From the IMG/VR virus record IMGVR_UViG_3300045988_185035: a stretch of DNA of 64,000 bases. One strand, given 5' to 3'. Source of the DNA: a virus. Shown piece by piece: positions 1 through 64,000 of this stretch; position 1 is the stretch's first letter; each line of letters opens with the position of its first letter. The notes under the pieces were generated by a model. It was not told where the DNA came from, searched no databases, and was given only the letters and a program-made list of their open reading frames with translations. The translations under genes and the position numbers were made by a program.

Positions 1-97
1 TCTTATCGTTGATTGCCGGGATGGTCGGTGCTTCTGCCAGAACAAGCTGTCCACGCATAGAGCAGATGTCCAGAAATGAAATGATATGGTTGCCCAT
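1..97 (-). CDS. hypothetical protein (N-terminal fragment; gene continues beyond window start)
   Basis: ATG at 95-97 (minus strand) preceded by AAGGAGG; reading frame stays open to the window edge (MGNHIISFLDICSMRGQLVLAEAPTIPAINDK...). Confidence 0.4.
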   Translation of the reverse strand, partial: MGNHIISFLDICSMRGQLVLAEAPTIPAINDK

Positions 98-118
98 CCC
101 GATTACCTCCTTGATGGA

Positions 119-805
119 CTATAGTGCGCGGATACCCGCTACACCCTGAGCGCGAAGGAAAGGCTCGCCTGTCACTTTCAGAACAGTGTTGTCCCCTTTT
201 TCATACGCATAACGGATTACTTTCAGCATCTCGTAAGAGAGCTTGCTGTTGTAGGCAAGGCCTGGATTGGAAATCCCGAAATTTCCGTTCCAGCCAACCC
301 TCAACGCTTTGAGCTGAGGAATTAGCAGCTCTCTGGCTTCTATGACACCGACTCCACCCCAGCGAGCATCATGGTATGCTTGCAGACGAATTTCATCGGA
401 ACCATAACTGGTTGCAATATCTAAGGATTCATAGATGATTCCGAACTGCCCCATTAGGATGCGAGAATAGACATCAAGGATGTCAGCCGCCTGAAGCCAG
501 CCTGCTTCGTCCATTTCAATGAGCCTTGTATATGGATTTTCGTCTTTTACCTCCGACTTTATATCCACAGCAGAAAGAGCTGCGTCCAGAATCTTTCTTG
601 CTGCCTTTTGCATGGTAGGAACCGGTCCTGTGACCATAACTTCAGTCAAAATTGTATAGGCGTTTTCAATGTCTGCTTTCTTCGCACCATAAGTCTCACC
701 GACTTCTTTGCAGATAGACGAAAAGTCATTGCCGTAGAACACTTGCATGACCTGCATGATGCGTACAAACAATTTGTACTGTTCTTCTGTAAATTGAATG
801 AACAT
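119..805 (-). CDS. hypothetical protein (228 aa)
   Basis: Six-frame ORF; ATG at 803-805 preceded by AAAGGAG; upstream sigma70-like promoter TTGCCA-16-TATACT on the minus strand at about 860-890. Confidence 0.6.
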   Translation of the reverse strand: MFIQFTEEQYKLFVRIMQVMQVFYGNDFSSICKEVGETYGAKKADIENAYTILTEVMVTGPVPTMQKAARKILDAALSAVDIKSEVKDENPYTRLIEMDEAGWLQAADILDVYSRILMGQFGIIYESLDIATSYGSDEIRLQAYHDARWGGVGVIEARELLIPQLKALRVGWNGNFGISNPGLAYNSKLSYEMLKVIRYAYEKGDNTVLKVTGEPFLRAQGVAGIRAL

Positions 806-975
806 ACGCCGAAAACTCCTTTGCGTTACAGTATTATTTTACCATGAAACATAGCCACTTACAAACATGCAGCCGAAACCGTAACAGAATGTACACAAAT
901 AATTATCTTGAATCCAGTATAGCATAATCTGACGAAATGGCAACAAAAAATGCCGCACACCAAAGTGTACGGCGT

Positions 976-1063
976 TGGCGCTTGTGGTAGGATTTGAACC
1001 TACGAGCAGTTTCCTACTTCCGGTTTTCTGGACCGGCTCCTTCAGCCTCTCGGACACACAAGC
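976..1063 (-). tRNA. tRNA, type II (Ser-like long variable arm); anticodon loop CCAGAAA is atypical (C33; anticodon would read AGA)
   Basis: Hand-folded cloverleaf: acceptor GCTTGTG/CACAAGC, T-arm GTAGG-TTCAAAT-CCTAC, long variable arm, encoded CCA. Confidence 0.55.
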
Positions 1064-1066
1064 AAA

Positions 1067-1154
1067 TGGCGCAGAGGGTGAGGCTCGAACTCACAAGCCG
1101 CTTTCGCGGCGGCAGCTTAGCAAGCTGCTGCACTACCTATTGTGCGACCACTGC
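1067..1154 (-). tRNA. tRNA-Ser(GCT)
   Basis: Anticodon stem GCAGC/GCTGC with loop TTGCTAA; variable-arm hairpin GCCGC-GAAA-GCGGC; T-arm GTGAG-TTCGAGC-CTCAC; one mismatch in the acceptor stem; CCA encoded. Confidence 0.6.
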
Positions 1155-1213
1155 ATAAAGCACTCACATTTTTCTTGCGTATTAAATTTGATAGAACTAA
1201 CGTAGGTGCGTGT

Positions 1214-1290
1214 TGGTGACCCCTGGCAGACTCGAACTGCCGACTCCACATTGAGAGTGTGGTGACTTAGGCCAACTTGTCGAAGGGGCC
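1214..1290 (-). tRNA. tRNA-Glu(CTC)
   Basis: 5' end GGCCCCTTCGAC resembles bacterial tRNA-Glu; anticodon loop CTCTCAA; T-arm GGCAG-TTCGAGT-CTGCC; CCA encoded. Confidence 0.6.
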
Positions 1291-1293
1291 TTA

Positions 1294-1378
1294 TGGTGTG
1301 CCGGACTGGATTCGAACCAGTGAACCGTAACGGAGCGGTTTTACAGACCGTTAGCTTTAACCTCTTGCATACCGACAC
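1294..1378 (-). tRNA. tRNA-Tyr(GTA), type II
   Basis: Anticodon loop CTGTAAA; long variable arm; T-arm ACTGG-TTCGAAT-CCAGT; acceptor stem carries one G.U pair; CCA encoded. Confidence 0.65.
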
Positions 1379-1402
1379 ATAGAATGAGGCATTAAACCTC
1401 AC

Positions 1403-1478
1403 TGGTGCTCCCGGCTGGAGTCGAACCAGCTGCACGCGGCTCTTCAGACCGCTGCTCTACCAGGTGAGCTACAGAAGC
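1403..1478 (-). tRNA. tRNA-Phe(GAA)
   Basis: GCTTCTGTAGCTCA...GAGC start; anticodon loop CTGAAGA; T-arm GCTGG-TTCGACT-CCAGC; CCA encoded. Confidence 0.75.
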
Positions 1479-1479
1479 A

Positions 1480-1556
1480 TGGTGACCGAAATGGGGCTTG
1501 AACCCATAACCTCAAGCGTGAAGGGCTTGCGACTTAACCAATTCGTCAATTCGGCC
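1480..1556 (-). tRNA. tRNA, possibly Glu(TTC); anticodon loop CCTTCAC has C33
   Basis: Acceptor GGCCGAA/TTCGGTC; T-arm ATGGG-TTCAAGC-CCCAT; anticodon stem CAAGC/GCTTG. Confidence 0.5.
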
Positions 1557-1585
1557 ATGTTATGCCGCGCCCGGCGGCTGAGAAT

Positions 1586-1807
1586 TTAAGCGATAACGAG
1601 AATATCGTCAATTTTAGTATCCAACATCGCGGCTAAAATCACGAGGTTGTCGATAGTAGGAAGAGCCGCACCAGCTTGCCACTTAGCGACGGCCTGCGGA
1701 GTAACGCCGAGGGCATCCGCCATATCTTTAACCTTGATGCCCGCCGCTTTGCGGAGCGTTTTGATGTTGGCACCAGTTTGCTGGATGTCTATAGTAGGAA
1801 TCGTCAT
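1586..1807 (-). CDS. XRE-family helix-turn-helix transcriptional regulator (Cro/CI-like, 73 aa)
   Basis: IKTLRKAAGIKVKDMADALGVTPQAVAKWQAG matches the HTH_XRE pattern; the gene sits inside the tRNA array. Confidence 0.8.
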   Translation of the reverse strand: MTIPTIDIQQTGANIKTLRKAAGIKVKDMADALGVTPQAVAKWQAGAALPTIDNLVILAAMLDTKIDDILVIA

Positions 1808-2106
1808 TTGTATGCTGCCTTTCTTTATGCAGGCAACAAAAAAGCTGCCTGCCGAAATCTCGACAAGCAGCTATGACATGCAGTTATCGTTTAGAAGACG
1901 CACCGCATCTGCGCACTGACTGTGTTGGCCTGTCGAGGAGTATGGGAAATAAAGCTGCGTTCATAGGAACTGAACTCAGATTCATAACTATACTCGTTAA
2001 ACGACATAGTGTTGACAGTGTTGCACAGCATATTGGGTATCTCCTTTCTCGTTTCGTTCTGATTCTATTATAGCACGTTTGCATTGAAACGCAATCAACT
2101 TGTGGT

Positions 2107-2289
2107 TTACTTTTTGCTACACCATTTGGCGGTGTCGGGAATGTATATGGCATCTACTCCATCTTGCTTTGGGCTGGAAGGATTTTCCCTGGTTCCCGGC
2201 AACGGGGTTCCTCGTGCTGCCCTGAATTTGGTGCGATAGCCTGCGCCTTGATGCAGTACACGTTCTGAGCCGAGTAATTTGTCGTTCAT
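2107..2289 (-). CDS. small hypothetical protein (60 aa)
   Basis: ATG preceded by GAAAGGAGTATAC; short ORF between tRNA blocks. Confidence 0.4.
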   Translation of the reverse strand: MNDKLLGSERVLHQGAGYRTKFRAARGTPLPGTRENPSSPKQDGVDAIYIPDTAKWCSKK

Positions 2290-2347
2290 GGTATACTCCT
2301 TTCAAAAACAATAATGAGCATGCACCTTTTGAGTACATACTCACCGT

Positions 2348-2423
2348 TGGCAGGGGTAACACGACTCGAACATGCAACACGCGGTTTTGGAGACCGCTGC
2401 TCTACCACTTGAGCTATACCCCT
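2348..2423 (-). tRNA. tRNA-Trp(CCA)
   Basis: AGGGGTATAGCTCAAGTGGTAGAGC; anticodon loop CTCCAAA; acceptor AGGGGTA/TACCCCT; CCA encoded. Confidence 0.7.
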
Positions 2424-2430
2424 ATATAGA

Positions 2431-2505
2431 TGCTTCAGCTGGGAATTGAACCCAGAAGAACTCGGAGCTTAAATCCGCTGCGTCTGCCAGTTGCGCCACT
2501 GAAGC
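2431..2505 (-). tRNA. tRNA, isotype uncertain; loop TTTAAGC would give anticodon TAA (Leu-type) on a short-variable-arm scaffold; no encoded CCA
   Basis: Acceptor GCTTCAG/CTGAAGC; T-arm CTGGG-TTCAATT-CCCAG; D-arm GCGCAACTGGCAGACGC is identical to the tRNA at 2627-2706. Confidence 0.45.
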
Positions 2506-2534
2506 AAAGTTAGCAGTTATCGCATTGCTGGACG

Positions 2535-2621
2535 TGGTGCTCTCGGTGGGAGTCGAACCCACACTCCATGAATGGAACCAGACTCTGAATCTGGCGCGTC
2601 TGCCTATTCCACCACGAGAGC
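2535..2621 (-). tRNA. tRNA-Leu(CAG), type II
   Basis: Anticodon stem CCAGA/TCTGG with loop TTCAGAG; long variable arm; T-arm GTGGG-TTCGACT-CCCAC; CCA encoded. Confidence 0.65.
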
Positions 2622-2626
2622 TTAAA

Positions 2627-2706
2627 TGGTGTCCAAGGCGGGAATCGAACCCGCAGTAAATACTGGTTCCTTAAACCAGCGCGTCTGCCAGTTGCGCCAC
2701 TTGGAC
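2627..2706 (-). tRNA. tRNA, isotype uncertain (loop TTAAGGA, or a 9-nt loop TTTAAGGAA)
   Basis: Acceptor GTCCAAG/CTTGGAC; T-arm GCGGG-TTCGATT-CCCGC; shares its D-arm with the tRNA at 2431-2505; CCA encoded. Confidence 0.45.
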
Positions 2707-2734
2707 ATAGTGGCAGTTGACGTACTGCCGAACG

Positions 2735-2811
2735 TGGTACTCCCCGAGGGATTTGAACCCTCAAAAATGTGCGGTTTGAGCGCACCGTGTCTGCCATTCC
2801 ACCAGAGGAGC
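2735..2811 (-). tRNA. tRNA with anticodon CAA (Leu-type anticodon) but a short variable arm
   Basis: Acceptor GCTCCTC/GGGGAGT with two G.U pairs; anticodon stem GTGCG/CGCAC with loop CTCAAAC; T-arm GAGGG-TTCAAAT-CCCTC. Confidence 0.5.
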
Positions 2812-2814
2812 TTA

Positions 2815-2890
2815 TGGCGGGCGTAGCAGGGCTTGAACCTGCGACACACGGGTTAACGGCCCGCTGCTCTGCCTACTGAGCTATACACCC
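2815..2890 (-). tRNA. tRNA-Asn(GTT); loop CCGTTAA has C33
   Basis: GGGTGTATAGCTCAGTAGGCAGAGC; T-arm GCAGG-TTCAAGC-CCTGC; CCA encoded. Confidence 0.6.
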
Positions 2891-2921
2891 AAAGAAGTGA
2901 CAGATGACGCTCTGCCGGGCG

Positions 2922-2997
2922 TGGTGCGCTCGCGGGAAGTCGAATCCCGAACCTGCCGATTAAAAGTCGGCTACTCTGCCAGTTGAGTTACGAGCAC
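2922..2997 (-). tRNA. tRNA-Lys(TTT)
   Basis: Anticodon stem GCCGA/TCGGC with loop CTTTTAA; T-arm CGGGA-TTCGACT-TCCCG; acceptor GTGCTCG/CGAGCGC. Confidence 0.7.
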
Positions 2998-3076
2998 TTG
3001 TTGCGCATCTACCGTGCCTTGCTTTGGGAGCACTGTCTTTGTGAATCTCACTTCCGATGCGCCTGAAAGTGATAGG

Positions 3077-3150
3077 TGGCCGAGGATGGTCGAGTTGAAC
3101 GACCAATGTCAGAGCCAAAATCTGATGCCTTACCGTTTGGCAAATCCTCG
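3077..3150 (-). tRNA. tRNA-Gln(TTG)
   Basis: Acceptor CGAGGAT/ATCCTCG; anticodon stem TCAGA/TCTGA with loop TTTTGGC; T-arm GGTCG-TTCAACT-CGACC; CCA encoded. Confidence 0.55.
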
Positions 3151-3534
3151 ATGTATACAATATGTATATTTGATACACTTTAATAAGCCCGCCCGGAGCA
3201 TCTTCCGGTGGCATCAAAATGGACTGGATTTGATTTTCTGCATAGAAAAAGCACCCATCAGGCGTTGTGCGTCTGACAGGTGCTCATATCGTGCAGAGTA
3301 CGGAAAACGGCCGATACTCGGATGGTTTTATACTACCATCACTGCACTATGATTCACACAAACAGACAGCACAAAGTTGCCGAGGAGGTACAAATTGCTC
3401 CACAGCTCTTGCCACTTATTCTGTTTGTTCATCATAGTAGCGAACATCGGTGTGTTCTCCTTTCCTAAAATCTCATTATCTTTATTATACACACTGTAAT
3501 ACACAAAGTCAATAGCTAAATTGCAAAAAGTCTA

Positions 3535-3582
3535 AGAAAAAGGCCCGCCGATTTCTCGACGAGCCTCAAGTTCGGGCTTGGC
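3535..3582 (-). terminator. rho-independent terminator downstream of the repeat-lipoprotein gene
   Basis: GC-rich hairpin GCCCG...CGGGC followed by CTTTTTCTT on the minus strand. Confidence 0.45.
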
Positions 3583-3630
3583 TAAATAGCCTGCAACGCT
3601 ATTAGTTATGCCCCAACTGTTCCTGATGGT

Positions 3631-6396
3631 TTAGTCAGCAGCTTCCTCGACAACGATAGCTTCGACTTCGGTCTCTTTGGGCAGAGTGGCATCTTCCTGC
3701 TTGACACCCTCAGAGTCAGACTCTTCAGCATCTTCAGCCGGAACATCAGATTCTGCCGTATCGGCGGGAAGCTCCTCACTTACGGCCGGGGTTTCTGCTT
3801 CCACTGGGGTCTCAACCTCGGCGTCGGAAGGGTTTACACTTGCCAGAGACTGGCTTGCAATGCGGGGGATGGACTCGGTCTTGGTCTCGCCGCAGACAGA
3901 GCAGGTGTGGGTCTTAACGCCCTCATGGTCAGCAGTAGGCTCAACGGTCACAACACCGTTATCCCAACTGTGGTTGTTGGTCTTAGGCAGAGTCTCGATG
4001 AGTTCGGAATAACCGCAGCGGTCGCAGACGTAATCGGTATGACCGTCTTCCTTGCAGGTAGCGGGAGTGGTGTGCAGAGAACCGCTATGGCCCAGTGCGT
4101 TGGTGTAGTTGTCGGTATAAGACTTGGAATCGTCCTCGTTGCACTTATGGTAGGTGTAGCCCTGCTCAGTGCAAGTAGGCTCGACAACAGTCACAGTAAA
4201 GGTGTACTTGGTGGCGAGGATTCCCTCGGTTTTGGTTGCACCACAGACAGTGCAGGTGTAGGTACGGATACCGTTCTCATCGTGGGTCGGCTCTTTGGTA
4301 ACAACGCCCTCGTCCCAAGTATGACCCGTGGCATAAAGGGTATAGGTCATAGTGTGCGTCGGGTCGTTTTTGCAAGTCCGAGTCAGAGAACCATCCTCGG
4401 TGCAAGTTGCCTGCTTGGTGACAACGCCATCATCCCAATCATGGCCGGTGGCAGGAATCGGAGCAGTCTTAGTCTCATTGCAGCCGTCCACGGTGCAGTA
4501 GAAAGTGCGAACGCCGTCTTCCTCGCAAGTCGGCTGCTTGGTCACTTCATTGCGGCCCCAAACGTGGCCCAGCTGAGGGATAGTTTCGGTGTAGGTGTCA
4601 CCGCAGTTCTTGCAGGTGTAGGTGCGGATGCCGCTGGTGGTCTGCGTAGGCTCCTTTGTCACAACGCCTTCATCGTAGTCATGGCCCGTAGCAGGAACTT
4701 CCTCGGTCTTGGTCTTGTTGCAGACGGTGCAGGTAAAGGTCTTCTCACCTGCTTCAGTGCAGGTAGGAGCCTTAGTGATTTCGCCATCGTTCCACTGATG
4801 GTCTTCGGTAACAGGCAGGGTGCTGATGTGCTGGGTGTCGCCGCAGCGCTCGCAGACATTGTCTACGCTGCCCTCGTCTTTGCAGGTGGCAGGGGTCGTG
4901 ACTTCCTTGTAATCGTGGCCCAGAGCGTCGGTATAGCTGTCCTTGTAGGACATGGAGGCATCCTCATTGCACTCGTGCAGGGTGTAACCCTGTTCAGTAC
5001 AGGTGGGCGCAACCACGGTGTCAGTATAGGTGTAGCCCTTGGCAGGGATGACCTCGGTGTAGGTATGGGTCGGGTCATTCTTGCAGGTAAAGGTCTTAAC
5101 GCCATCCTCGGTGCAAGTGGCAGCCGTAGTGATGACACCATCATCCCATTCATGGCCCAGAGCGGCAATTTCCTCGGTCTGAGTCTCGGTGCAGCCGTCG
5201 TTCAGGCACTTGAAAGTCTTGACGCCAGGCTGGTCGCAGGTAGGCTCGGTGGTAACAGTACCCTCGTCCCACTTGTGACCCAGTGCCGGGATAACCTCGG
5301 TCTTGGTCTCACCATCGCGGGAGCAGGTGTAGGTCATAGTACCGTCGGCCGTGCAGGTGGCGGCAACCGTAACAACGCCCTCGTTCCAGTCATGGCCCAG
5401 AGCATCGGTGAAGTCGCGCTTCTCGGTCAGGCTCTCGTCCTGGTCGCAGATGTACACGGTGTAGCCCTGCTCAGTGCAGGTGGGAGCAACCGTCTCACCC
5501 TTGTGCCAGGTCTTCTCCAGAACAGGAATGTCCTCGGTGTAGGAGTCACCGCAAACGGTACAGGTAAAGGTCTTGACGCCCTTCTCATAGATAGTCGGAG
5601 CCTTGGTGACAACACCCTCGTCATAGCTGTGGGGCAGCTTGGCGGTGTAGTCAGCCTTGTAAGTCAGACCCGGAACCTCGTTGCACTCATAGATGGTATA
5701 GCCTTCGCTGGTGCAGGTTGCCGGAACGACTTCCTTGATATGGTAGGTCTTGTTCAGCGCAGGAATCTCTTCGGTACGGGTCTCGCCGCAGTCCTTGCAC
5801 TTGAAGGTCTTGATACCGTTCTCGGTGTAGGTAGCCGCCTTGGTGATGACGCCGTTATCCCAGTTGTGGCCCTTAGGAGCGGTGTAGTTGTCGTTATAGT
5901 TCATGCCGCCCCACTCGTTGCAGATATGCTCGTCATACCCGCCGGTGGTGCAGGAAGCCTCATGGTGGCGAACAACAAAGGTGTAGGTAGGCTCGGCTTT
6001 CTTTTCTTCGGCTGCGGCCGGGGCTGCACTGGCCTGCTGAACGGGTGCCTTGGTCTGAGTCTTGCTGGTGCTGTAGGTCGGCTTCTTGGTAGAAGTGGTG
6101 TTCGCCTGGTCAGAAGAGTTGGAGCTGCTGACAGAAGAATCGGCGGTTTCATCCTTTGCGGTGTCCTGCTTGGTGTCCTCGGTCTTCGTCTCGGAGTCAG
6201 CCGTGGCGGCAGAACTGGCCGTATCCTCGCTCGTGGCGGGAGCCTCGGTCGGAGCCGGTTCAGACTGGCTGGTAGTGGATTCAGAAGATGCAACATTGCT
6301 TTCGTTTTTAGCGCCACAGCCGGTAGCGGAAACCGCCACTGCTGCTGCCATCGCAAAAGCCATGATACTCTTCGCAAGTTTGGTTTTCTTACGCAT
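3631..6396 (-). CDS. surface lipoprotein with about 18 tandem Cys-rich repeats (921 aa)
   Basis: ATG at 6396 preceded by AAGGAGAG; signal peptide with lipobox (ATGC); Ser/Thr/Ala-rich linker; two alternating 35-40-aa repeat types (VxPTCTEQGYTxYxCNED..., GHxWDxGVVTKxPT...TFTCxxCGxTxTE); acidic C-terminus. Confidence 0.8.
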   Translation of the reverse strand: MRKKTKLAKSIMAFAMAAAVAVSATGCGAKNESNVASSESTTSQSEPAPTEAPATSEDTASSAATADSETKTEDTKQDTAKDETADSSVSSSNSSDQANTTSTKKPTYSTSKTQTKAPVQQASAAPAAAEEKKAEPTYTFVVRHHEASCTTGGYDEHICNEWGGMNYNDNYTAPKGHNWDNGVITKAATYTENGIKTFKCKDCGETRTEEIPALNKTYHIKEVVPATCTSEGYTIYECNEVPGLTYKADYTAKLPHSYDEGVVTKAPTIYEKGVKTFTCTVCGDSYTEDIPVLEKTWHKGETVAPTCTEQGYTVYICDQDESLTEKRDFTDALGHDWNEGVVTVAATCTADGTMTYTCSRDGETKTEVIPALGHKWDEGTVTTEPTCDQPGVKTFKCLNDGCTETQTEEIAALGHEWDDGVITTAATCTEDGVKTFTCKNDPTHTYTEVIPAKGYTYTDTVVAPTCTEQGYTLHECNEDASMSYKDSYTDALGHDYKEVTTPATCKDEGSVDNVCERCGDTQHISTLPVTEDHQWNDGEITKAPTCTEAGEKTFTCTVCNKTKTEEVPATGHDYDEGVVTKEPTQTTSGIRTYTCKNCGDTYTETIPQLGHVWGRNEVTKQPTCEEDGVRTFYCTVDGCNETKTAPIPATGHDWDDGVVTKQATCTEDGSLTRTCKNDPTHTMTYTLYATGHTWDEGVVTKEPTHDENGIRTYTCTVCGATKTEGILATKYTFTVTVVEPTCTEQGYTYHKCNEDDSKSYTDNYTNALGHSGSLHTTPATCKEDGHTDYVCDRCGYSELIETLPKTNNHSWDNGVVTVEPTADHEGVKTHTCSVCGETKTESIPRIASQSLASVNPSDAEVETPVEAETPAVSEELPADTAESDVPAEDAEESDSEGVKQEDATLPKETEVEAIVVEEAAD

Positions 6397-6536
6397 GGTT
6401 TTACTCTCCTTAGCGTGTTTTAAGGGTTGCTTTTCGAGCAGAAAACAACTTATTTTTAACGTGCGTTCGTGCTTTCCGTTCACTGACTACATTATACCAA
6501 AATCCGGCATCAATTGAAATTTTGTGCCCCAATGCT

Positions 6537-7271
6537 TTACAAACTGTTCATATTTGATGAGCATTCAGGCTTCCAGGTGAGAACCGTATTCAGCACAGAT
6601 TCAAGCTCCTTTCCCTCATACAGCGAGAGCTTATTAAGAGCATGACGCATAAGAGTATCGTAATTCGTAACACTCATATCGAGTGGTATGGTGATGGTAA
6701 CAGTGCCAGAAAGCGGAGTGAGGATGATAGGAGTGTTGTTTCTGAACTTTTTCTCATCTTTCGGCACCCAGCCGTTTGTCAGAAGATAATCATACAAAGC
6801 ATACGGATTCACAGCCGTCACAGAAACACGACCATCCAGCATCTTGTAAGCCCGCAAATACTTGGTTTCTCGAAGCAAGTCTTTCTGGGTCAGCGGATAT
6901 GGCAGCCTGGTAAGGTCCATGTTGCTGCGTAAATCACTCAGTTTGACTTTAGTAGCAACCGGATTCTGACGGATATGCCAGATGTATTCGGCGTAGCTCA
7001 TTCCCTTCCGGCGGGTCAACACATTTACCGCGTCTGCCACCTCTTTCGGGAATTCTGCCCGGATGTCAGCCATTGTAATGGTTGTATCCTCGACAGTGTC
7101 GTGCAGGTACGCAACAGCTTCGGCTACCGGGTCATCGTTCACCCCCTTAGCAACCACCGAGACATGTGCGATAAAGTAGTCTTCCCCTGCTTTGTCCTTC
7201 TGCCCCGCATGGGCTTCTACCGCCCAGCGTTTGGCTTTTTCGACCATCTTGGTCAGTTCTAATTCGGTCAT
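6537..7271 (-). CDS. HD-domain (p)ppGpp hydrolase-like protein (SpoT/Mesh1-type small alarmone hydrolase) with a C-terminal extension
   Basis: AHAGQKDKAGEDYFIAHV...AVAYLHDTVEDT matches the SpoT/RelA HD hydrolase motif; start MTELEL with a GAGGAG ribosome-binding site. Confidence 0.75.
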   Translation of the reverse strand: MTELELTKMVEKAKRWAVEAHAGQKDKAGEDYFIAHVSVVAKGVNDDPVAEAVAYLHDTVEDTTITMADIRAEFPKEVADAVNVLTRRKGMSYAEYIWHIRQNPVATKVKLSDLRSNMDLTRLPYPLTQKDLLRETKYLRAYKMLDGRVSVTAVNPYALYDYLLTNGWVPKDEKKFRNNTPIILTPLSGTVTITIPLDMSVTNYDTLMRHALNKLSLYEGKELESVLNTVLTWKPECSSNMNSL

Positions 7272-7321
7272 ACAAAACTCCTCATAAAACAAGAAAAGCC
7301 GGGATTGACCCGGCAAAATCA

Positions 7322-7410
7322 TGGCGGACGGGGTGGGATTCGAACCCACGGACACTTGCGGCATCGCTGGTTTTCAAGACCAGTTCCATAGGCCACTCGG
7401 ACACCCGACC
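7322..7410 (-). tRNA. tRNA-Ser(TGA), type II
   Basis: GGTCGGGTGTCCGAGTGG...; anticodon stem CTGGT/ACCAG with loop CTTGAAA; long variable arm; T-arm GTGGG-TTCGAAT-CCCAC. Confidence 0.7.
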
Positions 7411-7445
7411 ATGTAGTAAGATGTTAGCCGCAGTTGTCCCCCTGC

Positions 7446-7560
7446 GTTGCCCGTCGTCCGCCCCGTGGAGGCCATCTTTATGGACGACTGACGGAGTTTT
7501 GCTCCGTCTATACCGCAGCCGCTTTCGCCACACGGTATGATTATTACGGCTTGCTTGCGC
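7446..7560. ncRNA. structured repeat unit A (~100 nt): GTTGCCC box, hairpin 1 with CGTGGAGG core loop, hairpins 2 and 3
   Basis: Stem pairs GTCGTCC/GGACGAC, GACGGAG/CTCCGTC and ATACCG/CGGTAT; homologous to the unit at 7713-7830 with compensatory stem changes. Confidence 0.45.
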
Positions 7561-7712
7561 ATCCTGTTCTATCGGCGTGTCCGCCGTAGCGCGGCAAGAT
7601 GAACAATGCTCGTGGTGTAGTTTTACCCGAAAAGGAGACTTCGGAGGCCCCGCGCTATTTCATCATGGAACTTAACTAACGACACAAGAGTATTAGCCAC
7701 AGATGTATCTGT

Positions 7713-7830
7713 GTTGCCCGTCATCCACCTCGTGGAGGTTGCTCTTTTGGATGACTGACGAGGGTGTGCGCCTCGCCAATGCCGCAGCCGGTTTCGCCAC
7801 TCGGCACTGCATTTTTCCGGCTTGACGATG
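7713..7830. ncRNA. structured repeat unit B (tandem paralog of 7446-7560)
   Basis: GTCATCC/GGATGAC, GACGAGG/CCTCGCC and TGCCG/CGGCA stems enclose the same conserved loops (cgtggagg; ccgcagccgSTTTCGCCAC). Confidence 0.45.
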
Positions 7831-7979
7831 CCCTGTGTAAATCGCTTGTCCAAGCGGCGCGGACAAGGCATTCGTCTTCGTGGTCATAGTTAAGGAGTTC
7901 CGCGCAAATGACCGTACTGCGAATCAACAACAGTACAATGCACGCCCAGAGACAGCCGCAGGAAGCGGCATGTTGCTGG

Positions 7980-8055
7980 TGGTGGAAATAGAGGGATTCG
8001 AACCCTCGACCCCCTGCTTGCAAAGCAGGTGCTCTCCCAGCTGAGCTATATCCCC
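7980..8055 (-). tRNA. tRNA-Ala(TGC)
   Basis: GGGGATATAGCTCAGCTGGGAGAGC with G3.U70; anticodon loop TTTGCAA; T-arm GAGGG-TTCGAAT-CCCTC. Confidence 0.75.
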
Positions 8056-8085
8056 ATGATGGCGGGGCATCCCCGCCGGACAGTT

Positions 8086-8469
8086 TTAGGTGTACTGGAA
8101 GTCGCCGTACTGCTTGACCTCGCGCTCCAGGTGGAGCGGAATGGTCTTGGTGCTTCGCTGCGTGATGTCGCTACGTGCCACCAGAGTCTCGCTTACGCCT
8201 GCCGCCTGAAGAACTTCAAACAGATTGGACGGTCCTGTACCAGCATAGCCCGCCGTCAGTCCGTTGACACGCATTGTAAACCCATGCAGACGCGGTGCCA
8301 GGCCGGAGATGAAGTCGAGCTCAACAACGACCTCGTCACTCTTATCGTTCACACGTTTGACTGAGATAGCACGGATGTTCTGGCTTCCGAAGGTCTCAAT
8401 CAGTTTCTTGGCTGCCGCTGCGGTTTCAATCGTGGATGTACCTTCTACATTGATAATTGCCTGCTCCAT
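8086..8469 (-). CDS. hypothetical protein (about 127 aa)
   Basis: Internal ATG (MEQAIINVEG...) preceded by AAAGGAGATGATTCCA; the longer N-terminal ORF extension is Arg-rich and lacks a ribosome-binding site. Confidence 0.5.
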   Translation of the reverse strand: MEQAIINVEGTSTIETAAAAKKLIETFGSQNIRAISVKRVNDKSDEVVVELDFISGLAPRLHGFTMRVNGLTAGYAGTGPSNLFEVLQAAGVSETLVARSDITQRSTKTIPLHLEREVKQYGDFQYT

Positions 8470-8670
8470 TGGAATCATCTCCTTTCTACTTAGAGTTGTC
8501 ATGCGCTGTAGCAGATAACGCTCTGCCATGCGGGGCTTTACGTTGCCCATTCGTGTTCGGTTCCGGCTACGACGACTTCCGTAAGGACTTAGCCAACCGC
8601 CAACAGGTGCATGCCCCCGTTGGAAGCTTCTTGGGCGGATTCTCAAAGAGCGCGTCGCCCAATCGGACCG

Positions 8671-8746
8671 TGGAGCTTAGTGGCAGATTCGAACTGCCCG
8701 CCTGCACATTACGAGTGTGCCGCTCTGCCTAATGAGCTAACCAAGC
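8671..8746 (-). tRNA. tRNA-Thr(CGT)
   Basis: GCTTGGTTAGCTCATTAGGCAGAGC; anticodon stem GCACA/TGTGC with loop CTCGTAA; T-arm GGCAG-TTCGAAT-CTGCC. Confidence 0.7.
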
Positions 8747-9124
8747 ATGGCAGGATGTTTTATGCTTGTTATCATCCCAAATCAGGGCAGCCAACCCTGC
8801 ATCAAGCACCATCCGGCAGCCACGCCGATGGATTCTGTATTGTACCCTCTCCGCCGTTTTCCGGTCTCATTCGCGACTGATACTGAGACTTTCGGATACT
8901 CTCAGGCACAGCACCTGTTTGCCGATTCTTTTAGAGGCTGTCCATTGGCATTCGGACAGCGGACCACAAGTGGACCATGCTCGCTTTATTTAGTGTCGTG
9001 CGTACGGTGACAGCGACGGTGGAGCGGGCAGCGGGATTCATTTCTATTCACGCCACCCATGTGGGCAGCGACAATTGCTATACCCCGCGTGGTGGGTCGC
9101 GTCTGGCTTTCGCTTTTGCGGCCT

Positions 9125-9319
9125 TTATTTTGCTTCGCTGTTTATGTACCCAAACCAGCAGCTTTCGCAGCCAGCGAACCCCGCGCACCCTTCCTCGTAC
9201 ACGTCATTCCATGGCGGACATCTGAAATTCTTTTCAAAGACTTTTACCATGTTCTTTTTGATATCTTCCACGGGTCCGCTGAACTTCATTCCTTTTGTCA
9301 ATTCTTCAAAAACCGTCAT
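9125..9319 (-). CDS. small Cys-rich protein (64 aa)
   Basis: AGGAGGGAAAGAAA-ATG; Cys-rich C-terminal region (CPPW...C...C..C) suggests a zinc-ribbon-like fold; lone CDS within the tRNA array. Confidence 0.55.
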   Translation of the reverse strand: MTVFEELTKGMKFSGPVEDIKKNMVKVFEKNFRCPPWNDVYEEGCAGFAGCESCWFGYINSEAK

Positions 9320-9368
9320 TTTTCTTTCCCTCCTTCTCGCCGCGTGGAGGCTACCAGCGTAGGGATAT

Positions 9369-9443
9369 TGGAGGAGTATATCGGGGTCGAACCGACGTTA
9401 TCTGCTTGGAGGGCAGAGGTATTAACCGTTATACGAATACTCC
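9369..9443 (-). tRNA. tRNA-Gly(TCC)
   Basis: Acceptor GGAGTAT/ATACTCC; anticodon stem TCTGC/GCAGA with loop CCTCCAA; T-arm GTCGG-TTCGACC-CCGAT; CCA encoded. Confidence 0.6.
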
Positions 9444-10604
9444 ACAAGATTGCGGGTGAACCCTCATTTAGCCCCGCCATGATGTTCGTTTAGGAGGTAG
9501 TCGGCCCCGAACGCCATCTTTACACCACCTGACAATCTTGCGAATCTCATCGCTGACTATGCGTGAGAATCCAAGAAAGCGCTTGGGTGTTGGTCAACTT
9601 CAAATCTTAGAGCCCTACCGTTACTTCCCTGTCAATTCGGGCGAACGGTTTTCGATGGGCTGAGTTTGTAAGACTGCGGCTCACTTACCAGCTGCCGTGC
9701 AGCAGTCTCGCCTGTAACGGCTGTGTCGCGTCTGGCTGCGCCCCGGCTTTACGGGGATGCTCGTACGTCTGCATGCTTGATGGGGCGGGATTTGTTGTTT
9801 CCGAACCGTAGTTCGAGAGGAAGCACTCGCCCACACAACTTCCTGGCTTTTAGGGATACCGCTCACGTCGGGAGCCGTGATGCGATTCCCAAGATTGAAA
9901 ACTTAGCCATGTCGCGGGTATTGACCGCAACGATGTTGCCCACTGCTCACCACGAGGAGGTTGTTTTCTGAGCAGTAACGCGGATTGTGTGAACCAGTCC
10001 GCGCAAGCAGCTTCCGCGTATTCCCTGCTGCTCGAGGGGGTTCGTTGAGCGTCCGCTGACGCCGTACCCCGGAGGGAACGTCCAAAGGCGTTTTGCAGTA
10101 CGGAAAAGTTCGGTTTAGAGCCATGAACTGGGCCAAGGACTGCTTACCTTGTCTGGTTTGCCCTTCAGATTGGGTTGAGAGCATTCGTCAGCGACTGTAG
10201 AAATCGTTGTCCACCACCCGCCGCGTGGAGGCTGTCTCATGGGTGGCTGGGCTCGTCGGATGTTTCCGGCGTGCCCAGATAGGCGCTACCTATCGTGTCG
10301 TTCTAAGGCGGGAGCTGCCCGCCATCAGGTTTACCTGTGCATCGGATTATCCCTTTCACTTATGCGGCCTGTCGGACGTAATTAGTGCATAGGCGTTCTC
10401 CTTTGTTCAGATTTTGACATCGGACGCGGTAATTACTGCATCGGAGTGCCCTCCCTGTTAGATTTCGACCTGTTTAACGTCCGTGTCAGGACGTGTTCTG
10501 GATGGGTGGTGTCACACCACCGTGTTCCGTGCTTACGCGTCGCACCTGTACTCCACTATTACGCCTTATCGCGCGATTGACGTGTTCCCTTGTACTACAT
10601 CCAG

Positions 10605-10681
10605 TGGCGACTCGTGCCGGTTTCGAACCGGCGACCTCCAGCGTGACAGGCTGGCGTTCTAACCGTCTGAACTAACGAGCC
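10605..10681 (-). tRNA. tRNA-Asp(GTC)
   Basis: GGCTCGTTAGTTCAGACGGTTAGAAC; anticodon loop CTGTCAC; T-arm GCCGG-TTCGAAA-CCGGC. Confidence 0.7.
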
Positions 10682-10715
10682 ATATATGGCCGATTTAACG
10701 TCGCGGCCGAGACGA

Positions 10716-10790
10716 TGGATACGGGGATGGGACTTGAACCCACAACCACCAGCGTATGAGGCTGGAAAGCTACCATTGCTATACCCCGTG
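10716..10790 (-). tRNA. tRNA-Met(CAT), possibly initiator-like
   Basis: Anticodon stem CCAGC/GCTGG with loop CTCATAC; T-arm GTGGG-TTCAAGT-CCCAT; position 1-72 is an unpaired C.A. Confidence 0.55.
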
Positions 10791-11050
10791 TCAATAACAA
10801 GACATTGGCCGCAAGAACCTTCAAAACTTGCGTTGTCCATCTCTCGCCACGCGGAGGCTGTCTTGTGAGGGATTCTCGGAGATTGCGCAAGGATGTGTAA
10901 AACTATACTGGTGTAGTATGATGTGCTGCAAGCAGCTACAATGCACATTCTCCGAGGTTGTTATTACCGTCTATCAAGTGAGGGTATGTAGCACTATAGT
11001 AGTTGTGATGTGTGTCGGGATGACACTTACAACACTTGATATTCGGTATA

Positions 11051-11126
11051 TGGCGGGTCGTACAGGGCTCGAACCTGTGACATCTTGATTAACAGTCAAG
11101 CGCTCTGCCGACTGAGCTAACGACCC
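11051..11126 (-). tRNA. tRNA-Asn(GTT)
   Basis: GGGTCGTTAGCTCAGTCGGCAGAGC; anticodon loop CTGTTAA; T-arm ACAGG-TTCGAGC-CCTGT. Confidence 0.7.
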
Positions 11127-11296
11127 AGAAATAAGACATTTGCCACGGGGAGCTCAATACCCGTGTTACCGTCACCGCCGCGAGGAGGCTGTCTTATGGT
11201 GACATAGCCCGCAAGATGTGTGTATAGCATCGTATCAAGAAGTTACGATTCATCAAGCGGGATTTCGGATTTCAACGGAGGAACGATGAAAACCAA

Positions 11297-11372
11297 TGGA
11301 GCTTCCGGTGGGACTCGAACCCACAACCTACTGATTACAAGACAGTTGCTCCGCCTGTTGAGCCACAGAAGC
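11297..11372 (-). tRNA. tRNA-Thr(TGT)
   Basis: GCTTCTGTGGCTCAACAGGCGGAGC; anticodon loop CTTGTAA; T-arm GTGGG-TTCGAGT-CCCAC. Confidence 0.7.
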
Positions 11373-11467
11373 ATGGTAGTCGCAAGGAGTAAAACCTTGA
11401 CGACAAATGTATTATTTAGTATATGCGGTTCGCACGATTCGGCAATACAGATTATTTGAAGCACATT

Positions 11468-12139
11468 CTATATTTTGCGAATCTGCAAGTCACTGACATC
11501 TGCAATGTCTCGGTTTTCTTTCGTGACATCCTTTACCGCGCGTTTCTTTGACCAGAGAACACTCAGGACGCGATTGCGAAGGTTGTCGTCCTCGATAGTG
11601 GATGTCACTTTTACGATTTCTGACTCGCTCAAGTAGACTGTTCCACCCTGCTGAATCATGGTCGGATACCCGTTATCACTTCTCAGGACCTTTTTATCAA
11701 GGCTATCGTAGGCGTATATCGCGTCGATAAGAAGTTCGGCCGCGATTCCGTCCAGCTGTGCTTCCGTAATGCCCTGGAATACGAGCCAACGGTGCATGAA
11801 CGAATCATCCGGGATGCTGTCGCTGTAAAGAGAGAACAGCGGAGACACCAATTTGTTGCTCGAATAGCGCTCATGCTCTTCATCGACATTCAGGTTGTCC
11901 TGCCAAAGCTTCAGCATCAAGCCATCGCCGTAGTAGACGAACGTGTCGTGAAAGAACCCGGACGAGCACACTTTGATGTGGTCGATGTTTGCTACTTCCT
12001 CACGGCGGCAGAGCACAAAGCGAGTGCCTTCACTCTTGCCGTAGGTCTCATCGTCCCACTTGACCGTGACTCGTTCCAGCACAAAGCTGTCGTTGAGGAG
12101 CTTCAGAACTTTATTGATGGGAAATACTCGCCAGTCCAT
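11468..12139 (-). CDS. hypothetical protein
   Basis: Start MDWRVFP with GGAGGGAAACCTG-ATG; TGATG stop/start overlap with the upstream gene. Confidence 0.6.
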   Translation of the reverse strand: MDWRVFPINKVLKLLNDSFVLERVTVKWDDETYGKSEGTRFVLCRREEVANIDHIKVCSSGFFHDTFVYYGDGLMLKLWQDNLNVDEEHERYSSNKLVSPLFSLYSDSIPDDSFMHRWLVFQGITEAQLDGIAAELLIDAIYAYDSLDKKVLRSDNGYPTMIQQGGTVYLSESEIVKVTSTIEDDNLRNRVLSVLWSKKRAVKDVTKENRDIADVSDLQIRKI

Positions 12140-12750
12140 CAGGTTTCCCTCCACTTCTTTGCTATCTGGTCGTACTCGGCCACTTCTTTTTTCGTAACCT
12201 TGCCGTCCTTTTTATACAGCGTGACGCGCTGGATATAGTTGGCGGCATTGGCATCAAGTCGGCGCATGGCTTCGGCAGCAGAACTCGTCGTAGTGACTCC
12301 ACGATAAGAGCCGCCGGAGCCCAGGACATCAGGCTCATAGTAGCCAGTCTCGTAGTAGACTGCCACATCCTGTCTGTCAGGAGAGGTCGCATCCAGAATG
12401 ACCTTTGCGGTATCTTTGCCACCATCTGTATAGGAGTTGCGGATGATGCGAGCACCACGGTCATTCCCCTGCTGTTCATAGGCATCGGCAAAGAACTCAA
12501 CGTAGGTCTTGAACTTCTGTTCGTCGCCGTCTCGATGCGCTTCAATGAGCTTTCCGAGCGTAACTGCGTTAGTGACATTTGTGCTTTTAGGAGCAAACTG
12601 AAAAGCAATATACTCTAAAGCTCCGGAAATGCCACCACTAAGATGATTTTCTTTGGAGTAATTGAGAATCATCGCTACAGCATCATCCGACAGATAGATT
12701 CCGCGAAGCTTGCGTTCTTCCGTCTTTCCTTCTCTTTTGGCGCTTTTCAT
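12139..12750 (-). CDS. hypothetical protein (203 aa)
   Basis: Six-frame ORF; translationally coupled to the downstream gene. Confidence 0.6.
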   Translation of the reverse strand: MKSAKREGKTEERKLRGIYLSDDAVAMILNYSKENHLSGGISGALEYIAFQFAPKSTNVTNAVTLGKLIEAHRDGDEQKFKTYVEFFADAYEQQGNDRGARIIRNSYTDGGKDTAKVILDATSPDRQDVAVYYETGYYEPDVLGSGGSYRGVTTTSSAAEAMRRLDANAANYIQRVTLYKKDGKVTKKEVAEYDQIAKKWRET

Positions 12751-12827
12751 CGCTTTGTGCTCCTCTCTTGAACTGTCTACATTATACCATTTTTTGAGTT
12801 CCGACTCGTACTGTGTAGGCTAATGAT

Positions 12828-13502
12828 TCATAGATTCTTAACAAACTTACGCGTTTTTACTGGAATGAATCTGTAATGACCAGTCGCATCTTGCTCGACT
12901 CTCCATTTCCACATGTGTCCCTGCATCCGCTCAGAATACAGCATCTGCTCGGCCGGTAAAAGCAGCCCTATGCCGTAGTATTTTGTAAGTGGTCTTCCAT
13001 TTTCGTGGTTCTCAGCAGCACGAGGAAAAGGTCGTTTCTCGCGTTCTAATTTGTGCCCCGCATCGAGCAGTTCTGTTGCATAGAGCGCTGCATTCACCCG
13101 ATGAAATACATATAGCATTTTGGTGCTTGAGAAGTAATAGAAGATGCAGTTTGCGTTTTTATAGAGCCACCCATCTGAATGATGGAGCGTTGACTCATTG
13201 GTGACGGGATTGCAGTTGATGACATTGCCATTCGCGTCAAATAGATAAGAGTCAACGGCCTGTTCCAGGAAGATGTTGCCGGTAGTGTATGTATCCGTTT
13301 TGGCGTCGAGTGTCACTGTGCGGCCATCCTTGCGATGAATCAGGAAGTCAATATCCTGTTCTTGATACGTTTTGATGCTTCGCACATCTTCGTAGCTCTC
13401 AAAGCTCAACCTTCCCAATTCGCAGCTCTTTTTTACGTAGTCAATTGCCACCTGCTCTCCGAGCTTTCCGATTGCAAGCTGGTCTTTCATATTGTAAGCC
13501 AA
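12828..13502 (-). CDS. hypothetical protein, possible PD-(D/E)xK-type nuclease fold
   Basis: GEQVAIDYV...DIDFLI...TLDAKTD resembles a D...(D/E)xK active-site arrangement; weak call. Confidence 0.45.
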   Translation of the reverse strand: MAYNMKDQLAIGKLGEQVAIDYVKKSCELGRLSFESYEDVRSIKTYQEQDIDFLIHRKDGRTVTLDAKTDTYTTGNIFLEQAVDSYLFDANGNVINCNPVTNESTLHHSDGWLYKNANCIFYYFSSTKMLYVFHRVNAALYATELLDAGHKLEREKRPFPRAAENHENGRPLTKYYGIGLLLPAEQMLYSERMQGHMWKWRVEQDATGHYRFIPVKTRKFVKNL

Positions 13503-13508
13503 GAGGTA

Positions 13509-14249
13509 TCACCTCCGCACTTTGCGGCAGGCAGGGCACTTGGGACCGTACTTGCATACGGTAAAAAGCAGCGGCGTCCATTCTCCATCCTTGCCATATC
13601 CGCAATCGGGACATACCAAAGCAATGCGTTCACCGCTTCCGGCGGTGAGTTCATTGGGCCTAAACTTGTTGGCTGTCGGATGCCACATGGCTGCAATCTG
13701 AGTGTATCCCACGCTAATGATAGGCTTCGTCGTGCATTTACGAATCCGTTTCATCCGGCTGTGAGAAGCATTCAACCTGGCGCATTGCGGGCAGCCTGTA
13801 TGATTCACGCCGCTGCCGCAAGCGAAAGCCAGGAGTGGATGCCACTCGCCGTTTTGACCATAGCCGCAGGTCTTGCAGACAAGATAGACATGCAGACCGC
13901 TGCCGGATGTGATTTGGTCAGGCTGGATGGTATTTAGAGTCGGATGCCACTGTTCGGCAATTTCAGGATGAACTGTAGCTACATCATTCACGCCCTTGAC
14001 CACGATTCGTCCAGCACAGACAGGGCAGCCGCCTCTCGTGCGGCAGACAGAAGAAAGCACCGGTCGCCATTCTCCGTTCTTACCGTATCCGCACCGGGGG
14101 CAAATCAAGGCAATACGTCGCCCACTTCCGCACGTGATTTCATCAGGACCACAGTCATTGGCAGTCGGTTGCCACATGGCAGCAATTTCAGGATGCTCTT
14201 CCGCCACTGTGCCACGGGGTTCATAGAGTTTAATCTCAAATTCACGCAT
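13509..14249 (-). CDS. protein with three tandem zinc-ribbon repeats (DUF4379-like 'probable zinc-ribbon')
   Basis: Repeat (HPEIAxxWxPTxN...ITxGSGxxIALxCPxCGYGKxGEWxP...CP.C) occurs three times. Confidence 0.65.
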   Translation of the reverse strand: MREFEIKLYEPRGTVAEEHPEIAAMWQPTANDCGPDEITCGSGRRIALICPRCGYGKNGEWRPVLSSVCRTRGGCPVCAGRIVVKGVNDVATVHPEIAEQWHPTLNTIQPDQITSGSGLHVYLVCKTCGYGQNGEWHPLLAFACGSGVNHTGCPQCARLNASHSRMKRIRKCTTKPIISVGYTQIAAMWHPTANKFRPNELTAGSGERIALVCPDCGYGKDGEWTPLLFTVCKYGPKCPACRKVRR

Positions 14250-15153
14250 CCTTGTCCTCCTTTTCTTGCCGCTCGATGACCCAGCTCACAATATGGTCCG
14301 TGCAAGCCTTCGTGACGTTGCTGGGCGTATAGTTGTGGTCAATGCGACAGAGCATATCTTCGATTTCTTCTTTGCTCGCCGTATAGCCGACTGAGCTAAA
14401 AAACTTCTCGCATAAGTCATGTGCAGACTGAGTATCCAGCATGCGAACACGATGAAGGAAGCTGAACCGCCGGAACAGTGCAGCATCAAGCTGGTCTTCC
14501 CTGTTCGTGGTTCCGATAAGGATAACGTCATTGGGTAGCCGGTCAAGTTCCTGCATCAGAGCAATTGTCACACGGCTCATTTCTGCCACATCATCGCGGC
14601 CGCCGCGCTTCATGCCAATAGCGTCAATTTCGTCAAGGCACAGTACACAGGGACTGCGTCTGGCATAGTCAAAGACCAGGCCGATGTTCTGCTGCGTCTT
14701 GCCAAGAGCCGAGCTGATGAGGCCGGAAAATTTGAGATATACGAACGGCAGGTCTGCTTTGTGGGCAATGTATCTTGCCAGTTCGGTTTTACCAGTCCCG
14801 GGCTCGCCGCTCAGGAGCAAAGAACTGGTATAGTGAACGCCCATTTCTTTGAGTTTGAGGGACGCTTTTCTCGTTTTGAGAATCTTATCGATGACCGCTT
14901 CCTCCGATTCTCGGATGAGGAACCTCTGCTCCGGGAAATCAGAGACGTCTTCTGCCACCAAGAGCCCTTGCATGTTGAACGGCAATTCAATGAATCGCGG
15001 CTCAACATTATTGAGCTTTGCCAGGCAGTTCGTCTTGAACTGCTCATCCTTCGCAGATGTGATACTGTTCAGGATGATTTTTGCCTGCATCTGTGCTTTG
15101 CGAATGTCGCCTTCTGCTACATAGCGAAGGAGCATACGGTTGTTATCATTCAT
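14242..15153 (-). CDS. AAA+ ATPase
   Basis: Walker A GEPGTGKT, Walker B VLCLDEID, sensor-1 TTN, arginine finger FRRF. Confidence 0.85.
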   Translation of the reverse strand: MNDNNRMLLRYVAEGDIRKAQMQAKIILNSITSAKDEQFKTNCLAKLNNVEPRFIELPFNMQGLLVAEDVSDFPEQRFLIRESEEAVIDKILKTRKASLKLKEMGVHYTSSLLLSGEPGTGKTELARYIAHKADLPFVYLKFSGLISSALGKTQQNIGLVFDYARRSPCVLCLDEIDAIGMKRGGRDDVAEMSRVTIALMQELDRLPNDVILIGTTNREDQLDAALFRRFSFLHRVRMLDTQSAHDLCEKFFSSVGYTASKEEIEDMLCRIDHNYTPSNVTKACTDHIVSWVIERQEKEDKDA

Positions 15154-15210
15154 GGTTTATTTACCTCTATAAATGAAAAGACCCACCGAATGGCAGGTCT
15201 TGCTTCTCTG

Positions 15211-15816
15211 TTATTTATTTGCAAAGTAGGTGTCGGTATCTGCCCTGGCAGCTCTTGCCTCAATGTCAGCTTCGTTCAGATACCGAATGCTTTTGAAGGA
15301 ATAGTTAGTATCGCCCTTTGAACGGACATAGATACCGCGCTTTGCGTATGTCAGCCCAGGTGTCATATCACTATCAGCCGTAGTCAGTAGTTTGATAATC
15401 GGATGCTCACCGGTATCATCAACCACACAAAGGCTCACATCCGCATTGCCGTCGCAAGGGTAATTTTCTGGCAGTTTCACTTCGTAATCCACCACTACGA
15501 GTTCGGGGTTTTCGATGCCTTTTCTCAGCTCATCAAGAACCGATTCATCCGTCCGAAGCACAGAAAGAGAGTTGCTAAGAGCAATGACGTTGTTGACGTA
15601 ATTTTCGCTTTTGCTCTCTGTCGTGATTTTCGTAATGCGCATTTCAATGTCATGCCACCGGCCGTCGGTCAAGGACCCATTTGAGACGGTTCCCCAGTCA
15701 CCGAGAGCGATAAGGTCACTGTTCTCACCTTGCGCCGGTTCTGTTTCAATACTGGTTTGGGCTGGAAGGTCCACAATGAGTCGGTTTCTTTCTGACATAG
15801 CTTCTTTGTCAATCAA
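15211..15816 (-). CDS. hypothetical protein (TTG start)
   Basis: GGAGGA 8 nt upstream of TTG; acidic protein; promoter motif and leader hairpin lie upstream. Confidence 0.55.
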   Translation of the reverse strand: MIDKEAMSERNRLIVDLPAQTSIETEPAQGENSDLIALGDWGTVSNGSLTDGRWHDIEMRITKITTESKSENYVNNVIALSNSLSVLRTDESVLDELRKGIENPELVVVDYEVKLPENYPCDGNADVSLCVVDDTGEHPIIKLLTTADSDMTPGLTYAKRGIYVRSKGDTNYSFKSIRYLNEADIEARAARADTDTYFANK

Positions 15817-15904
15817 TGTTGAGTCCTCCTTGCAAATAAAAAAGCAGGCTCTTAAAAGAACCTGCTTTCGTGGTCGTTAATACACTTTTTGGTCTACAAT
15901 ATTC

Positions 15905-15932
15905 AGTTTACTCAATTCGCACAAACGCGCAA
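15905..15932 (-). promoter_or_regulatory. sigma70-like promoter with conserved GTGCGAATTG spacer (TTGCGC-N16-TAAACT)
   Basis: Member of the repeated promoter-like motif family described in the findings. Confidence 0.45.
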
Positions 15933-15952
15933 GAAGGCAACATGAAACGGTT

Positions 15953-16429
15953 TTATTTCCATTCCATATATGGAATATGTGCCAGCATAAGCAAACACAC
16001 TTCAAGATTTGATTCGATGTAACGAGCAATTGTATCGAATCGTTGATTCAGACTCAATGACTCAAAAGTGTAGCCGGATTCAGAGAGAATCATTTCCTCG
16101 CTGCTGGTATACATAACATTGAGCATCGCCGTCAATGCTTGCAGGATTTCCGTATCGCAGTCCTTCTTTGTGAAGAAGAAATATCGTGTTGAGTTCCCAT
16201 CGGTGATGCCGATTTTGCCTTCATAGCCATCAAAACTTGCAAGGTCGCCGAATAAGCTGCAAGCAATATAGCCAAGCTTTTCTTCAACCGGCACAGTGAC
16301 CCACAAAGGATAACGCTCGTTTGGCTGAAAATCAGTCTTGCCACAGTTATACTCCCACTCGATGAAAGTACGAATACTGATAACTTCTCCGTACGGCGTA
16401 ATAATTTTGACGTTTTCCAATTTACTCAC
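15953..16429 (-). CDS. hypothetical protein (158 aa)
   Basis: Six-frame ORF with RBS GAGGTGAGTAAATTG-ATG; promoter motif at about 16455-16478. Confidence 0.55.
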   Translation of the reverse strand: MSKLENVKIITPYGEVISIRTFIEWEYNCGKTDFQPNERYPLWVTVPVEEKLGYIACSLFGDLASFDGYEGKIGITDGNSTRYFFFTKKDCDTEILQALTAMLNVMYTSSEEMILSESGYTFESLSLNQRFDTIARYIESNLEVCLLMLAHIPYMEWK

Positions 16430-16523
16430 CTCACTTGTGCGTCACATGACTTTATTGTATTCAATTCGCAATGAAAAGCAAAAAGAGGGGCCGCCTGACG
16501 GCAGTCCCTCTTATGCAATGTGA

Positions 16524-17033
16524 TTAGTATTTTCCGGCTTGTACACCGGGAATGGCTTCGATTTTCTTGAGGATGTTCTCGAAGTTGTGCATGACATACG
16601 ACGAGATTTCGCACATCTTCTCCTCGTGGTTCAGGGTGTCGAATTTGGCAAAAGCGCCGTTTTCCTCATAAGCAGCTTTCACCTCTGCGTAAACACGCTT
16701 GAAAACATTCGCGCTTTCGATGGCAACCTTGTCAGCGTAAAACGGGCACCAAACTTCTTTGGTAGTGTTGGCGGTCTTGATGAGGATAGGTTCTCCCCTG
16801 TCATCACCATTGCCCAGCATCTGGAACAGGGACATAGACATGGCCTGCATCTTCTGGGAAGGAGTCAACTCCTCCCATTTGGTGCCGGGTTCAGCAATCT
16901 TGCAACTGTTGAACTTGGCGTATGCACAGCCGGTCTCGGCCTGGTAGTTTTTGTCGCGAGTCTCCGTGTAAAGAAACTCGGCGACATCTTTGGTCGGCAT
17001 GGATTTGCCCATCAGAATAACAGTTTTGCTCAT
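16524..17033 (-). CDS. hypothetical protein (169 aa)
   Basis: Six-frame ORF packed against its neighbours. Confidence 0.55.
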   Translation of the reverse strand: MSKTVILMGKSMPTKDVAEFLYTETRDKNYQAETGCAYAKFNSCKIAEPGTKWEELTPSQKMQAMSMSLFQMLGNGDDRGEPILIKTANTTKEVWCPFYADKVAIESANVFKRVYAEVKAAYEENGAFAKFDTLNHEEKMCEISSYVMHNFENILKKIEAIPGVQAGKY

Positions 17034-17057
17034 GGTGGTATTCTCCTTTTTGAAAAA

Positions 17058-18491
17058 TTACATCGTCGGACTTTGCGGCAGCCACTGCTGCGGATAAGCA
17101 CGAAGCAGATTCTTAGGCACGCAATCGCTCAGCGCAGAGTTCTCAGCAAGTGCCATGTCGATGATGTAGTAATCATCACCGTTGCGCATCACATCAACAC
17201 TCCACTGCCCTGTCAGCTCTACGTGCGGAATAACCTTCTTCAGCTCATCCAGAACAATCTGGACACTCTCCTTGTAGCGCTTTTCCAGCACATCCTCGTG
17301 CATCTGGTAGATAACGTAGTCGTGCCGTTCCTGCGGACTGCTCACTTCCTGGAATTTGCCCTTCATCACATCGCTGCGCCAGTACGGACTGACGCCGAGA
17401 ATCGTCTTAGCATCGAAGTCCACAAACACGCGGTATTCAGTGTGCAGCGGCAGACCGTTATAGATAGTCGGATTCCCTTCCTTGTCTTTGATATACTCTC
17501 TGACAACCCACTCGTTGGTCGTATTTGCCCCGTAGAAGCAATGCCCATTGCCGGGTGCTGCCATAGAGCAGGTCAGATGGTTCAAAAACAAGAAATACTC
17601 GCCCATCTCACGGACCTCTTGAGGTTCATGGACATGGGCATTGCGGAACTCGTACTTGGAAGAGTACGTGCCGGTTTTGATGAAGTAGTCGCCATCATCG
17701 TCCAGATGGAAGATTCTCTTGCAGTAACGATTCACAATCGCTTTCGTCACGGGATTAAGCGTCTCAAAGCCGAGTCTCGTGAGTTGGAGCATCGTGATGG
17801 GCACATGCAAGAGTTTTGTCTCCGGCACCTTGAAGAACTTGTTGCCGTCCAAGGCAGCAACCAGTGGCGGCAGCCAGTAGCTCATCGTGTTCGGATTCAT
17901 TTCAAGCATTTGATATGTGATGTCATCGAGGTCCAGAATGTCGAGGCCCTGGCGGAACACGTGATACTGCATCGCTTTGTTTCGGTCGTTTCTCGCATCG
18001 AGATACGCCTTGTAATGGCTGAGCAGCACCTTATAAGACGGTTCCGAAATGTCAATCTTCATCAGATTGCCGGTCAGCTGCGGCCGAAGTTCTTCCGGGA
18101 ACTTCTTGAGGTCCTCATTCGTAACCGGCGGAAGGATATGCTGGTTTGTGGAATATCGAACATAATAGCCTCCACGCTCCGGCTCATAGATGTACATTCT
18201 GGTGTTGTCCATCAGCTCGGCAACGATTTTGTCAATGAGATTGTCCAGCTCTTTCGTAAAAGGCACGCTCTTATCGAGCATTGCCTTTACGGTTGCGGTA
18301 TCCCACTGGAGAAGGTTTTCGGACAGTGCGCCACTTTCCAGCACTTGGGTCCTGTAGACATCTTCAAAGGTCTTGAGCGCATCAGGGCTCGTTTTCAGCA
18401 TCGATGCAAGCTCCTCATAGGAAAACGACTCATTTTCCTTCTTTGAGAGCATCGCGCCGATTTGAGCAAGCATATCGTTGAGGTGAGCCAT
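17058..18491 (-). CDS. putative ATP-grasp fold enzyme (477 aa)
   Basis: C-terminal half shows ATP-grasp-like motifs: YFIKTGTYSSKYEFRN, EWVVREYI, EYRVFVDFD, DYYIIDMALAENS. Confidence 0.5.
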   Translation of the reverse strand: MAHLNDMLAQIGAMLSKKENESFSYEELASMLKTSPDALKTFEDVYRTQVLESGALSENLLQWDTATVKAMLDKSVPFTKELDNLIDKIVAELMDNTRMYIYEPERGGYYVRYSTNQHILPPVTNEDLKKFPEELRPQLTGNLMKIDISEPSYKVLLSHYKAYLDARNDRNKAMQYHVFRQGLDILDLDDITYQMLEMNPNTMSYWLPPLVAALDGNKFFKVPETKLLHVPITMLQLTRLGFETLNPVTKAIVNRYCKRIFHLDDDGDYFIKTGTYSSKYEFRNAHVHEPQEVREMGEYFLFLNHLTCSMAAPGNGHCFYGANTTNEWVVREYIKDKEGNPTIYNGLPLHTEYRVFVDFDAKTILGVSPYWRSDVMKGKFQEVSSPQERHDYVIYQMHEDVLEKRYKESVQIVLDELKKVIPHVELTGQWSVDVMRNGDDYYIIDMALAENSALSDCVPKNLLRAYPQQWLPQSPTM

Positions 18492-18823
18492 CAGTAGCCC
18501 TCCTCATCGGAAATTTCATCTGCCGTCAGGTTTTCGTTGAAGTCCACGGTCAAATCAGCAACCGGCGCGTCCAGCTTTTTAAGGCCGAACGACTCATAGA
18601 AGCCATCAGGAATCTCGGCCGCATCACCCCAGTTGAAGTAGCCACTGTTGAGTCGCAGCGTCTTTTTGCCTTCTTCGGTATCCAGATAAGACTTTACGGC
18701 GTTGCGTACTTGCGTGAGAACGTCATACGCTTTTTCAGAGTCATACTCAAACTGCAACATGGTCGTCTCGGTGCTGAATGGGCCGATGATTTCGTTTGCT
18801 GCGATAGTAAAAATTTTAGTCAT
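18491..18823 (-). CDS. hypothetical acidic protein (110 aa)
   Basis: AAAGGAGTGTATTTACC-ATG; preceded by a leader hairpin plus U-tract and the promoter motif. Confidence 0.55.
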   Translation of the reverse strand: MTKIFTIAANEIIGPFSTETTMLQFEYDSEKAYDVLTQVRNAVKSYLDTEEGKKTLRLNSGYFNWGDAAEIPDGFYESFGLKKLDAPVADLTVDFNENLTADEISDEEGY

Positions 18824-18850
18824 GGTAAATACACTCCTTTGTTTTGACGC

Positions 18851-18888
18851 AAAAAGAGCGGGCCTCCCGCGTGGGAAGTCCGCTCTTC
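18851..18888 (-). terminator. leader hairpin plus U-tract (terminator-like) between the promoter motif and the start codon
   Basis: Minus strand AAGAGCGGACTTCCCACGCGGGAGGCCCGCTCTTTTTG lies 25 nt upstream of the ATG at 18823. Confidence 0.5.
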
Positions 18889-18949
18889 AAGCGAAATTGT
18901 GAATACGAAGGGCAAGTCGCCTTTTCGATTATGTTATCTATCGTACACT

Positions 18950-18987
18950 TTTATCTTATGCAATTCGCATATTTTGACAACCAAGTG
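18950..18987 (-). promoter_or_regulatory. sigma70-like promoter TTGTCA-N16-TAAGAT with GCGAATTGC spacer
   Basis: Minus strand TTGTCAAAATATGCGAATTGCATAAGAT. Confidence 0.5.
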
Positions 18988-19152
18988 CTTTTGTTGGATG
19001 AATGACTGGATACGAGTGGCATCGTCATATTCGAGATGAAGGGTCGCGTTTACCATATTAGTAATAGATTGGATTGGTTATTGGATAGAATTGGATAGAT
19101 TTTGTATTGCTATGAGTTAATATCTAATCAAGAACGGAACAGTTGATACCCT

Positions 19153-20310
19153 TTACGGCTTGCAATACCCGCAAGGTGTATAGCCCTGCTCGATTAGGTC
19201 ATCGCGGGAACCTGTATAGTCTTTGCGGTTTGCATCGCTCATTTGAGCTACGGCGGAGCAGTCAGGCTTATGAAATTTCATAGAGTTTGTGTTCAGGACA
19301 TAGGTACTGACCGTCGTATTCTTTTGCTGTGACTCCTCGACCTCGACTGTATCGGTGGTAGTGCTTCCTGCCGCCTGGTGATATTCGCCATAGGTGAAAG
19401 AAACGTCTTTACCATCTGAGGTGCAGTAGATGTCTCCCATCTCGTCAGTTCTGAAAACCTCAATGTCTTTGCTCTGGAGCTTTGCCAAAGTGATGTCGTG
19501 TGGATGACCATAGCTGTTGTCCTTGCCACAGGAAATAACAGCATAGGCTGGATTCACTGTGTCGAGGAACGCTTCGGATGTGGAGGTTCGAGAACCATGA
19601 TGCCCTACCTTCAGAACAGTAGATTGGATGTCTTGTCCAGACTGTAGGATAACATCTTCGGCAGGCTCTTCTGCATCACCCGTAAACAAGAATGAGGTTT
19701 CTCCATATACGATGCGTAGGACAATGGAGGTATTGTTGGTATCATCCGGCACTGAGTTCACGGCGATAACAGTCACTTCGGCATCGCCAAGGGAGAATGT
19801 ATCCCCTACCGACGGAATCGTAAGGCCGTTGCCTCTTTCTTCCGCTCGCTGCTTGAAGTTCCGAAAAGCTTTACTGTCGTACTCTGTGACAGGGCAATAC
19901 GTGACATCAGCCGTCACGGCTTCGAATGCACCGGAAAGACCTCCGATATGGTCTTCATGGGCGTGCGTGCCAACAACATAATCCAGATGTCCGTCTGTCT
20001 CACGTTCCAGAACAGAATATACGAGGTCAGAATCATCAACATTGCCACCGTCAATGAGCATCGAATGCCCATCACAGGTAACAAGAGCAGAGTCCGCCTG
20101 CCCCACATCAATGAAGTGGATAGTAAAGCTGCCGTCTTCCGTTACGCCAGCCGTCTGCTCGCTGTCAGAGACAGGACTTTCTGAGACGACCCCGGATACA
20201 GGAAGACTACCCGAATCAATCGGGGTCTGACCGCAGCCTGCGAAGCTGAGGGTGAAGAGTGCCGCAATCGCTGCCGCTGCTCTCCGCAAGAATGTGTTTT
20301 TGCTTTGCAT
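19153..20310 (-). CDS. MBL-fold metallo-hydrolase lipoprotein (ComEC/Rec2-type beta-lactamase domain) with C-terminal Ada-like Cys-rich zinc-binding motif
   Basis: Lipobox LSFAGC; THAHEDHIGG and later HHGSR motifs; C-terminal KFHKPDC...GYTPCGYCKP. Confidence 0.75.
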   Translation of the reverse strand: MQSKNTFLRRAAAAIAALFTLSFAGCGQTPIDSGSLPVSGVVSESPVSDSEQTAGVTEDGSFTIHFIDVGQADSALVTCDGHSMLIDGGNVDDSDLVYSVLERETDGHLDYVVGTHAHEDHIGGLSGAFEAVTADVTYCPVTEYDSKAFRNFKQRAEERGNGLTIPSVGDTFSLGDAEVTVIAVNSVPDDTNNTSIVLRIVYGETSFLFTGDAEEPAEDVILQSGQDIQSTVLKVGHHGSRTSTSEAFLDTVNPAYAVISCGKDNSYGHPHDITLAKLQSKDIEVFRTDEMGDIYCTSDGKDVSFTYGEYHQAAGSTTTDTVEVEESQQKNTTVSTYVLNTNSMKFHKPDCSAVAQMSDANRKDYTGSRDDLIEQGYTPCGYCKP

Positions 20311-20342
20311 TGGAAATTTCTCTTTTCAAATAAAAAAGAGCG

Positions 20343-20385
20343 GGCCTACCCCGGAATGGGATAAGTCCGCTCTTAAAACAGATTG
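20343..20385 (-). terminator. leader hairpin plus U-tract upstream of the MBL lipoprotein gene
   Basis: Minus strand AAGAGCGGACTTATCCCATTCCGGGGTAGGCCCGCTCTTTTTTATTTG. Confidence 0.5.
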
Positions 20386-20474
20386 TGAACGATAGAAAAT
20401 CGTAACATCTTTATGTGTTTGGTATCTATCGTACAATCAATATTGTAGTCAATTCGAAAGGAATGGCAAGGCCT

Positions 20475-20696
20475 TCACTTTTGGTTATGGGACACTTTAA
20501 GGTCAGCATAAATGCAGCACCCAATAAGACCCAGGCTGCAGATACATCCAAGTGCTATATGGCGAGGATAAAGAATAAGCCAAGTGGGGTCAGTCATCGC
20601 CTTTGCCCAAAAAAGAACGTCCGACAAAGCAATGGTGAGCGGAATGATAATGGTCTTTGTGACCTTCCAGATTTTCAGTAGTTTTTCCTTTGACAT
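20475..20696 (-). CDS. small membrane protein (73 aa, two predicted TM helices)
   Basis: AGGAG ribosome-binding site; hydrophobic segments. Confidence 0.5.
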   Translation of the reverse strand: MSKEKLLKIWKVTKTIIIPLTIALSDVLFWAKAMTDPTWLILYPRHIALGCICSLGLIGCCIYADLKVSHNQK

Positions 20697-20708
20697 CTTT
20701 TGGCACTC

Positions 20709-21482
20709 CTAAGCAGACAGCGTGGCTCTGACGACATAGCGTTGGTTTGTGGTTTGGTAGTATCCGAACGGATAGCAGGTATACATCACGAGCCGGTCGG
20801 TGGTGTCCGAAAGGTCCACAAGAATGGTTCCATCATCGGCCACCACAGTGCTTGCATCTTCCGTTACGGTTCCGGGCCTAGCGGAATCTATCGTATATAC
20901 GTATTGTCCGTAGTCTGTAGTGACCACAAATTCGTCTCCAATACTCACGTATTGAAGCAAAGCCAAAGTGCTGTCGTTATGAGAGCAAAGAAGATGGCAA
21001 CCACCGTACCCGACCTGATAGGAGCCTGTGTACTGATATACACCGCTGCGGCTGTCGAGGAGAGCTTGGTCATCGCCCCAGATAAGGGAAGCGTTGATAC
21101 CTACGCTGCTGCATGAGACTGTCCCGTAGGAAGCGCCATACGTGGCAGGCACCACATCACCCCATACGCTGGTCGTGAGTGGAACCGAAGTATCTGTAGG
21201 GACCGGTGTTGGTGCTTCTGTCGGTTCAGGCGTCTGTGTAGGAGTAGGCTCTGGTGCAGCTGTTGGTTTCGACAAAGGAGCATGAGGTGTGGGTTCCGGG
21301 ATGCTGTCGGTGCTTAGATAAATCGCATCATTCGCTGTCTCAGCCGTTGCCGCTGATTCCGTTGTGCTGGCAAAAGAGTCTGGTGGTACTGATACGGGAG
21401 TAGATGCACTACTCGCGCAAGCTGTGGCAAAGGTCAGTACGCCTACTGCCACAGCAGTTATCACTGCTTTTGTCCGTCTCAT
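20709..21482 (-). CDS. lipoprotein with Ser/Thr/Pro-rich linker and a C-terminal sortase-like transpeptidase domain
   Basis: Lipobox FATAC; C-terminal CHLLCSHND ... LVMYTCYP ... RYVVRA resembles the sortase His / TLxTC / Arg arrangement; low-confidence fold assignment. Confidence 0.5.
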   Translation of the reverse strand: MRRTKAVITAVAVGVLTFATACASSASTPVSVPPDSFASTTESAATAETANDAIYLSTDSIPEPTPHAPLSKPTAAPEPTPTQTPEPTEAPTPVPTDTSVPLTTSVWGDVVPATYGASYGTVSCSSVGINASLIWGDDQALLDSRSGVYQYTGSYQVGYGGCHLLCSHNDSTLALLQYVSIGDEFVVTTDYGQYVYTIDSARPGTVTEDASTVVADDGTILVDLSDTTDRLVMYTCYPFGYYQTTNQRYVVRATLSA

Positions 21483-21524
21483 ATAACAAGTCCTTTCTGG
21501 TCGTTAGTAAAAATCAAAGCTGCC

Positions 21525-22190
21525 TCAATGCTTAACGAATCGAGGCAGCTTTTTGGCAACGGACATGATAAGCCATTTTTGCGTTTCTTCTGAGAGTTGG
21601 TGCGGTTTGCACTCTACCTTCTTGCGGATACCATAGGTGCTTTCACCGTCATAGTAAATCAGGACACCGATGCCATCGGGAATTTCGCCTTTCACTTTTT
21701 TATAGAGAGCCGTCGGCATAGCATAGTAGTTGCAATGCCCTACAAAGTTGTGCCCGTGGTCAGAGTGAAAGTCCCCTACTGAGATTTTAATTTCTACACA
21801 GGTGATGACGGTATCAATCGTGTAGAGATGCTCTGTCTTATACAACCTACAGAACCGCTCGGTGCAAGGTTCGTTGCGAAAATTCCAGTTGGAGATGTCC
21901 TTCGGACAATTCACTTCCTGCGTCCATTGTTCGATAGACGGCATAACGAGGTCTTTATCCTCGTCGGAGTACATCGACAATTTGCAAGTTCCACACTTTG
22001 TCTCAGAAGTAAAACACTCCTGCACACGGACGAAATCTACAAGCCCAGAGCGTGTCGTGCCGCACTCCACAGGCACTTCAAGAGCATCGAAGCCCTGGCG
22101 GAATGTATCCGTTCTATACCCGCCGTAGTTGGTTGGATTCCAGTTATGGAGCGCCACCTCAATTTCGCGGGTCAATTGTGTTTTAGCCAC
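21525..22190 (-). CDS. hypothetical Cys/His-rich protein (221 aa), possibly nuclease-like
   Basis: Six-frame ORF; several CxxC motifs; ITCVEIKISVGDF gives a weak PD-(D/E)xK hint. Confidence 0.45.
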   Translation of the reverse strand: MAKTQLTREIEVALHNWNPTNYGGYRTDTFRQGFDALEVPVECGTTRSGLVDFVRVQECFTSETKCGTCKLSMYSDEDKDLVMPSIEQWTQEVNCPKDISNWNFRNEPCTERFCRLYKTEHLYTIDTVITCVEIKISVGDFHSDHGHNFVGHCNYYAMPTALYKKVKGEIPDGIGVLIYYDGESTYGIRKKVECKPHQLSEETQKWLIMSVAKKLPRFVKH

Positions 22191-22334
22191 TTGTGTTTAC
22201 CTCAGAATATCATGGCCCAGCTGAATCATCTTTTTACGCTTTTTGTGCAAAGAGACAAGATGCGCAACGGCAGCTGCGACACCGGCTACCATTACGATTT
22301 TCAGGAATTTCTTCATGGGGGTTCTCCTTTCAGG

Positions 22335-23201
22335 TTACGCCTTTTTCTTGGCCTTTTTGGTTTCGGGCTTTACGATACGTCCCGTGGCATCGTAGATGTT
22401 ATACGGAAAATCACCGTCATTGATGCGCTTTGCGACACGCTGGCCGGTGGCAGTCTTATAATACTGGTTCAGACGATTCGCAGTACGGTAGAAGGCATAT
22501 TTTGCATACTGCGTGCCGGTCTTAGAGGTGTTGTTGCGAATCAGGTCATCACGCAGCATGACGGCATAGTGCTCGGCTTCATTGGTCGTGAAACCGCTAT
22601 AGAAAACTTCGAGAAACTTGGAGATATAGGCTTCGGGCACATCGTTTATCGCTGCCACAATCATGGCGGCGGTGATACCGGCGGAAGACAGGCCACGCAT
22701 CGAACCACGCTTAATATGGCTCGTGACCATCTCAATCTGAGGCCGATACTTGGCGAGCCACTCGGTCAAGTCTTCCTCATGGCTTAAATTGGAGCCGGAA
22801 AACATACGGCCGATAAGGTTGGCTGCCGAGAGAATTGTTTTGTCGGTCCAACTCATGTCGTAGTCTGACATCTGGACACGGTTCGCCATCGAGCGGCTGT
22901 TGCCGGAGTCGATGTGCTGAGACTTGGGCGCATTGAAGGTCACGTTCATGCGCACAGTGACACCGGATTCTACCACCGCCATCAGCCGGTGCTGACCATC
23001 GACCAACGTGCCATCGGTGGCAATCGCAATGCCCTGATGAGTCGTGTCCCAGTGACCCTCGCGCATATCCTTTGCCATTTTCTTGACCTTGGCAAAGTTC
23101 ACGTTGCGGTTATTGGTGTTCTTCTCCAGCCACTGCTTTGCCAGTGCGGGCGTAACGACATAGCCGTCACGAGTATGCTGTTCAAAATTATAACGTCCCA
23201 T
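22335..23201 (-). CDS. ParB-like nuclease domain protein (ParB/Srx N-terminal domain)
   Basis: LVDGQHRLMAV motif; start MGRYNFEQ with GGAAGGAA ribosome-binding site. Confidence 0.7.
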   Translation of the reverse strand: MGRYNFEQHTRDGYVVTPALAKQWLEKNTNNRNVNFAKVKKMAKDMREGHWDTTHQGIAIATDGTLVDGQHRLMAVVESGVTVRMNVTFNAPKSQHIDSGNSRSMANRVQMSDYDMSWTDKTILSAANLIGRMFSGSNLSHEEDLTEWLAKYRPQIEMVTSHIKRGSMRGLSSAGITAAMIVAAINDVPEAYISKFLEVFYSGFTTNEAEHYAVMLRDDLIRNNTSKTGTQYAKYAFYRTANRLNQYYKTATGQRVAKRINDGDFPYNIYDATGRIVKPETKKAKKKA

Positions 23202-23278
23202 TGTGATTCCTTCCTGCCTTATAGGCATGTAATATGACTGATTTATATTTACTGTGATTTGTCGATGAATGAGATGGA

Positions 23279-23785
23279 TTAGATGACGGGCTTTTCCGCA
23301 GAATACTGCCGATTGACCAGTTCCTGTGTACTCATGGCGCAGAACCCTGCATCAGCGGCCGCGTCAACCGCCTTGAAGTAGTCATCCACAAAGAGAATTT
23401 GGGAAGACTCCAAGCCATAGACTTTAGCAAACATCTGCATAACGGTCACTTTGCGTTCCGGGCTGGATGTGCCCAGCATGTCATGGAACTGACCCGGAAA
23501 GTGCATCTCAAGCCACTGCTTTTTGAACGGCAGCGTGATGCTGTCCTGCACAAAAGAGATGCAGTATTTCGGAATGTCGGGGCAGCTCTCAAGGAAGTGC
23601 TGGATGAGGTCATTTGGCTCACCGATTTCATCAAAGATTCGGTAGCCGTCCTTCGTTTCTTTTTCCCGGCGCAGGAGCCGTTCTCTATGTGCTTCGCCCG
23701 TAGAGTCGAGACGCTGTTCCCGATAGTGGATAAGCAGAGTATCATCAAAATCGAAGAACATCATCTTGATTTTTGAAAGGTTCAT
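23279..23785 (-). CDS. HAD-superfamily hydrolase (phosphatase-like)
   Basis: Motif I FFDFDDTLL (DxDxT) and a later FVDD motif. Confidence 0.7.
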   Translation of the reverse strand: MNLSKIKMMFFDFDDTLLIHYREQRLDSTGEAHRERLLRREKETKDGYRIFDEIGEPNDLIQHFLESCPDIPKYCISFVQDSITLPFKKQWLEMHFPGQFHDMLGTSSPERKVTVMQMFAKVYGLESSQILFVDDYFKAVDAAADAGFCAMSTQELVNRQYSAEKPVI

Positions 23786-23798
23786 GTTTCTTTCTCCT

Positions 23799-24086
23799 TT
23801 ATTTGTAGGCAATTTCATGGTTCACGACATCAGACTCCGTCAGAAAGACGTCACTATAGTCGTCATCATCCGTTCCGGCGCAGACCCGGTGTTCATACGG
23901 CATAGAGCCTTCTTGCTCCACATCGATGCGCCAGATACCGTCGGTGTAGTGGACGAACAAAACCGTGTCATCTTCCAGAAAGAGCCAGACACCAGCCACA
24001 TCATAGCAGCCGATTTCATCCTCTGTATAATTTGAATTGTCCAAGCAGACGAGGTCGTCACTCGAACCGTAGATTTTGACCATCAT
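23799..24086 (-). CDS. hypothetical acidic protein (95 aa)
   Basis: Six-frame ORF. Confidence 0.45.
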   Translation of the reverse strand: MMVKIYGSSDDLVCLDNSNYTEDEIGCYDVAGVWLFLEDDTVLFVHYTDGIWRIDVEQEGSMPYEHRVCAGTDDDDYSDVFLTESDVVNHEIAYK

Positions 24087-24099
24087 ATACCTTCCTGCT

Positions 24100-24384
24100 T
24101 TACTTCACGATGCGGTCTTTTACCGCAGCTTCTGCCTCTGCGTACTGCCGAGCATGACTTTTGGCTTCCACCAGCAGAGCATCCTGCTCAACCTGAAGCA
24201 CTGCCTGCATTGAGGTGTGCTGTTTCCGCTTTGCACGTGAAACGGTATGCTGCCTGACCGCCTGGCGGATAGCTGCGTTTGTGTGTTGGATGCTGGCGGT
24301 TTCCTCATGCGAGAAGTCCCTATCTGTACCTCCTTGAAGATTAGACTCGGTTACAGTCTTGGCAAACTCAATAGATGTCGTCAT
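24100..24384 (-). CDS. hypothetical protein (about 94 aa)
   Basis: Internal start MTTSIEF with GGAGGCAGCT-ATG. Confidence 0.5.
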   Translation of the reverse strand: MTTSIEFAKTVTESNLQGGTDRDFSHEETASIQHTNAAIRQAVRQHTVSRAKRKQHTSMQAVLQVEQDALLVEAKSHARQYAEAEAAVKDRIVK

Positions 24385-24991
24385 AGCTGCCTCCGATTCC
24401 GGCCCAAAGAGCTTCATCACTCAAGTCGTTGCGCGGGCACTTAATAATGCCCGCTTCTCTTAAAATTTTTCTTGCTTCATTTGGCGTTAATCCATATTGC
24501 TTGGCAAGATTCGATAGAGACTGATTTGGAATAGCTCTGGCTTGGGCAATCAATCGTCTTTTCCTCTCGGCCCAATCGATTTCGGATTTCTTTGTTTTGG
24601 GTGCAGAGCGAACGGTTCTCTCGAAGTTGATTTCGAGGTCTTTTTGGTACTTCTTCGCGATTGCCTGAATGCCGCTGCTGGTCATGCCCCACTTTTCGGC
24701 GATGGTATTATAGGGCACACCATTTATGTAATCTTCGTAGATTTCCTTGTTTCTGGCACGCTTTGCCTGTGTGTTTCTTTGCCAGTTAAGGCGTGTCTTT
24801 TCCAAGCCGTATTCAGAGTCTGAACGAAGGATTTGTACAATCCTATAGCCAGACACGCCATATTTATCGGCCAAATCCACGACACACACGCCATCTATAT
24901 AATCTCGGTAAATCGCGTCATTACGTTCTTTCAAGGATTTATGGACGTCGTTATGTCTTGGCTTCATCTTAGTATCGCTATTTCCCATCAC
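24368..24991 (-). CDS. DNA-binding protein with three helix-turn-helix repeats
   Basis: Three HTH-like segments (IYRDYIDGVCVVDLADKYGVSGYRIVQIL; IYEDYINGVPYNTIAEKWGMTSSGIQAI; SLSNLAKQYGLTPNEARKILREAG). Confidence 0.55.
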   Translation of the reverse strand: MMGNSDTKMKPRHNDVHKSLKERNDAIYRDYIDGVCVVDLADKYGVSGYRIVQILRSDSEYGLEKTRLNWQRNTQAKRARNKEIYEDYINGVPYNTIAEKWGMTSSGIQAIAKKYQKDLEINFERTVRSAPKTKKSEIDWAERKRRLIAQARAIPNQSLSNLAKQYGLTPNEARKILREAGIIKCPRNDLSDEALWAGIGGSYDDIY

Positions 24992-26343
24992 AGACCTCCA
25001 AACGAAAGCTGCTCGCCCGTGGTCTGAGGCTTTGCTTCACTCTTTTCTTTCTTCTTGGAACCAAAACTGCCACCGTTGCGCCGCTTATAGCCATAGCCCT
25101 TGTGCGCAGCCTGAACGGATTTGTACCCATACCCGTTTGCATCGTCCAGCACAGTGTTGGAATCCTCTTCCATGATGACGTAGCGTACATCACCAGGTTT
25201 AGACAGCTTAGAGGAGCGAATAACTCGATAGTCGGCCGGGAACGCTTCTTTTTCTTTCTTATACTGCTCTTCCCCATCCTTCCACCAGCCAACAGGTTCA
25301 GAATCATACGTCTTACGCTCCGGCGGCAGACGCGTGTACTGGGAGAAGTCATAGGGCTCCGTAGCGGTTTCTTCTGCGACTTTGACATCTACGCCCATGC
25401 TCTGTAGACTGTTCAGCATTTGCTCGAAACTGTCAGCCGGGTTCAAAACAACCTGTTTCGGGGCTTGAGCCGGGCTGTACTGGGTGACAGGCTTCGGGCG
25501 CTTCTTCTCGCGGACTTTCCAGACCTTGAGAAGCTGACGTTCGTTGAAGTCGATGACCAAGCCGCAGTCTTTGAGCATCTTGCGAACTACATAGGTAGAG
25601 AAGGTTGAATAGCCTGAATACGGGCCGACATGGTTCTCAATATCGACTGCCACGCAAGACATCTGATGCTCAAACTCTGCATGGTCATCAAGCCACTGTT
25701 CGATGACATGGAGGAGTTCTTTCTTGTTGACCGATTCTTCCGCGGCTTTCTTATTCTGTTTCACGTATGCTTCGCAGGCTGCCAGAATCGTGTCATATCC
25801 GTTTACTGCCGTGCCATCCACGATAGAGCGGGTTCCGGCATCCAGGATGACATACTGCTCACCCTGCTTGATAATAGCAACGCCTTCGTCCTGCGGCGTT
25901 TCCTCTACAATGTTGCCGCCGGTATCAAATTCAGGCAGCGAAGTGTCGGACATAACTCGGTCAAGAATCGTATCGAGGCTTTGGGAGTAGTCTTTCTCCA
26001 GATTGTAGGAGAGAGCTTCCGTATAGACGCCCTTTGTGATACACTTCACCACTGCGTTCAAAAACGCCGTGCGGTCCGGAATTTCGACTTCATACATCGT
26101 GTTATCCCGAATGTTCCAAAGTACACCGGTAGGCAGGCCTGTAGCGAGCATATAGCAAGCGCACTGGATGAAATGCTTGTGAGCAAGGCTCGACACAAAT
26201 TTAAGGCAATAAACTTTATTATCTTTGACTACATCGGCCATACCGCTGACGATAAGCGATGTGACAGGCTGCTTCAGCTCATCCTGTTCAACCACAAGGT
26301 TTAACTCAGCACGTTCCTGAACCTCTTCGTCATGCGTGAACAT
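24988..26343 (-). CDS. hypothetical protein (up to 451 aa; true start probably internal)
   Basis: Six-frame ORF overlapping the 3' end of the helicase gene by 43 nt. Confidence 0.5.
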   Translation of the reverse strand: MFTHDEEVQERAELNLVVEQDELKQPVTSLIVSGMADVVKDNKVYCLKFVSSLAHKHFIQCACYMLATGLPTGVLWNIRDNTMYEVEIPDRTAFLNAVVKCITKGVYTEALSYNLEKDYSQSLDTILDRVMSDTSLPEFDTGGNIVEETPQDEGVAIIKQGEQYVILDAGTRSIVDGTAVNGYDTILAACEAYVKQNKKAAEESVNKKELLHVIEQWLDDHAEFEHQMSCVAVDIENHVGPYSGYSTFSTYVVRKMLKDCGLVIDFNERQLLKVWKVREKKRPKPVTQYSPAQAPKQVVLNPADSFEQMLNSLQSMGVDVKVAEETATEPYDFSQYTRLPPERKTYDSEPVGWWKDGEEQYKKEKEAFPADYRVIRSSKLSKPGDVRYVIMEEDSNTVLDDANGYGYKSVQAAHKGYGYKRRNGGSFGSKKKEKSEAKPQTTGEQLSFGGL

Positions 26344-27812
26344 AAAAGACGGTCGGTCAGTGCTTTAGCCTGCTCCGGCGTGATGAAAGGCAGTTCTACC
26401 TGCTTGATATAACGGTCCTGGCTCGTCATCAGCATTGTAAGAAACAGAACTTTTTGCTCAACGGACTTCCAAGTGGTTGGAACCTTCGCCATCTTGTCCT
26501 TGTGTAGGTACATGAAGAAGGCGATGGCGCTGTCGATGTCGTAAAAATCGAAGAAGTTTGCCTGCTGGTAGATGCCAATGCAGGGAGACAGGTCAATCAT
26601 CGCATCGGAGTGCTTGATTTCAATTTCCGTCTGGTCTTTCTGGAATACCTGCTTGGTTGTGATAAGGTTGTAGCACGCATCCACATCCTCATCAAACTTG
26701 AAATCGAACATTTCACTGATGTCGAATTTGTCCTTAAAGGTGGTGCGAGTCTTGACAGGGGTCATCAGTGTCTTGTCGCTCACGAGGCTACGCTTATCGG
26801 GTTTGACGAAGATGACCTCCTGCTTGCCACGGCTCGCAGCTACGCAAAAGAGGTTGCGCATGATTTCGTAGCGAGTCAGAGGCTGGCGCATACGGGTGGC
26901 CCAGTAATCCTCAGTGAAATCGAAAACTACACAGATAGGGCGCTCCATACCCTTGCTGCCATCGAACGTCGTGAAGATGCCCACGTTACCGTTCGGAGCT
27001 ACGCTCTTTTCACCATCGTTGTCCTTGATGCTGGCATAGACGTGCTTCTTATCATAGAGGTTGTCGGGACGTTCTTCCAAGGCATTCAAAACTGCGGCCA
27101 TCTGGCCGGTACGAGCGCCAAGGCATAGGACGTTCTTCGGGTCCAAATCGTTGAGGTACTCGATGACCTCATCCTTCGTCATGGACTTGACTTTGCAGTT
27201 CTCGTTGACTCCGTTGATTTCCTTATTCCAGATAGTGCCAAGGCGCTCGGCCAAGTCGTGGGACAAGCGGAAGCATTGGGTAAAGTTGACCTGCGTGTGT
27301 TTGCCGAGGAACTTGTTGATGAAGTTCCAGATGTCCAAGGATGTGGTGTCGTAGATTTTCTGCGCCATATCCCCCACCGCAATAATTTGCATGGTGGGGT
27401 TTTCTTCCTTGATATATTCAAGCATTCGAGAGATTTCTTCGTTAATATCTTGGTACTCATCGATGATGAGCACGTCATAGCGACCGACCGGAACATGCAA
27501 ATCGAGCGCCTTCTTAATTTGCTCGCCCTGTCCAATATTACGAACTCCGTGCCGATAGAGGAGTTTTGAAGCAAAGCCGTGGTAGTTCTGGACGACAACA
27601 TTGTCGTTTAGGATTTTTTCTTGCGCGTCGAGTTTTAGCAGACGGTTATAGGTCAGGTACAGAATCTGTTTGGAGGCGTCAAACTCGTTACACAACACGT
27701 TGATGGTCGATGTTTTACCGCTGCCGATGCAAGCGTCACAGAGTATATTTCTGCCTGCGAGAGCCAGGCGTACAAGGTCCTGTTGCTCAGTAGACAGGTT
27801 AGCGAGAGTCAT
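26301..27812 (-). CDS. SF1 DNA helicase, UvrD/PcrA-like, with C-terminal extension
   Basis: Walker A GSGKTS, motif II IIDEYQD, motif III VGDMAQKIY, motif V GIFTTFDGSKGMERP, motif VI RNLFCVAASRGKQE; GGAGGATTCAAACC-ATG. Confidence 0.85.
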   Translation of the reverse strand: MTLANLSTEQQDLVRLALAGRNILCDACIGSGKTSTINVLCNEFDASKQILYLTYNRLLKLDAQEKILNDNVVVQNYHGFASKLLYRHGVRNIGQGEQIKKALDLHVPVGRYDVLIIDEYQDINEEISRMLEYIKEENPTMQIIAVGDMAQKIYDTTSLDIWNFINKFLGKHTQVNFTQCFRLSHDLAERLGTIWNKEINGVNENCKVKSMTKDEVIEYLNDLDPKNVLCLGARTGQMAAVLNALEERPDNLYDKKHVYASIKDNDGEKSVAPNGNVGIFTTFDGSKGMERPICVVFDFTEDYWATRMRQPLTRYEIMRNLFCVAASRGKQEVIFVKPDKRSLVSDKTLMTPVKTRTTFKDKFDISEMFDFKFDEDVDACYNLITTKQVFQKDQTEIEIKHSDAMIDLSPCIGIYQQANFFDFYDIDSAIAFFMYLHKDKMAKVPTTWKSVEQKVLFLTMLMTSQDRYIKQVELPFITPEQAKALTDRLLCSRMTKRFRNVLS

Positions 27813-27846
27813 GGTTTGAATCCTCCAGAATACGTATTAACGCAAA

Positions 27847-27885
27847 AAGAATACCCCGGCAGGCACGCATGGTGTTCCGCCGGGG
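27847..27885 (-). terminator. leader hairpin plus U-tract upstream of the helicase gene
   Basis: Minus strand ACCCCGGCGG...GCCGGGGTATTCTTTTTGCG between the promoter motif and the ribosome-binding site. Confidence 0.45.
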
Positions 27886-27904
27886 TACAATTATTTATCT
27901 TACA

Positions 27905-27945
27905 ATATCAATTGTAGGCAATTCGCACAGATGGTCAAGCACTTT
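27905..27945 (-). promoter_or_regulatory. sigma70-like promoter TTGACC-N16-TACAAT with GTGCGAATTGCC spacer
   Basis: Minus strand GCTTGACCATCTGTGCGAATTGCCTACAAT. Confidence 0.5.
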
Positions 27946-28010
27946 TTATCGTATTTTGTTTTGAGTTTTGCGGGTACAAAAATAACGCCCACCCGTGATT
28001 TACGGATGGA

Positions 28011-28113
28011 CGTTCAATCTTACGCAGCCACATGTGCTGCTACGATGCTTTCGGACGACATGTAGCCGATACCGTCCTCGTTTCAATCTTACGCAGTCAC
28101 ACGGGCTGCTACG
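28011..28113. repeat. two about 34-bp direct repeats, each with an internal dyad GCAGCCACATGTGCTGC
   Basis: cgttcaatcttacgcagccacatgtgctgctacg and cgtttcaatcttacgcagtcacacgggctgctacgg; intergenic. Confidence 0.6.
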
Positions 28114-28218
28114 GCAAAATTACATAACAAAGAATTTTGCATATATTCAGCATTGTATATTCTGCCACTATTGGTTCTACGTTATTTTTGTTTGCTATCA
28201 CCGCATCTCTTTGCGGTT

Positions 28219-29226
28219 TTACATAATTCGATGCAGATAGGATTTGTTGATTTCTACGAGCAACTCCTCGATTTTCGCAAAATCGGGTTTTGCCGGGAGT
28301 TCCGTTTTCTTCACGTCACGCTGGAATTTCGTTTCGAGCTGGTCCACAAACTCGAAGAATTCGGGTGCATACGACCCATCCTCACGCATATACTTGCCGT
28401 TGCGGATAGCCAGCAGTTCTTCGTGCTCCTTGTCCCGGCTGGTGATGATGCGTCCTTGCTCCAGAATGTCAAATGCTGTGTAATACAGTCTCACAAGGTG
28501 CATGGCGTGCTTATTGATATGGGCAGCATCCTTTTGCGCTTTCGGATGCTGCGGCTGTTCATACTGGTCGATAGTCGTTGTCAGACCTCGAAGCAGGGAC
28601 TTGAGAGAGTTGACAGGATAGTTACTCAGATTTCCAGAAATCAAGAGAGGATGTTTGCCTTCAGAATCGACATCTTCACTGATGCTGATTTCAAAGACAT
28701 CATCTTTACCCTGACCTGCAATCAGTCGTTCGAGGCTTCTCTTTTCAAACTTGTTTTTGAGTGGCTCAGGAGAAGCGCCGTTCCGCAGTAGCCCCATCTG
28801 CAAGCGTCTGAGCTGGTCGTTCGCAAAGCCACCATAGCTGTATGCAATGCGCCGGGTCAGGAAAAGTTCCTTGTTATCCAGCAGCATCTGTCCTTCTGGA
28901 GTCATGTTCACATACAGCTTCGGGTCGTTGCCAAGAAGCTCAATGACATTAGGGTTACATTGGACAAGCAGGTTGACAAATTTATTGATGGCGTAGATGA
29001 CGGTATCCGTCTGATTATTGATGACTTGCTCGAAGCGATTAAACCCCAAGATTTCAGGCGAACCAGCCGCACCACGGATGTCAACATCTGAACCCTCAAC
29101 ATTCGTACCATAGGCGTGGCTGCCGCCGATAGTCAAAAACAGGATGTTATCTCCCAGATGCTTGTTGGTGCGTAAAAAATCATATTCTTCACGCTGGAGA
29201 ATCGCTTTCAATTCTGCGTTTGTCAT
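28219..29226 (-). CDS. Pol-beta superfamily nucleotidyltransferase (335 aa)
   Basis: LTIGGSHAYGTNVEGSDVDIRG is the GS...DxD nucleotidyltransferase motif. Confidence 0.65.
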   Translation of the reverse strand: MTNAELKAILQREEYDFLRTNKHLGDNILFLTIGGSHAYGTNVEGSDVDIRGAAGSPEILGFNRFEQVINNQTDTVIYAINKFVNLLVQCNPNVIELLGNDPKLYVNMTPEGQMLLDNKELFLTRRIAYSYGGFANDQLRRLQMGLLRNGASPEPLKNKFEKRSLERLIAGQGKDDVFEISISEDVDSEGKHPLLISGNLSNYPVNSLKSLLRGLTTTIDQYEQPQHPKAQKDAAHINKHAMHLVRLYYTAFDILEQGRIITSRDKEHEELLAIRNGKYMREDGSYAPEFFEFVDQLETKFQRDVKKTELPAKPDFAKIEELLVEINKSYLHRIM

Positions 29227-29246
29227 GTTACCACTTCCTTACTATT

Positions 29247-29666
29247 TCACGTCATTGCAATACATTTCTTTTCAACCCGGACCCACTTCTCCGTACCCCT
29301 GTCATACTCCAGCACGTCTTTGGCAACCACTGTGCTTCCCTCGATATATTCCAGAATTTGCCGCACACGCATGGGACGTTTCGCATCCTGTGCTATCCGT
29401 AGCGCTGCATCTCTGTACTCAACTGTGTATGCAGGCTCGTAGGTTACATACGGGCAGCCATCGGGTTGTGTCTGACGACTCAGCTCAAAGCGCGACCGGA
29501 CGTAGCCGTTGTGCAGGGCATTACGGATGGCGCAAGCACTTTTTCTTTCGCCACTCTGTTCAAAGGTTTGTGCAATTTCCTCCACACACCGACAAAAATG
29601 CGTGGCATCTTGGCTGTGTTTTGCGAAAATCAGTTTTCGAATCAGCAGTGCTTCATCTTGACTCAC
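29247..29666 (-). CDS. hypothetical protein (139 aa)
   Basis: Six-frame ORF. Confidence 0.5.
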   Translation of the reverse strand: MSQDEALLIRKLIFAKHSQDATHFCRCVEEIAQTFEQSGERKSACAIRNALHNGYVRSRFELSRQTQPDGCPYVTYEPAYTVEYRDAALRIAQDAKRPMRVRQILEYIEGSTVVAKDVLEYDRGTEKWVRVEKKCIAMT

Positions 29667-29678
29667 GGCTCTCTCCTT

Positions 29679-30014
29679 TCACTTCTTCGTCGAGACCAAG
29701 AAGACTCTTTTGGAGAAAGTTCCCTTCTCTGCTGCCTTCTGGCTTCTGACCTGTTCCACTTCCCTCTTAGAGACAGCGCAAGTCTTGCCCATAGCGTACA
29801 GAACCTCCATGACGTCTGATATTTCCTCTGCACAGTCCAGAACGCTCCGTTGCTTGGCGGTGTAGGCTTCCAGCAGTTCGGCAACCTCTTCTTTCAGTTT
29901 CTCAGCCAGAGCATCTTCGTACTCCTTATCAGACAGCTTACGGGTCACGCAGGTTTCTCCGTTTTTCTCAATAATAGCCGGGATATTATCCCGAACCAGC
30001 TTTTGAAACATCAT
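29679..30014 (-). CDS. MazG-like nucleoside triphosphate pyrophosphohydrolase
   Basis: KLVRDNIPAIIEKNGET ... EEVAELLEA ... EEISDVMEVLYA (MazG/PRA-PH-like); GGAGGAAAG-N-ATG internal start. Confidence 0.7.
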   Translation of the reverse strand: MMFQKLVRDNIPAIIEKNGETCVTRKLSDKEYEDALAEKLKEEVAELLEAYTAKQRSVLDCAEEISDVMEVLYAMGKTCAVSKREVEQVRSQKAAEKGTFSKRVFLVSTKK

Positions 30015-30018
30015 AGTT

Positions 30019-30441
30019 TTATCTTTCCTCCAGTTTACAGCGCCGCAGCGGTATGCGCAGCTCACGACAGGTGTATGCGGTTTCTCGTTCATCTTCGGCT
30101 CCTTCAAAGACTACACAGCCTTTCTGCTGCTGTTTGGAAAGGTATGTAGGTAAATCATCGTTTGTGACAGATACAAATAGGTATCCACGCTCACTGGCGT
30201 ACATCGCAGCCAAGGCCGCAATCTTCTGCCCTGATTCTGCTACAATGACAACCTTATCTCGCTTTGCCAGCATCTTGTCGAGATACTCAGCTACCTGTTT
30301 GCGGTGCTTCCCCATCGCTTGCTGCGTGGCAGTAACACCACAAAAGAACCAATCCTTTTCGCAGATTCTGGCATCGCATTCCTTGCACTGAAGGTAAACC
30401 ACATTGCCGTTTATGTATGGACAGTAAATGCTCATTCGCAA
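30019..30441 (-). CDS. hypothetical protein with N-terminal Cys4 zinc-finger and Rossmann-like segment
   Basis: CPYINGNVVYLQCKECDARICEKDWFFC; VVIVAESGQKIAALAAMYASERG. Confidence 0.45.
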   Translation of the reverse strand: MRMSIYCPYINGNVVYLQCKECDARICEKDWFFCGVTATQQAMGKHRKQVAEYLDKMLAKRDKVVIVAESGQKIAALAAMYASERGYLFVSVTNDDLPTYLSKQQQKGCVVFEGAEDERETAYTCRELRIPLRRCKLEER

Positions 30442-30660
30442 TTACACCTTTTTGAAATATTTCTCAACGTATTCATCCGGCAGCTCCATGCGCATCTTAT
30501 CCGGTCCTGTGAATTCCTTGAAGCTATATTGCCCACCGCACCAGAACAGATGCCAGATAGTCCCGCGTTTGACGCGGTACGGCTTCTTTTTGCCATCAGG
30601 CCCGTCATACCATAGTGTCAGCGGCTTGACGCATTTGTAATTTGTGTTATACATATCGCT
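30442..30660 (-). CDS. small hypothetical protein (about 72 aa)
   Basis: AAGGAGCGAT-ATG internal start; the longer ORF is Arg-rich and overlaps its neighbour. Confidence 0.4.
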   Translation of the reverse strand, partial: SDMYNTNYKCVKPLTLWYDGPDGKKKPYRVKRGTIWHLFWCGGQYSFKEFTGPDKMRMELPDEYVEKYFKKV

Positions 30661-30703
30661 CCTTGTTTTTGTTGGTGGATTCTCCAACCCGTATTTATTT
30701 GTC

Positions 30704-31183
30704 TTATCTCTTATTCGGCGACAAAACCCAAATCTCCACATTAGCGTTCCACGCCTCAGCAGCTTCGGCAATGAGAGAAAAGACAGTGTCCCAATCACCG
30801 CCCGCCAGGCCGCAGCCGATGCTGCTCGGAATACGGATAGTTGCTTCCGGGGCAATTTTCGAACAATCTCGCATAAACGTAAACAATGCCGTTGCAAAGG
30901 CAGCATAGTTCGTCTGACGTTCACCAAGTCCATAGTTATTTTGCCCAAACAGGTTCACGACATGAATGTTCGGCTCAACCCGGACTTTCTGGTAACTGCC
31001 AAGGAACTCCTTCCATGCCGGAATTTCCATATATTGCTGGTACACAACGGGCCACTTACGGCGAATTTTGAGAGCAAGCCCCGCGCCCATCACGCCTCGA
31101 CAATTCACCTGTTGACAGATGTAGACATCCTTGTTAGTGGGAAGATTCGTCAGGATGTCGCCGGAGATAATCTTGATGCTCAT
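30704..31183 (-). CDS. macro domain protein (ADP-ribose binding/hydrolase)
   Basis: IKIISGDIL...DVYICQQVNCRGVMGAGLALKI ... GCGLAGGDW matches the MacroD-like ADP-ribose-binding loops. Confidence 0.8.
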   Translation of the reverse strand: MSIKIISGDILTNLPTNKDVYICQQVNCRGVMGAGLALKIRRKWPVVYQQYMEIPAWKEFLGSYQKVRVEPNIHVVNLFGQNNYGLGERQTNYAAFATALFTFMRDCSKIAPEATIRIPSSIGCGLAGGDWDTVFSLIAEAAEAWNANVEIWVLSPNKR

Positions 31184-31187
31184 GTCC

Positions 31188-31787
31188 TCACTCCTTTATG
31201 ACGGTATAGTTGCCCGTGGCAAAGCCCAGCAGCTTGTTGTAAAGTTCCGCAGCAATTTCAATGAATGTCTCGCTGCAAGGGCTTATCCTGTGCAGAAAAC
31301 GCTTGTCTTGCTGCATCATAGATGCCATATTGAAGGCAATGGCAAGAACCTTTTTCTGCATGCGGCCGAAAGTCACGCCTCTCATTTCCACACTGTCAGG
31401 CGTTGCTGCCCACACGGATGCCTGTACTGTAATGGCCCACAGGTCCGCATCCCAGAAGCGAGCGTTTTCGTTGCCCATCAAGGGCCGCATAATGCGCCAG
31501 GCGTTCTCGTAGCTCTTGCCTTCGACATTTTCAATGGCAGGCCCGAAGAAGCCGTCCGTTTTGTTGCTGAGTTCAATGAGACGCTCAGCCATCTTGGTGG
31601 CAGCGTAGGCCAGAGACTTGGCATCGGTGTCGTTCATTTCGATAGTCAGCTCTTCCCCATCGGGCTTGATGTACTTATACTTGTTCTCACCGATGGCTGC
31701 ACTCTCCCACAGGATGCGGGGCAGTTCCTTCAGCATGGTCTTGCTTGCACCAGCCTTTGCTTTATCAATGTAACTGCTGTTTGCCAT
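31188..31787 (-). CDS. hypothetical protein, paralog of 38391-39053
   Basis: AKSLAYAATKMAERLIELSNKTDGF aligns with AKHLAESSVLLAERLMVLYNMTAGF. Confidence 0.6.
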   Translation of the reverse strand: MANSSYIDKAKAGASKTMLKELPRILWESAAIGENKYKYIKPDGEELTIEMNDTDAKSLAYAATKMAERLIELSNKTDGFFGPAIENVEGKSYENAWRIMRPLMGNENARFWDADLWAITVQASVWAATPDSVEMRGVTFGRMQKKVLAIAFNMASMMQQDKRFLHRISPCSETFIEIAAELYNKLLGFATGNYTVIKE

Positions 31788-31825
31788 GTTGTGTTCCTTT
31801 CAGTTCAAATGATAGATGCCTTAAC

Positions 31826-32251
31826 TCAATTCAGTTTGTTTCCCGGATAGAGTGCATAATCATTGCGGGATGTATGCTCCTCGCTATGTATCAGCATCAC
31901 GTTCGCCATGCTGGTGTAGTAGTCTTTGTCTCCGCTCATAGTGTCTTCGACCTCGAACTTGATGTTCAGACCGCCATCAACAATCTCGTACTTTACGAGT
32001 TTGGCTATGACCCACTGGTTATTATGTCGGTAGTAGATGTGGTCATAGTCAGGCTCTGCTGTCTCTGCTGTGCCGGGTTCGGCCGTCTCGCTCGTAGCAA
32101 ACAGCTGCGACGGAATGTCTTTCAGCTCTTCCAGCGTCTGGTCTGCCACTTCACCGCATCCCTCGAAGGCTACCGCAACGACCAGAATCACGCACACAAC
32201 CAATACTTTCTTTGCAAATCGCATAATCTGTTTCAAATGAATCACCACCAT
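31826..32251 (-). CDS. small lipoprotein
   Basis: Signal peptide plus lipobox AFEGC. Confidence 0.5.
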   Translation of the reverse strand: MVVIHLKQIMRFAKKVLVVCVILVVAVAFEGCGEVADQTLEELKDIPSQLFATSETAEPGTAETAEPDYDHIYYRHNNQWVIAKLVKYEIVDGGLNIKFEVEDTMSGDKDYYTSMANVMLIHSEEHTSRNDYALYPGNKLN

Positions 32252-32552
32252 TATTGTAGGTGCAATGTGCTTTTTTGCTTTCTCTATCTATAATTTTACC
32301 TGTAAAAACAGCAAAATACAACGATAGTAGCTTGTTTTTAATCTTCTGTACACATTTTGAAAGAGTGTCTTTGCCATCGAATAGAAAAGAAAAAGCCCGC
32401 CTGTTAGCAGCAGGCAGGCCGTTCTCGCAGTGAGCGTTTTAGGTCCGCTCAAGACCCTATTCGTCTCTACCGAAGCAACGCTGTCAACGCTGTTCAGTAT
32501 CTATTAGTATATGGTGGTCGCATATCGTGTCAACTGGATATCGCGGCAATGC

Positions 32553-32596
32553 AACAGAAAAAGGAGCCTCGCCCGTTTTTGCAGGTAAGACTCCTC
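32553..32596 (-). terminator. rho-independent terminator
   Basis: Hairpin GGAGCCTCGCCCG...CGGGCGAGGCTCC followed by TTTTT on the minus strand. Confidence 0.55.
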
Positions 32597-32607
32597 GTTC
32601 GTTTGGC

Positions 32608-32934
32608 TTAGCCTTCGATATCGAAAGTGTAGCCCTTCACGGTCATAGTGACCAGGCCGCCACGAGACTGACACTTTACGCCGTCCAGGCTGACATCGAG
32701 AGTCAGGCTGGAATCTTCGTTGTCCAGCCAGCTGGGCCGCATGTAGGCAGCGAGGTCGTGCAGCGCACCGATGACGTAAGCAACCAGGTCCTCATCATCC
32801 AGAGTCTGAGCAATCACATCGTTTTCCTTGTCGGCGGGAAAGCCGATGGAAGCGGTGATGCTGTCAAGGGTGTTGTCGTCCTTGGAGCGGAAAGCGGTGG
32901 CGCTGAACTCAATCAGGTTGGGGTTGATGTTCAT
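32608..32934 (-). CDS. hypothetical protein, tandem paralog A (108 aa)
   Basis: AAGGAGAATACCACT-ATG; shares ATAFR..DDN.L.S..ASI..P.......I..TLDDE.L....ALH/YNL......P.WLD.ED.SLTLD....G..AQSRGGLV with 33120-33440. Confidence 0.6.
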   Translation of the reverse strand: MNINPNLIEFSATAFRSKDDNTLDSITASIGFPADKENDVIAQTLDDEDLVAYVIGALHDLAAYMRPSWLDNEDSSLTLDVSLDGVKCQSRGGLVTMTVKGYTFDIEG

Positions 32935-33065
32935 AGTGGTATTCTCCTTTATATTTGTTATTAGTTCCCTGTGGTACTTATTATTGTATGCGACTCGCAT
33001 AAGGCGTCAACCGTCGCGCCTACGGCTTTTGCAGCTATGCTCTCTTATCCGTTTAGCAGCTACGC

Positions 33066-33106
33066 AACAAAAAAGGAGCCTCACCCGCTGCTGCAGGCAA
33101 GGCTCT
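33066..33106 (-). terminator. rho-independent terminator
   Basis: GGAGCCTCACCCGCTGCTGCAGGCAAGGCTC hairpin with a T-tract on the minus strand. Confidence 0.5.
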
Positions 33107-33119
33107 GAATTGTCTCAGC

Positions 33120-33440
33120 TTAATCTTCGAGGTTGAAGGTGAAGCCGTTTCCTTTCATAGCAACGAGACCGCCGCGTGACTGAGCCTCGCTGCCGTCGAT
33201 GAAAATATCCAGCGTCAGGCTGGTATCCTCGCCGTCCAGCCAGTTGGGGCGCAGGTCGCTGACAAGGTTGTACAGTGCTGCAACAGCATGAACAATAAGC
33301 TTCTCATCGTCCAGCGTGTTCCCAATCACTTCGTCGTCGTTCTCCACGGGTACGCTGATGGAAGCCGAGAGACTTTCGAGGTTGTTGTCGTCATCGTTGC
33401 GGAATGCGGTAGCTTCGAATTTCAGAGTGCAAGTGTTCAT
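33120..33440 (-). CDS. hypothetical protein, tandem paralog B (106 aa)
   Basis: AAAGGAGAACACCAAT-ATG; paralog of 32608-32934. Confidence 0.6.
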   Translation of the reverse strand: MNTCTLKFEATAFRNDDDNNLESLSASISVPVENDDEVIGNTLDDEKLIVHAVAALYNLVSDLRPNWLDGEDTSLTLDIFIDGSEAQSRGGLVAMKGNGFTFNLED

Positions 33441-33635
33441 ATTGGTGTTCTCCTTTGTGTGTTATTGAGATTCTTCTTGCACCTTTAATTGTACGCAAAT
33501 CGCACGATACAGCAATATAAAATTCCTTTAATAGAATCCGAAATATTTGAATTCAATTCGTGATTTCTTTGATTTTGTGATTTTCGCACGCGTAGGTGCC
33601 AAAAAGTTTATGTATAGCCTGGTTTATACTGACCT

Positions 33636-34532
33636 TTATGAATTTTGTTCATACACATTTATCAGCACTTGCTTGTTGGATGCAATAAGTGTCACCTTTT
33701 CACTGTAATTGATGCCTGGCGTCAAGAACATCCTTTTATTAAGAATTTCAGTGGTATATGTATAATCAAAGAGTCGATTTGTCAAATCTGCATTTTTATT
33801 TGAAGTGAAAATGACGCCTATATGCGTAGCCAGTGGAACCCAAATCTCTAAATTTTCGTTTTTGGACCGGAAACAAGCTACCGGAAAATTTGAAGTGATG
33901 AAGACTTTGCTTGTATAGCAAAAACGAAATTTAAAATTGCTTAATATGTTGCTAAAGTTTTCGGCTTGAAATCCCTCAAGTTTCCTTAATTCGTCCGTTG
34001 GTACGATTGTTCGATTTAGTGCTTGCTTTAGAAATGCGTTCATCATCAGACCCCACTCGTCTTTACCGAGAACAGGACCCTTCAGATTGTTAAACATGCG
34101 CTCATAGGTTGTTTTGTTCCTAAAATAAAGTTGAGCAATAAATTGAAACAGTATGCTCTTTTCTTCTTTATTTAGAATTAGGACTGTATTAAAATTTTCA
34201 TGGTGGCTTGCTATTTCTATAATTTTGTCAATCAATTTCTTTTGCTGAGATTCAAATTTTGAAAAGAGGTGCTCTTTCTCATTATGTAGAATATATTGGC
34301 CGCCATATTGGCTTTCATACAAATTATTAGCAGAGCACAAACTTGAGACTCCATTTTCTTTCGGGCGAGGGTTGATTCCTGTAGCCTCAAGAGAATAAAC
34401 CACGCCGGGTTTCCCCGGAATTGAAAAATAAGACAAGTAAAATTGTGGGACATAGTGTTCATTGACCGTTGCATTTTGCACATTTGATGACATCGTTATT
34501 GCTCCTTTCATAAAAAGAAAAAAGCCTCCCAC
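33636..34532 (-). CDS. DUF4238-like protein (HxVPxxYL motif)
   Basis: N-terminal NEHYVPQFYLSYF motif characteristic of DUF4238; lies in an AT-rich segment. Confidence 0.55.
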   Translation of the reverse strand: MGGFFLFMKGAITMSSNVQNATVNEHYVPQFYLSYFSIPGKPGVVYSLEATGINPRPKENGVSSLCSANNLYESQYGGQYILHNEKEHLFSKFESQQKKLIDKIIEIASHHENFNTVLILNKEEKSILFQFIAQLYFRNKTTYERMFNNLKGPVLGKDEWGLMMNAFLKQALNRTIVPTDELRKLEGFQAENFSNILSNFKFRFCYTSKVFITSNFPVACFRSKNENLEIWVPLATHIGVIFTSNKNADLTNRLFDYTYTTEILNKRMFLTPGINYSEKVTLIASNKQVLINVYEQNS

Positions 34533-34632
34533 CGTAGTCAGTGTGATACTGATTACGATAGGAGGCTGTGAACCTGTTGTGATGATTGTATTATAGCACG
34601 AATTGAGAATTGCGCAAGACTATATAAGGCGC

Positions 34633-35250
34633 TTATTTGGGTGTTATTGTTAACGGTGTCCCAATTTTGACAGCTAAGAACCAGTGACCACTCCTACATT
34701 CTACCTTATGATATATTACCCGCGCCTTGTTCGTTTTGTCTAATGCTATTTTTTCTCCTGTTAGAAGCTCTATACTATTATTTTCATAATCAACAATTCC
34801 AAGCAGAATTTGCTTTGTCTCACTTGGCGCGATAAATTCGATTGTAACAAATTTCTGTTCGTTGACAACAATTTCTATGTCAGTTGCAACATCATTTCCT
34901 TTGTTATATATATCAAGTTTGATTGCAAATTTTTGGGCGTGGTCGAGCAGCGCTTCTTCAAAGTCATTGGCGTTCATTCTCGCGATTACATTTGCACTTT
35001 TGCTTGCTTGTAAACAATATTGCTTTTCTTCTATATCAGCTGTTTTTTGTGTGAGGATTATAATGCTGACTAAATTAAGCGTTTCAACGACGCTTGCTAT
35101 AATTTCCCACGCATCATTGATTTTCAGACAATACAGAGCTACCCTGACTATTAGTATAATGATTGCGGAAATGCTCCAAACGTAAACAGGCTTTACTTTT
35201 CTTTTGAAGTGCTTATCATTTGATTCCATAGCATTTAATATTGTTTTCAA
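34633..35250 (-). CDS. membrane protein (two N-terminal TM helices plus soluble domain)
   Basis: Hydrophobic segments VYVWSISAIIILIVRVALY and IIASVVETLNLVSIIILT; AT-rich. Confidence 0.5.
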   Translation of the reverse strand: MKTILNAMESNDKHFKRKVKPVYVWSISAIIILIVRVALYCLKINDAWEIIASVVETLNLVSIIILTQKTADIEEKQYCLQASKSANVIARMNANDFEEALLDHAQKFAIKLDIYNKGNDVATDIEIVVNEQKFVTIEFIAPSETKQILLGIVDYENNSIELLTGEKIALDKTNKARVIYHKVECRSGHWFLAVKIGTPLTITPK

Positions 35251-36649
35251 TCTCTTCCCCTAACTCCCTATTTGTCTCCGCATCCCCCACCATATCTCTC
35301 AGCAATACAAACATAGCTCTCAACACAATGCCAGAGCCATGATAACGCCCAACGCGCTGGTACTTTTCAGAGTCGCAACAGTCATGCAGTATCGTTGCTT
35401 GCCCGAACGCGACAGCCGCATTAAGTGCCATCGCAATGGGCGTTCCAATGGCAAACTCGCCATCTGAAACCAATGCGAGCTTTGCAAGCCAGATATAGGA
35501 GCGGTAAACATAGAGTATCTCTTCCAGCAACATGCCGCTCCAATCGGAACCTGTGTCGTTCCCTTGGATGGTGACAATTACCTTCTTGAAGCCATCTTTC
35601 GCCTGCTTATACTTCCTATCGGCCGCATCCAGGCAAGCCATTTGGAACATTGCCTTGTAAGAGGAATCATCCAGTTGCAGAGCTTTCTGGAAGCATTGCA
35701 ATGCTCTCTCTCCGTCTGCATACATTTGTTTTTCGGACAGGCCGTATTGAAGGAATATCTCGGCCGTAAAAGGCATTGTCTCTTTGGAGGCGTGCTCTAT
35801 GGCATCACGCAGGTATGGTCTTGCATCAAGAGCAAATTGCGGCTGTCCTTCGCACAGTGCTGCTGCAAGGCGGTACATGGGCACGAAGCCGGGGGCTACG
35901 CGGTAGATTTTGTTCAGCTCCGAGAGCAGCTTCTCTACCGGTTCAAGAATCGAAAGCAGCCTTATTGTCAACGAGGTGTAAGTCTCCAACGCGGCTGTAA
36001 GCTCTCTTAGATGTCTCTGTGCGTTCACATAAGCGTACACGGAATAGATGCTCTGTGGCCCTACTCGACTTTGCTTTTCCAGCCCAATGAAGGAATCTGC
36101 CATCTCGTTAAGGAAGCTGTCTTCCGGCAACTTGTAATCACTCTTTAGGCTGAGAGCCTTTAGTTCGCTCATTTTCAGAACCTGAAACGTTCTCTTGATT
36201 TGCAAGTGCGCGAACATGTCAAATTGCCAGAAGGTCTCATTGATGTGCTGTAGACTCGCTACTGCCATCGCATCTCCTCGCCAAACGTGACGGATGATGT
36301 CATTAAGTGCTTCCTTCTCAAACTGCATCACAGAGGAACGGCTCTGTATAGCATCAGCACCATTGATAATTAGTTTCTGTTCCTTGATGCTGAAAGCGCA
36401 CCACAATTCATTCTCAGCCAGCTCTGCATCACCGGGATAGCGGTCAGTGAGAAACAGATACGCTGTCTGTTTATTTTCAGGATGCGCCAATATCTTATGT
36501 TGCTTTGACATGTCTTCGGCCGACATCCTGGTTGTTCTGACCAGGCAGCCAACGAAGGAAAAGAATGTTCTCAAGACTTCTTTTTCTGCTCCGGCTTGCG
36601 GTTCGTAGCAAATTTTGATAGCCATAATTGGCTTGATTGCATTGCTCAT
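35216..36649 (-). CDS. large hypothetical protein with TPR-like helical repeats (477 aa)
   Basis: Six-frame ORF; helical repeats (ALQCFQKALQLDDSSYKAMFQMA); overlaps the previous gene by 35 nt. Confidence 0.55.
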   Translation of the reverse strand: MSNAIKPIMAIKICYEPQAGAEKEVLRTFFSFVGCLVRTTRMSAEDMSKQHKILAHPENKQTAYLFLTDRYPGDAELAENELWCAFSIKEQKLIINGADAIQSRSSVMQFEKEALNDIIRHVWRGDAMAVASLQHINETFWQFDMFAHLQIKRTFQVLKMSELKALSLKSDYKLPEDSFLNEMADSFIGLEKQSRVGPQSIYSVYAYVNAQRHLRELTAALETYTSLTIRLLSILEPVEKLLSELNKIYRVAPGFVPMYRLAAALCEGQPQFALDARPYLRDAIEHASKETMPFTAEIFLQYGLSEKQMYADGERALQCFQKALQLDDSSYKAMFQMACLDAADRKYKQAKDGFKKVIVTIQGNDTGSDWSGMLLEEILYVYRSYIWLAKLALVSDGEFAIGTPIAMALNAAVAFGQATILHDCCDSEKYQRVGRYHGSGIVLRAMFVLLRDMVGDAETNRELGEEIENNIKCYGIK

Positions 36650-36667
36650 GATTGCTTTTTATAACAA

Positions 36668-36710
36668 GAAACGCACGCGTGCGTTCAAAATCACATGCGT
36701 GCGTTTTAAG
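36668..36710. promoter_or_regulatory. perfect 16-bp palindrome AACGCACGCGTGCGTT plus half-site repeat (ACATGCGTGCGTTTT)
   Basis: Intergenic between 36712-37329 and the start of 35216-36649; candidate operator or bidirectional terminator. Confidence 0.45.
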
Positions 36711-36711
36711 A

Positions 36712-37329
36712 TTATTTCGTTTCTTTCTTCGGATAGACACCGCTCGTTGTAGCCGTAAACAGCTTTTGGAAGATTGCTACAGCTACCAAGCAGAACCTCT
36801 CTGTTTTTGTTCTTCCTTCTACTTGCAGGCAGCCGCTTTCCTGAATTTGAAGCAGCGCCTTATAGATGGCTCCATAGATGGTCTTTCGGAGGTCTGCATC
36901 TTCTTTGAGTACAGCCACGATGTCTTTCGATGCCCAGGTGCAAACGCACATGAGTTCTGAAAATTTTTCGTCTTCTCCTTCAAAGGCCAGCTTCCCGCCG
37001 GGTGCGAAAGCTGCAAGTGCCAGTTTGTAAAGGTCCACGTCATCTTTCGGCGTTTTGAGTTTGTCAGACTCTTTTGTGGCATCCCATACTTTAAGGATGC
37101 CGTCAGCATATTTTGCCGACATGAAAGCAAGTCTGGTTCGCGTAAAATCGTTTGCCTTTACACGCTGCTCAGTTTCGGGATTGTAACAGGTCGTACTATC
37201 TACAATGTACTGCTGCTTCATCGTCGTCTCGATAGCTCGAACTGCAGGCATCAGACTTTTTGTATAGCTTTCAAGGGCTTGAAAGCCTTTATCCCCTTCG
37301 CTATTGCGATTCTTGTAATTGCACTTCAT
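36712..37329 (-). CDS. hypothetical protein (205 aa)
   Basis: Six-frame ORF. Confidence 0.55.
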   Translation of the reverse strand: MKCNYKNRNSEGDKGFQALESYTKSLMPAVRAIETTMKQQYIVDSTTCYNPETEQRVKANDFTRTRLAFMSAKYADGILKVWDATKESDKLKTPKDDVDLYKLALAAFAPGGKLAFEGEDEKFSELMCVCTWASKDIVAVLKEDADLRKTIYGAIYKALLQIQESGCLQVEGRTKTERFCLVAVAIFQKLFTATTSGVYPKKETK

Positions 37330-37340
37330 AGATGCCTCCG

Positions 37341-37952
37341 TTACGCAATAGAATTAACCATATCCAACTCCATACAGAAAACCACGAAGGCCAGGTTGGT
37401 GATTTTATCGGCATCCGTATCGAGATGCCCGACAAGTTCCTTGACCGCACCGCCGTCCTTGAGGCTCTTGGCCGCCTGGTAGATGAGCATGTAGGTGTTG
37501 ACGTAGATAGCCTGCTGTTTCACGCGGTCCTTGGTAATGTGCTCCGGCATGCAATCCTCGGACAGCGACTTAATGAGCGGATACCAGCAGGAAAGGTACA
37601 AAGCACCTCCCTCATCGTTCATCGCCTGCTGAATCTTGACCTGATACTTCGGGTAATTGCCATTCACGACCTCAATGAACTCGGTATCTTTGAACTCATC
37701 GCGGTGGCAGTGAAGCCACAGGATAGCGTTGGCAAGGTCCATGCAGATGAGCGCCAGCTTTTCGGCTTTGGCATCATCCAGTTTGACGGTATCGAAGCTG
37801 TCAGCATCGATGTCATACTGCTTGTAAATGTTCACCAGCTTGTAGCTATTCTCCCCTGCGCGTACCTTTGCCTTGATGAAGTCGGTAAAGTCGTGCGCCA
37901 GGGCCTCGTAGGCTTTCTGCTGCTCTTCGGCAATCGTATTCTGTTCGCTCAT
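37341..37952 (-). CDS. hypothetical protein, paralog of 39180-39791
   Basis: AAGGAGAACTCAAC-ATG; shares YKLVNIY, LKDGGAVKELV and DADKITNLAF with the paralog. Confidence 0.6.
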   Translation of the reverse strand: MSEQNTIAEEQQKAYEALAHDFTDFIKAKVRAGENSYKLVNIYKQYDIDADSFDTVKLDDAKAEKLALICMDLANAILWLHCHRDEFKDTEFIEVVNGNYPKYQVKIQQAMNDEGGALYLSCWYPLIKSLSEDCMPEHITKDRVKQQAIYVNTYMLIYQAAKSLKDGGAVKELVGHLDTDADKITNLAFVVFCMELDMVNSIA

Positions 37953-37966
37953 GTTGAGTTCTCCTT

Positions 37967-38410
37967 TTATCTTAATTTGGTCCTGATTTCTTCGAGCATC
38001 ATGCCCAGTTTGTTCTGACCGTGAACGCCCTTGCATCTGGGACACTGGCAATCCCCCCAATAGTTATCGTGCCAGCCGGTCGTGTCTTCGATAATGTGCC
38101 GGTCGCCTGTAGCGAGCAGTCGCTGTTTGAACTCTTCGTTCTGGTTGAACTTGGCATACAGCACCCGGCGCATCGCCTCGTCTCGAACTTCGTCCCAATC
38201 TGGAGGAAGTTGGACCCGGCGGCCGAGTCGCTTAGCCTCGTTCGGCATGAGACAGGCAAACTGGCGTCTCTCCTCCGGCGGGACCTTCTGGGCTTGGAAT
38301 GCTGCTTCCGCGTTGAGGTAGTAGATTCCATCCAGCACAAAGGAGCAAGGATAATAATTGCTCAGAAACCCGTAGGTCGGGTCGTCTTTCTTAAACCGCA
38401 GCAGATTCAA
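37967..38410 (-). CDS. NADAR-domain protein (YbiA-like; ADP-ribose/N-glycoside hydrolase family)
   Basis: LSNYYPCSFVLDGIYYLNAEAAFQAQK...AKRLGR...KFNQNEEFKQRLLATGDRHIIE...DNYWGDC matches the NADAR/YbiA signature; likely TTG start after GGAGG. Confidence 0.8.
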   Translation of the reverse strand: MNLLRFKKDDPTYGFLSNYYPCSFVLDGIYYLNAEAAFQAQKVPPEERRQFACLMPNEAKRLGRRVQLPPDWDEVRDEAMRRVLYAKFNQNEEFKQRLLATGDRHIIEDTTGWHDNYWGDCQCPRCKGVHGQNKLGMMLEEIRTKLR

Positions 38411-39053
38411 TGTGCATTCCCTCCATAACCCCGGCGGGCGTATTTTTGAGAACCTTGTAGCGCATCGTCGTAGCACCAAGCAGACCGTTGAAGACGGTCA
38501 CGGCGGTATGCACGAACAGAGGGTTCTGCAAGGTCATCTTGCCGTTTGTATCCCACTGGCCTTTGAGTTCAGCGGCCGCATCGTACACAACCATCATCAT
38601 GGCTTCATACATGTCGGACATCAGCTGTCGGTCGTACTTCTTCAAAGCATAGTAGCTTGGCAGGTTGTAAACGCGGCCGAGGAGCGGCTCGTCATACAAG
38701 GGCGAACCTTTCGCAACCATCGTATTGTAGACTTTGGGCCAGGCAGCTTCTTTCGGCTTGCCGGTGGTTGCCTGCATCTCGATGTTCTTGAAACCAGCCG
38801 TCATGTTGTACAGCACCATGAGCCGCTCGGCAAGCAAGACAGAAGATTCAGCCAGGTGCTTTGCTTCCTCATTGGTCATCGCAACCTGCATGGCCGTGCT
38901 GTCCGAGTCGTTGCCATAATAGAAATACTGCTTGCGCCCGGCGGCAGATTTCTGTACGAGCTTCTTTGCCAGCTGGCTCTCGATGTAATTGTAGATGTCG
39001 TTCTCCAACTCGCAGGTGATGCGCGTTGCGGTATAATGGATATTTTTGTTCAT
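38391..39053 (-). CDS. hypothetical protein, paralog of 31188-31787
   Basis: Six-frame ORF; preceded by the promoter motif and a leader hairpin. Confidence 0.6.
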   Translation of the reverse strand: MNKNIHYTATRITCELENDIYNYIESQLAKKLVQKSAAGRKQYFYYGNDSDSTAMQVAMTNEEAKHLAESSVLLAERLMVLYNMTAGFKNIEMQATTGKPKEAAWPKVYNTMVAKGSPLYDEPLLGRVYNLPSYYALKKYDRQLMSDMYEAMMMVVYDAAAELKGQWDTNGKMTLQNPLFVHTAVTVFNGLLGATTMRYKVLKNTPAGVMEGMHIESAAV

Positions 39054-39134
39054 GTAGTAGCCTCTTTCTGCATAGTAAAAAGAAAGAGCGGGCGAGCCGC
39101 TCTCCTCAAGACACTTATTTATCTTACGATTTTT

Positions 39135-39175
39135 ATTCTATGCAATTCGCACAGACACGCAAGGCGAAATAGCGA
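39135..39175 (-). promoter_or_regulatory. sigma70-like promoter TTGCGT-N16-TAGAAT with GTGCGAATTGCA spacer
   Basis: Minus strand CCTTGCGTGTCTGTGCGAATTGCATAGAAT. Confidence 0.5.
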
Positions 39176-39179
39176 CAGC

Positions 39180-39791
39180 TCACGGATTCATCTCGTATGC
39201 AATCAGCGCGTCATTGAAATACTTGAAAGCCAAGTTGCCGATTTTATCGGCGTCCTTCGGCAGCTTGTCCACCATGCGCTTAATAGAGCCGCCCGTCTTG
39301 AGAGACTTCATTGCAAGGTGAACATTCCAGTACATGTTGGTATACACCAACTGCCACTTCTTCTTATCGCCGACATAAGCATCCGGCATACAGTCTTCTG
39401 CCACAAGGCGGATAAGCATATCCCACGCATCCAGATAGAGCGGGCTTGTATTGTCGTTCAGCTTATGGATGATTTGCTTCAGATAGGAAGTGTAGTCTTC
39501 CCCGCTGATGTCAACGAGCCCGATGTCTGCGAACTTGTCGCGGAAGTAGTACAGCCAAAGTGTTGCTTTTGCAAGGTCGCAGCTGGCCGCAGCAAGCAGC
39601 TGAGCCTTTTCGTCCGGCAAAGTCACAATCTTGGCATCAGGGTCATCCAAGCCCTTCTCACCATAGAGATTGACCAGCTTGTACTGGTCTTTGCCGACTC
39701 TATCCTCTCTGCGGATAAACTCTTTGAAGTCTTCCACGAAGGCAATGTATGCCTGGACCTGTGGGTCGTTTTTCGGGTTGAACTCACTCAT
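39180..39791 (-). CDS. hypothetical protein, paralog of 37341-37952
   Basis: Six-frame ORF; paralog motifs as listed for 37341-37952. Confidence 0.6.
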   Translation of the reverse strand: MSEFNPKNDPQVQAYIAFVEDFKEFIRREDRVGKDQYKLVNLYGEKGLDDPDAKIVTLPDEKAQLLAAASCDLAKATLWLYYFRDKFADIGLVDISGEDYTSYLKQIIHKLNDNTSPLYLDAWDMLIRLVAEDCMPDAYVGDKKKWQLVYTNMYWNVHLAMKSLKTGGSIKRMVDKLPKDADKIGNLAFKYFNDALIAYEMNP

Positions 39792-39981
39792 GTGCGCTTC
39801 TCCTTTACTTTAGTCTACCTACAATGATACTCAATTCGAACGGATGAACAAGGAACCTTACGACATGTACATGGTTTCTTTAGAAATTGTTATCACGCTT
39901 TTAATAAACAGCGTCAAATCTCGCATTTTTGTATTCCATGTGTTATAAATGCAAGTAGAAAAGAAGGATGAGGCGTTTTTT

Positions 39982-40416
39982 ATGACACAAACTGATACTA
40001 AGACCCGTATCACTGGTTTTGGCTTTTACCTGGATGAAATCGAAAAGCTGATATTTTACATTTTCCTTGAGAATCATCATCAGACTATAGATGCAATGAC
40101 CGCTTCGGATAATGTTCGGGTGTTCCTTGACCGTATTTGTCTCGATAACGGCCGCATTAACTACGATGAAGCGGATAGGCTTTTGGCAAAGGATGACGAT
40201 TGTGCCTTGATGGGCGAATGCCTTACTGCTATCCTCAATTATGAGTTTGGAGAAGAGCTACTCTCTTGCCACTGTAGTGGTTCGACCGCCATGAACCGCC
40301 CGTGCCTTATACTTTCATCTGAAAAAGACCATGATGAGTCGGCTGCGGCGTATATGAAGAAAGCTACGAAGGAACTTCTCGTGGATTTTGAGCATGCGTG
40401 TCACTATATCCTGTAA
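39982..40416 (+). CDS. hypothetical Cys/His-rich protein (about 144 aa)
   Basis: One of few plus-strand genes; GGATGAGG 10 nt upstream of the ATG; followed by a bidirectional terminator. Confidence 0.5.
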   Translation: MTQTDTKTRITGFGFYLDEIEKLIFYIFLENHHQTIDAMTASDNVRVFLDRICLDNGRINYDEADRLLAKDDDCALMGECLTAILNYEFGEELLSCHCSGSTAMNRPCLILSSEKDHDESAAAYMKKATKELLVDFEHACHYIL

Positions 40417-40427
40417 AATAAAAAAGA

Positions 40428-40471
40428 AGGCTGCCACACCGGAGTTTGAGGTGACAGCCTATTTTTATTTT
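40428..40471. terminator. bidirectional rho-independent terminator
   Basis: AAAAAAGAAGGCTGCCAC...GTGACAGCCTATTTTTATTTT, with an A-tract and a T-tract flanking the hairpin. Confidence 0.65.
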
Positions 40472-40662
40472 GCTCGGCCATTGTAAAGCGCCGCAACCAT
40501 ATCCAATGCTTCTTCCAGTGATTTGCACTTGTAGCTGATGACGGTCCCGTTGCCCACGAGCATCGAGCCGCAGCGCCAGAAGGCTTTGCCATCGGAGGTA
40601 TAGATTGTGTTGCCATTAGATACTCGAAGCGTTACTCCGCTATTGGTTCTGATTTCATCCAT
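40465..40662 (-). CDS. small hypothetical protein (about 65 aa), tandem paralog
   Basis: AAGGAGACAAT-ATG; similar in size and Gly/Asn-rich beta-type composition to 40655-40855. Confidence 0.5.
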   Translation of the reverse strand: MDEIRTNSGVTLRVSNGNTIYTSDGKAFWRCGSMLVGNGTVISYKCKSLEEALDMVAALYNGRAK

Positions 40663-40855
40663 TGATTGTCTCCTTCCTGCCACCATACTTTGCAAGTACG
40701 ATTGCAACTGCGTCTTTCATGGTTGTGGCTTCTCCTTCGATTTCGCCATCACTCCGAATTAGGCGGCCATTGATGAACCAGTAGGATACATTATTGGAAG
40801 CAAAGATGACCGTACCATTGATACGAAGGCTGACGCCTGATTTCGTTTCAATCAT
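40655..40855 (-). CDS. small hypothetical protein (66 aa), tandem paralog
   Basis: GGGGAGGAGGCGTAATTTGT-ATG; overlaps the downstream paralog by 8 nt. Confidence 0.5.
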   Translation of the reverse strand: MIETKSGVSLRINGTVIFASNNVSYWFINGRLIRSDGEIEGEATTMKDAVAIVLAKYGGRKETING

Positions 40856-40876
40856 AACAAATTACGCCTCCTCCCC

Positions 40877-41056
40877 TTATAACTTTTTAGGAGTTGCTTT
40901 TGCTACAATACGTCCCGTTTCCGAAACATTGTGTTCCAACTGGAACGAATTGCGTTTATGACTAACAATAGCACTTGGTTTAGGTGTATAAGCTCTGACT
41001 CGATTGGCATTTGCTCTATTTAGCATTTCAAAGCATGTAGGGCAGATTTTATACAT
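40877..41056 (-). CDS. small CxxC protein (59 aa, MYKICPTCFEMLNRANANRVRAYTPKPSAIVSHK...), absent from the ORF track
   Basis: GGAGGTGAACC-ATG; start overlaps the stop codon of the upstream HNH gene. Confidence 0.4.
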   Translation of the reverse strand: MYKICPTCFEMLNRANANRVRAYTPKPSAIVSHKRNSFQLEHNVSETGRIVAKATPKKL

Positions 41057-41939
41057 GGTTCACCTCCAGGCATTCATTACAGACAGTGCGGTAATAATCT
41101 GCCGTAGGCTGTTCGCCTTTAGGAAGCGGCATGATGGGCTGGACATGAAGGCTCACACCCTCCGTCGGTGAGCGGCCGCAGAGAGTGCAGCGGAACCCAT
41201 CACGCTGCAGGACTGAGTGACGAAGCTCGGCAGATGCTGCTTTGCGAGCTGCTGCCCGTCTTTTCTTTTCTGCCTCGTGTTCCTTTGCAAGCCTGACAAA
41301 CTCCTTGGCCTCTGCCATAGAATATGTACGGGTCTCAGAGAGTGTTTTCCCTCTTGCCGGAGTATACTGCTTGACCACATGGAAGACAGGCTGTGTGACA
41401 GGTGTGCCATACACCGCATCGTTCACGAGCTTCTGTTCCCACTTGTGATAGATGCGGAACGGCACCCGGCGGCCGCAATCGTCATCTTTCTCCGTCCAGT
41501 TTGGCAGGCCTTCGAGTTCTTTTTTGTACATTCCAAACTGAATGTTGTTGCTATTGGCCCAGCCGAAGACCTCCTCAAATGCCGGAATTTTCTTCTGGAC
41601 AGTGCTCATAAAGAGCCGGTCAAAGGAGACATTTTGGTAGTTCTCCATCGTATCTTGAGGATACTCCAGCGTGATTTCCGCATCGACATCATAGAACACA
41701 TAGCCCTGATTGATTTCCAGCAGTCCTTCGAGGATATTACTTGTCTGCTTCACATTCTTCCTGGCGTGACGCGTGATAAAGAACCAGATGAGACCAACAA
41801 CGACCAGCAAGCCTGCTGCCATCAGAACAATATCCAATGACGTTATCATTGCCATTTGGTCTTCAAGCCAGAACGAGAACTCATCGGGCAGGTCAATCAG
41901 CCAGTCGTAAAAGTCAACCGGCTTTCCGTAGTTGTACAT
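41049..41939 (-). CDS. membrane-anchored HNH endonuclease
   Basis: N-terminal TM helix; C-terminal LQRDGFRCTLCGR...LHVQPI...CNEC HNH motif. Confidence 0.7.
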   Translation of the reverse strand: MYNYGKPVDFYDWLIDLPDEFSFWLEDQMAMITSLDIVLMAAGLLVVVGLIWFFITRHARKNVKQTSNILEGLLEINQGYVFYDVDAEITLEYPQDTMENYQNVSFDRLFMSTVQKKIPAFEEVFGWANSNNIQFGMYKKELEGLPNWTEKDDDCGRRVPFRIYHKWEQKLVNDAVYGTPVTQPVFHVVKQYTPARGKTLSETRTYSMAEAKEFVRLAKEHEAEKKRRAAARKAASAELRHSVLQRDGFRCTLCGRSPTEGVSLHVQPIMPLPKGEQPTADYYRTVCNECLEVNHV

Positions 41940-41952
41940 AAAAATGCCTCTT

Positions 41953-42624
41953 TCAATTCAGACCGTTTTCATCGTACTTGTTGCTCTTTCCAAGGTTACA
42001 GATGCTGCAAAGGGTCCGCAGGTTGGACGGCACAGTCTTTCCGCCTTTGGATACAGGTAAGATGTGGTCAACATGTAACGTGATGCCATCTTTCGGAGTG
42101 CGGCCGCAAAGCACACACTTAAAGCCATCGCGCTTCATAATGTCATATCGCAAGGACGGTGTCATGGCTTTCCGCTGGTATTCCTTGCTTTCCTTTTCTT
42201 TATCCTTCTGATAGGACTCGTTTATAAGAGTCTCAATCTCACTCGCGGTATAAACCTGGCTGTCCCCATAGTTTCGATGCCCCTGCGGTGAAGTATAGGT
42301 TTTGGCGCAGCGCAGGAGCAGTTCCGTTGTGGGAGTCGGACAGTTGCGTTCTTCTTTCTTGACTTCATCGCGTTCGAGTCTCGCATACATCTTTGAGCGC
42401 CATGTAGGCTCATAATCTTCTGTCTCGTCGAAGTACGGAGGCAAATCATCAAAATCATGGAGGTATTGGTTCATCAAGTTGGCATTTTCTCTTGTGAGCT
42501 GCAACAGCGTTTCAAATTCTTCTCGTTCCTTACTGACTTGCATAAAGACGTTCTTCTCGAAGTTAAAATGGTCATATTTCGGCTTTGTATCAAGTTGCCA
42601 TCTGCGAGTTACCATCCGGAACAT
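41953..42624 (-). CDS. HNH endonuclease domain protein (3' portion of a frameshifted paralog of 41049-41939)
   Basis: IMKRDGFKCVLCGRTPKDGITLHVDHILPVSKGG...NLRTLCSICN HNH motif; the N-terminal TM plus YTFYDV segment lies in ORF 42590-42874 in another frame. Confidence 0.6.
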   Translation of the reverse strand: MFRMVTRRWQLDTKPKYDHFNFEKNVFMQVSKEREEFETLLQLTRENANLMNQYLHDFDDLPPYFDETEDYEPTWRSKMYARLERDEVKKEERNCPTPTTELLLRCAKTYTSPQGHRNYGDSQVYTASEIETLINESYQKDKEKESKEYQRKAMTPSLRYDIMKRDGFKCVLCGRTPKDGITLHVDHILPVSKGGKTVPSNLRTLCSICNLGKSNKYDENGLN

Positions 42625-42874
42625 CGTAGAAGGTATATTTTCCGTTCAGCTCAATCAGTGCATGAAGCCGCGTACTGGTAGTAAGGACCAGCTGCTGCAT
42701 CTTGTTTTCATAAACCAAGTACCAGATGAATCCAAGAAGGAATACGATAGAAACTGTGAGCAGCAAAAGAAACATTGGGAAAGTCATGGGTGAAAGTCCT
42801 TTATACAAATATAGATAGAATTCGATATACGATACCAACGGCAACAAGCATAAGCACCGGAATCCAGCTGCCAA
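42590..42874 (-). pseudogene. 5' portion (TM helix plus LIELNGKYTFYDV) of the frameshifted HNH paralog
   Basis: Aligns to the N-terminal region of 41049-41939 (LEINQGYVFYDVD); the frame breaks after FYDV. Confidence 0.45.
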
Positions 42875-43232
42875 GTGTCAGAGGCTGGTCTTCTCTACAG
42901 CAGAATGCTTTCTTCGGGTTGCCGCTCGGAAAATAGAACATCCTGGCTTCCGGGTAATCATCTTGCTTACGGCGCTTTTTGTAGATTCTGCCTTCAAACT
43001 CGAATTGATATACGACAGAATAGTTGTAGTTCTTATAGGCGGGTTCACTGGAGTCATACGGCAAGTCCCGGATTTTGACAGGCGTTGCCATAGCATAGTA
43101 ACCTTTATCTTTTGCTGCCTGAACCTGCTTTTCGTAAGTGTTGAACCAGTGAGGATGCTTGGCTACAGGGATACCGATACAGATGATGACAATGAAGGTT
43201 GAGATGGCAAACAGAGCAATGTTCACGGCCAA
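42801..43232 (-). CDS. membrane protein (143 aa)
   Basis: Hydrophobic N- and C-terminal segments. Confidence 0.5.
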   Translation of the reverse strand: MAVNIALFAISTFIVIICIGIPVAKHPHWFNTYEKQVQAAKDKGYYAMATPVKIRDLPYDSSEPAYKNYNYSVVYQFEFEGRIYKKRRKQDDYPEARMFYFPSGNPKKAFCCREDQPLTLGSWIPVLMLVAVGIVYRILSIFV

Positions 43233-44500
43233 TCCCTCCCATAAACTCTGATGTCGGACGGATATTCTGTCATCATCTTGTATTCATCTTCGTTAGCCTT
43301 CACATCACACCATGTCCACTTACCATCCGCAAAAATAATGACACGTCCCCTTTGAAGCTCTGAGATGTATTTTGCGTTCTTTTCGCTCAAGTGGCACGCT
43401 TTTGCCACAGCGGGAACCAAATGGCTGAATATTTTGTGGTATATCTGAACATCTGAATCAGCCATGATTTCATGGAGAAACGCATCGTCTATACCGTCGT
43501 TAAACACGCTGGTAACGGTGATTACGGTGCAGTCACAGGACATCGCGTTCTGGCAGAGGTATTTGCTCCAGCTCAAAGTGGTGTCACGCTCCAGCATAAA
43601 CGGAGCATTTTTCATAACGTCACGGTTCTCGCCAAAGAATACATCACGCATTAGAATAGCCTTCTTGTCCGCCTCGTTCTGCATACGCTCGCTGAGGATT
43701 TCAAAGCAATAGGCCATCATAAAGTCCTTGGCCGTACTGTCTTTTTCGATTTGTCCCCTGTATTTCATAAAGTCCAGCACAAGGAAAGGACTATCCCAAT
43801 CAATATCCGTCTTATGGTTGAACCAGCCATAAGGTCCATCTACAAACTGTGAAAGCACGTTTGCGAAGTCATCAAGTTCTTTCAGATGTGCAAGCTTAAT
43901 GGTCGTATAAAAGTCTTCTATAGTCGGGAACTCTTTGTACTGGTCTGAGCCTTCCACGAGAAGACTGGCATTGTCATAGGTGATGCCTTTGACCTTATAA
44001 AGGCGGTAGAGTAACGCGTCAAGCAATCTCGCTTGCTCCGGTGTCATCTCAGGATACATTGCTCTGAACACTGTGAGCAGTTCCTGTACTTTCCTTGTTA
44101 GAGCTGAGCACTTACGGGGGCCTTCTTTCGGATTGCGAATGTCGAACAAGTTGATATGTGAGTTTTCTTCTCCTATAATCACGTTCTTACCGCCAAGCTG
44201 GTCGCACATATAGCCGTACTCTTCACGGCTCAACCCATCCGTTAGGATAGTAGCTTGTGCTCCTTGCTTGCAAAGGCGGTAAAGAATCAACTTGCCAGTA
44301 AAATCCTTGCCCTGGCCGTGGCTTCCGACAATGGAGATGACTGAGTTTTGATGCTTGGAAGCGTCAGTCATGTTGACGACTATATCGGCATCCTCTTTTC
44401 CTGTCCAGCACTTTGCAATGCTGATACCGCCTTCTTCTTGAATCGGTATGATTTCAGGAACATTAGCGGGCGCTTGCTTCTTTTTGAAAAACGGAAACAT
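43223..44500 (-). CDS. P-loop ATPase-like protein
   Basis: ISIVGSHGQGKDFTGKLIL is a Walker-A-like motif; GGGAGGG ribosome-binding site; promoter motif and terminator lie upstream. Confidence 0.5.
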   Translation of the reverse strand: MFPFFKKKQAPANVPEIIPIQEEGGISIAKCWTGKEDADIVVNMTDASKHQNSVISIVGSHGQGKDFTGKLILYRLCKQGAQATILTDGLSREEYGYMCDQLGGKNVIIGEENSHINLFDIRNPKEGPRKCSALTRKVQELLTVFRAMYPEMTPEQARLLDALLYRLYKVKGITYDNASLLVEGSDQYKEFPTIEDFYTTIKLAHLKELDDFANVLSQFVDGPYGWFNHKTDIDWDSPFLVLDFMKYRGQIEKDSTAKDFMMAYCFEILSERMQNEADKKAILMRDVFFGENRDVMKNAPFMLERDTTLSWSKYLCQNAMSCDCTVITVTSVFNDGIDDAFLHEIMADSDVQIYHKIFSHLVPAVAKACHLSEKNAKYISELQRGRVIIFADGKWTWCDVKANEDEYKMMTEYPSDIRVYGRDWP

Positions 44501-44524
44501 GTCATTTTCCCTCCCAATATGTAT

Positions 44525-44560
44525 CTGATTTTTATTATCTGCAATTCGCACAATTCATCA
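44525..44560 (-). promoter_or_regulatory. sigma70-like promoter TTGATG-N17-GATAAT with GTGCGAATTGCA spacer
   Basis: Minus strand TTTGATGAATTGTGCGAATTGCAGATAATAAAAATC; directly follows a terminator. Confidence 0.5.
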
Positions 44561-44574
44561 AATTTTCGCAGATA

Positions 44575-44611
44575 CGAAAAAAGCAGCCACCTCCCGAAGG
44601 AAGCGGCTGCG
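44575..44611 (-). terminator. rho-independent terminator
   Basis: GCAGCCGCTTCCTTCGGGAGGTGGCTGC followed by TTTTTTCG on the minus strand. Confidence 0.6.
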
Positions 44612-44626
44612 TATCACTAATCCGAA

Positions 44627-45493
44627 TTAGAACTTGAAGAATCGAGGCACAATACCATCTTTGTCCATGTCCAGAATCATGGCAGCGAAAGTATCCATCT
44701 GAATCGGCACAAACTCAGCCGTATAGCTGAGCGAGCCGCCGGACTCTTCTGCAATGTCAAGCATCGTCTTGAGGAATGCTGTAAAGTCCTGAATCTGGTT
44801 AGGTTTGAGGGTGACGCTCGTGCAGATAGAGAGGCAACCCTCATCTACATCTGCTACATCGCCTTCCTCGCGGCCGAAGACGCTCCTGACGGACTGAACT
44901 GCAGCCAGCATCTTATCGACCTGCTGAACGGTGAAGGTATTTCCCGCTTTCAGCTCCATCTCGAAGGTGTAGCAGAACCAGAAAGGAATATCCTTTACCG
45001 CTTCTTCCGACACATAATCGGGACTGTCGCACAGCGTCTTGCCATCAAAGGTCAGCATCGACACATGGCTGTCCACGTCGTAGTATTCAAGGCCCTGATA
45101 CCGGACCGATTCAGCCCCGCAATCCTGCAAAATATCGCTCCAGAATGCAGAGCCGTAGAAGATGCTGTGGCTGAAGTAGTGAATCATGCCGTAAGACAGA
45201 AACGCTTCAACGTCCACATCTTCGAGGATACGCGAAACGGCATCCTCCACTTCCGGCGTGCTCTGCCAGCTGGTATCGAGACCATCAAGCCCCTTCCCGC
45301 CGGTCTTGTTGTGAATGTCCAGAGCAGTTTTCCCGTCAAGTTTGATGACCATTGCGCTAAGACTCATGGACTCGATGCTGGCGGTATCGAGGAACTGGCG
45401 CAAATACCGCGCCAAATCTTTACGTACCTGCTCGGCACCCTTCTCACCTTTCCCGATAATGATGCGCTCAATAGCGACAAGTTCAGTGCTCAT
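44627..45493 (-). CDS. hypothetical protein (288 aa)
   Basis: Six-frame ORF. Confidence 0.55.
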   Translation of the reverse strand: MSTELVAIERIIIGKGEKGAEQVRKDLARYLRQFLDTASIESMSLSAMVIKLDGKTALDIHNKTGGKGLDGLDTSWQSTPEVEDAVSRILEDVDVEAFLSYGMIHYFSHSIFYGSAFWSDILQDCGAESVRYQGLEYYDVDSHVSMLTFDGKTLCDSPDYVSEEAVKDIPFWFCYTFEMELKAGNTFTVQQVDKMLAAVQSVRSVFGREEGDVADVDEGCLSICTSVTLKPNQIQDFTAFLKTMLDIAEESGGSLSYTAEFVPIQMDTFAAMILDMDKDGIVPRFFKF

Positions 45494-45503
45494 AAAAGCT
45501 CCT

Positions 45504-45671
45504 TTACTCTATATGGATAGGTAGTTCGATTTCCGCCTCGTTATGCTTTAGAGGCGGCAAGACCTGCTCGTACTCCGCAATCTTTTCAGCCAGTTCGGCA
45601 GCGCTCAGCATTTTGATTTCCGGCGGAACAATGCAGCGGTCATCAACGACATAGTTCTTAGTGCCCATAGG
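45504..45671 (-). CDS. small hypothetical protein
   Basis: ATG start close to the upstream stop; weak GAGGGA ribosome-binding site. Confidence 0.35.
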   Translation of the reverse strand, partial: PMGTKNYVVDDRCIVPPEIKMLSAAELAEKIAEYEQVLPPLKHNEAEIELPIHIE

Positions 45672-45678
45672 CATTCCC

Positions 45679-46179
45679 TCACAGTGCAGCCAGATAGTGA
45701 ATCGCCATCTTTGCAAACCCGATAGCAGATACAAAGCACCATCCTGCTTTTCCAGCCCAGATAACCTTTGTATAGATGGGTAATACCTTTCGGACCGGCT
45801 CCAATTTCCCGAATGCAAGAGGAATTGCGGATACCATCAGCAGCGAAATGTCAAACGCTAAACAAACAAACACAGTTAAACAGTAGTTCAGCATGAGTTG
45901 AGCTTCGACCTTATTGACTTCAATTAAGCGCAAAGCCAACAAAGCAAATGCCGTTGAAATCACACAGCTAATGACAAGGATTCGTACCGTATGGTTCAGA
46001 GTATCCTCGGGTGATAGGTATTTTCTTTTGCCGCAGCAATAGGTTACTTCTTGGAAGGCTTTACGCCCAAAATACAAGTTATAAACACCATTTACTGCGA
46101 AAAGGATAGCTGTTATGGAGAACAGCGCCACTCTGCAAATATCAACGATACCCATAGGAATCAAAAGGAGAACTTGCAC
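45679..46179 (-). CDS. polytopic membrane protein
   Basis: Multiple hydrophobic helices. Confidence 0.5.
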   Translation of the reverse strand: MQVLLLIPMGIVDICRVALFSITAILFAVNGVYNLYFGRKAFQEVTYCCGKRKYLSPEDTLNHTVRILVISCVISTAFALLALRLIEVNKVEAQLMLNYCLTVFVCLAFDISLLMVSAIPLAFGKLEPVRKVLPIYTKVIWAGKAGWCFVSAIGFAKMAIHYLAAL

Positions 46180-47048
46180 TCACGGCGCTCGCGGCCATTG
46201 CCGCACCAATAGTGCCGCCAGGTGGGAGCCTTACCGTTCGCTTCCTTCTTGTAACGCTCCATCAGATAATGGCCCACCACAAAGGTCTTGATATTGACTT
46301 TCTTGGTCTGGCCCTTGAACGTAAAGACAGGACGTTCGTCCTTTTTCGGGCTGTCCAGACGAATCTCCGCGCCTTTGCTGGCAAGGTAGTAGGCACACAG
46401 CATTGCGAGACGGACATAGGGCGTGCCTTCGCCGTAAACAGACGGGATAGCGTCCAGCGTTTCAGGAATAGTGATGTCATCTTTATCGCGGGTCGAAGAT
46501 GCCTTTTCGATGTACTGTTTCGTGCTGCGAGTCGCCTCCGTCAAGCTCTGACCCCCCTTAATCCAAGCGGGAAGGGACAGGAACGCGAAGTTCTCCTTCT
46601 CGTTCTGGACGGGGCCGACAAGGACGATGCCAACGAAGGTGTCATCCGTCTTTGTATCGAACTCGATATGCACGAACATGCCGCAGTAGTCCACGCTGTT
46701 GTACAGAGGCACATAGAAGTTCTTGAACGGCAGGCGCTCCAGCACCTCGCGATGGAGGGTGAGGTCATCGGTATCCATCAGCAGTTCCAGAAAATCCTTG
46801 CCGAAATCGTAGATGACCTTGGTCTGATTCCAGTTGGCGATGGTGTAGCACGGGAAAATCTGGGCAGCCAGCACCTTTTCAAAGCCAGGCTGCTGCATCT
46901 GCTGGGCAACACGCAGGCACTGAAGCGTAGCGCCCTTGGTGAATTCGTCCAGCGTCTTGCCGCAGGGGTCCTCAAAATCGAAGCCGGTACGGGTCGAGCG
47001 AGTAACGGCATTGGCGGTGAGTGCGATACGAACCTGTTCAGAAGTCAT
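46161..47048 (-). CDS. hypothetical protein (295 aa)
   Basis: Six-frame ORF; structured intergenic region containing the CGTGGAGGC motif lies upstream. Confidence 0.6.
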   Translation of the reverse strand: MTSEQVRIALTANAVTRSTRTGFDFEDPCGKTLDEFTKGATLQCLRVAQQMQQPGFEKVLAAQIFPCYTIANWNQTKVIYDFGKDFLELLMDTDDLTLHREVLERLPFKNFYVPLYNSVDYCGMFVHIEFDTKTDDTFVGIVLVGPVQNEKENFAFLSLPAWIKGGQSLTEATRSTKQYIEKASSTRDKDDITIPETLDAIPSVYGEGTPYVRLAMLCAYYLASKGAEIRLDSPKKDERPVFTFKGQTKKVNIKTFVVGHYLMERYKKEANGKAPTWRHYWCGNGRERRECKFSF

Positions 47049-47120
47049 AAATATCCTCCAAAATATGTTATTTGTTTTCGGTTTCCCGATGGTTTGTTAG
47101 AAAGCAAAGTTGTCTGCCAG

Positions 47121-47179
47121 CCGTAGCTGTTGCCCGCTGCCCGCCTCGTGGAGGCCCCTTTGCATAAAGGCAGCTGCGG
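47121..47179. promoter_or_regulatory. hairpin-embedded CGTGGAGGC core element (copy g)
   Basis: CCGTAGCTG-ttgcccgctgcccgcctcgtggaggcccctttgcataaagg-CAGCTGCGG. Confidence 0.45.
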
Positions 47180-47191
47180 GGAGAACCCCGC

Positions 47192-47767
47192 TCAAGATTT
47201 GATGTTTAGGCGTCTATTGATTTCTTTTACGCCGAGTTTTCGAGATGTAAATACAGGCTTTACCTCTTGCCCGTGCTGTTTCACAAACCGTTCGAGCACT
47301 GTCCATGACGGCTCGCTTCCATCCTCAAAGGAATACGGGCCAAGGTTCAGAAAGAGCCAGGTCTTGGTGTGTTCCCTGCCGGCCAGATAGTGAATGAGTG
47401 ATGCCGTAATGGCAAGAACCCCCTTATGCCATGTGTAGGTCATAGTTCGGCTCACATCATGGACAATAAGTTGGGGCTGCTTTCCCATCGCCATATCGAC
47501 TTCGATGGTATGCGCGGCAACAGGCTTGTCGTCCGTAATCTTATACTGATGCAGAATCATCGGGATACGACCTGGAACGATACGGTCATGGTCCAGTACA
47601 AAGTCCGCGTATTCCCCTGTCACATCAAAGACAATGATTCGGTCTGAGGTGGTACGCAGCGTCTTGGCAATCTGACGCTTACACCAGAACGTCTTCCCTA
47701 CCCCTTCATTGGCAGATACGAGAGTATAGTAGCTGGTTTCAATGATATTAGGTTCTATCCGTTTCAT
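47192..47767 (-). CDS. P-loop NTPase (small)
   Basis: LVSANEGVGKTF Walker A motif; IIVFDVTGEY hhhhD segment. Confidence 0.5.
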   Translation of the reverse strand: MKRIEPNIIETSYYTLVSANEGVGKTFWCKRQIAKTLRTTSDRIIVFDVTGEYADFVLDHDRIVPGRIPMILHQYKITDDKPVAAHTIEVDMAMGKQPQLIVHDVSRTMTYTWHKGVLAITASLIHYLAGREHTKTWLFLNLGPYSFEDGSEPSWTVLERFVKQHGQEVKPVFTSRKLGVKEINRRLNIKS

Positions 47768-48293
47768 TCCTTGATGTACTCCTCGCAAAACTCCAGTTTG
47801 CGTTCTGCATAACTCTCATCACCCGTAACATTGACCAGAAATTCTTGCAATTCGGCTTCGAGCTTCTTCTCGGTCAGAGTGGCGAGCTTTTCGTTATACT
47901 CTTTCGGCGGCCAATCAATGGCGCAGAAAATCATCGTGTTACCATCGTAGTCAAACGTACTGAAAAAGCTTCCGGAGGGATAGCCGTAACACTTTTCAAA
48001 AACGTGACACAGGGCGTTTGCATAGATGATATGGGCTTTTTCCTTCAAGCAGCCACTCCCGTAGTCCTTAGCCCGGTGCAGATTATACCAATCACCGGCT
48101 GCCGCAACGAATTTCATGTACAGCGGCCAGGATTCATACCCTTTGAGGTCTTCGTTTTTGAAAGATGGCACTAAATCGAGAACTTCTTCTTTTGTCGGAA
48201 CGTATTTTGCCAGATAATCCTCGTTGTAATGGACTTCCTCGCCGTCTCCAAGGTTGATGCCTTTCCCGGTGTTGTTTACGTGATACCACCCCA
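47764..48293 (-). CDS. hypothetical protein (about 176 aa)
   Basis: Start MGWYHV with GGAGGAGG ribosome-binding site. Confidence 0.5.
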
Positions 48294-48869
48294 TTAGTTG
48301 TTTGCCTCCTCCATTTGCATTTTGATTAGCAGAACTGCGCTTGTTGCAGACAACAGTGAAAGAAATCCGCACAGAAACGATGCCCAAAAATTCTCGGCGT
48401 CGGAGCTGCTGTCTACGCTGATATAGTACGGATATGCGTTCATGTCTCCAATTGCTTCCTGATATTCCTCCAGGTGTTCTGCCGGTACTGCCAGGATATT
48501 GCCTTTAATAGGCGCGTGGCTGTAGATATAGGAGCCTTTTTCGCTATCATCAAACTCTGCCGCGATGATGTAATCATCACCGCTTTTGGTGTATACCTTT
48601 ATCGGATAGAAAGCTGTCACATAGTCGCCGGATGGCTCATCGCTTGCAGCCTGATGACGTTCCCACATAATGATGTTGGATACAATGTTATAGTCTTCCG
48701 AATCCAGCGCAATGGATTTTTTCTCATACTGCTCCAATTGAGAAGGCTCAACCGTAGCCAGGTTCGTTCTGATAACCTGCTGCATGTAGGAAATCGGTAC
48801 GAATGCAAACAGTACCGCCATCACCAACATAAGAAGTATCTGCATAATGGCTTTCGTTTTCTTTTTCAT
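48294..48869 (-). CDS. membrane protein (N- and C-terminal TM helices)
   Basis: MKKKTKAIMQILLMLVMAVLFAF and ASFLCGFLSLLSATSAVLLI hydrophobic segments. Confidence 0.5.
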   Translation of the reverse strand: MKKKTKAIMQILLMLVMAVLFAFVPISYMQQVIRTNLATVEPSQLEQYEKKSIALDSEDYNIVSNIIMWERHQAASDEPSGDYVTAFYPIKVYTKSGDDYIIAAEFDDSEKGSYIYSHAPIKGNILAVPAEHLEEYQEAIGDMNAYPYYISVDSSSDAENFWASFLCGFLSLLSATSAVLLIKMQMEEANN

Positions 48870-48955
48870 AGTTATCTCCCGTGTGCTGCATACCAAGCAT
48901 AGAAGCCATCGTATTGCTCCCGCCCTGGTCTGTCTTCGCTCAAACTCGCGGGTAT

Positions 48956-49210
48956 CTACAAATGACTATACCGTCCGGCGTGCAAGCCTCTACCACAGGC
49001 TTCTTTTTCGGCTTCTTTGAGTTTCTCAGGAAATTCCCGTTCTTCCTTCTCGTTTTCTCGGAAGGCTTCCGCAAACGCTTTGTACAAGTCGTAAGTATCT
49101 TTTTCAGGATTAAAAGGCACGGTCCTATAATACTCCGTTATGAACCATTTTTTACCATCGATGCTTGTCAGATAAAATCTTGTATTTGGGATTGGGATAC
49201 TTCCCATCAT
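48956..49210 (-). CDS. hypothetical protein (about 84 aa)
   Basis: GGAGGATGGTGAGTAAC-ATG. Confidence 0.45.
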   Translation of the reverse strand: MMGSIPIPNTRFYLTSIDGKKWFITEYYRTVPFNPEKDTYDLYKAFAEAFRENEKEEREFPEKLKEAEKEACGRGLHAGRYSHL

Positions 49211-49215
49211 GTTAC

Positions 49216-49608
49216 TCACCATCCTCCACGAGATAAGCGAACCCACTCTGTCCTTGTCCCGCTGTAATACGGAGTATGAGTATACGCTTCGTAGGCCCAT
49301 TTGCGCTCTTGCTCTTCCCTCAATGCTTGCTCCTCCTTCAGTTCCTTGACTGTGGCGATGAGCTTGTTTTCTTTGCCTTCCGCTTCACCTTTGGCAAAAG
49401 CGGCTTTTTGGGCTTCGTCAATACGCTGGTATCTGTTCTTTCGTTCTTTCTCGATATAGAGTAGTCCATTGGCTACTGCATCGAGAAATGCTTGTGTCTC
49501 AAAGGCAGAAATAGGTTCTTTTCCATCCTTATCTTTGGATACACAGAAAAAGCCGTTTTCGTCATAGCAGATGAAATAGGGAGAGTTTGGGACCTGTTGT
49601 GTTTTCAT
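49216..49608 (-). CDS. hypothetical protein (130 aa)
   Basis: Six-frame ORF; structured intergenic region with CGTGGAGGCTGTCTT lies upstream. Confidence 0.55.
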   Translation of the reverse strand: MKTQQVPNSPYFICYDENGFFCVSKDKDGKEPISAFETQAFLDAVANGLLYIEKERKNRYQRIDEAQKAAFAKGEAEGKENKLIATVKELKEEQALREEQERKWAYEAYTHTPYYSGTRTEWVRLSRGGW

Positions 49609-49661
49609 GGCTTTCTCCCCTTCTTTTTCGTTCTGAAGACTATTTGCCAGGAGCCTTTCCC

Positions 49662-49705
49662 GTTGCCCGCCGCTTGCCCCGTGGAGGCTGTCTTCGTTGA
49701 GCGGC
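49662..49705. promoter_or_regulatory. hairpin-embedded CGTGGAGGCTGTCTT element (copy h)
   Basis: GTTGCCC-GCCGCT-tgccccgtggaggctgtcttcgttg-AGCGGC. Confidence 0.45.
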
Positions 49706-49739
49706 AGCAGCCCTCAATGGGCTGCGTGATGAACCTCAA

Positions 49740-51431
49740 TTATTTGTTGGGGCCCGTCTTCTTTTTATACGGATTGGTTTTGTTGGTGGTAGCATGCTTC
49801 TCAGCTGCCTTGGCGTGAGCATCCATGATGGCCTTTTCCTCGTCCGTAAAATCGGGACGGAAAGAAGTTTTATCTTCGCCGGTGATAGGGTCCTTCTCAT
49901 GGAACATCCAACCATCTTCGACACGCTCGGAGGTGATGTGAGATTTTGGCTCATCCAACTCCACACCATCGATATGGATGTTGCGGTCCGTCTTAGCCTG
50001 GATGCTATTGGCACGAACAATCTCACCCATGTCGATACCGGTTGCCTCCTTCACCGTCTGCATGGTCTGGGCCATGAGCACCGGGACGTTACCAGACACA
50101 CCGGATACGCCGGAAGCATCACCACCGATGATAGACACCTTGTCGATGCTGGACAGGGGCTGGGCCACGCTCTTGGCGATGTCAGGCAGAACCTTGATAA
50201 GCATTTCGGCAACAGCTGCGTCGTTGTACTGTTTGTAGGCTTCGGCTTTCTGCTTCATAGCCTCTGCCTCAGCCAGACCTTTCTGGCGAATGGCTTCAGC
50301 CTCAGCCTTACCGACCATCTCGATGCCTTCTGCTTCCTGCTGCTTAGCGAACTTTTGTGCTTCGGCTGCACGCTCCGCCTCGTATTTTTTGGCTTCTGCT
50401 TCTTTCTGACGGCGATAAAGGTCTGCATCAGCCTGTTTACGGACTTCTGCGTCCAGTTTACGCTGCTGGACTTCGGCTTCCTGCGCAGCAAGGTCAACCA
50501 TCTTCTTCTGCTTGGCAATCTCTGCGTCAGCCTCAGCTTCTTTGATTTCCTTGGCACGGAGGTTCATCTGGATACGACCAGCAGCATCTGCGTCGGCCGC
50601 AGCTTTGTCAGCTTCTGCCTTCAGCTTTGCCTTGGCAAGCTGCAACTCGTTGTTGCGCTGTGCGATAGCGGTCTGGGCTTCAACTTCCTTGGCGTTCGCT
50701 GCCATCTCAGCATCTGCTTTGGCACATGCCACATCGCGAGCAGCCTGGGCACGAGCAATCTCAGCCTGCTTCTTCACCAGTTCTTCCTGCTCGATACCGA
50801 TAGCTTCGATGACACCGTGATTGTGGCCCTGTGCATCAATCGCGTCCCTAATGTCTTGAACATTGAAGGTCACGACCTCAAGGCCCATCTTGGCGAGGTC
50901 TGGACGAGCGTTCTCAATGACGCTCAGTGCCATCTGCTTGCGGTTTGTCAGAATCTGGTCAACGGTCATGTCGGAGACAATCTCACGCAGGTTGCCCTGC
51001 AGAACGTCATTGACCTTGTCGTTGATGCCCTGCTCGTTCATGCCCAAGAAGTTCGAGATAGCTGCCTGCTGGCGGGACATGATATACGCCTTGGCGTCCT
51101 TCAGACCAGATGCTTTGACCTCATCGTCCAACACAGTGGAGTTCTCACTGTAAACCTGAATCGTTACGACAGAATCAATCCAGAGCGACACGCCATTCTG
51201 AGTCTTGACGCCTGTTTCAGGGGTCTTGACATCGATTTTCAGCAGCCGCATGTTCAGCTTGTCTGCTCGTTGCAAGACAGGAAGCACAAACGTGCCTTTA
51301 CCGGATACTACTTTAGGCTTTGACAACCCAAAACCGGTCACGACGATAGCCTCCGTCGGAGGGGCCTTCTTGTAGCACAGAAAGCCGAAGATGATAATAA
51401 GGACTGCTACAATCCCGATGATAAGCGCCAT
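49740..51431 (-). CDS. flotillin-like SPFH/Band-7 domain membrane protein
   Basis: N-terminal TM helix; SPFH segment FVLPVLQRADKLNMRLLKIDVKTPE...VSLWIDSVVTIQV; long Ala/Glu/Lys coiled-coil region. Confidence 0.8.
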   Translation of the reverse strand: MALIIGIVAVLIIIFGFLCYKKAPPTEAIVVTGFGLSKPKVVSGKGTFVLPVLQRADKLNMRLLKIDVKTPETGVKTQNGVSLWIDSVVTIQVYSENSTVLDDEVKASGLKDAKAYIMSRQQAAISNFLGMNEQGINDKVNDVLQGNLREIVSDMTVDQILTNRKQMALSVIENARPDLAKMGLEVVTFNVQDIRDAIDAQGHNHGVIEAIGIEQEELVKKQAEIARAQAARDVACAKADAEMAANAKEVEAQTAIAQRNNELQLAKAKLKAEADKAAADADAAGRIQMNLRAKEIKEAEADAEIAKQKKMVDLAAQEAEVQQRKLDAEVRKQADADLYRRQKEAEAKKYEAERAAEAQKFAKQQEAEGIEMVGKAEAEAIRQKGLAEAEAMKQKAEAYKQYNDAAVAEMLIKVLPDIAKSVAQPLSSIDKVSIIGGDASGVSGVSGNVPVLMAQTMQTVKEATGIDMGEIVRANSIQAKTDRNIHIDGVELDEPKSHITSERVEDGWMFHEKDPITGEDKTSFRPDFTDEEKAIMDAHAKAAEKHATTNKTNPYKKKTGPNK

Positions 51432-51669
51432 ATACATACTCCTTTCGCTCATCACAACCAATGCCTGTCTTTTGTGCAGGCGCGAATACAAACAAAAAAG
51501 CTGCGGAAGCAAAAGCAACCACAGCCTTTTATATGAACCACCGGCCCAGGAAAAAGCCGATGGGGTGAATACAAGCGGAAAGCAAACATGTCAAAGTGAG
51601 AGGAAACCACGTCGTACACACCGGCAGGAAGAGGTTAAGACCCGCCGGAACCCAATTCCGCTTGTACAA

Positions 51670-51705
51670 TTCTAATTCTACGCAATTCGCACAAATGCAC
51701 AAGAC
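51670..51705 (-). promoter_or_regulatory. sigma70-like promoter TTGTGC-N16-TAGAAT with GTGCGAATTGCG spacer
   Basis: Minus strand CTTGTGCATTTGTGCGAATTGCGTAGAAT; lies 230 nt upstream of the flotillin start codon. Confidence 0.5.
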
Positions 51706-51720
51706 ATTATTTCGATAAGC

Positions 51721-51761
51721 AAAAAGAATCCCCGCTGCTCTTTGCGGGGAAAGCAGCGGGG
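51721..51761 (-). terminator. rho-independent terminator
   Basis: CCCCGCTGCT...AGCAGCGGGG 10-bp stem followed by ATTCTTTTTGC on the minus strand. Confidence 0.6.
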
Positions 51762-51938
51762 TCCGTAAGAAAGGATAAAGAAAGGATGTAAGGAACGAGG
51801 TGACTGCATGAAAGCAGATAGAACCGTCGGAGAGGGACGGCAAATGTTGTGAGAACTCAGGCACTGTACCCTGCCCCGGTTTGCATGGCTGCCATCGACA
51901 GCACCGTCGGGTCTTTGTCCTTGCCCTCTATATTGTAT

Positions 51939-51956
51939 TATACCACATGTGGTATA
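51939..51956. promoter_or_regulatory. perfect 18-bp palindrome TATACCACATGTGGTATA
   Basis: Lies in a 420-bp non-coding segment; the CACATGTG core also occurs in the repeats at 28011-28113. Confidence 0.5.
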
Positions 51957-52182
51957 CAAAATCAAGATGCAATCCGAAAATATGGCACATTTAGTGCTTT
52001 GTCTGTATAATGAGTTGAACTTCTTTGCCTCTGTTTGTGGAGCTCAATCCAAAAAAATAGCCGTTTTCCAACCTTTTGGGAAATGAGATACACTTTTAAC
52101 TTTAACTCATTCCTGAAGCAGAGTAATGATGACGGTTCTGGCATTGGAGTAGTCCGAGGCACAGGTCGTCAGTGCCAACACC

Positions 52183-52618
52183 TTATAAGTTCCAGCATCT
52201 TTTTTGTAGGCTGCGAGTACATCCTGATTTACGTTCTCTGCATTTTCTTCTACATGTCTCGGCAGCAAAGCCAAGCGGTGCGTAGACGCTTTCCAGCTGT
52301 TCAGCCGTTAGATAGTAGCGTTCCCGGCCAGCCAGGTGTTCGGGTCCTTGCAGGTCTGTGGTACTGCCCACCTTTGCCCAGTCACCATTGATGCAAGCAA
52401 AGAAATCGGCAGCCGAGCCGTCCTCGCTTTCAAGTTTGATGTCTGCTTCTTTGTCTTCTTCAAGGCTGCTTTGCATTGCTGTTTCGGAGGTCGCAATTGA
52501 TGTTGTATTCTGTCCCTTCTTATCATCTGCGTAAGCCGCCGGTATGAAAGGAGTAAACAACTGCGCGGCGAGCAAAATGGCAGCCGATAAGCTTGTGATT
52601 CTTTTTGCGTCTGTCACT
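52183..52618 (-). CDS. secreted protein (signal peptide), probable GTG start
   Basis: AAAGGTG-N7-GTG; ITSLSAAILLAAQLFTPFIPAAYA signal peptide. Confidence 0.45.
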
Positions 52619-52708
52619 GTATCACACCTTTGCTGATATTTTGCGAAAAAGTTATAATGTGACAACCATTGCAATGGATACTGTTGCCAATTCGCACGTT
52701 TTGGCAAC

Positions 52709-52737
52709 AAAAAAGCCCGACCGCTTTGGGTCGAGCT
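52709..52737 (-). terminator. rho-independent terminator
   Basis: AAGCTCGACCCAAAGCGGTCGGGCTTTTTT on the minus strand; the promoter motif at 52670-52705 follows. Confidence 0.55.
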
Positions 52738-52875
52738 TAATGCTTCTTATTATATGTTGCTGGTTTTGCGTTTTCTTTTGGGACAGTGAAGTGTTTGTAA
52801 ACAATTCATCACACACTGTCAAGATTTATTATGATATGGTATAATGGGTATAGAAAATGAGAGGAATGATGTGTA

Positions 52876-53289
52876 ATGCAAACCTCAATGCAGAGACTGT
52901 GTCTTTCAAACGAGCAGATTGAACGGCTTCAAGCTATCATAGAGTCAAAGCAAAACTGCAAGTGCCAGGCGGATGTATCGTTTGGCACTGTATGGATTAC
53001 ATCGGATGATGAACTCAATGAGCTGCGAGTCTCTTTTCTGGGTGATTTCGAGCTTGTCGTGTCCCGCGTTGGCTTTACTCATAAGCGTCGTGGTACGATG
53101 ACTTCTGTTCTGGAAGAACTGAAGAAGATATGCACCGAGGTCGGCGTTCCCAGGATTGTGATACAGTCTGTTCTGACACCTGAGATGCAGGCATTCTGCC
53201 AGGCGCATCATATTGAGCCTGACAAGAACACAACCATGCAGGTTGGTGATGTCTTGGTAGGCGACTATTATCTTATGCTGGATACCTGA
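52876..53289 (+). CDS. small protein with a GNAT-like motif (putative acetyltransferase fold)
   Basis: Plus-strand promoter TGTCAA-N17-TGgTATAAT; ribosome-binding site GAGAGGAATGATGTGTA-ATG; HKRRGTMTSVLEELKKICTEVGVPRIV resembles the GNAT motif A. Confidence 0.45.
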   Translation: MQTSMQRLCLSNEQIERLQAIIESKQNCKCQADVSFGTVWITSDDELNELRVSFLGDFELVVSRVGFTHKRRGTMTSVLEELKKICTEVGVPRIVIQSVLTPEMQAFCQAHHIEPDKNTTMQVGDVLVGDYYLMLDT

Positions 53290-53295
53290 ACCTTT

Positions 53296-53685
53296 TCAGC
53301 ATTCGAGAACTTCCGGGTCTCCATCGAAATTCTCTCCCCTGTCGAGGCGCTGCCCCACAGAGAAGTTGATGACAAGGGGGTCCTTGTCGTATTCAGAATA
53401 GTCGAAGTCTTCCCTCTCACCGTCACTCAACGCTGGGTCATACTCAATTGTTGCGAGCCAAGCATCGAACGGCATTTCATCATGGGTTGCGATGTATTTG
53501 GCGTACTGCCCAAACAGTTCGCAGCATCTGGGCCACGGCAGAGGATTGTCAAGATAAAACTCAAGCTGCCAGTCCTCATACGGAGTCAGGTCGTTCACGC
53601 CGTAACGCTGGAGCCCCTTGAGTGCTTCCTGGCCTTCCTTGCTGGTAAAGAGATAATCGTATCCGTTCATGTTCATTTCCGTCAT
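53296..53685 (-). CDS. hypothetical acidic protein (129 aa)
   Basis: Six-frame ORF; convergent with the GNAT-like gene, stop codons 6 nt apart. Confidence 0.5.
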   Translation of the reverse strand: MTEMNMNGYDYLFTSKEGQEALKGLQRYGVNDLTPYEDWQLEFYLDNPLPWPRCCELFGQYAKYIATHDEMPFDAWLATIEYDPALSDGEREDFDYSEYDKDPLVINFSVGQRLDRGENFDGDPEVLEC

Positions 53686-53844
53686 CTTTTACAGGTCCTT
53701 TCTTTATTTGTGTTTCTTCCAAGTTCGTGGTGGTCGGCCGAGTCCCTGCCTCCTTTCTTTGTGGGGTCACTCTATAAAGAGATATTTTCTATAAAAATGT
53801 AAACCGCTATATACAAAAAGCCTCCAAAATTCTGGCGGCTGCTG

Positions 53845-54369
53845 TTATTTGTGATGGAGAGGTGCTGCTCCGAGTAATGCTGTCACATCAAACGACGATG
53901 CGTTATAGACTGTCAGCTGTTTCTCAAGCGCGTATTTCACAGTATAAGCTGTGCCGCCTGTCTGCTTCGTGCAGTAAGAAATGCAATAGTCTGAGCAATC
54001 GACCAGATGCCTGTCACGGGTCAAGTAAGCACTCTTGCTCGGCTCTTTACTGACATAGACGATTTTATCCATCTTTTTGTCTAAGTTCTTAGCATGGAGC
54101 TGCTGTTCTGGAGTCCATCGGTCGCGGTAGCCTTCAAAAGGAAGCACCTCGATGATGCGCAGGCGGCCGTTTTCTTTCTTCAGCTCAATGAGCATCTCCG
54201 CTACGAGGGTATCGAATCCTAAAGCACCGCCTACTCCATAGTAGATAATTCCGCTCTGGATGAGTGGGATAAGCCGATGCCTTACTCTGGTTAGAATCTT
54301 TGTCTGCTCTCCCGGCGGGATGTTTCGATGCCCCGTAAAGCAGCATGTTTGCTTCTTAAATTTTCCCAT
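53845..54369 (-). CDS. YpsA-like SLOG-family protein (DUF1273)
   Basis: CCFTGHRNIP ... YYGVGGALGFDTLVAEMLIELKKENGRLRIIEVLPFEGY aligns with the B. subtilis YpsA pattern ITGYKPFELG...[36 protein letters not shown]. Confidence 0.7.
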   Translation of the reverse strand: MGKFKKQTCCFTGHRNIPPGEQTKILTRVRHRLIPLIQSGIIYYGVGGALGFDTLVAEMLIELKKENGRLRIIEVLPFEGYRDRWTPEQQLHAKNLDKKMDKIVYVSKEPSKSAYLTRDRHLVDCSDYCISYCTKQTGGTAYTVKYALEKQLTVYNASSFDVTALLGAAPLHHK

Positions 54370-54435
54370 ACAGGCTCCTTTCTGTCAATTGGACAATTTA
54401 TCATTTTTTGTCAATTCCGCTCACAAATAAAGTGA

Positions 54436-54466
54436 CGATATTGACGAATTAGCGCAATTCCGTATA
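54436..54466 (+). promoter_or_regulatory. consensus sigma70 promoter TTGACG-N17-TATAAT (plus strand)
   Basis: ttgacgaattagcgcaattccgtataat; the spacer contains GCGCAATTC, reminiscent of the minus-strand motif. Confidence 0.6.
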
Positions 54467-54499
54467 ATTAAAATCAGCATTACAGAATAGCAATGAAAG

Positions 54500-54895
54500 T
54501 TGGTGTTTTCTATGGCAGCTTCCAGCCATGCGCCCCGTCCGTATCATCTGACTCCCGCAGAGGAAACCGTTATGAAAGCTTTCTGGAACAGCAAAAAGCC
54601 GCTGTGCCAGCAGGATATCCTTGACCATGTGAAAGAGAATGGTGACCTGTTCTGGAAAGAGCGTTCCATCTTCGCCATCATCAATTCCTTGATGAAGAAA
54701 GGCTGTATTAAGGAAGATGGTATGGTTCGCGCAGGTAAGACCTATGTGAGAACCTTTGTCGCAGCTATGAGCCGTCCGGAGTTCTACGCCGCTATGGTTA
54801 CAAACGCTCTGACAAAGAAGGAACTGGTCGAGTTCCGCCGCGCTATGCGTCATTTGGCGAGTGAAGACACTGAGTCTCCTGACGAGGAGGCTTGA
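54500..54895 (+). CDS. BlaI/MecI/CopY-family winged-helix transcriptional repressor
   Basis: LTPAEETVMKAFW..QQDILDHV....ERSIFAIINSLMKKGCIKEDG...KTYVRTFV pattern of penicillinase-repressor-family regulators. Confidence 0.65.
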   Translation: MVFSMAASSHAPRPYHLTPAEETVMKAFWNSKKPLCQQDILDHVKENGDLFWKERSIFAIINSLMKKGCIKEDGMVRAGKTYVRTFVAAMSRPEFYAAMVTNALTKKELVEFRRAMRHLASEDTESPDEEA

Positions 54896-54901
54896 CCTCA
54901 T

Positions 54902-55210
54902 TTGGAGGTGATTCTTGTGTCAAATGCACGAATGCTGGGTGCTTATATCAGGCAGAAAATGGAAGAGCGGAATGTTTCAGTGTCCTCTGTTGCTTCCCTG
55001 CTCGGATGCCAGGAAGTCGAGGCAGAAAGGTTTTTATGCGGCCGTGTACTTGCGACGTATCCGCAGATGAAGCAGATTGCTGAGTATCTTGGCTTATCTG
55101 TGCATGAACTCCTGCGGAACGCCTCTCAACTTGAGGAGGATACCCCTAAAAAGAAAGTGCTCGACATCATCTGGGATTACATGGATGTCAGAGACGCGGT
55201 ATTATGTTAA
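54902..55210 (+). CDS. XRE-family HTH regulator
   Basis: LGAYIRQKMEERNVSVSSVASLLGCQEVEAERFLCGR...QIAEYLGLSVHELL. Confidence 0.6.
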   Translation: MEVILVSNARMLGAYIRQKMEERNVSVSSVASLLGCQEVEAERFLCGRVLATYPQMKQIAEYLGLSVHELLRNASQLEEDTPKKKVLDIIWDYMDVRDAVLC

Positions 55211-55232
55211 CCACACGCCACGGTGGTGGGCC

Positions 55233-55505
55233 TTAACAAGGGTCTGCTGCTGTGGCGCTTTTTCGTGCTTCCACGAACCATTTATCTACTTCATAATAGA
55301 GATATGTGCTGGCTCTGCCAATCTGGCATGTATAGCGTACTCCCACGCCGCCGGTTTTAGAGTATTTGCGCGGCATCACCTCCGAAATGTTTGTGATGTC
55401 GAAGCGTTGGCCCGTATCCCAGATAACGGTCTGTGGTATGAGCGTTCCGTCCGGCTGAAAGTCAGCGATGACCTCAACATATTTCTTGATTCTCTGTTCT
55501 GGCAT
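55233..55505 (-). CDS. hypothetical protein (90 aa) immediately downstream of the Y-family polymerase gene
   Basis: Six-frame ORF with a 3-nt gap to the polymerase gene; could be a polymerase accessory protein, which cannot be verified from sequence alone. Confidence 0.45.
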   Translation of the reverse strand: MPEQRIKKYVEVIADFQPDGTLIPQTVIWDTGQRFDITNISEVMPRKYSKTGGVGVRYTCQIGRASTYLYYEVDKWFVEARKSATAADPC

Positions 55506-55508
55506 GGA

Positions 55509-56777
55509 TTATATGCTCCCTTGTAAGTATCCGTGTGGGTGAATCGTATGGTCTGCCCTCGCGTCGCAATGTGAGAGGAGTCGGTCCTTATACATCACGG
55601 CTCGCTGCACGGAATAGTATCCAAATCTATTTCGGACCCCATCAATGGCAGATTCTAAGCGTTCCATCTCTTCTTGCTTTTCGGCACTGAAGTCGAACGA
55701 GATTTGGCAAGGCTCCGTATCCGGCTGTAGGTCTATGGCCCGCACGCCAATGGAACGAAGATGCTCGCTCCAATGATAGTGCTTTTTATATAACGTGAAC
55801 GCGGCGGTCGCTATCTCTTGCTCTTGCATCGTCGGCAGGGACAGCTTCATCTGGCGCTCGAAGCTGAATAGGTTGGAGTCCCTCAAACTCACCTCCACGC
55901 CTCGGCATCGGAAATGGCTCTCTCGGAGGCGTGCCGCGACACTCTCTGCGAGCAGGTAAAGCACTATCCAAACATCCTGGTCGGTCTTTAAGTCCCGTGG
56001 TGTCGTCCAGCTATTTCCGATGCTCTTGATGGGAGCAAGCACCTCCCGCTGCTCGTACTTCGCCACCGGGTCAGAATCCAGGCCGTTGGCAAACCTCCAG
56101 AGCAAGAGTCCTACCTTGCCGAGCTTCTCCTGCAAGAACTGAGGTCTGGTCTTCGCCAAGTCTCCAATGGTATGTATGGCATAGTTATCTAACTTGGCTG
56201 CCGTTTTCTTTCCTACATATAGCAAATCCGAAGCAGGCAGTGGGAAAACTATCTTCTCGAAGTTCTGCCTATTGATGACCGTAATGGCATCCGGCTTTTT
56301 ATAGTCCGAGCCGAGCTTTGCCATCGTCTTATTCCAACTGACTCCGACCGAACATGTGATACCGAGTTCGTCCTTGACGGTGTCGGAAATTTTCTTTGCT
56401 ATCTCCTCACCTGTCCCAAAGAGAGACTGACTCGCGGTACAATCGAGCCAGGCCTCGTCCAAACCAAACGGTTCGACTTGGTCGGTGTAGCGAAGGAAGA
56501 TTTCTCTTGTGTAGTCGCTGAATCGGGTGTATAGGTCATAGTGAGCCGGAACAAAGGTGATGTCTCTGCAATGCTGCTGCGCCTCCCAAAGCGGCATACC
56601 GGTTTTTACCCCCATCCGCTTGGCCGGATACGAAGCTGTCAATACGATGCCGCTCCGTCGCTCTGGGTCACCGCATACTGCAATCGGCTTGTCCCGCAAT
56701 TCGGGATGGTAGGCCATCTCGCAGCTGGCATAGAAACAGTTCATATCGCAATGAAGGATGGCTCGCTCTTTTGCCAT
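55509..56777 (-). CDS. Y-family DNA polymerase (DinB/UmuC-like translesion polymerase)
   Basis: AILHCDMNCFYASCE catalytic motif; GIVLTASYPAKRMGVKTGMP; length and arrangement typical of DinB. Confidence 0.85.
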   Translation of the reverse strand: MAKERAILHCDMNCFYASCEMAYHPELRDKPIAVCGDPERRSGIVLTASYPAKRMGVKTGMPLWEAQQHCRDITFVPAHYDLYTRFSDYTREIFLRYTDQVEPFGLDEAWLDCTASQSLFGTGEEIAKKISDTVKDELGITCSVGVSWNKTMAKLGSDYKKPDAITVINRQNFEKIVFPLPASDLLYVGKKTAAKLDNYAIHTIGDLAKTRPQFLQEKLGKVGLLLWRFANGLDSDPVAKYEQREVLAPIKSIGNSWTTPRDLKTDQDVWIVLYLLAESVAARLRESHFRCRGVEVSLRDSNLFSFERQMKLSLPTMQEQEIATAAFTLYKKHYHWSEHLRSIGVRAIDLQPDTEPCQISFDFSAEKQEEMERLESAIDGVRNRFGYYSVQRAVMYKDRLLSHCDARADHTIHPHGYLQGSI

Positions 56778-56972
56778 AATATACAACCTCAATTCGTACA
56801 GATGGTTCCTAATTCGCATATAACAACCGACTGTTGTTATTATAGCCTATCAAGTGGTGGGATGCAAGGGGTATGGAAGAATTTGCCGTTTGCAATCCCA
56901 TTAGTTACTCTACAACTGTGGAAGACCTTGACAAAAGAAAGAGAGGAGCTTGTTTGGCTCCCCTCTTTTACT

Positions 56973-58682
56973 TTATTCTGTGATATTCAGTTTTTTGAGT
57001 TCCTCGTATACGCTCTGCTCTACAAGGTTCAGCGATGTGACGTCACGGATATAGCCTACCGGAACACCTTTTCGTCCGGCGAGGTCTTTGATTGGCGTAT
57101 ACTCTTTATGGCCCATGCTGTCAGTCTTGAAGAGTACGGCGGCCGCACCGTCCAATTGCCTATCGGCCGTCATTGCTTTATCTTTCTCGACAACCGCAGC
57201 ATTTGGGTATTTCTGAGCGAATTTGCCCATGATGTTTGGATGCCCACCAACGAAGACGATTTTCTTAGCCGAGAAGATTTTTGAAAGTTCCTCCTCATAG
57301 TTGATGTCTGGTTCCGCCGGGGCAGCCTCTACTCTTTCTTCGGTCGGTTGAGCTGGAAGCTGCTGACGCAGCCTGGCGTTCTCTTCCCGCAGAGCTTTGA
57401 GTTGTTCCTCAAGGTCCATGATTTGCTTTTGCTGGGACTCGACCTTGGATTGGATGCCCGCATAGCGGTTTCTGGCATCTTCGGCCGCACGTTCTGCCGC
57501 ATCGGCGCGGGCCTTGTACTCTTTCAGGGACTTTTTCTGCTGTTTCAGCAACTCACCGTCCCGTTCCATCTGTCGCTTGCACTTCTTCAGCTCATTGTTC
57601 AGACGTGTGCCTTGCGGATTGAAGAAGTAATCCTGCAATCCTTCCAGCACAGTTTTCTTCGTTTGCTCGCAAAGCATCGTATAGTAAGTAGCATTAAAGA
57701 GTGCAGTACGGAATATTTTCACTTTCTCTTTTGCTATCTGTACGGTTTCACTATCGTAAGAGGATTCGTTGCCTGCGTCAATCGCTTCCCATACCTTCTC
57801 AAGCGGTGCATCTACCTTATCGATACTGGCGGCCGTATAAGCAGCAACTGCCATGTGCATCAGCATTTCCTTGGACAGCACCTGCTTATCCATTCTTTGC
57901 TGGTTCATTACGCCACTGGCCGTGAGTGTCGCGATAAGAGGCATCTGAAGAGCGTTTTCTTCATCGCGTTCTATACCTGTTTTCCGGCGCATCGTATTGG
58001 AGTCGTTAATCCAGGTGGCACCGAAGCTTTTAGCAGCAAATCGCGGCCGTACTATGGTTCGATACAAATAGTCGTAGCGTTCCATGTAGCGAACCTTGGC
58101 AGTGGTATTGATATTACCCAACAGCATCATCGCCAAGAGTGCATTGGTGTAGATGTCATTGCTGCAAGAATCGAAATTCTTGTATCGCGGTGCATATACC
58201 GCAAAGAAGGCTCTGGATGGCGGATTCAGTTTATGTTCTGTAAAAGCGTCATACGCTATGGTTTGCTTGCTCTTGTCGTCATCAGGGGTTGACTCTATCT
58301 TACTGTATACTGCTTCGAGCGCCTTCTCGTTAATCGCAGGCAATTTTTCTTTCTTTGTGTTTTTCAGATAGGTTGATAGGAGGTCTTCGGTAAACTGTGG
58401 CTTATCATCTTCGTCGCTGCTTAGAATACATGCCAGGCATAGGACTGCATTGCGGCTCTGCACTGTATCTAAGCCTAATATGTACTGGAGCGTTTTCTCT
58501 CCGTGGCAGATTGCTTTGATATGCTTATCTACCTTATCCTGATGCTCACTGTAGTATTTGCCGGACAACTCTATGCACGCTTTGCTTCGGCTCGCAAATA
58601 GCGCCATGCGTTCGGCGTACTTATCGTACAATGCGCCCACTGTCATGGTCTCCGGGATGTTGTTCTTTGCCACGTCATTCAC
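56973..58682 (-). CDS. large coiled-coil protein with conserved C-terminal VFVGGHP domain (569 aa)
   Basis: Central heptad-rich segment; C-terminal roughly 90 aa are homologous to the C-terminus of 60264-62738. Confidence 0.6.
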   Translation of the reverse strand: MNDVAKNNIPETMTVGALYDKYAERMALFASRSKACIELSGKYYSEHQDKVDKHIKAICHGEKTLQYILGLDTVQSRNAVLCLACILSSDEDDKPQFTEDLLSTYLKNTKKEKLPAINEKALEAVYSKIESTPDDDKSKQTIAYDAFTEHKLNPPSRAFFAVYAPRYKNFDSCSNDIYTNALLAMMLLGNINTTAKVRYMERYDYLYRTIVRPRFAAKSFGATWINDSNTMRRKTGIERDEENALQMPLIATLTASGVMNQQRMDKQVLSKEMLMHMAVAAYTAASIDKVDAPLEKVWEAIDAGNESSYDSETVQIAKEKVKIFRTALFNATYYTMLCEQTKKTVLEGLQDYFFNPQGTRLNNELKKCKRQMERDGELLKQQKKSLKEYKARADAAERAAEDARNRYAGIQSKVESQQKQIMDLEEQLKALREENARLRQQLPAQPTEERVEAAPAEPDINYEEELSKIFSAKKIVFVGGHPNIMGKFAQKYPNAAVVEKDKAMTADRQLDGAAAVLFKTDSMGHKEYTPIKDLAGRKGVPVGYIRDVTSLNLVEQSVYEELKKLNITE

Positions 58683-58758
58683 TCCTTTTCTATCTGTATT
58701 ATATCAATCACGGTATCAACAACCAATGTTGGCGGCAAGAATGTTACAGATTCTTCAG

Positions 58759-59208
58759 TTATTCTTTGATAAACGCCCATAAGTTAGGCAATTGAAGAGT
58801 CGTGCGGAGGTAATCTGAAAGCTCTTTGTTCTGGTCAAGACCTATACGGCCACGGAAGAGATATTGTTCCCCCACATCGTTTGTCAGGGTCAGATACCAG
58901 CGGTCGGTGTGTTGCGCTTCATCTGTTTGCAGGAACATCGGCAAATGATGTTTTACTTTCGCGAGCACGGAATGTATTGCATCAGCCGGTAGATGATGGA
59001 TGGTGTAGTGGTCCCGAACCGGTTCGTCTTCATCCAGGTATTCAAGTTGTTCGAGATATACATGACCTCCCTGCTCTGCTACAATAAGTCGCTGTTCTGA
59101 TTCTTTGTTCGGTTCAGTATCAAGGCTTAGCCTTGTGCAGGTAGTACGAAGCTGCAATCTGATGATGTTTCCCTCGAATTGCTTCGAGTTATGGTCTGTA
59201 AATGCCAT
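58759..59208 (-). CDS. hypothetical protein (149 aa)
   Basis: Six-frame ORF. Confidence 0.5.
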   Translation of the reverse strand: MAFTDHNSKQFEGNIIRLQLRTTCTRLSLDTEPNKESEQRLIVAEQGGHVYLEQLEYLDEDEPVRDHYTIHHLPADAIHSVLAKVKHHLPMFLQTDEAQHTDRWYLTLTNDVGEQYLFRGRIGLDQNKELSDYLRTTLQLPNLWAFIKE

Positions 59209-59319
59209 AAATATGCCTCTTTCTGAGTACGATGCGTCTCTGTATAGTTTATCGCCCTATGCACAACTCGTTTTCATTTTCCGCATGACGATGCCTGTAT
59301 TTATGGCGCGTAGCGTGCT

Positions 59320-60126
59320 TTATGGTTTGCGGCTCTCAATGCTTTTCTTCGCACGCTGATAAGCCGTGTCAAACTCTCTTTGTTTCTTCTCTCTCATAAC
59401 ATCTGAAAAGAGAATCAAGTTCTTGCGTTGCCCCATCTGTTCATCGTCTTGGAAGCCATCAAAGGTCAGTTTGCAGTCGAGGGCCATCTCTAAGCTGACG
59501 ATACGGGAATAGTCCTTATTGAGTGGAAGCTCGTGCTCTTCGTCATCCAAAAGCAGGATACTATAGAGCCATCTGGCTGGTCCTTCGATAAAGTCAAGGT
59601 CAATCTTTGTGTCGAACAGTTCTTCGCCTGGGAACAGCGGAGATTCGACTCTTGGGTATTCTTCATCAAAGCCGAAATTATAAATCAGCTCACAGTAAGG
59701 TGATGCGGGTGTTATCGTGCAGCGGTATTTTTCAGTCGGAAAGGCAATGCACTGTGTTAAGGTGTAGGCAAATGGCCCAGCGCTGCGAGTTGCAAGGTTG
59801 AAGTATTCGACCCAAGCGTTCTGGTTCGTTGTCAGATAGGTAGAGGCAGCTTCCTGTATGAGCTTTATGGCCTCTGTGCGATTTGTATACAGGAGGTCCC
59901 CTTCCGGCGTGTCTCTGCCATTCTCCATCTGGAACCCATCAACTTCGTCATACAAGGTCTTGACTTTGCTTGTTTTGATTTCGAGGCGCGAAAAGCCAAA
60001 GGCTCCGTCGTAGTGTAGGAAGTTGTATTGCCTGGTATCAATGTGTAAGATGCCTTTGATGACAAATTCTGAATCATAGTATCCGATGTGACGGTATCCT
60101 GAGACTTCTGCTCGAATGATGCTCAT
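59320..60126 (-). CDS. hypothetical protein (268 aa)
   Basis: Six-frame ORF. Confidence 0.55.
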   Translation of the reverse strand: MSIIRAEVSGYRHIGYYDSEFVIKGILHIDTRQYNFLHYDGAFGFSRLEIKTSKVKTLYDEVDGFQMENGRDTPEGDLLYTNRTEAIKLIQEAASTYLTTNQNAWVEYFNLATRSAGPFAYTLTQCIAFPTEKYRCTITPASPYCELIYNFGFDEEYPRVESPLFPGEELFDTKIDLDFIEGPARWLYSILLLDDEEHELPLNKDYSRIVSLEMALDCKLTFDGFQDDEQMGQRKNLILFSDVMREKKQREFDTAYQRAKKSIESRKP

Positions 60127-60263
60127 ACCAATCCTCTCTTTTATAAAACAGAGATTTTTTCAGAGAAAATTTTCAAAATTGCGAAAGCGGCTTGTAGCAA
60201 AGATTTAGCAAGTATTAGCAAGTTCGTAGATAGTTTGTTCTGAACTGAAGCAAGTAACGGCTT

Positions 60264-62738
60264 TTATTGTTGCTGGTCCGCATTGACTACCTGCTCTGCG
60301 CATTTTGCAGCGGAGGCGGAAGTGAAATAACGCAGCGGGATGTTCTTGCTGCGGACAATGTCGATGATTTTGTAGAAAGCCTTATGGGAGAGGTAGTTGG
60401 TTTGCAGCCATACGATGTCCGCGCCCTTGATTTGTTCAGTGCTCGGAACTCCATCCACGAATTTCACATCCGGCACCATCGGCCGTATTGCCTTCAGCCA
60501 GGAAGGATGTCCGCCAAAGACGATGTGCTTCATGGTGGTGTGGTACGGAAACTCTATCTGCGTCTTGGTATCTTTCCTGGCAGCAGAGTCTGCGTCATTG
60601 GTCAGCGCAAACACCAGCTCACGAAGGTCGTTCAGTTCTTGCTTTTCTTTCTCGTGTTCTACAGAAGCCTTCTCTATGGCAGTAGTTAGTTCACTGATTG
60701 TCTTTTCGGCTTTATAGAGTCCCTGCTTATTCTTTTCATCCTTATTCTTGAGCTTCTCAATCTCTGCTTCATACGTATCGCATTTGGCACGTAGAGCATC
60801 ACACTCATCTTTTGTGTCGTTTGGAAAGTCGATACGGTCTTTCAAGTTGGACAGTAGAGATATGTATGCGGCGTATACAGCTCTACCTTCCGGCGAGGTC
60901 ACGCCCAAATCGGTAAGGGCTGTTTCTACTGGGTCTACGCTGGCTGTGTTACGTGGAACGAGGACTCCATCGGTATAGGTGTACACGGCGGCCGCCGGGG
61001 TCATACGCACGGGAGTCTTTGCATCTGCACCTTCTTGTTGTACCAAAGACATTGTATTCCAGCAGATTGGCACAACACTACTATCGCTTGTCAGGTTGTC
61101 TTCCATCAGATGTAGTTTGGATGTATTAGCATCGATATAGGAAGCAGACTGACCTGTTGCATCCAAGCATTGTTTGACTGCTCCTCCACACCACGGTAGT
61201 TGCGCTGCTGCGTAGGAGAGAAGCACACAGGATGGATAGTAAAGCCACGGAAGATTATCACCGTTATCCATCATGTAGTAGAACGCAAAGCACACTGCAT
61301 ACGGGTCCATGACTTCAAACATCACCGCACGCTTTGCTACTGCTGACGAATATTTCTTTGCCCATGTTTCTTTCGTCCAATAGGCACATTCGGCACTGTC
61401 ATAAGCAAAGTCTCGTTCCAACTCGTTGAGCTTTTGGAGCTCGGTTTGCATTGCCTCTAACTTTGCAACGATAGTTTCTCCGCGTTCTGTAATAGAATGG
61501 AGCCCGATGGTCATTTCGGTTTTCGCGCCGACTCCAGGCATATTATTTTTAGCAAGCGGTATGGCTTTTGCCTTGACCATAGAATGCGTCTTTTTGGAAA
61601 AAGCATTTGCTTCATCGCTCACTTTATTAAGCTCGTCATCAAGGCGATGGATTTCATCCAGACATTTCTTCTCTTCCTTGACCCACTTGGAGCGGCAACA
61701 GAAATAACGACTTATGGCTCCCCTTACCTGTATGGCATACATATTTACAGCATTATCGACCTTATCTTCTGGGAGCAAGCCAACAATGGCATCAAACACA
61801 TTTCTGGACGGTACATTCTGATGCTGCTTACCCCCGACGGTATAGCTATCAGTGACAGGATACTTGAGCGGAGGCTTCTCCGGGTTATTGATGCCAACAC
61901 AGTCCTCGTTTCGATGCAGAATGATATAGACCATACTGCGAATCACAGCTTCACTATAGCAAGGAGATACACAAGACGGCAGTTCGATAGATGCGAGCTG
62001 TTCCTCGTCTTTTGGCAACAAAGCGAGTGCTTCATCCATCTTGTGGTTCGCTCTGATGGCATCCAGCATCCAGATAGCAGCGGCGAGCGAGTAATTGAAC
62101 TGTCGCTCGCCTATGTTGAACGGAGGAGTCATCACCATATTCAGGCGGACCCATTCGTCCTCGTATCGCACCTCAAGGTCTTCCGGTATATATTCTTTGG
62201 CAATAGCTACTGCCATATCTCGTGTTTCGGCAATGGCTTCTACTCGCCTATCTATTGTTTTGTTGTCAATGTCAAACTCAAAGGCAACGGTTGGGTCCTT
62301 CTCCATCTCGCCGCCGAATCCGGCTATGTTTTTAAGCAACGCCCGTTTGCATCGTTCTTTGAAGCTGCCGGTTGGCTTCTTGCTATTGCGTTTTGCCTTG
62401 CCTTTGCCCATCGTATTCTCCTTTGTATGGGACACGCCAAATTTCTCTAATATAACATTATACGACATGTTGCGGTATTTATCAATCACCACGCTTTTCC
62501 GTGTACGGCAAGCTTCACATTTTCCAGACGAGTTTTTGCTGATTCCGGCACTTTTTACAACGAGTTCCGTTCTACTGTTTGTGGTTTGCGTGAACGCCGC
62601 ACTCGGCTCCCACATAGAGTTGCTTGCCAACTGTGTCATGGTTGGCTGCTCTGATATGATGTCTGGCAGCGCTTGCTCGCTATGAAGCGCGTGCCGGATG
62701 TACTGGACCGTGCCCCCTTGCCGTGGTTCATCCAGCAC
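60264..62738 (-). CDS. large hypothetical protein (up to 824 aa) sharing a C-terminal domain with 56973-58682
   Basis: HIVFGGHPSWLKAIRPMVPDVKFVDG aligns with KIVFVGGHPNIMGKFAQKYPNAAVVEKD; coiled-coil segment present. Confidence 0.6.
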   Translation of the reverse strand: MLDEPRQGGTVQYIRHALHSEQALPDIISEQPTMTQLASNSMWEPSAAFTQTTNSRTELVVKSAGISKNSSGKCEACRTRKSVVIDKYRNMSYNVILEKFGVSHTKENTMGKGKAKRNSKKPTGSFKERCKRALLKNIAGFGGEMEKDPTVAFEFDIDNKTIDRRVEAIAETRDMAVAIAKEYIPEDLEVRYEDEWVRLNMVMTPPFNIGERQFNYSLAAAIWMLDAIRANHKMDEALALLPKDEEQLASIELPSCVSPCYSEAVIRSMVYIILHRNEDCVGINNPEKPPLKYPVTDSYTVGGKQHQNVPSRNVFDAIVGLLPEDKVDNAVNMYAIQVRGAISRYFCCRSKWVKEEKKCLDEIHRLDDELNKVSDEANAFSKKTHSMVKAKAIPLAKNNMPGVGAKTEMTIGLHSITERGETIVAKLEAMQTELQKLNELERDFAYDSAECAYWTKETWAKKYSSAVAKRAVMFEVMDPYAVCFAFYYMMDNGDNLPWLYYPSCVLLSYAAAQLPWCGGAVKQCLDATGQSASYIDANTSKLHLMEDNLTSDSSVVPICWNTMSLVQQEGADAKTPVRMTPAAAVYTYTDGVLVPRNTASVDPVETALTDLGVTSPEGRAVYAAYISLLSNLKDRIDFPNDTKDECDALRAKCDTYEAEIEKLKNKDEKNKQGLYKAEKTISELTTAIEKASVEHEKEKQELNDLRELVFALTNDADSAARKDTKTQIEFPYHTTMKHIVFGGHPSWLKAIRPMVPDVKFVDGVPSTEQIKGADIVWLQTNYLSHKAFYKIIDIVRSKNIPLRYFTSASAAKCAEQVVNADQQQ

Positions 62739-62957
62739 AAAGAAAACTTACACGCCGTGCAACAGGATTCGCCTATAGCTTACACGCGTGTGACTGTCCG
62801 TGTAAGTCACAGTCTTATTATTTCCTTTTGTTGCCATGCACAGCGCCACAAGGCCGCCTGCCACGAGGTATTTCATGCTTAGACCGATATTGTTCCTATA
62901 CAACAAGAAAAGCACGCCACAGAAGCCCGTAGGCCCCTATGACGTGCGTATCGTTAT

Positions 62958-63800
62958 TTAGAGATAGTTAGACAGCTTAATGACGGATACTCCGTATGGA
63001 GATGTATCAATGTCGAGGTATGTGCAACCGGAGTTGGGTCTGTCCATGCGAGTGATTTCTTTATGAGGGATATGTCCAAAAATATAGAGCGTATCCCGAT
63101 GACCGGTCAACATTTCGTCTTTATCATAATCAAAGACTCGACCGAACGGGTTGTTGTGAGTTACCACGATTTGTTTGAATCGAGAACCGGGCGGAGGCGT
63201 GATGTTGAGTTCCTGTGCTTGATTCTCAAAGGTAGTTTCAAAGCTTTCCCTCGTTTTTTTCGTACCTGACAGATACTCATAGATGGTATGTTCTGCTTCG
63301 TACGGTGTGCCACACATATTGTCGAGCAGATAGGCGACCATCTGCCAAAGCCCATCGTTCTCCCACGCGAGTGTGTAGGTAATAAAAAGCTTCTGCCACC
63401 CGGCGAATGTATGAGGTCTTGCGGCGAGAATCTTCTTTCTTTCCTCCATGCTGCATCTGAGCGTTTCGAGTTCTTCTTTTGTTCTGAAGATGTGCTCTCC
63501 TTGCTTGTAGTGTAGGAAGACCCAGGCTGCGAGCTTTCTGACGGTCGGAGACTGTGCGAGTGCTTTATAGTATCGAAGCATCTGCCTATGTTCGTATTCG
63601 TGGTTGCCAAGAACGAGATGGACTGTATCTGGATGCTCCGTAATGAAGTTGACGACCTTTGCGTTTTCCTTGCCACGGTCTACTACATCACCAACGAAGA
63701 CGAGCTTGTCGGTTTCTTCATTCCATCCGGCGGCCATGAGGGATTCGATGAGACCTTTGTAGTTCCCATGCACATCTCCTGCCACATAGATGTCGCTCAT
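62958..63800 (-). CDS. Ser/Thr protein phosphatase (calcineurin-like metallophosphoesterase, lambda-PPase type)
   Basis: GDVHGN ... GDVVDRG ... GNHE motifs in canonical order. Confidence 0.85.
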   Translation of the reverse strand: MSDIYVAGDVHGNYKGLIESLMAAGWNEETDKLVFVGDVVDRGKENAKVVNFITEHPDTVHLVLGNHEYEHRQMLRYYKALAQSPTVRKLAAWVFLHYKQGEHIFRTKEELETLRCSMEERKKILAARPHTFAGWQKLFITYTLAWENDGLWQMVAYLLDNMCGTPYEAEHTIYEYLSGTKKTRESFETTFENQAQELNITPPPGSRFKQIVVTHNNPFGRVFDYDKDEMLTGHRDTLYIFGHIPHKEITRMDRPNSGCTYLDIDTSPYGVSVIKLSNYL

Positions 63801-64000
63801 TGGTTATCACCTTCTTTCCCAAAGTCGTCCGTGTTTATTTCCGCAATCTGGTTGTACAGCACTCTGAGCTTGTACATCGGTTTATCGATGTCTTGGTGCA
63901 TGTGGCCGCAACACCATTGTTTAAACTTCACCCGGCGGTAAATTTCATCAAGGTATACGCCAGTCGGGTCGTGAATCGGGCTGATGTCTCTGAAATAGAT
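63797..64000 (-). CDS. metallophosphoesterase, C-terminal fragment (gene continues beyond window end)
   Basis: Open frame to the window edge; ...WCCGHMHQDIDKP (GHxH motif); ATGA stop/start overlap with the downstream phosphatase gene. Confidence 0.45.
   Translation of the reverse strand: MYFRDISPIHDPTGVYLDEIYRRVKFKQWCCGHMHQDIDKPMYKLRVLYNQIAEINTDDFGKEGDNQ

What the first reader, a model, noticed from the sequence alone, without database searches (positions are those of the whole stretch)
15890..56815. Phage-specific promoter-like motif with a fixed GTGCGAATTGC spacer upstream of at least 14 minus-strand genes
Upstream of genes starting at 15816, 16429, 18823, 20310, 27812, 39053, 39791, 44500, 51431, 52618 and 56777 the minus strand reads TTGnnn-(N5)-GTGCGAATTGC-(N1-2)-TAcAAT/TAgAAT/TAAGAT. 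Variants precede 32934, 33440 and 34532. Two examples are GCTTGACCATCTGTGCGAATTGCCTACAAT and TTGTCAAAATATGCGAATTGCATAAGAT. The -35-like and -10-like hexamers with 16-17-bp spacing fit a sigma70-type promoter. A nearly invariant 11-bp spacer is not a sigma70 requirement. It suggests an additional factor, such as a phage activator, an anti-sigma or appropriator, or an alternative sigma, recognising one temporal class of promoters. The plus-strand BlaI/XRE promoter at 54436-54466 carries a related GCGCAATTC spacer. Promoters without the motif exist too, for example upstream of 805.
Basis: partly seen in the sequence, partly recalled or inferred. Interest (0 to 1): 0.65.

Follow-up and report, generated by a model that had tools for sequence, protein, structure and literature searches.

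The report
Mobile-element promoter class with TGCGAA spacer
Thirteen same-strand promoters in this window share a conserved extra element between their -35 and -10 boxes, many feed into a conserved terminator-bearing leader RNA, and the host element looks like a gut conjugative megaplasmid rather than a phage.

Summary
The motif is real. A weight-matrix scan finds 13 sites (21.6-40.3 bits), all on the minus strand and all in front of genes or a tRNA array. No other site in the window scores above 8 bits, and random sequence peaks at 18. One new site (11418-11445) lies outside the given range.

The architecture is TTGnnn-16 bp-TAnAAT. An independent sample of 103 related promoters shows the family-wide invariant is only TGCGAA, at -24..-19 from the leader's first G (-23..-18 in conventional numbering). 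It sits exactly 10 bp downstream of a similar TTGCC at -35.

About 39% of such promoters fire into leaders that end in an intrinsic terminator before the ribosome-binding site. One roughly 100-nt leader class has 190 copies in 0.9 Mb and covariation support.

The element carries a VirB4-type transfer ATPase and shares pMP7017-like synteny with a tRNA array. "Phage-specific" is therefore doubtful.

I read this as a sigma-A promoter class marked for an element-encoded factor, probably positive, coupled to attenuation. A repressor operator is a serious rival. It is a new variant of a known kind.

The parts
11418..11445 (-). Motif promoter (TTGCCG-16-TATACT, spacer GTGCGAACCGC) about 45 nt upstream of tRNA-Thr (11297-11372).
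   Evidence: Matrix score 28.9 bits; generic promoter scan hit 11445-11418; tRNA position.
15905..15932 (-). Motif promoter (TTGCGC-16-TAAACT, spacer GTGCGAATTGA) for the gene starting at 15816.
   Evidence: Matrix score 32.7 bits; sequence context.
15838..15897 (-). Leader of the 15920 promoter. It starts GTAGACCAAAAAG and ends in an intrinsic terminator (hairpin 15869-15840 plus T tract) before the ribosome-binding site.
   Evidence: Terminator scan; fold; sequence.
16454..16481 (-). Motif promoter (TTGCTT-16-TACAAT, spacer TTGCGAATTGA) for the gene starting at 16429. The leader is short, with no terminator.
   Evidence: Matrix score 28.4 bits; leader fold.
18953..18980 (-). Motif promoter (TTGTCA-16-TAAGAT, spacer ATGCGAATTGC) for the operon 18823 to 16524.
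   Evidence: Matrix score 32.7 bits; generic promoter scan.
18851..18946 (-). Class-B leader RNA: GUACGAUAGAUAACA, hairpin, UUCACAAUUUCGC, intrinsic terminator.
   Evidence: Covariance model R1, 51.4 bits, E 3.6e-8; terminator scan.
20442..20469 (-). Motif promoter (TTGCCA-16-TACAAT, spacer TTTCGAATTGA) for the metallo-beta-lactamase-fold gene starting at 20310. It begins 6 nt after the stop codon of the upstream ORF.
   Evidence: Matrix score 30.1 bits; generic promoter scan; gene map.
20333..20434 (-). Class-B leader RNA with an intrinsic terminator.
   Evidence: Covariance model R1, 37.2 bits, E 2.6e-5; fold.
27911..27938 (-). Motif promoter (TTGACC-16-TACAAT, exact GTGCGAATTGC) for the operon 27812 to about 20475 (UvrD-like helicase, 451-aa protein, Mor-like protein and more). 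A strong terminator at 28014-27984 precedes it.
   Evidence: Matrix score 40.3 bits; promoter and terminator scans.
27844..27903 (-). Class-A leader: GUAAGAUAAAUAAUUGU followed by an intrinsic terminator, 60 nt in all.
   Evidence: Fold -30.8 kcal/mol; sequence; related copies in L013, L116 and L118.
32983..33010 (-). Weaker motif promoter (TTGACG-16-TACAAT, spacer ATGCGAGTCGC) for the gene starting at 32934.
   Evidence: Matrix score 21.6 bits; generic promoter scan.
33488..33515 (-). Motif promoter (TTGCTG-16-TACAAT, spacer GTGCGATTTGC) for the gene starting at 33440, a paralogue of the 32934 gene.
   Evidence: Matrix score 32.1 bits.
39135..39162 (-). Motif promoter (TTGCGT-16-TAGAAT, exact GTGCGAATTGC) for the gene starting at 39053. 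It lies directly after the stop codon of the upstream ORF.
   Evidence: Matrix score 37.8 bits.
39077..39127 (-). Class-A leader: GUAAGAUAAAUAAGUGU followed by an intrinsic terminator (39105-39083).
   Evidence: Terminator scan; fold; sequence.
39824..39851 (-). Motif promoter (TTGTTC-16-TATCAT, spacer GTTCGAATTGA) for the gene starting at 39791.
   Evidence: Matrix score 30.2 bits.
44534..44561 (-). Motif promoter (TTGATG-16-GATAAT, exact GTGCGAATTGC) for the P-loop gene starting at about 44500. The terminator at 44610-44583 precedes it.
   Evidence: Matrix score 28.0 bits; promoter and terminator scans.
51675..51702 (-). Motif promoter (TTGTGC-16-TAGAAT, exact GTGCGAATTGC) for the flotillin/SPFH gene. 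The terminator at 51761-51730 precedes it.
   Evidence: Matrix score 38.0 bits; terminator scan. The same promoter and leader recur in many relatives and in a Clostridiales MAG contig.
51520..51667 (-). Long structured leader of the flotillin gene, closed by GUACAAGCGG...CCGCUUGUAU.
   Evidence: Fold -54.8 kcal/mol; conserved in L007, L015, L020 and others.
52680..52707 (-). Weak motif promoter (TTGCCA-16-AACAGT, spacer GTGCGAATTGG) for the gene starting at about 52618. The terminator at 52738-52713 precedes it.
   Evidence: Matrix score 22.9 bits; terminator scan.
24368..24991 (-). Candidate factor only: a 207-aa protein with three tandem Mor/sigma-region-4-like HTH modules. It is itself encoded in a motif-driven operon.
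   Evidence: Pfam Mor 9.5e-11 and a weak Sigma70_r4 match; PHROG 'late transcriptional activator' 1.3e-11. No evidence links it to the motif.

Best explanation
These sites are sigma-A (sigma-70-type) promoters of one regulon of a mobile element. The host RNA polymerase supplies the basal recognition through a -35 TTGnnn, a fixed 16-bp spacer, a -10 TAnAAT and a start at a purine 7 nt downstream.

In addition, the upstream half of the spacer carries a conserved asymmetric element. Its family-wide core is yGTGCGAA at -26..-19, counted from the first G of the leader, plus a G at -16. In this element it is extended to GTGCGAATTGC. It lies exactly one helical turn downstream of the -35 and resembles it (CTTGCCAA versus TGTGCGAA).

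I infer that an element-encoded DNA-binding factor reads this block in fixed register with RNA polymerase. I favour positive action, as a class-II-type activator or sigma-associated co-factor. Because the factor acts at every marked promoter, the whole cargo region, tRNA array included, would be switched together.

A second layer follows. About 40% of the promoters transcribe a conserved leader that ends in an intrinsic terminator ahead of the ribosome-binding site. In class B this is a Y-shaped 5' domain, then UUCACAAUUCUGC, then the terminator. In class A it is GUAAGAUAAAUAA followed by the terminator. Downstream genes would therefore need conditional read-through.

Shown: the motif, its register, its selective conservation, the leader structure and the terminators. 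Inferred: the existence, identity and sign of the factor, and the read-through.
For: 1. Thirteen same-strand sites score 21.6-40.3 bits, with no other site above 8 bits and random sequence peaking at 18. All lie in front of genes or tRNAs.
2. A promoter-independent sample supports the architecture. Searching only for the leader start GTACGATAGATANCA gave 163 distinct copies. Of these, 135 have the promoter in the same register (6 nt, or in seven copies 5 nt, between the matrix window and the leader); the rest are chance matches in unrelated contigs.
3. The logo of 103 distinct upstream regions shows TTG at 100/97/100%, TGCGAA at 100/97/99/100/97/77%, G(-16) at 83%, TAnAAT at 98/100/-/94/92/100% and T(-1)G(+1). 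Positions -30..-27 and -18/-17 are free. This is selection on the block, not recency.
4. The 8-mers at -36 and -26 share 4.07 of 8 positions at a 10-bp offset, against 1.0-2.5 at other offsets.
5. The strict 19-base pattern gave only 3 hits in 185,579 species genomes, about chance level. One of them is a 223-kb 'MAG' contig carrying the same flotillin promoter. Two cultured Oscillospiraceae plasmids lack the motif. It is therefore element-specific.
6. Motif-less promoters in the same element carry an extended -10 TG (TGGTATAAT upstream of 6483, TGCTATACT upstream of 805). The motif class lacks TG at -15/-14. This fits the block contributing positively.
7. Leaders: 52 of 132 distinct promoters are followed by a terminator at +29..+123. 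For class B, 141 of 144 copies end in a terminator at +82..+108.
8. The class-B covariance model finds 190 copies in 0.9 Mb. Pairing holds in 92.5% of cells against about 40% when the partners are slid. Compensatory changes occur in 4 of 4 P2 pairs and 10 of 11 terminator pairs.
9. The leader helix P1 begins exactly at the predicted +1.
10. Precedent: the related megaplasmid pMP7017 has a plasmid-specific 34-bp promoter-overlapping motif at 19 promoters, read by its authors as a transcription-factor site (PMC10832533; seen).
Against: 1. No factor has been identified. There is no sigma, Q or cII-like hit in the window. The Mor-like 3xHTH protein is only a candidate.
2. The core hexamers are decent (TTGCCA/TTGACA and TAnAAT), so the promoters might fire without help. 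That fits a repressor equally well.
3. The argument from missing extended -10 rests on two motif-less promoters.
4. A single 6-9-bp asymmetric site is short for an independent DNA binder.
5. No transcription start or expression data exist for this element.
6. The antiterminator helix predicted in the class-B leader is weak (-3 to -6 kcal/mol, mean z -0.9).
7. The related loci were collected by motif searches, so copy densities are biased upwards.
Confidence: 0.4

Rival explanations
1. Operator for a global element-encoded repressor. The promoters are intrinsically active sigma-A promoters. A repressor sits on the TGCGAA block, and perhaps on the -35-like repeat, and silences the cargo region in established hosts. 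A burst of expression follows entry into a naive recipient, as zygotic induction or transcriptional overshoot.
For: 1. The hexamers are near consensus.
2. The site lies between and over the RNA polymerase contact points. A 13-bp block inside a 16-bp spacer is almost forced into one register.
3. There are many dispersed, co-oriented asymmetric sites on a plasmid-like element.
4. Repressor-type genes with their own motif-less promoters are present: BlaI-like and XRE at 54500-55210(+), and XRE at 1586-1807. The 54441 promoter has an inverted partial core.
5. Precedents recalled from my own knowledge: P1 C1 operators, IncP KorA and the IncW ArdK regulon.
Against: 1. No stand-alone or differently positioned copies exist. 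All strong matches are in one register.
2. There is no dyad or second half-site other than the -35 itself.
3. The motif class lacks the extended -10 seen in the motif-less promoters.
4. An additional terminator layer seems redundant with tight repression.
Confidence: 0.25
2. Lambda-Q-like loading site. The spacer block is where a processive antiterminator docks. A -10-like sequence in the first transcribed bases (TACGAT or TAAGAT at +2..+7) pauses the sigma-containing polymerase so the factor can load. The leader terminator, and later terminators, are then read through.
For: 1. The conserved element sits in the same place as the lambda QBE, between -35 and -10 (recalled from my own knowledge).
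2. Class-A and class-B leaders start GTAAGAT or GTACGAT, that is TAnnnT at +2..+7.
3. An intrinsic terminator lies 50-108 nt downstream in 39% of promoters.
4. In four of five window cases the promoter sits between the upstream stop codon and the only terminator.
Against: 1. Most motif promoters (79 of 132) have no leader terminator, and many lack a -10-like initial sequence.
2. No Q-family protein was found by Pfam in the window.
3. Q systems known to me act at one promoter per genome, not at dozens.
Confidence: 0.1
3. The promoters are read by an element-encoded alternative sigma factor. Its -35 and -10 preferences resemble sigma-A, but it makes extra base contacts at -24..-16.
For: 1. The register is fixed and the block is as conserved as the hexamers.
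2. A related conjugative plasmid of Vescimonas encodes sigma-70-family and ECF-type sigma factors next to its transfer genes.
Against: No sigma-like ORF was found with RpoD or with the two Vescimonas sigma proteins as queries in about 2 Mb of related loci, or by Pfam in the window. However, only part of each element was sampled.
Confidence: 0.1
4. No dedicated factor exists. The block is kept because promoter, leader and terminator units spread and homogenise as recombination cassettes, like the PeSLs of T4-type phages. Alternatively it tunes intrinsic promoter strength through polymerase-spacer contacts.
For: 1. The cassettes flank ORFans and paralogous gene pairs in one orientation.
2. Promoter, leader and terminator travel together.
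3. PeSL precedent: PMC2839356 and PMC4122927.
Against: 1. Position-specific conservation persists across copies whose neighbouring spacer positions and leaders have diverged, and across elements whose proteins are only 25-60% identical.
2. The two class-B leaders in the window are only loosely similar to each other.
Confidence: 0.1

Closest known systems
pMP7017 megaplasmid 34-bp promoter motif (Bifidobacterium breve; PMC10832533)
   Same: Both are plasmid-specific conserved sequences attached to many dispersed sigma-70-type promoters. In pMP7017 there are 19 sites covering about 24% of coding capacity. The motif is absent from host chromosomes and is read as a site for an unknown transcription factor. 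The element type is related: tRNA array, unidirectional gene block, AAA ATPase, sortase and a 40%-identical 477-aa protein. The -10 and start region of window promoter 15920 (TAAACTGAATATTGTAGACCAAAAAG) resembles the pMP7017 motif (TATACTGAATATGTCCACATAAAA).
   Different: The pMP7017 motif covers the -10, the start site and the 5'UTR, and its spacer is not conserved. Here the conserved block lies in the upstream spacer at -24..-16. The sequences are unrelated apart from the one promoter noted, and the matrix finds nothing in 41 kb of pMP7017.
PeSL promoter/stem-loop cassettes of T4-type phages (PMC2839356, PMC4122927)
   Same: Both are repeated compact units that combine a sigma-70-like promoter with a terminator hairpin. 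They sit between ORFans in one orientation in plastic genome regions.
   Different: In PeSLs the stem-loop lies upstream of the promoter, and there is no conserved spacer block or structured leader. Here the terminator often lies downstream of the promoter, inside a conserved leader. Recombination between cassettes was not tested here.
Lambda PR'/Q antitermination module and lambda cII-dependent promoters (recalled from my own knowledge)
   Same: The Q-binding element lies between -35 and -10, followed by a -10-like pause element and a promoter-proximal terminator. The cII site is a TTGC-N6-TTGC direct repeat with 10-bp period in the -35 region. Here the pattern is TTGC-N6-(G/T)TGC.
   Different: No Q or cII homologue was found. 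There are dozens of sites per element instead of one to three. The repeat is shifted about 4 bp towards the -10, so its first copy coincides with the -35 hexamer. The -35 is good rather than poor.
Dispersed asymmetric operators of P1 C1, mycobacteriophage L5 stoperators, and the IncP KorA / IncW ArdK regulons (recalled from my own knowledge)
   Same: Many copies of a short asymmetric site are spread over a mobile element, overlap promoters and define a global regulon.
   Different: Those sites occur in several registers or outside promoters. Here every copy is in one register inside the spacer, and no repressor has been identified.
Protein-dependent leader attenuators (BglG/LicT RAT-terminator type; recalled from my own knowledge)
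   Same: In class-B leaders a weak conserved helix overlaps the 5' arm of a strong intrinsic terminator ahead of the coding region.
   Different: There is no sequence or Rfam similarity. The element is multi-copy, sits in front of unrelated genes and starts exactly at +1 of a dedicated promoter.

Membership tests
Sigma-70 / sigma-A type promoter | -35 TTGACA-like and -10 TATAAT-like hexamers separated by 16-18 bp | tested here: met
   TTG is present in 13 of 13 window sites and at 97-100% in 103 independent relatives. TAnAAT has A2 and T6 invariant. The spacer is always 16 bp. The generic scan hits six of the sites.
Sigma-70 / sigma-A type promoter | Intergenic position, co-oriented with the downstream gene, with a pyrimidine(-1)/purine(+1) start 6-8 nt after the -10 | tested here: met
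   All 13 sites are upstream of minus-strand genes or a tRNA. T(-1) is 97% and G(+1) follows 7 nt after the -10. The leader helix P1 starts at that G.
Sigma-70 / sigma-A type promoter | Mapped transcription start or in vitro initiation | not testable with these tools
   No transcriptome or biochemistry is available.
   No structural phage family was found in the window, its flanks or the relatives. A VirB4-like CD1110-family ATPase lies 7-10 kb upstream, with best hits on plasmids of Subdoligranulum and Vescimonas. pMP7017-like synteny and a tRNA array are present. Only about 95 kb of a 186-kb contig was seen.
Lambda Q-type late promoter module | A factor site between -35 and -10, a sigma-dependent pause element in the initial transcript, and a downstream terminator | tested here: inconclusive
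   A conserved spacer element is present at all sites. TAnnnT at +2..+7 occurs only in class-A and class-B leaders. A terminator is present at 52 of 132 promoters.
Lambda Q-type late promoter module | A Q-family antiterminator gene | tested here: not met
   No Q-family Pfam hit in the window proteins. The rest of the element was not seen.
Lambda cII-type activated promoter | TTGC-N6-TTGC straddling a poor -35 | tested here: not met
   A 10-bp direct repeat TTGC-N6-(G/T)TGC exists. However, its first copy is the -35 itself, and that -35 is good.
T4 MotA-dependent middle promoter | A MotA box centred at -30 that replaces the -35 | tested here: not met
   The -35 TTG is retained at 97-100%, and the extra element is centred at about -21.
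Frpo-type single-stranded-DNA promoter of plasmid leading regions | The promoter is rebuilt by a long hairpin of the transferred strand | tested here: not met
   The best inverted match of each promoter within 500 nt either side scores no better than shuffled controls: 8-11 against null maxima of 10-12.
PeSL cassette | A repeated promoter plus stem-loop unit flanking ORFans | tested here: met
   Promoter plus terminator units lie between mostly unannotated genes.
PeSL cassette | The cassettes mediate recombination, producing indels and mini-circles | not tested
   No pairwise genome comparison across cassette borders was made.
Known RNA family (Rfam 15) for the leader | A match at the gathering score | tested here: not met
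   Only tRNAs and HDV-like ribozymes reach the gathering score. The best leader hit is L20_leader at 23 bits, against a gathering score of 58.7.

The most novel reading that the evidence does not exclude
The TGCGAA block and the conserved leaders form one system. It would be a multi-copy promoter-attenuator cassette, present in dozens of copies per element, through which a megaplasmid-encoded factor loads at the promoter or binds the leader RNA. The factor would convert abortive transcripts of about 50-100 nt into full-length mRNAs across the whole cargo region. That would amount to a regulon-wide Q/N-like antitermination switch in Firmicutes mobile elements, built on a previously undescribed RNA class.
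Probability: 0.17. Interest if true: 0.8.

Novelty: new variant of a known kind. Interest (0 to 1): 0.58.

Why it matters
The motif would define the regulon of a large, widespread and uncultivated family of gut mobile elements. Contigs run from 40 to 390 kb, and many are filed as viral.

It offers a simple sequence handle (TTG-N8-TGCGAA-N6-TAnAAT) for three tasks:
- finding their transcription units;
- finding the factor that controls them;
- re-examining whether these contigs are phages or megaplasmids.

The associated leader has roughly 100 nt, 190 copies in 0.9 Mb and covariation support. It is a candidate new cis-regulatory RNA class whose ligand or protein partner is unknown.

Together with the pMP7017 motif, the finding suggests that gut megaplasmids commonly mark their own promoters.

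Tried and rejected
1. Megablast of 27000-47000 against isolated phages found no match.
2. Blastn of one promoter-plus-leader cassette against PLSDB found no match.
3. A full-text search for the motif strings returned only unrelated primers.
4. Sigma-factor hunts in about 13,000 ORFs of the related loci found nothing. Queries were the RpoD C-terminal half and two Vescimonas plasmid sigma proteins.
5. The Frpo-like hairpin promoter idea is rejected.
6. Host-genome motif is rejected for the strict pattern, which gave 3 hits in 185,579 species.
7. Cultured relatives (Subdoligranulum plasmid, Vescimonas pMM35_02, pMP7017) do not carry the motif.
8. RNAalifold on a plain MAFFT alignment recovered only the terminator. 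A hand-set structure and a covariance model were needed.
9. A TACAAT-N4-ATTGTA dyad across the -10 and start site appears in two window promoters. It is rejected at family level, because the third -10 position is C in only 21% of sites.
10. I compared the motif from memory with SigH, SigE/K, ECF, Spo0A-box, LexA-box and BlaI/CopY TACA-TGTA consensus sequences. None fits both spacing and sequence.
11. I checked by eye for covariation between TGCGAA variants and the leader's UUCACA. The leader stays UUCACA when the spacer reads TGCGAT or TTCGAG.
12. The weak Rfam L20_leader hit is not significant.

Full report

Yes, with corrections. GTGCGAATTGC with at most one mismatch occurs 8 times, always on the minus strand. 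None of 100 shuffles reaches 8.

I aligned the instances and built a 30-column weight matrix from 65 distinct copies in the window and related contigs. Scanning the window with it gives 13 hits of 21.6-40.3 bits, all on the minus strand. No other window position scores above 8 bits. First-order Markov sequences peak at 18 bits, with a mean maximum of 9.

The sites, from the first base of the -35 to the last base of the -10 in plus-strand coordinates, are:
- 11445-11418
- 15932-15905
- 16481-16454
- 18980-18953
- 20469-20442
- 27938-27911
- 33010-32983
- 33515-33488
- 39162-39135
- 39851-39824
- 44561-44534
- 51702-51675
- 52707-52680

The 56777 site is two partial cores in the 5'UTR of the DinB-like gene, behind a separate TTGCAT-17-TATAAT promoter. 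The 34532 site is a different promoter, TTGCGC-16-TATAAT, whose spacer holds the core in inverted orientation. The site at 11445-11418 is new. The 11-mer is exact in 4 of 13 sites, and the spacer is always 16 bp.

**2. Are they promoters?**

Four lines of sequence evidence say so.
- Every site has TTGnnn, 16 bp and TAnnnT. The generic sigma-70 scan found six of them without knowing the motif.
- All are intergenic and point at the next gene.
- Several are preceded by a strong intrinsic terminator of the upstream unit: 28014-27984, 44610-44583, 51761-51730 and 52738-52713.
- The sequence downstream begins with T(-1) and a purine(+1), 7 nt after the -10. In the commonest leader class a conserved RNA helix starts exactly at that purine.

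No experimental start sites exist.

**3. Relatives, and what is actually conserved**

Most are human-gut contigs of 40-270 kb. Of 140 matches, 63 had TAnnnT directly after the pattern, where about 5% is expected.

Reading these promoters showed that many run into the same leader, which starts GTACGATAGATAnCA. I used that leader as an independent probe for a second scan. Of 163 distinct leader copies, 135 have the promoter upstream in the same register: 6 nt between the matrix window and the leader's first G in 128 copies, 5 nt in seven. The remainder are chance matches in unrelated contigs.

This sample was not selected on the promoter, so its logo is informative. Positions below are counted from the first G of the leader as +1; conventional -10-based numbering is one less in magnitude.

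| Element | Position | Conservation |
|---|---|---|
| TTG | -35..-33 | 100 / 97 / 100% |
| C | -32 | 74% |
| Y | -26 | C or T in 99% |
| G/T | -25 | G 61%, T 22% |
| TGCGAA | -24..-19 | 100 / 97 / 99 / 100 / 97 / 77% |
| G | -16 | 83% |
| TAnAAT | -13..-8 | 98 / 100 / - / 94 / 92 / 100% |

Positions -30..-27 and -18/-17 are free.

The family-wide element is therefore TGCGAA plus a few flanking positions. The ATTGC tail is a feature of this element's clade. The pattern of invariant columns beside free columns, across elements whose proteins are only 25-97% identical, shows selection on the block itself.

The 8-mer at -36 (CTTGCCAA) and the 8-mer at -26 (TGTGCGAA) share 4.07 of 8 positions at a 10-bp offset. 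At any other offset they share 1.0-2.5. The block therefore looks like a second, -35-like half-site one helical turn downstream of the first.

**4. It is not a host feature**

The strict 19-base pattern gave 3 hits among 185,579 species genomes, about the chance number. One hit is a 223-kb 'Clostridiales MAG' contig that carries the same flotillin promoter and leader as the window.

Motif-less sigma-A-like promoters exist in the same element. Examples are TGGTATAAT upstream of 6483, TGCTATACT upstream of 805, and the promoters of the regulator genes. The block is therefore not needed for recognition as such, and it marks a class.

**5. The leaders**

In the promoter-seeded sample, 52 of 132 distinct promoters are followed by a hairpin plus T tract at +29..+123, before the ribosome-binding site. 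Within the window:
- 15920, 18968, 20457, 27926 and 39150 have such a terminator.
- 51690 has a long closed leader.
- The other seven have short plain leaders.

In four of the five window cases the promoter sits between the stop codon of the upstream gene and this terminator. No other terminator lies between them.

Two leader classes recur across elements.
- Class A is (G/A)UAAGAUAAAUAA(G/U)UGU followed at once by a terminator. Window copies are 27903-27844 and 39127-39077.
- Class B is about 100 nt. Window copies are 18946-18851 and 20434-20333.

For class B, 141 of 144 copies end in a terminator at +82..+108. The 5' domain folds as a Y:
- P1 is GUACG/CGUAC, starting at +1.
- A small hairpin forms on AUAGAU.
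- P2 is variable.
- The mean z-score is -2.2.

A covariance model built from 16 copies finds 190 copies at E<=1e-3 in 0.9 Mb of related loci. It finds four in the 85 kb available for this element.

On the model alignment, 92.5% of cells pair, against about 40% when the partners are slid. All 4 P2 pairs and 10 of 11 terminator pairs show compensatory changes. P1 never varies. That alignment is fitted to the model, which flatters the counts.

Between P1 and the terminator lies a conserved single-stranded AAUUCACAAUUCUGC. Its 3' end (UCUGC or UUCGC) is complementary to the conserved 5' arm of the terminator (GCAGA or GCGGA), and the two change together. The helix is weak, at -3 to -6 kcal/mol with a mean z of -0.9. 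That is the layout of an attenuator whose antiterminator needs help from a ligand or protein. Rfam has no matching family.

**6. What is the element?**

Probably not a phage.
- Pfam and PHROG scans found none of the usual phage structural genes. They found an AAA ATPase, a metallo-beta-lactamase-fold protein, a sortase, HNH nucleases, a flotillin, a YpsA-like protein, a DinB-like polymerase, phosphoesterases and a Mor-like protein.
- The window matches an ENA contig of 186,110 bp. Seven to ten kb upstream of the window's right end, on a 72.8-kb ENA contig that carries the same genes, lies a 902-aa VirB4-like ATPase (PF19044).
- Its best matches are on plasmids of Subdoligranulum variabile (247 kb) and Vescimonas fastidiosa, the latter beside a VirD4-like protein, pilins and sortases.
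- The 477-aa protein at 17058-18491 is 40% identical over its full length to proteins of Bifidobacterium megaplasmids. One is pMP7017, which has the same layout: an 18-tRNA array followed by a one-directional gene block with an AAA ATPase and a sortase.
- Genes near motif promoters in relatives include type IA topoisomerase, NAD-dependent ligase, helicases and nucleases.

I put about 0.7 on a conjugative megaplasmid of Oscillospiraceae. Many of its relatives are filed in IMG/VR as viral.

**7. Mechanism**

What is shown is the architecture. What follows is inference.

The fixed register, the single orientation, the absence of stand-alone copies, and conservation equal to that of the hexamers all argue that the block is read while RNA polymerase is on the promoter. 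I favour an element-encoded factor that acts positively (0.4). Three points support this:
- The motif class lacks the extended -10 TG that the motif-less promoters have.
- It has a slightly short spacer.
- The 10-bp direct-repeat geometry is typical of activators that sit at the -35 region.

A repressor operator is a serious rival (0.25). The hexamers are good, and global repressor regulons are usual on plasmids. BlaI-like and XRE genes with their own promoters sit on the opposite strand at 54500-55210.

A Q-like loader (0.1) would tie the block, the TAnnnT at +2..+7 of class-A and class-B leaders and the leader terminators into one system. However, most motif promoters lack those features, and no Q gene was seen.

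An alternative sigma (0.1) has no support from searches. Cassette spread without a factor (0.1) does not explain the column-specific conservation. A hairpin promoter of the Frpo type is excluded.

**8. Comparison with known systems**

The nearest precedent is the 34-bp plasmid-specific motif that overlaps the -10 of 19 promoters of pMP7017. Its authors interpret it as the site of an unknown transcription factor (PMC10832533). I found four copies in 41 kb of pMP7017. Its conserved part is the -10, the start region and the 5'UTR, not the spacer.

The cassette layout recalls the PeSLs of T4-type phages (PMC2839356 and PMC4122927). The position of the block recalls the lambda QBE, and the repeat recalls the cII box. 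Both comparisons are from memory, and neither membership test is met.

I file the finding as a new variant of a known kind: a mobile-element-specific promoter class. Attached to it is a candidate new leader RNA class.

**9. Limits**

- Only part of the element was seen.
- The related loci were gathered by motif searches, which inflates copy densities.
- The family-level motif could not be scanned against bacterial genomes.
- Nothing here measures transcription.

Noticed in passing
window 976-3150 and 7322-11372 (minus strand); ribozyme hits at 7415-7488, 7684-7755 and 9894-9976: There are 22 tRNA genes in two arrays. Three Rfam HDV-F-prausnitzii ribozyme matches (44.6-51.2 bits, gathering score 44) are interleaved with the second array. 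One motif promoter (11445-11418) heads part of that array.
   Followed up: partly
window 18851-18946 and 20333-20434 (minus); L239 16301-16404; 190 copies in related loci: This is the class-B leader, of about 100 nt, which no Rfam family matches. It comprises GUACGAUAGAUAnCA, a Y-shaped 5' domain, AAUUCACAAUUCUGC and an intrinsic terminator. Covariation supports P2 and the terminator. It looks like an attenuator with an unknown effector.
   Followed up: yes
window 54370-54500, with plus-strand genes 54500-54895 and 54902-55210: This is the only plus-strand operon. It encodes a BlaI/Penicillinase_R-like repressor and an XRE protein. It diverges from the YpsA-like gene across a region with the palindrome TGTCAATTGGACA and repeated TGTCAATT. 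It looks like a genetic switch. Its promoter (TTGACG-16-TATAAT) has GCGCAATTC in the spacer.
   Followed up: partly
L235 814-3522 (7-10 kb beyond the window's right end); L242 (pMP7017): A VirB4-like conjugation ATPase lies just upstream. The synteny is pMP7017-like: tRNA array, AAA ATPase, sortase and a homologue of the 477-aa protein. Many relatives filed as viral contigs in IMG/VR may be megaplasmids.
   Followed up: partly
window 15905-15910 plus downstream to 15885, compared with L242 11301 and 33363: The -10 and start region of the 15920 promoter (TAAACTGAATATTGTAGACCAAAAAG) matches the published pMP7017 promoter motif (TATACTGAATATGTCCACATAAAA) at about 19 of 24 positions with one gap. 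The hosts belong to different phyla.
   Followed up: no
window 33120-33440 / 32608-33000, and 39180-39791 / 37341-38060: These are two pairs of paralogous genes. In the first pair each copy has its own motif promoter. In the second pair only the 39180-39791 copy does, which suggests that some gene-plus-promoter units were duplicated as cassettes.
   Followed up: no
window 24368-24991 (minus): This 207-aa protein has three tandem Mor/sigma-region-4-like HTH modules and matches the PHROG family 'late transcriptional activator'. Tandem HTH modules would suit a direct repeat with 10-bp period, but nothing links the protein to the motif.
   Followed up: partly
window 3631-6483 (minus): This 950-aa secreted protein has a signal peptide, a low-complexity Ser/Thr-rich linker and about 13 Cys-containing repeats of roughly 55 aa. 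It has no Pfam match and is probably a surface adhesin.
   Followed up: no
class-B leaders at about +47..+52, compared with the promoter at -24..-19: The most conserved single-stranded leader block, UUCACA, is the reverse complement of the promoter block TGCGAA apart from one base (a perfect complement would be UUCGCA). The two lie about 71 bp apart. The match may be chance, or the blocks may be an inverted pair of sites.
   Followed up: partly
L137 3922-5619 and homologues in 12 related loci: RRXRR plus HNH proteins of 566 aa, with an IscB-like domain combination, are the most widespread large ORF near motif promoters in the relatives.
   Followed up: no

What the first reader, a model, noticed from the sequence alone, without database searches (positions are those of the whole stretch)
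15838..51525. Promoter-proximal hairpin plus U-tract (terminator-like) elements between the promoter motif and the start codon of several genes
At 15838-15870, 18851-18888, 20343-20385, 27847-27885, 39075-39100 and 51490-51525 the order on the minus strand is promoter motif, then 40-230 nt, then a GC-rich hairpin followed by 5-7 T, then the ribosome-binding site, then ATG. The hairpin loops at 18851 and 20343 are near-identical (AAGAGCGGACTT...CCCGCTCTTTTT). Other loci show the expected order of terminator, promoter, then gene, for example 44575-44560 and 52737-52705. So the leader hairpins are a distinct feature. They could be regulated attenuators read through by a phage antiterminator, in the way Q and N act in lambda. 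They could instead be 5' stabilising stem-loops, or leaky terminators that grade expression along the long minus-strand transcription unit.
Basis: partly seen in the sequence, partly recalled or inferred. Interest (0 to 1): 0.6.

Follow-up and report, generated by a model that had tools for sequence, protein, structure and literature searches.

The report
Promoter–leader–terminator cassettes in a gut phage
Several genes of this large human-gut phage are preceded by a conserved unit of phage-type promoter, short leader and full-strength transcription stop signal, so their expression probably needs the stop signal to be overridden, but no overriding factor was found and nothing has been measured.

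Summary
All six sites are strong GC-rich hairpins with U-tracts. They lie between a σ70-like promoter that has a conserved spacer (TTGnnn-N5-TGCGAATTG-nn-TAnAAT) and the ribosome-binding site. I found a seventh unit at 34512-34617. The leader hairpins are as stable as the window's end-of-operon terminators. They are conserved in dozens of related gut-phage contigs, with compensatory base changes and retained U-tracts.

Two sites (18848-18948 and 20330-20436) belong to a ~100-nt leader family. It is absent from Rfam, precedes at least 8 different genes, and has about 16 model matches (some possibly duplicated) in loci of one related genome.

Promoters followed by a leader terminator carry TA exactly 8 nt after the -10 element. 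This holds for 14 of 16 classes with a terminator and 0-1 of 12 without. In the window it is 6 of 6 against 0 of 7. Within classes the pattern is often T-A-n-n-n-T, like a σ-dependent pause element.

The best reading is conditional attenuation relieved by antitermination, possibly loaded near the promoter as λ Q is. No Q or N homologue was found and there are no expression data. Leaky terminators and small-RNA units remain live rivals. I rate it a new variant of a known kind.

The parts
15905..15932 (-). U1 class promoter TTGCGC-gtttg-TGCGAATTG-ag-TAAACT
15891..15896 (-). U1 hexamer TAGACC, 8 nt after the -10 (TA-type initial transcribed region)
15834..15869 (-). U1 leader terminator: 13-bp hairpin plus T6; AAGGAGG and a TTG start at 15816 follow
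   Evidence: conserved in L189-L191
18953..18980 (-). U2 class promoter
18848..18948 (-). U2 type-I leader (5' domain, linker ATTCACAATTTCGC, terminator 18853-18888 plus T5); gene start at 18823
   Evidence: covariance-model hit of 97.7 bits; fold
20442..20469 (-). U3 class promoter (TTCGAATTG variant)
20330..20436 (-). U3 type-I leader (terminator 20336-20374 plus T6); gene start at 20310 (metallo-beta-lactamase-fold protein)
   Evidence: covariance-model hit of 80.7 bits; folds
27911..27938 (-). U4 class promoter TTGACC-16-TACAAT
27897..27902 (-). U4 hexamer TAAGAT (T-A-n-n-n-T kept in four clades: TAAGAT, TAAACT, TAGACT)
27843..27888 (-). U4 leader terminator (hairpin 27851-27888, tail UUCUUUUU); helicase gene start at 27812
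   Evidence: compensatory changes across clades
39135..39162 (-). U5 class promoter
39121..39126 (-). U5 hexamer TAAGAT (TAAGCT in L291)
39076..39105 (-). U5 leader terminator (weakest, -12.7 kcal/mol); gene start at 39053
51675..51702 (-). U6 class promoter
51488..51667 (-). U6 structured leader of 180 nt (12-bp helix that starts at the first transcribed bases, second hairpin, terminator 51498-51526 plus T6); Band_7/flotillin gene start at 51431
   Evidence: -74 kcal/mol, z -6.9
34590..34617 (-). U7 canonical extended -10 promoter TTGCGC-16-TATAAT (not the TGCGAATTG class; the spacer carries the motif inverted)
34512..34567 (-). U7 leader terminator (-30.1 kcal/mol plus T-run); SD GAAAGGAG and ATG at 34493 (DUF4238 gene)
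44534..44561 (-). Comparator: class promoter with non-TA start region and no leader terminator. Others of this kind: 16454-16481, 33488-33515, 32983-33010, 39824-39851, 52680-52707, 11418-11445.
44583..44610 (-). Comparator: ordinary terminator placed before a promoter. Others: 52713-52738, 33076-33105, 27984-28014, 51730-51761.
24368..24988 (-). Tandem Mor-type helix-turn-helix protein. It is the only recognisable phage transcription regulator in the window. It is a candidate binder of the conserved promoter spacer; that link is inference only.

Best explanation
Each site is a promoter-proximal intrinsic terminator inside a modular cassette: class promoter, then leader, then terminator.

Proposed default state: RNA polymerase that starts at the cassette promoter, or arrives from upstream, stops at the U-tract. 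This releases a short leader RNA of about 55-180 nt, and the gene 10-60 nt further on stays off or low.

Proposed on state: the gene is switched on when termination is suppressed by a phage-made factor. The common denominator of the units is not the leader RNA, which falls into several unrelated types. It is the promoter plus a fixed TA(nnnT) element at about +2 to +7. I therefore favour loading of the factor at or near the promoter, on a σ-dependent promoter-proximal pause, in the manner of λ Q. Recognition of the leader RNA is the second option.

Shown: the anatomy, the hairpin strength, conservation with covariation, and the association with the TA-type start region.

Inferred: the transcription start site, actual termination, pausing, and the existence of an antiterminator.
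For: - The hairpins are as stable as bona fide operon-end terminators and all carry U-tracts.
- They are conserved with compensatory changes. In the type-I terminator 10 of 17 pairs show double changes. The helicase leader hairpin is kept in four clades with C:G to U:A and G:C to A:U swaps and a retained T-run. U7 is conserved.
- In most classes no second class promoter lies between terminator and gene, and only about 8-25 nt separate the U-tract from the SD.
- In U4, U6 and relatives such as L278 6930-6740, a separate terminator already precedes the promoter. The leader terminator is therefore not simply the upstream gene's terminator.
- TA at positions 9-10 after the -10 occurs in 14 of 16 similarity classes with a leader terminator and in 0-1 of 12 without (Fisher p about 6e-6 to 5e-5). 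In the window the split is 6/6 against 0/7 (p 6e-4).
- Within classes C0, C1, C5, C14, C17 and C23, positions 1, 2 and 6 (T, A, T) stay fixed while positions 3-5 vary. This is the conservation signature of a -10-like hexamer.
- The spacing to the -10 is fixed at 8 nt (7 in U2), whereas the distance to the hairpin varies from 6 to more than 130 nt.
- The promoter, σ-dependent pause element (SDPE), terminator, genes order is the defining layout of the Q cassette (PMC9388147).
- Transcript ends immediately downstream of transcript starts, with antitermination hypothesised, were measured in giant phage 201φ2-1 (PMC11512511).
Against: - There are no expression or 3'-end data.
- No Q (PF03589, PF06530, PF06323) or N family appears in the precomputed Pfam tables, or among the 25 of 27 PHROG families listed for 57 window proteins. 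Only 64 kb of a genome of about 186 kb was in view.
- The conserved spacer TGCGAATTG is also present in promoters that have no terminator, so it cannot be a dedicated Q-binding element.
- The sixth hexamer position is T in only 7 of 14 TA classes (C in 4).
- U7 has a leader terminator behind a canonical promoter with neither the spacer motif nor the TA element.
- The 39851 promoter has TAGACT two bases early and no terminator.
- The classes are paralogous cassettes, so the TA-terminator association may partly reflect common descent.
Confidence: 0.45

Rival explanations
1. Constitutive, partly leaky terminators or insulators. Each hairpin damps both upstream read-through and the local promoter by a fixed fraction. 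This sets low, graded levels for accessory genes, and no dedicated factor is needed.
For: - Terminators without any promoter also sit between genes, for example 15201-15178.
- U7 has a leader terminator behind an ordinary promoter.
- In 5 of 7 window units the leader terminator is the first terminator after the upstream gene.
- No antiterminator was found.
Against: - Hairpins of -18 to -30 kcal/mol with U5-6 are not weak.
- It does not explain why the promoter sits before rather than after the terminator.
- It does not explain why a specific TA-type start region goes with the terminators.
- It does not explain why type-I leaders keep about 65 nt of conserved sequence upstream of the hairpin.
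Confidence: 0.2
2. Autonomous small-RNA genes. The promoter-leader-terminator unit exists mainly to make an abundant short RNA that acts in trans or as a decoy. Expression of the downstream gene by read-through is secondary.
For: - In some relatives a second promoter follows the terminator before the gene. Examples are the Band_7 upstream region in L295-L311, with P(TA), about 130 nt, terminator, P(non-TA), gene, and classes C12 and C27. The unit can therefore stand alone.
- The type-I RNA has the classic layout of a structured 5' domain, a conserved single-stranded stretch (AAUUCACAAUUUCGCUU) and a terminator.
- 5'UTR-derived sRNAs made by premature termination were mapped in phage 201φ2-1 (PMC11512511).
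Against: - In most classes (C0, C1, C5, C6, C9-C11, C14, C20, C23) the gene has no other class promoter and its SD follows the U-tract directly.
- The leader types share no common seed.
- No target complementarity was found; ATTCACAAT and its complement are not enriched.
Confidence: 0.15
3. PeSL-like mobile regulatory cassettes. The conserved promoter plus stem-loop units persist mainly as homology patches that shuffle accessory genes by recombination. Their exact order has little regulatory meaning.
For: - The same type-I leader precedes at least 8 different gene starts among close relatives. There are up to 3 copies per 21-kb locus, about 16 model matches (some possibly duplicated between overlapping loci) in loci of one related genome, and at least 4 copies in this genome.
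- The region is rich in small unknown and anti-defence-like genes.
- PeSLs are described as σ70-like promoter plus terminator stem-loop cassettes that mediate shuffling (PMC2839356, PMC4122927).
Against: - This is not exclusive of a regulatory role.
- In the PeSL figures that were read, the stem-loop lies upstream of or overlapping the promoter. Here it is always downstream of the start site with a conserved U-tract.
- Covariation in the stems shows selection on RNA or single-strand structure.
Confidence: 0.1
4. 5' stabilising stem-loops. The named hairpins protect the mRNA 5' end from nucleases.
For: In type-I leaders and U6 the first transcribed bases (GUAC...) pair into a helix that closes a 5' domain. 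That helix could stabilise the RNA.
Against: - That helix is a different one from the named hairpins.
- The named hairpins begin 15-140 nt downstream of the inferred start, and each is followed by a conserved U-tract.
- The 5' helix shows no covariation.
Confidence: 0.03

Closest known systems
Lambdoid Q-dependent regulatory cassette (PR' promoter, Q-binding element (QBE), σ-dependent pause element (SDPE), terminator tR', late genes)
   Same: - The order is promoter, -10-like element in the first transcribed bases, intrinsic terminator, genes.
- A conserved sequence lies between -35 and -10, where, from my own knowledge (not checked in a paper here), the λ QBE lies.
- The default product would be a short terminated RNA, as with λ 6S RNA.
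   Different: - There are many cassettes per genome (at least 7 in 64 kb) in front of single accessory or replication genes, not one late operon.
- No Q-family protein was detected.
- The spacer motif is also present in promoters without a terminator.
- The hexamer is TAnnnT in only half of the classes.
- The host is a Clostridia-like Firmicute, not an enterobacterium.
PeSL (promoter-early stem-loop) cassettes of T4-like phages (PMC2839356, PMC4122927)
   Same: - Repeated composite units of σ70-like promoter plus terminator stem-loop, then SD and start.
- They lie in front of small accessory genes in plastic genome regions.
- The same cassette precedes different genes in relatives.
   Different: - In the PeSL figures that were read, the stem-loop lies upstream of or overlapping the promoter. 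Here it is downstream of the start, after a 15-140 nt conserved leader, so it would also stop the cassette's own transcripts.
- The phage lineage and host are different.
Premature termination in 5' UTRs of giant phage 201φ2-1 (ONT-cappable-seq, PMC11512511)
   Same: In a giant phage, transcript ends were measured immediately downstream of transcript starts, giving 5'UTR-derived short RNAs. The authors suggested antitermination for timing.
   Different: The phage is unrelated (Pseudomonas host, phage-encoded RNA polymerases). No conserved leader family or pause-like element was reported. Here there are no transcript data.
Protein- or RNA-mediated leader antitermination in Firmicutes and their mobile elements (BglG/LicT RAT hairpins, LoaP leaders, Tn916 canT: PMC11658703)
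   Same: - A structured leader lies between the promoter and an intrinsic terminator.
- In type-I leaders a small hairpin (UUCGCUU-AAA-GGGCGGA) can sequester the 5' arm of the terminator in the nascent RNA.
   Different: - That alternative hairpin has no covariation support.
- No CAT/PRD, ANTAR or NusG-paralogue gene was seen.
- canT acts processively over long distances, not on an adjacent terminator.

Membership tests
Intrinsic (Rho-independent) terminator | GC-rich hairpin immediately followed by a U-tract on the transcribed strand | tested here: met
   -12.7 to -30.1 kcal/mol, each with 5-6 T; same range as the window's operon-end terminators
Intrinsic (Rho-independent) terminator | Structure, not sequence, maintained in evolution (compensatory changes, U-tract retained) | tested here: met
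   (10 of 17 pairs with double changes in 41 sequences)
Intrinsic (Rho-independent) terminator | RNA 3' ends at the U-tract in vivo or in vitro | not testable with these tools
   no transcript data available
Q-dependent antitermination cassette (λ/21/82 type) | Promoter followed by a promoter-proximal -10-like σ-dependent pause element | tested here: inconclusive
   TA is fixed 8 nt after the -10 in 14 of 16 terminator classes. T-A-n-n-n-T is conserved within 6 classes, but position 6 is C, G or A in the other 7 TA classes. Pausing itself is untested.
Q-dependent antitermination cassette (λ/21/82 type) | Intrinsic terminator between the pause element and the regulated genes | tested here: met
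Q-dependent antitermination cassette (λ/21/82 type) | Q protein of family PF03589, PF06530 or PF06323 encoded by the element | tested here: not met
   None in the precomputed Pfam tables, which cover most of the window and flanks. No antiterminator among the 25 of 27 PHROG families listed for 57 window proteins. The rest of the ~186-kb genome was not examined.
Q-dependent antitermination cassette (λ/21/82 type) | Q-binding element specific to the regulated promoter | tested here: not met
   The conserved spacer TGCGAATTG is shared by 7 window promoters that have no terminator.
N/nut-type antitermination | Common boxA/boxB-like RNA site in every regulated leader | tested here: not met
   The leaders fall into several types that share only about 6 nt at the 5' end. 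There is no N-like hit.
PeSL cassettes | Repeated σ70-like promoter plus stem-loop unit ending in SD and start of small accessory genes | tested here: met
PeSL cassettes | Stem-loop upstream of or overlapping the promoter, so that it stops only upstream transcription | tested here: not met
   In all 7 units the stem-loop is downstream of the -10, by 22-148 nt in the six named units (coordinates; U7).
PeSL cassettes | Member of T4-like phage genomes | tested here: not met
   No DNA or helicase-protein match to any deposited phage. Relatives are uncultured human-gut contigs.
Any Rfam family (cis-regulatory leader or sRNA) | Score at or above the family gathering threshold | tested here: not met
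   only tRNAs and HDV-like ribozymes pass. The best leader hit is L20_leader at 23 bits against a threshold of 58.7.
5' stabiliser stem-loop | Hairpin within a few nucleotides of the transcript's 5' end | tested here: not met
   The named hairpins start about 15-140 nt after the inferred start. A different 5' helix exists in the type-I and U6 leaders.

The most novel reading that the evidence does not exclude
A clade of large Clostridia-associated gut phages runs a multi-copy antitermination regulon. In it, a dozen or more single-gene cassettes per genome each combine a phage-specific σA-type promoter, a σ-dependent pause-like TAnnnT element at +2 to +7 and a strong terminator. All would be opened together by one as yet unrecognised factor, functionally Q-like but unrelated in sequence. 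The ~100-nt type-I leader would be a new cis-regulatory RNA class.
Probability: 0.25. Interest if true: 0.8.

Novelty: new variant of a known kind. Interest (0 to 1): 0.58.

Why it matters
If the cassettes are conditional, they define a timing switch for accessory, replication and anti-defence-like genes in an abundant but uncultured group of large human-gut phages. They would also point to an antitermination factor of a new family working in Firmicutes, where Q-type control is, to my knowledge (not checked in a paper here), not known.

The promoter consensus and the type-I leader model give practical handles. They can be used to annotate transcription units and to mine gut metatranscriptomes for these phages.

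If the cassettes are only leaky terminators, the finding is an orderly but ordinary piece of phage gene organisation.

Tried and rejected
- Megablast and tblastn against deposited phages found no match.
- A scan of viral contigs with the 14-base promoter pattern gave mostly single, apparently chance hits. Protein-anchored loci were used instead.
- Rfam found nothing for the leaders, either at gathering thresholds or at permissive E-values over three regions.
- Search for an antiterminator:
  - PHROG and Pfam scans of 20 proteins.
  - A PHROG scan of 57 further proteins.
  - Precomputed Pfam annotation of four loci.
  - PDB sequence searches of four candidate early proteins.
  - Only a Mor-type activator turned up.
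- Leader-peptide attenuation was rejected. The AUG inside type-I hairpin 1 is ATG, GTG, CTG, TTG or CCG in different copies.
- An alternative anti-terminator mini-hairpin and the 5' closing helix are 91% pairable but have no covariation support. They are kept only as ideas.
- Motif enrichment: GTAAGAT and ATTCACAAT are not enriched in the window.
- Reading the hexamer as the -10 of a second, tandem promoter was rejected because no -35 or extended -10 lies at a usable spacing (sequence).
- Reading the leader terminator as merely the upstream gene's terminator was rejected for U4, U6 and L278, where a separate terminator precedes the promoter.

Full report
**What the window is.** Nearly all genes lie on the minus strand. 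The window has no close relative among deposited phages. It is identical or closely similar to many uncultured human-gut viral contigs of 35-390 kb and lies on a 186-kb assembly contig. It carries 22 tRNA genes and three HDV-like ribozymes of the F. prausnitzii type. Downstream of the window start there is a phage lysozyme. Recognisable genes include:
- a UvrD-like helicase
- a metallo-beta-lactamase (MBL)-fold protein
- a Y-family polymerase
- a flotillin-like protein
- HNH nucleases
- several anti-defence-like domains

. A large phage of a Clostridia-like host is the reasonable reading. A related 224-kb contig is binned as 'Clostridiales bacterium HRGM_Genome_2451'.

**The observation.** On the minus strand, each of the six sites shows the order promoter, hairpin plus T-run, Shine-Dalgarno sequence, start codon.

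The shared promoter is σ70-like with a conserved 16-nt spacer: TTGnnn-N5-TGCGAATTG-nn-TAnAAT. The exact 9-mer occurs nine times, always on the minus strand. The full pattern matches nine times, also always on the minus strand. With looser variants there are 13 such promoters, including one in front of a tRNA array.

The six hairpins fold at -12.7 to -25.1 kcal/mol, with z-scores of -2.5 to -7.0 against shuffles. The ordinary terminators of the window fold at -14.5 to -24.3 kcal/mol. The leader hairpins are therefore full-strength intrinsic terminators by sequence. The site at 39076-39105 is the weakest.

I found a seventh unit at 34617-34512. Here a canonical TGcTATAAT promoter is followed by a -30.1 kcal/mol hairpin and T-run just before the DUF4238 gene.

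**Conservation.** The helicase leader (U4) is kept in four clades whose helicases are about 77-100% identical. The hairpin changes by compensatory substitutions (CCCCGGC/GCCGGGG against CCCUGAU/GUCAGGG) and the T-run stays.

The leaders at 18848-18948 and 20330-20436 are two copies of one ~100-nt family, which I call type I. Its parts, in order, are:
- a start region GUACGAUAGAUA
- a variable 5' domain
- a nearly invariant linker AUUCACAAUUUCGCUU
- a terminator with a conserved GGACUU in its 5' arm
- a U-tract

In 41 distinct copies, 10 of 17 predicted pairs show changes on both sides. A covariance model finds two copies in the window. It gives about 16 matches in loci of the HRGM contigs, some of which may be duplicates between overlapping loci. 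A pattern scan finds two more type-I-like units just beyond the window start in the same genome. The same leader precedes at least eight different gene starts. Rfam has no matching family.

U1, U5, U6 and U7 are conserved in the relatives available.

**A link between promoter subclass and terminator.** I collected 310 distinct promoter-plus-downstream units from the window and relatives and grouped them into 30 similarity classes.
- Sixteen classes have a hairpin plus T-run before the first gene. Fourteen of these have TA at positions 9-10 after the -10.
- Of the twelve classes without a leader terminator, none has TA as the majority state; one is mixed.
- Fisher p is about 6e-6 to 5e-5.
- In the window the split is 6 of 6 against 0 of 7 (p 6e-4).

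The base before the TA is always a purine, which is the likely start site (inference). The hexamer would then occupy about +2 to +7.

Within classes C0, C1, C5, C14, C17 and C23, positions 1, 2 and 6 stay T, A, T while positions 3-5 vary. Examples are TAAGAT/TAAACT/TAGACT and TAAGGT/TAAAGT/TAAGCT. This is how a -10-like element evolves. The spacing to the real -10 is fixed, whereas the distance to the hairpin ranges from 6 to more than 130 nt, so the element is anchored to the promoter and not to the terminator.

In four classes position 6 is C, and in three it is G or A. The classes are paralogous, so the association is strong but not made of independent events.

**What this resembles.** The Q-dependent cassette is defined as promoter, σ-dependent pause element, terminator, downstream genes, with a Q-binding element at the promoter (PMC9388147). 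The anatomy here matches that layout.

Three membership features fail or are open:
- No Q-family protein was detected. Only about a third of the genome was in view.
- The conserved spacer also occurs in promoters without a terminator.
- Pausing is untested.

PeSL cassettes of T4-like phages are also repeated promoter plus terminator units in front of accessory genes, but their stem-loop lies upstream of or over the promoter. In giant phage 201φ2-1, transcript ends immediately after transcript starts have been measured and attributed to antitermination control and 5'UTR-derived small RNAs. The general phenomenon is therefore known, while its mechanism is open.

**Mechanism.** I favour conditional attenuation (confidence 0.45). 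The terminator stops transcription by default, and a phage factor relieves it. That factor is most simply loaded at the promoter-proximal element, because this is the only feature common to the different leader types.

Points against a plain 'upstream gene terminator' reading:
- U4, U6 and units in relatives already have a separate terminator before the promoter.
- In most classes no other class promoter lies between terminator and gene.

Points that keep the rivals alive:
- U7 has a leader terminator without the special promoter.
- Promoter-less internal terminators exist (15201-15178).
- In some relatives a second promoter follows the leader terminator, so the unit can be an autonomous small transcription unit.
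- Recombination between cassettes in the PeSL manner is compatible with any of these readings.

**Leader RNA details (hypotheses only).** In type-I leaders and in U6 the first transcribed bases pair into a helix that closes a 5' domain. U6 has a 12-bp helix, with -74 kcal/mol for 180 nt and z -6.9. In nascent type-I RNA the linker can form a 7-bp hairpin with the 5' arm of the terminator, as RAT-type antiterminators do. Both helices are 91% pairable, but they are invariant or vary on one side only, so covariation neither supports nor refutes them.

**Verdict.** Its first interpretation is the best supported but unproven. The case is a new variant of promoter-proximal termination control. The type-I leader is an undescribed RNA/DNA element family that is worth experimental follow-up.

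Noticed in passing
window 976-11372 (-): There are 22 tRNA genes in arrays, with three hits to the HDV-like ribozyme family RF02682 (7415-7488, 7684-7755, 9894-9976) interspersed among them. One lies directly 5' of tRNA-Ser 7322-7410. This resembles the ribozyme-tRNA association reported for gut phages.
   Followed up: no
window 51730-51965 (-) and 51432-52875: A canonical promoter (TTGATT-17-TGGTATAAT) is followed by about 200 nt with no called gene and a strong terminator (51761-51730). This sRNA-like unit sits directly upstream of cassette U6. Gene callers leave the whole 1.4 kb empty. There is no Rfam match.
   Followed up: partly
window 27984-28218 (-): A gene-free stretch holds two direct repeats of a hairpin plus GCGUAAGAUUGAA, then a terminator (28014-27984). 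Both repeats carry GUAAGAU, the heptamer that begins the U4 and U5 leaders. There is no Rfam match.
   Followed up: partly
window 18896-18912, 20382-20398; 34604-34612: The type-I linker ACAATTCACAATTTCGC is an imperfect inverted copy of the promoter spacer motif (TGTGCGAATTG). The U7 promoter spacer carries the motif inverted (CAATTCG). One DNA-binding protein might see both promoter and leader DNA.
   Followed up: no
window 24368-24988 (-): This gene encodes a protein with two or three tandem Mor-type helix-turn-helix units (Pfam Mor 42 bits; PHROG 'late transcriptional activator'). It lies in the operon behind the U4 leader.
   Followed up: partly
L276-L289 (DYBQ01000001.1, DYBQ01000017.1): A GTDB species representative labelled 'Clostridiales bacterium HRGM_Genome_2451' has a 224-kb contig with at least 11 type-I cassettes on one strand. 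It looks like a phage genome binned with, or as, a bacterial MAG, and it gives a hint to the host.
   Followed up: partly
relatives, classes C8 and C18: TnpB/IS605-OrfB-like reading frames (MKTYKYKLYNN......YRAYPTEGQ...; identified by eye, not by a search) sit directly behind terminator-less class promoters in related contigs.
   Followed up: no
window 19153-20310, 46161-47048, 37967-38410 (-): Several genes are anti-defence-like: an MBL-fold protein with a faint Apyc1 hit (behind leader U3), an AcrVA2-like protein, and a NADAR-domain protein.
   Followed up: no
window 52876-53289, about 54902-55526 (+): A few plus-strand genes interrupt the minus-strand run. They include an HTH_31 protein and a Penicillinase_R-type repressor, divergent from minus-strand genes. 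This may be a regulatory switch region.
   Followed up: no
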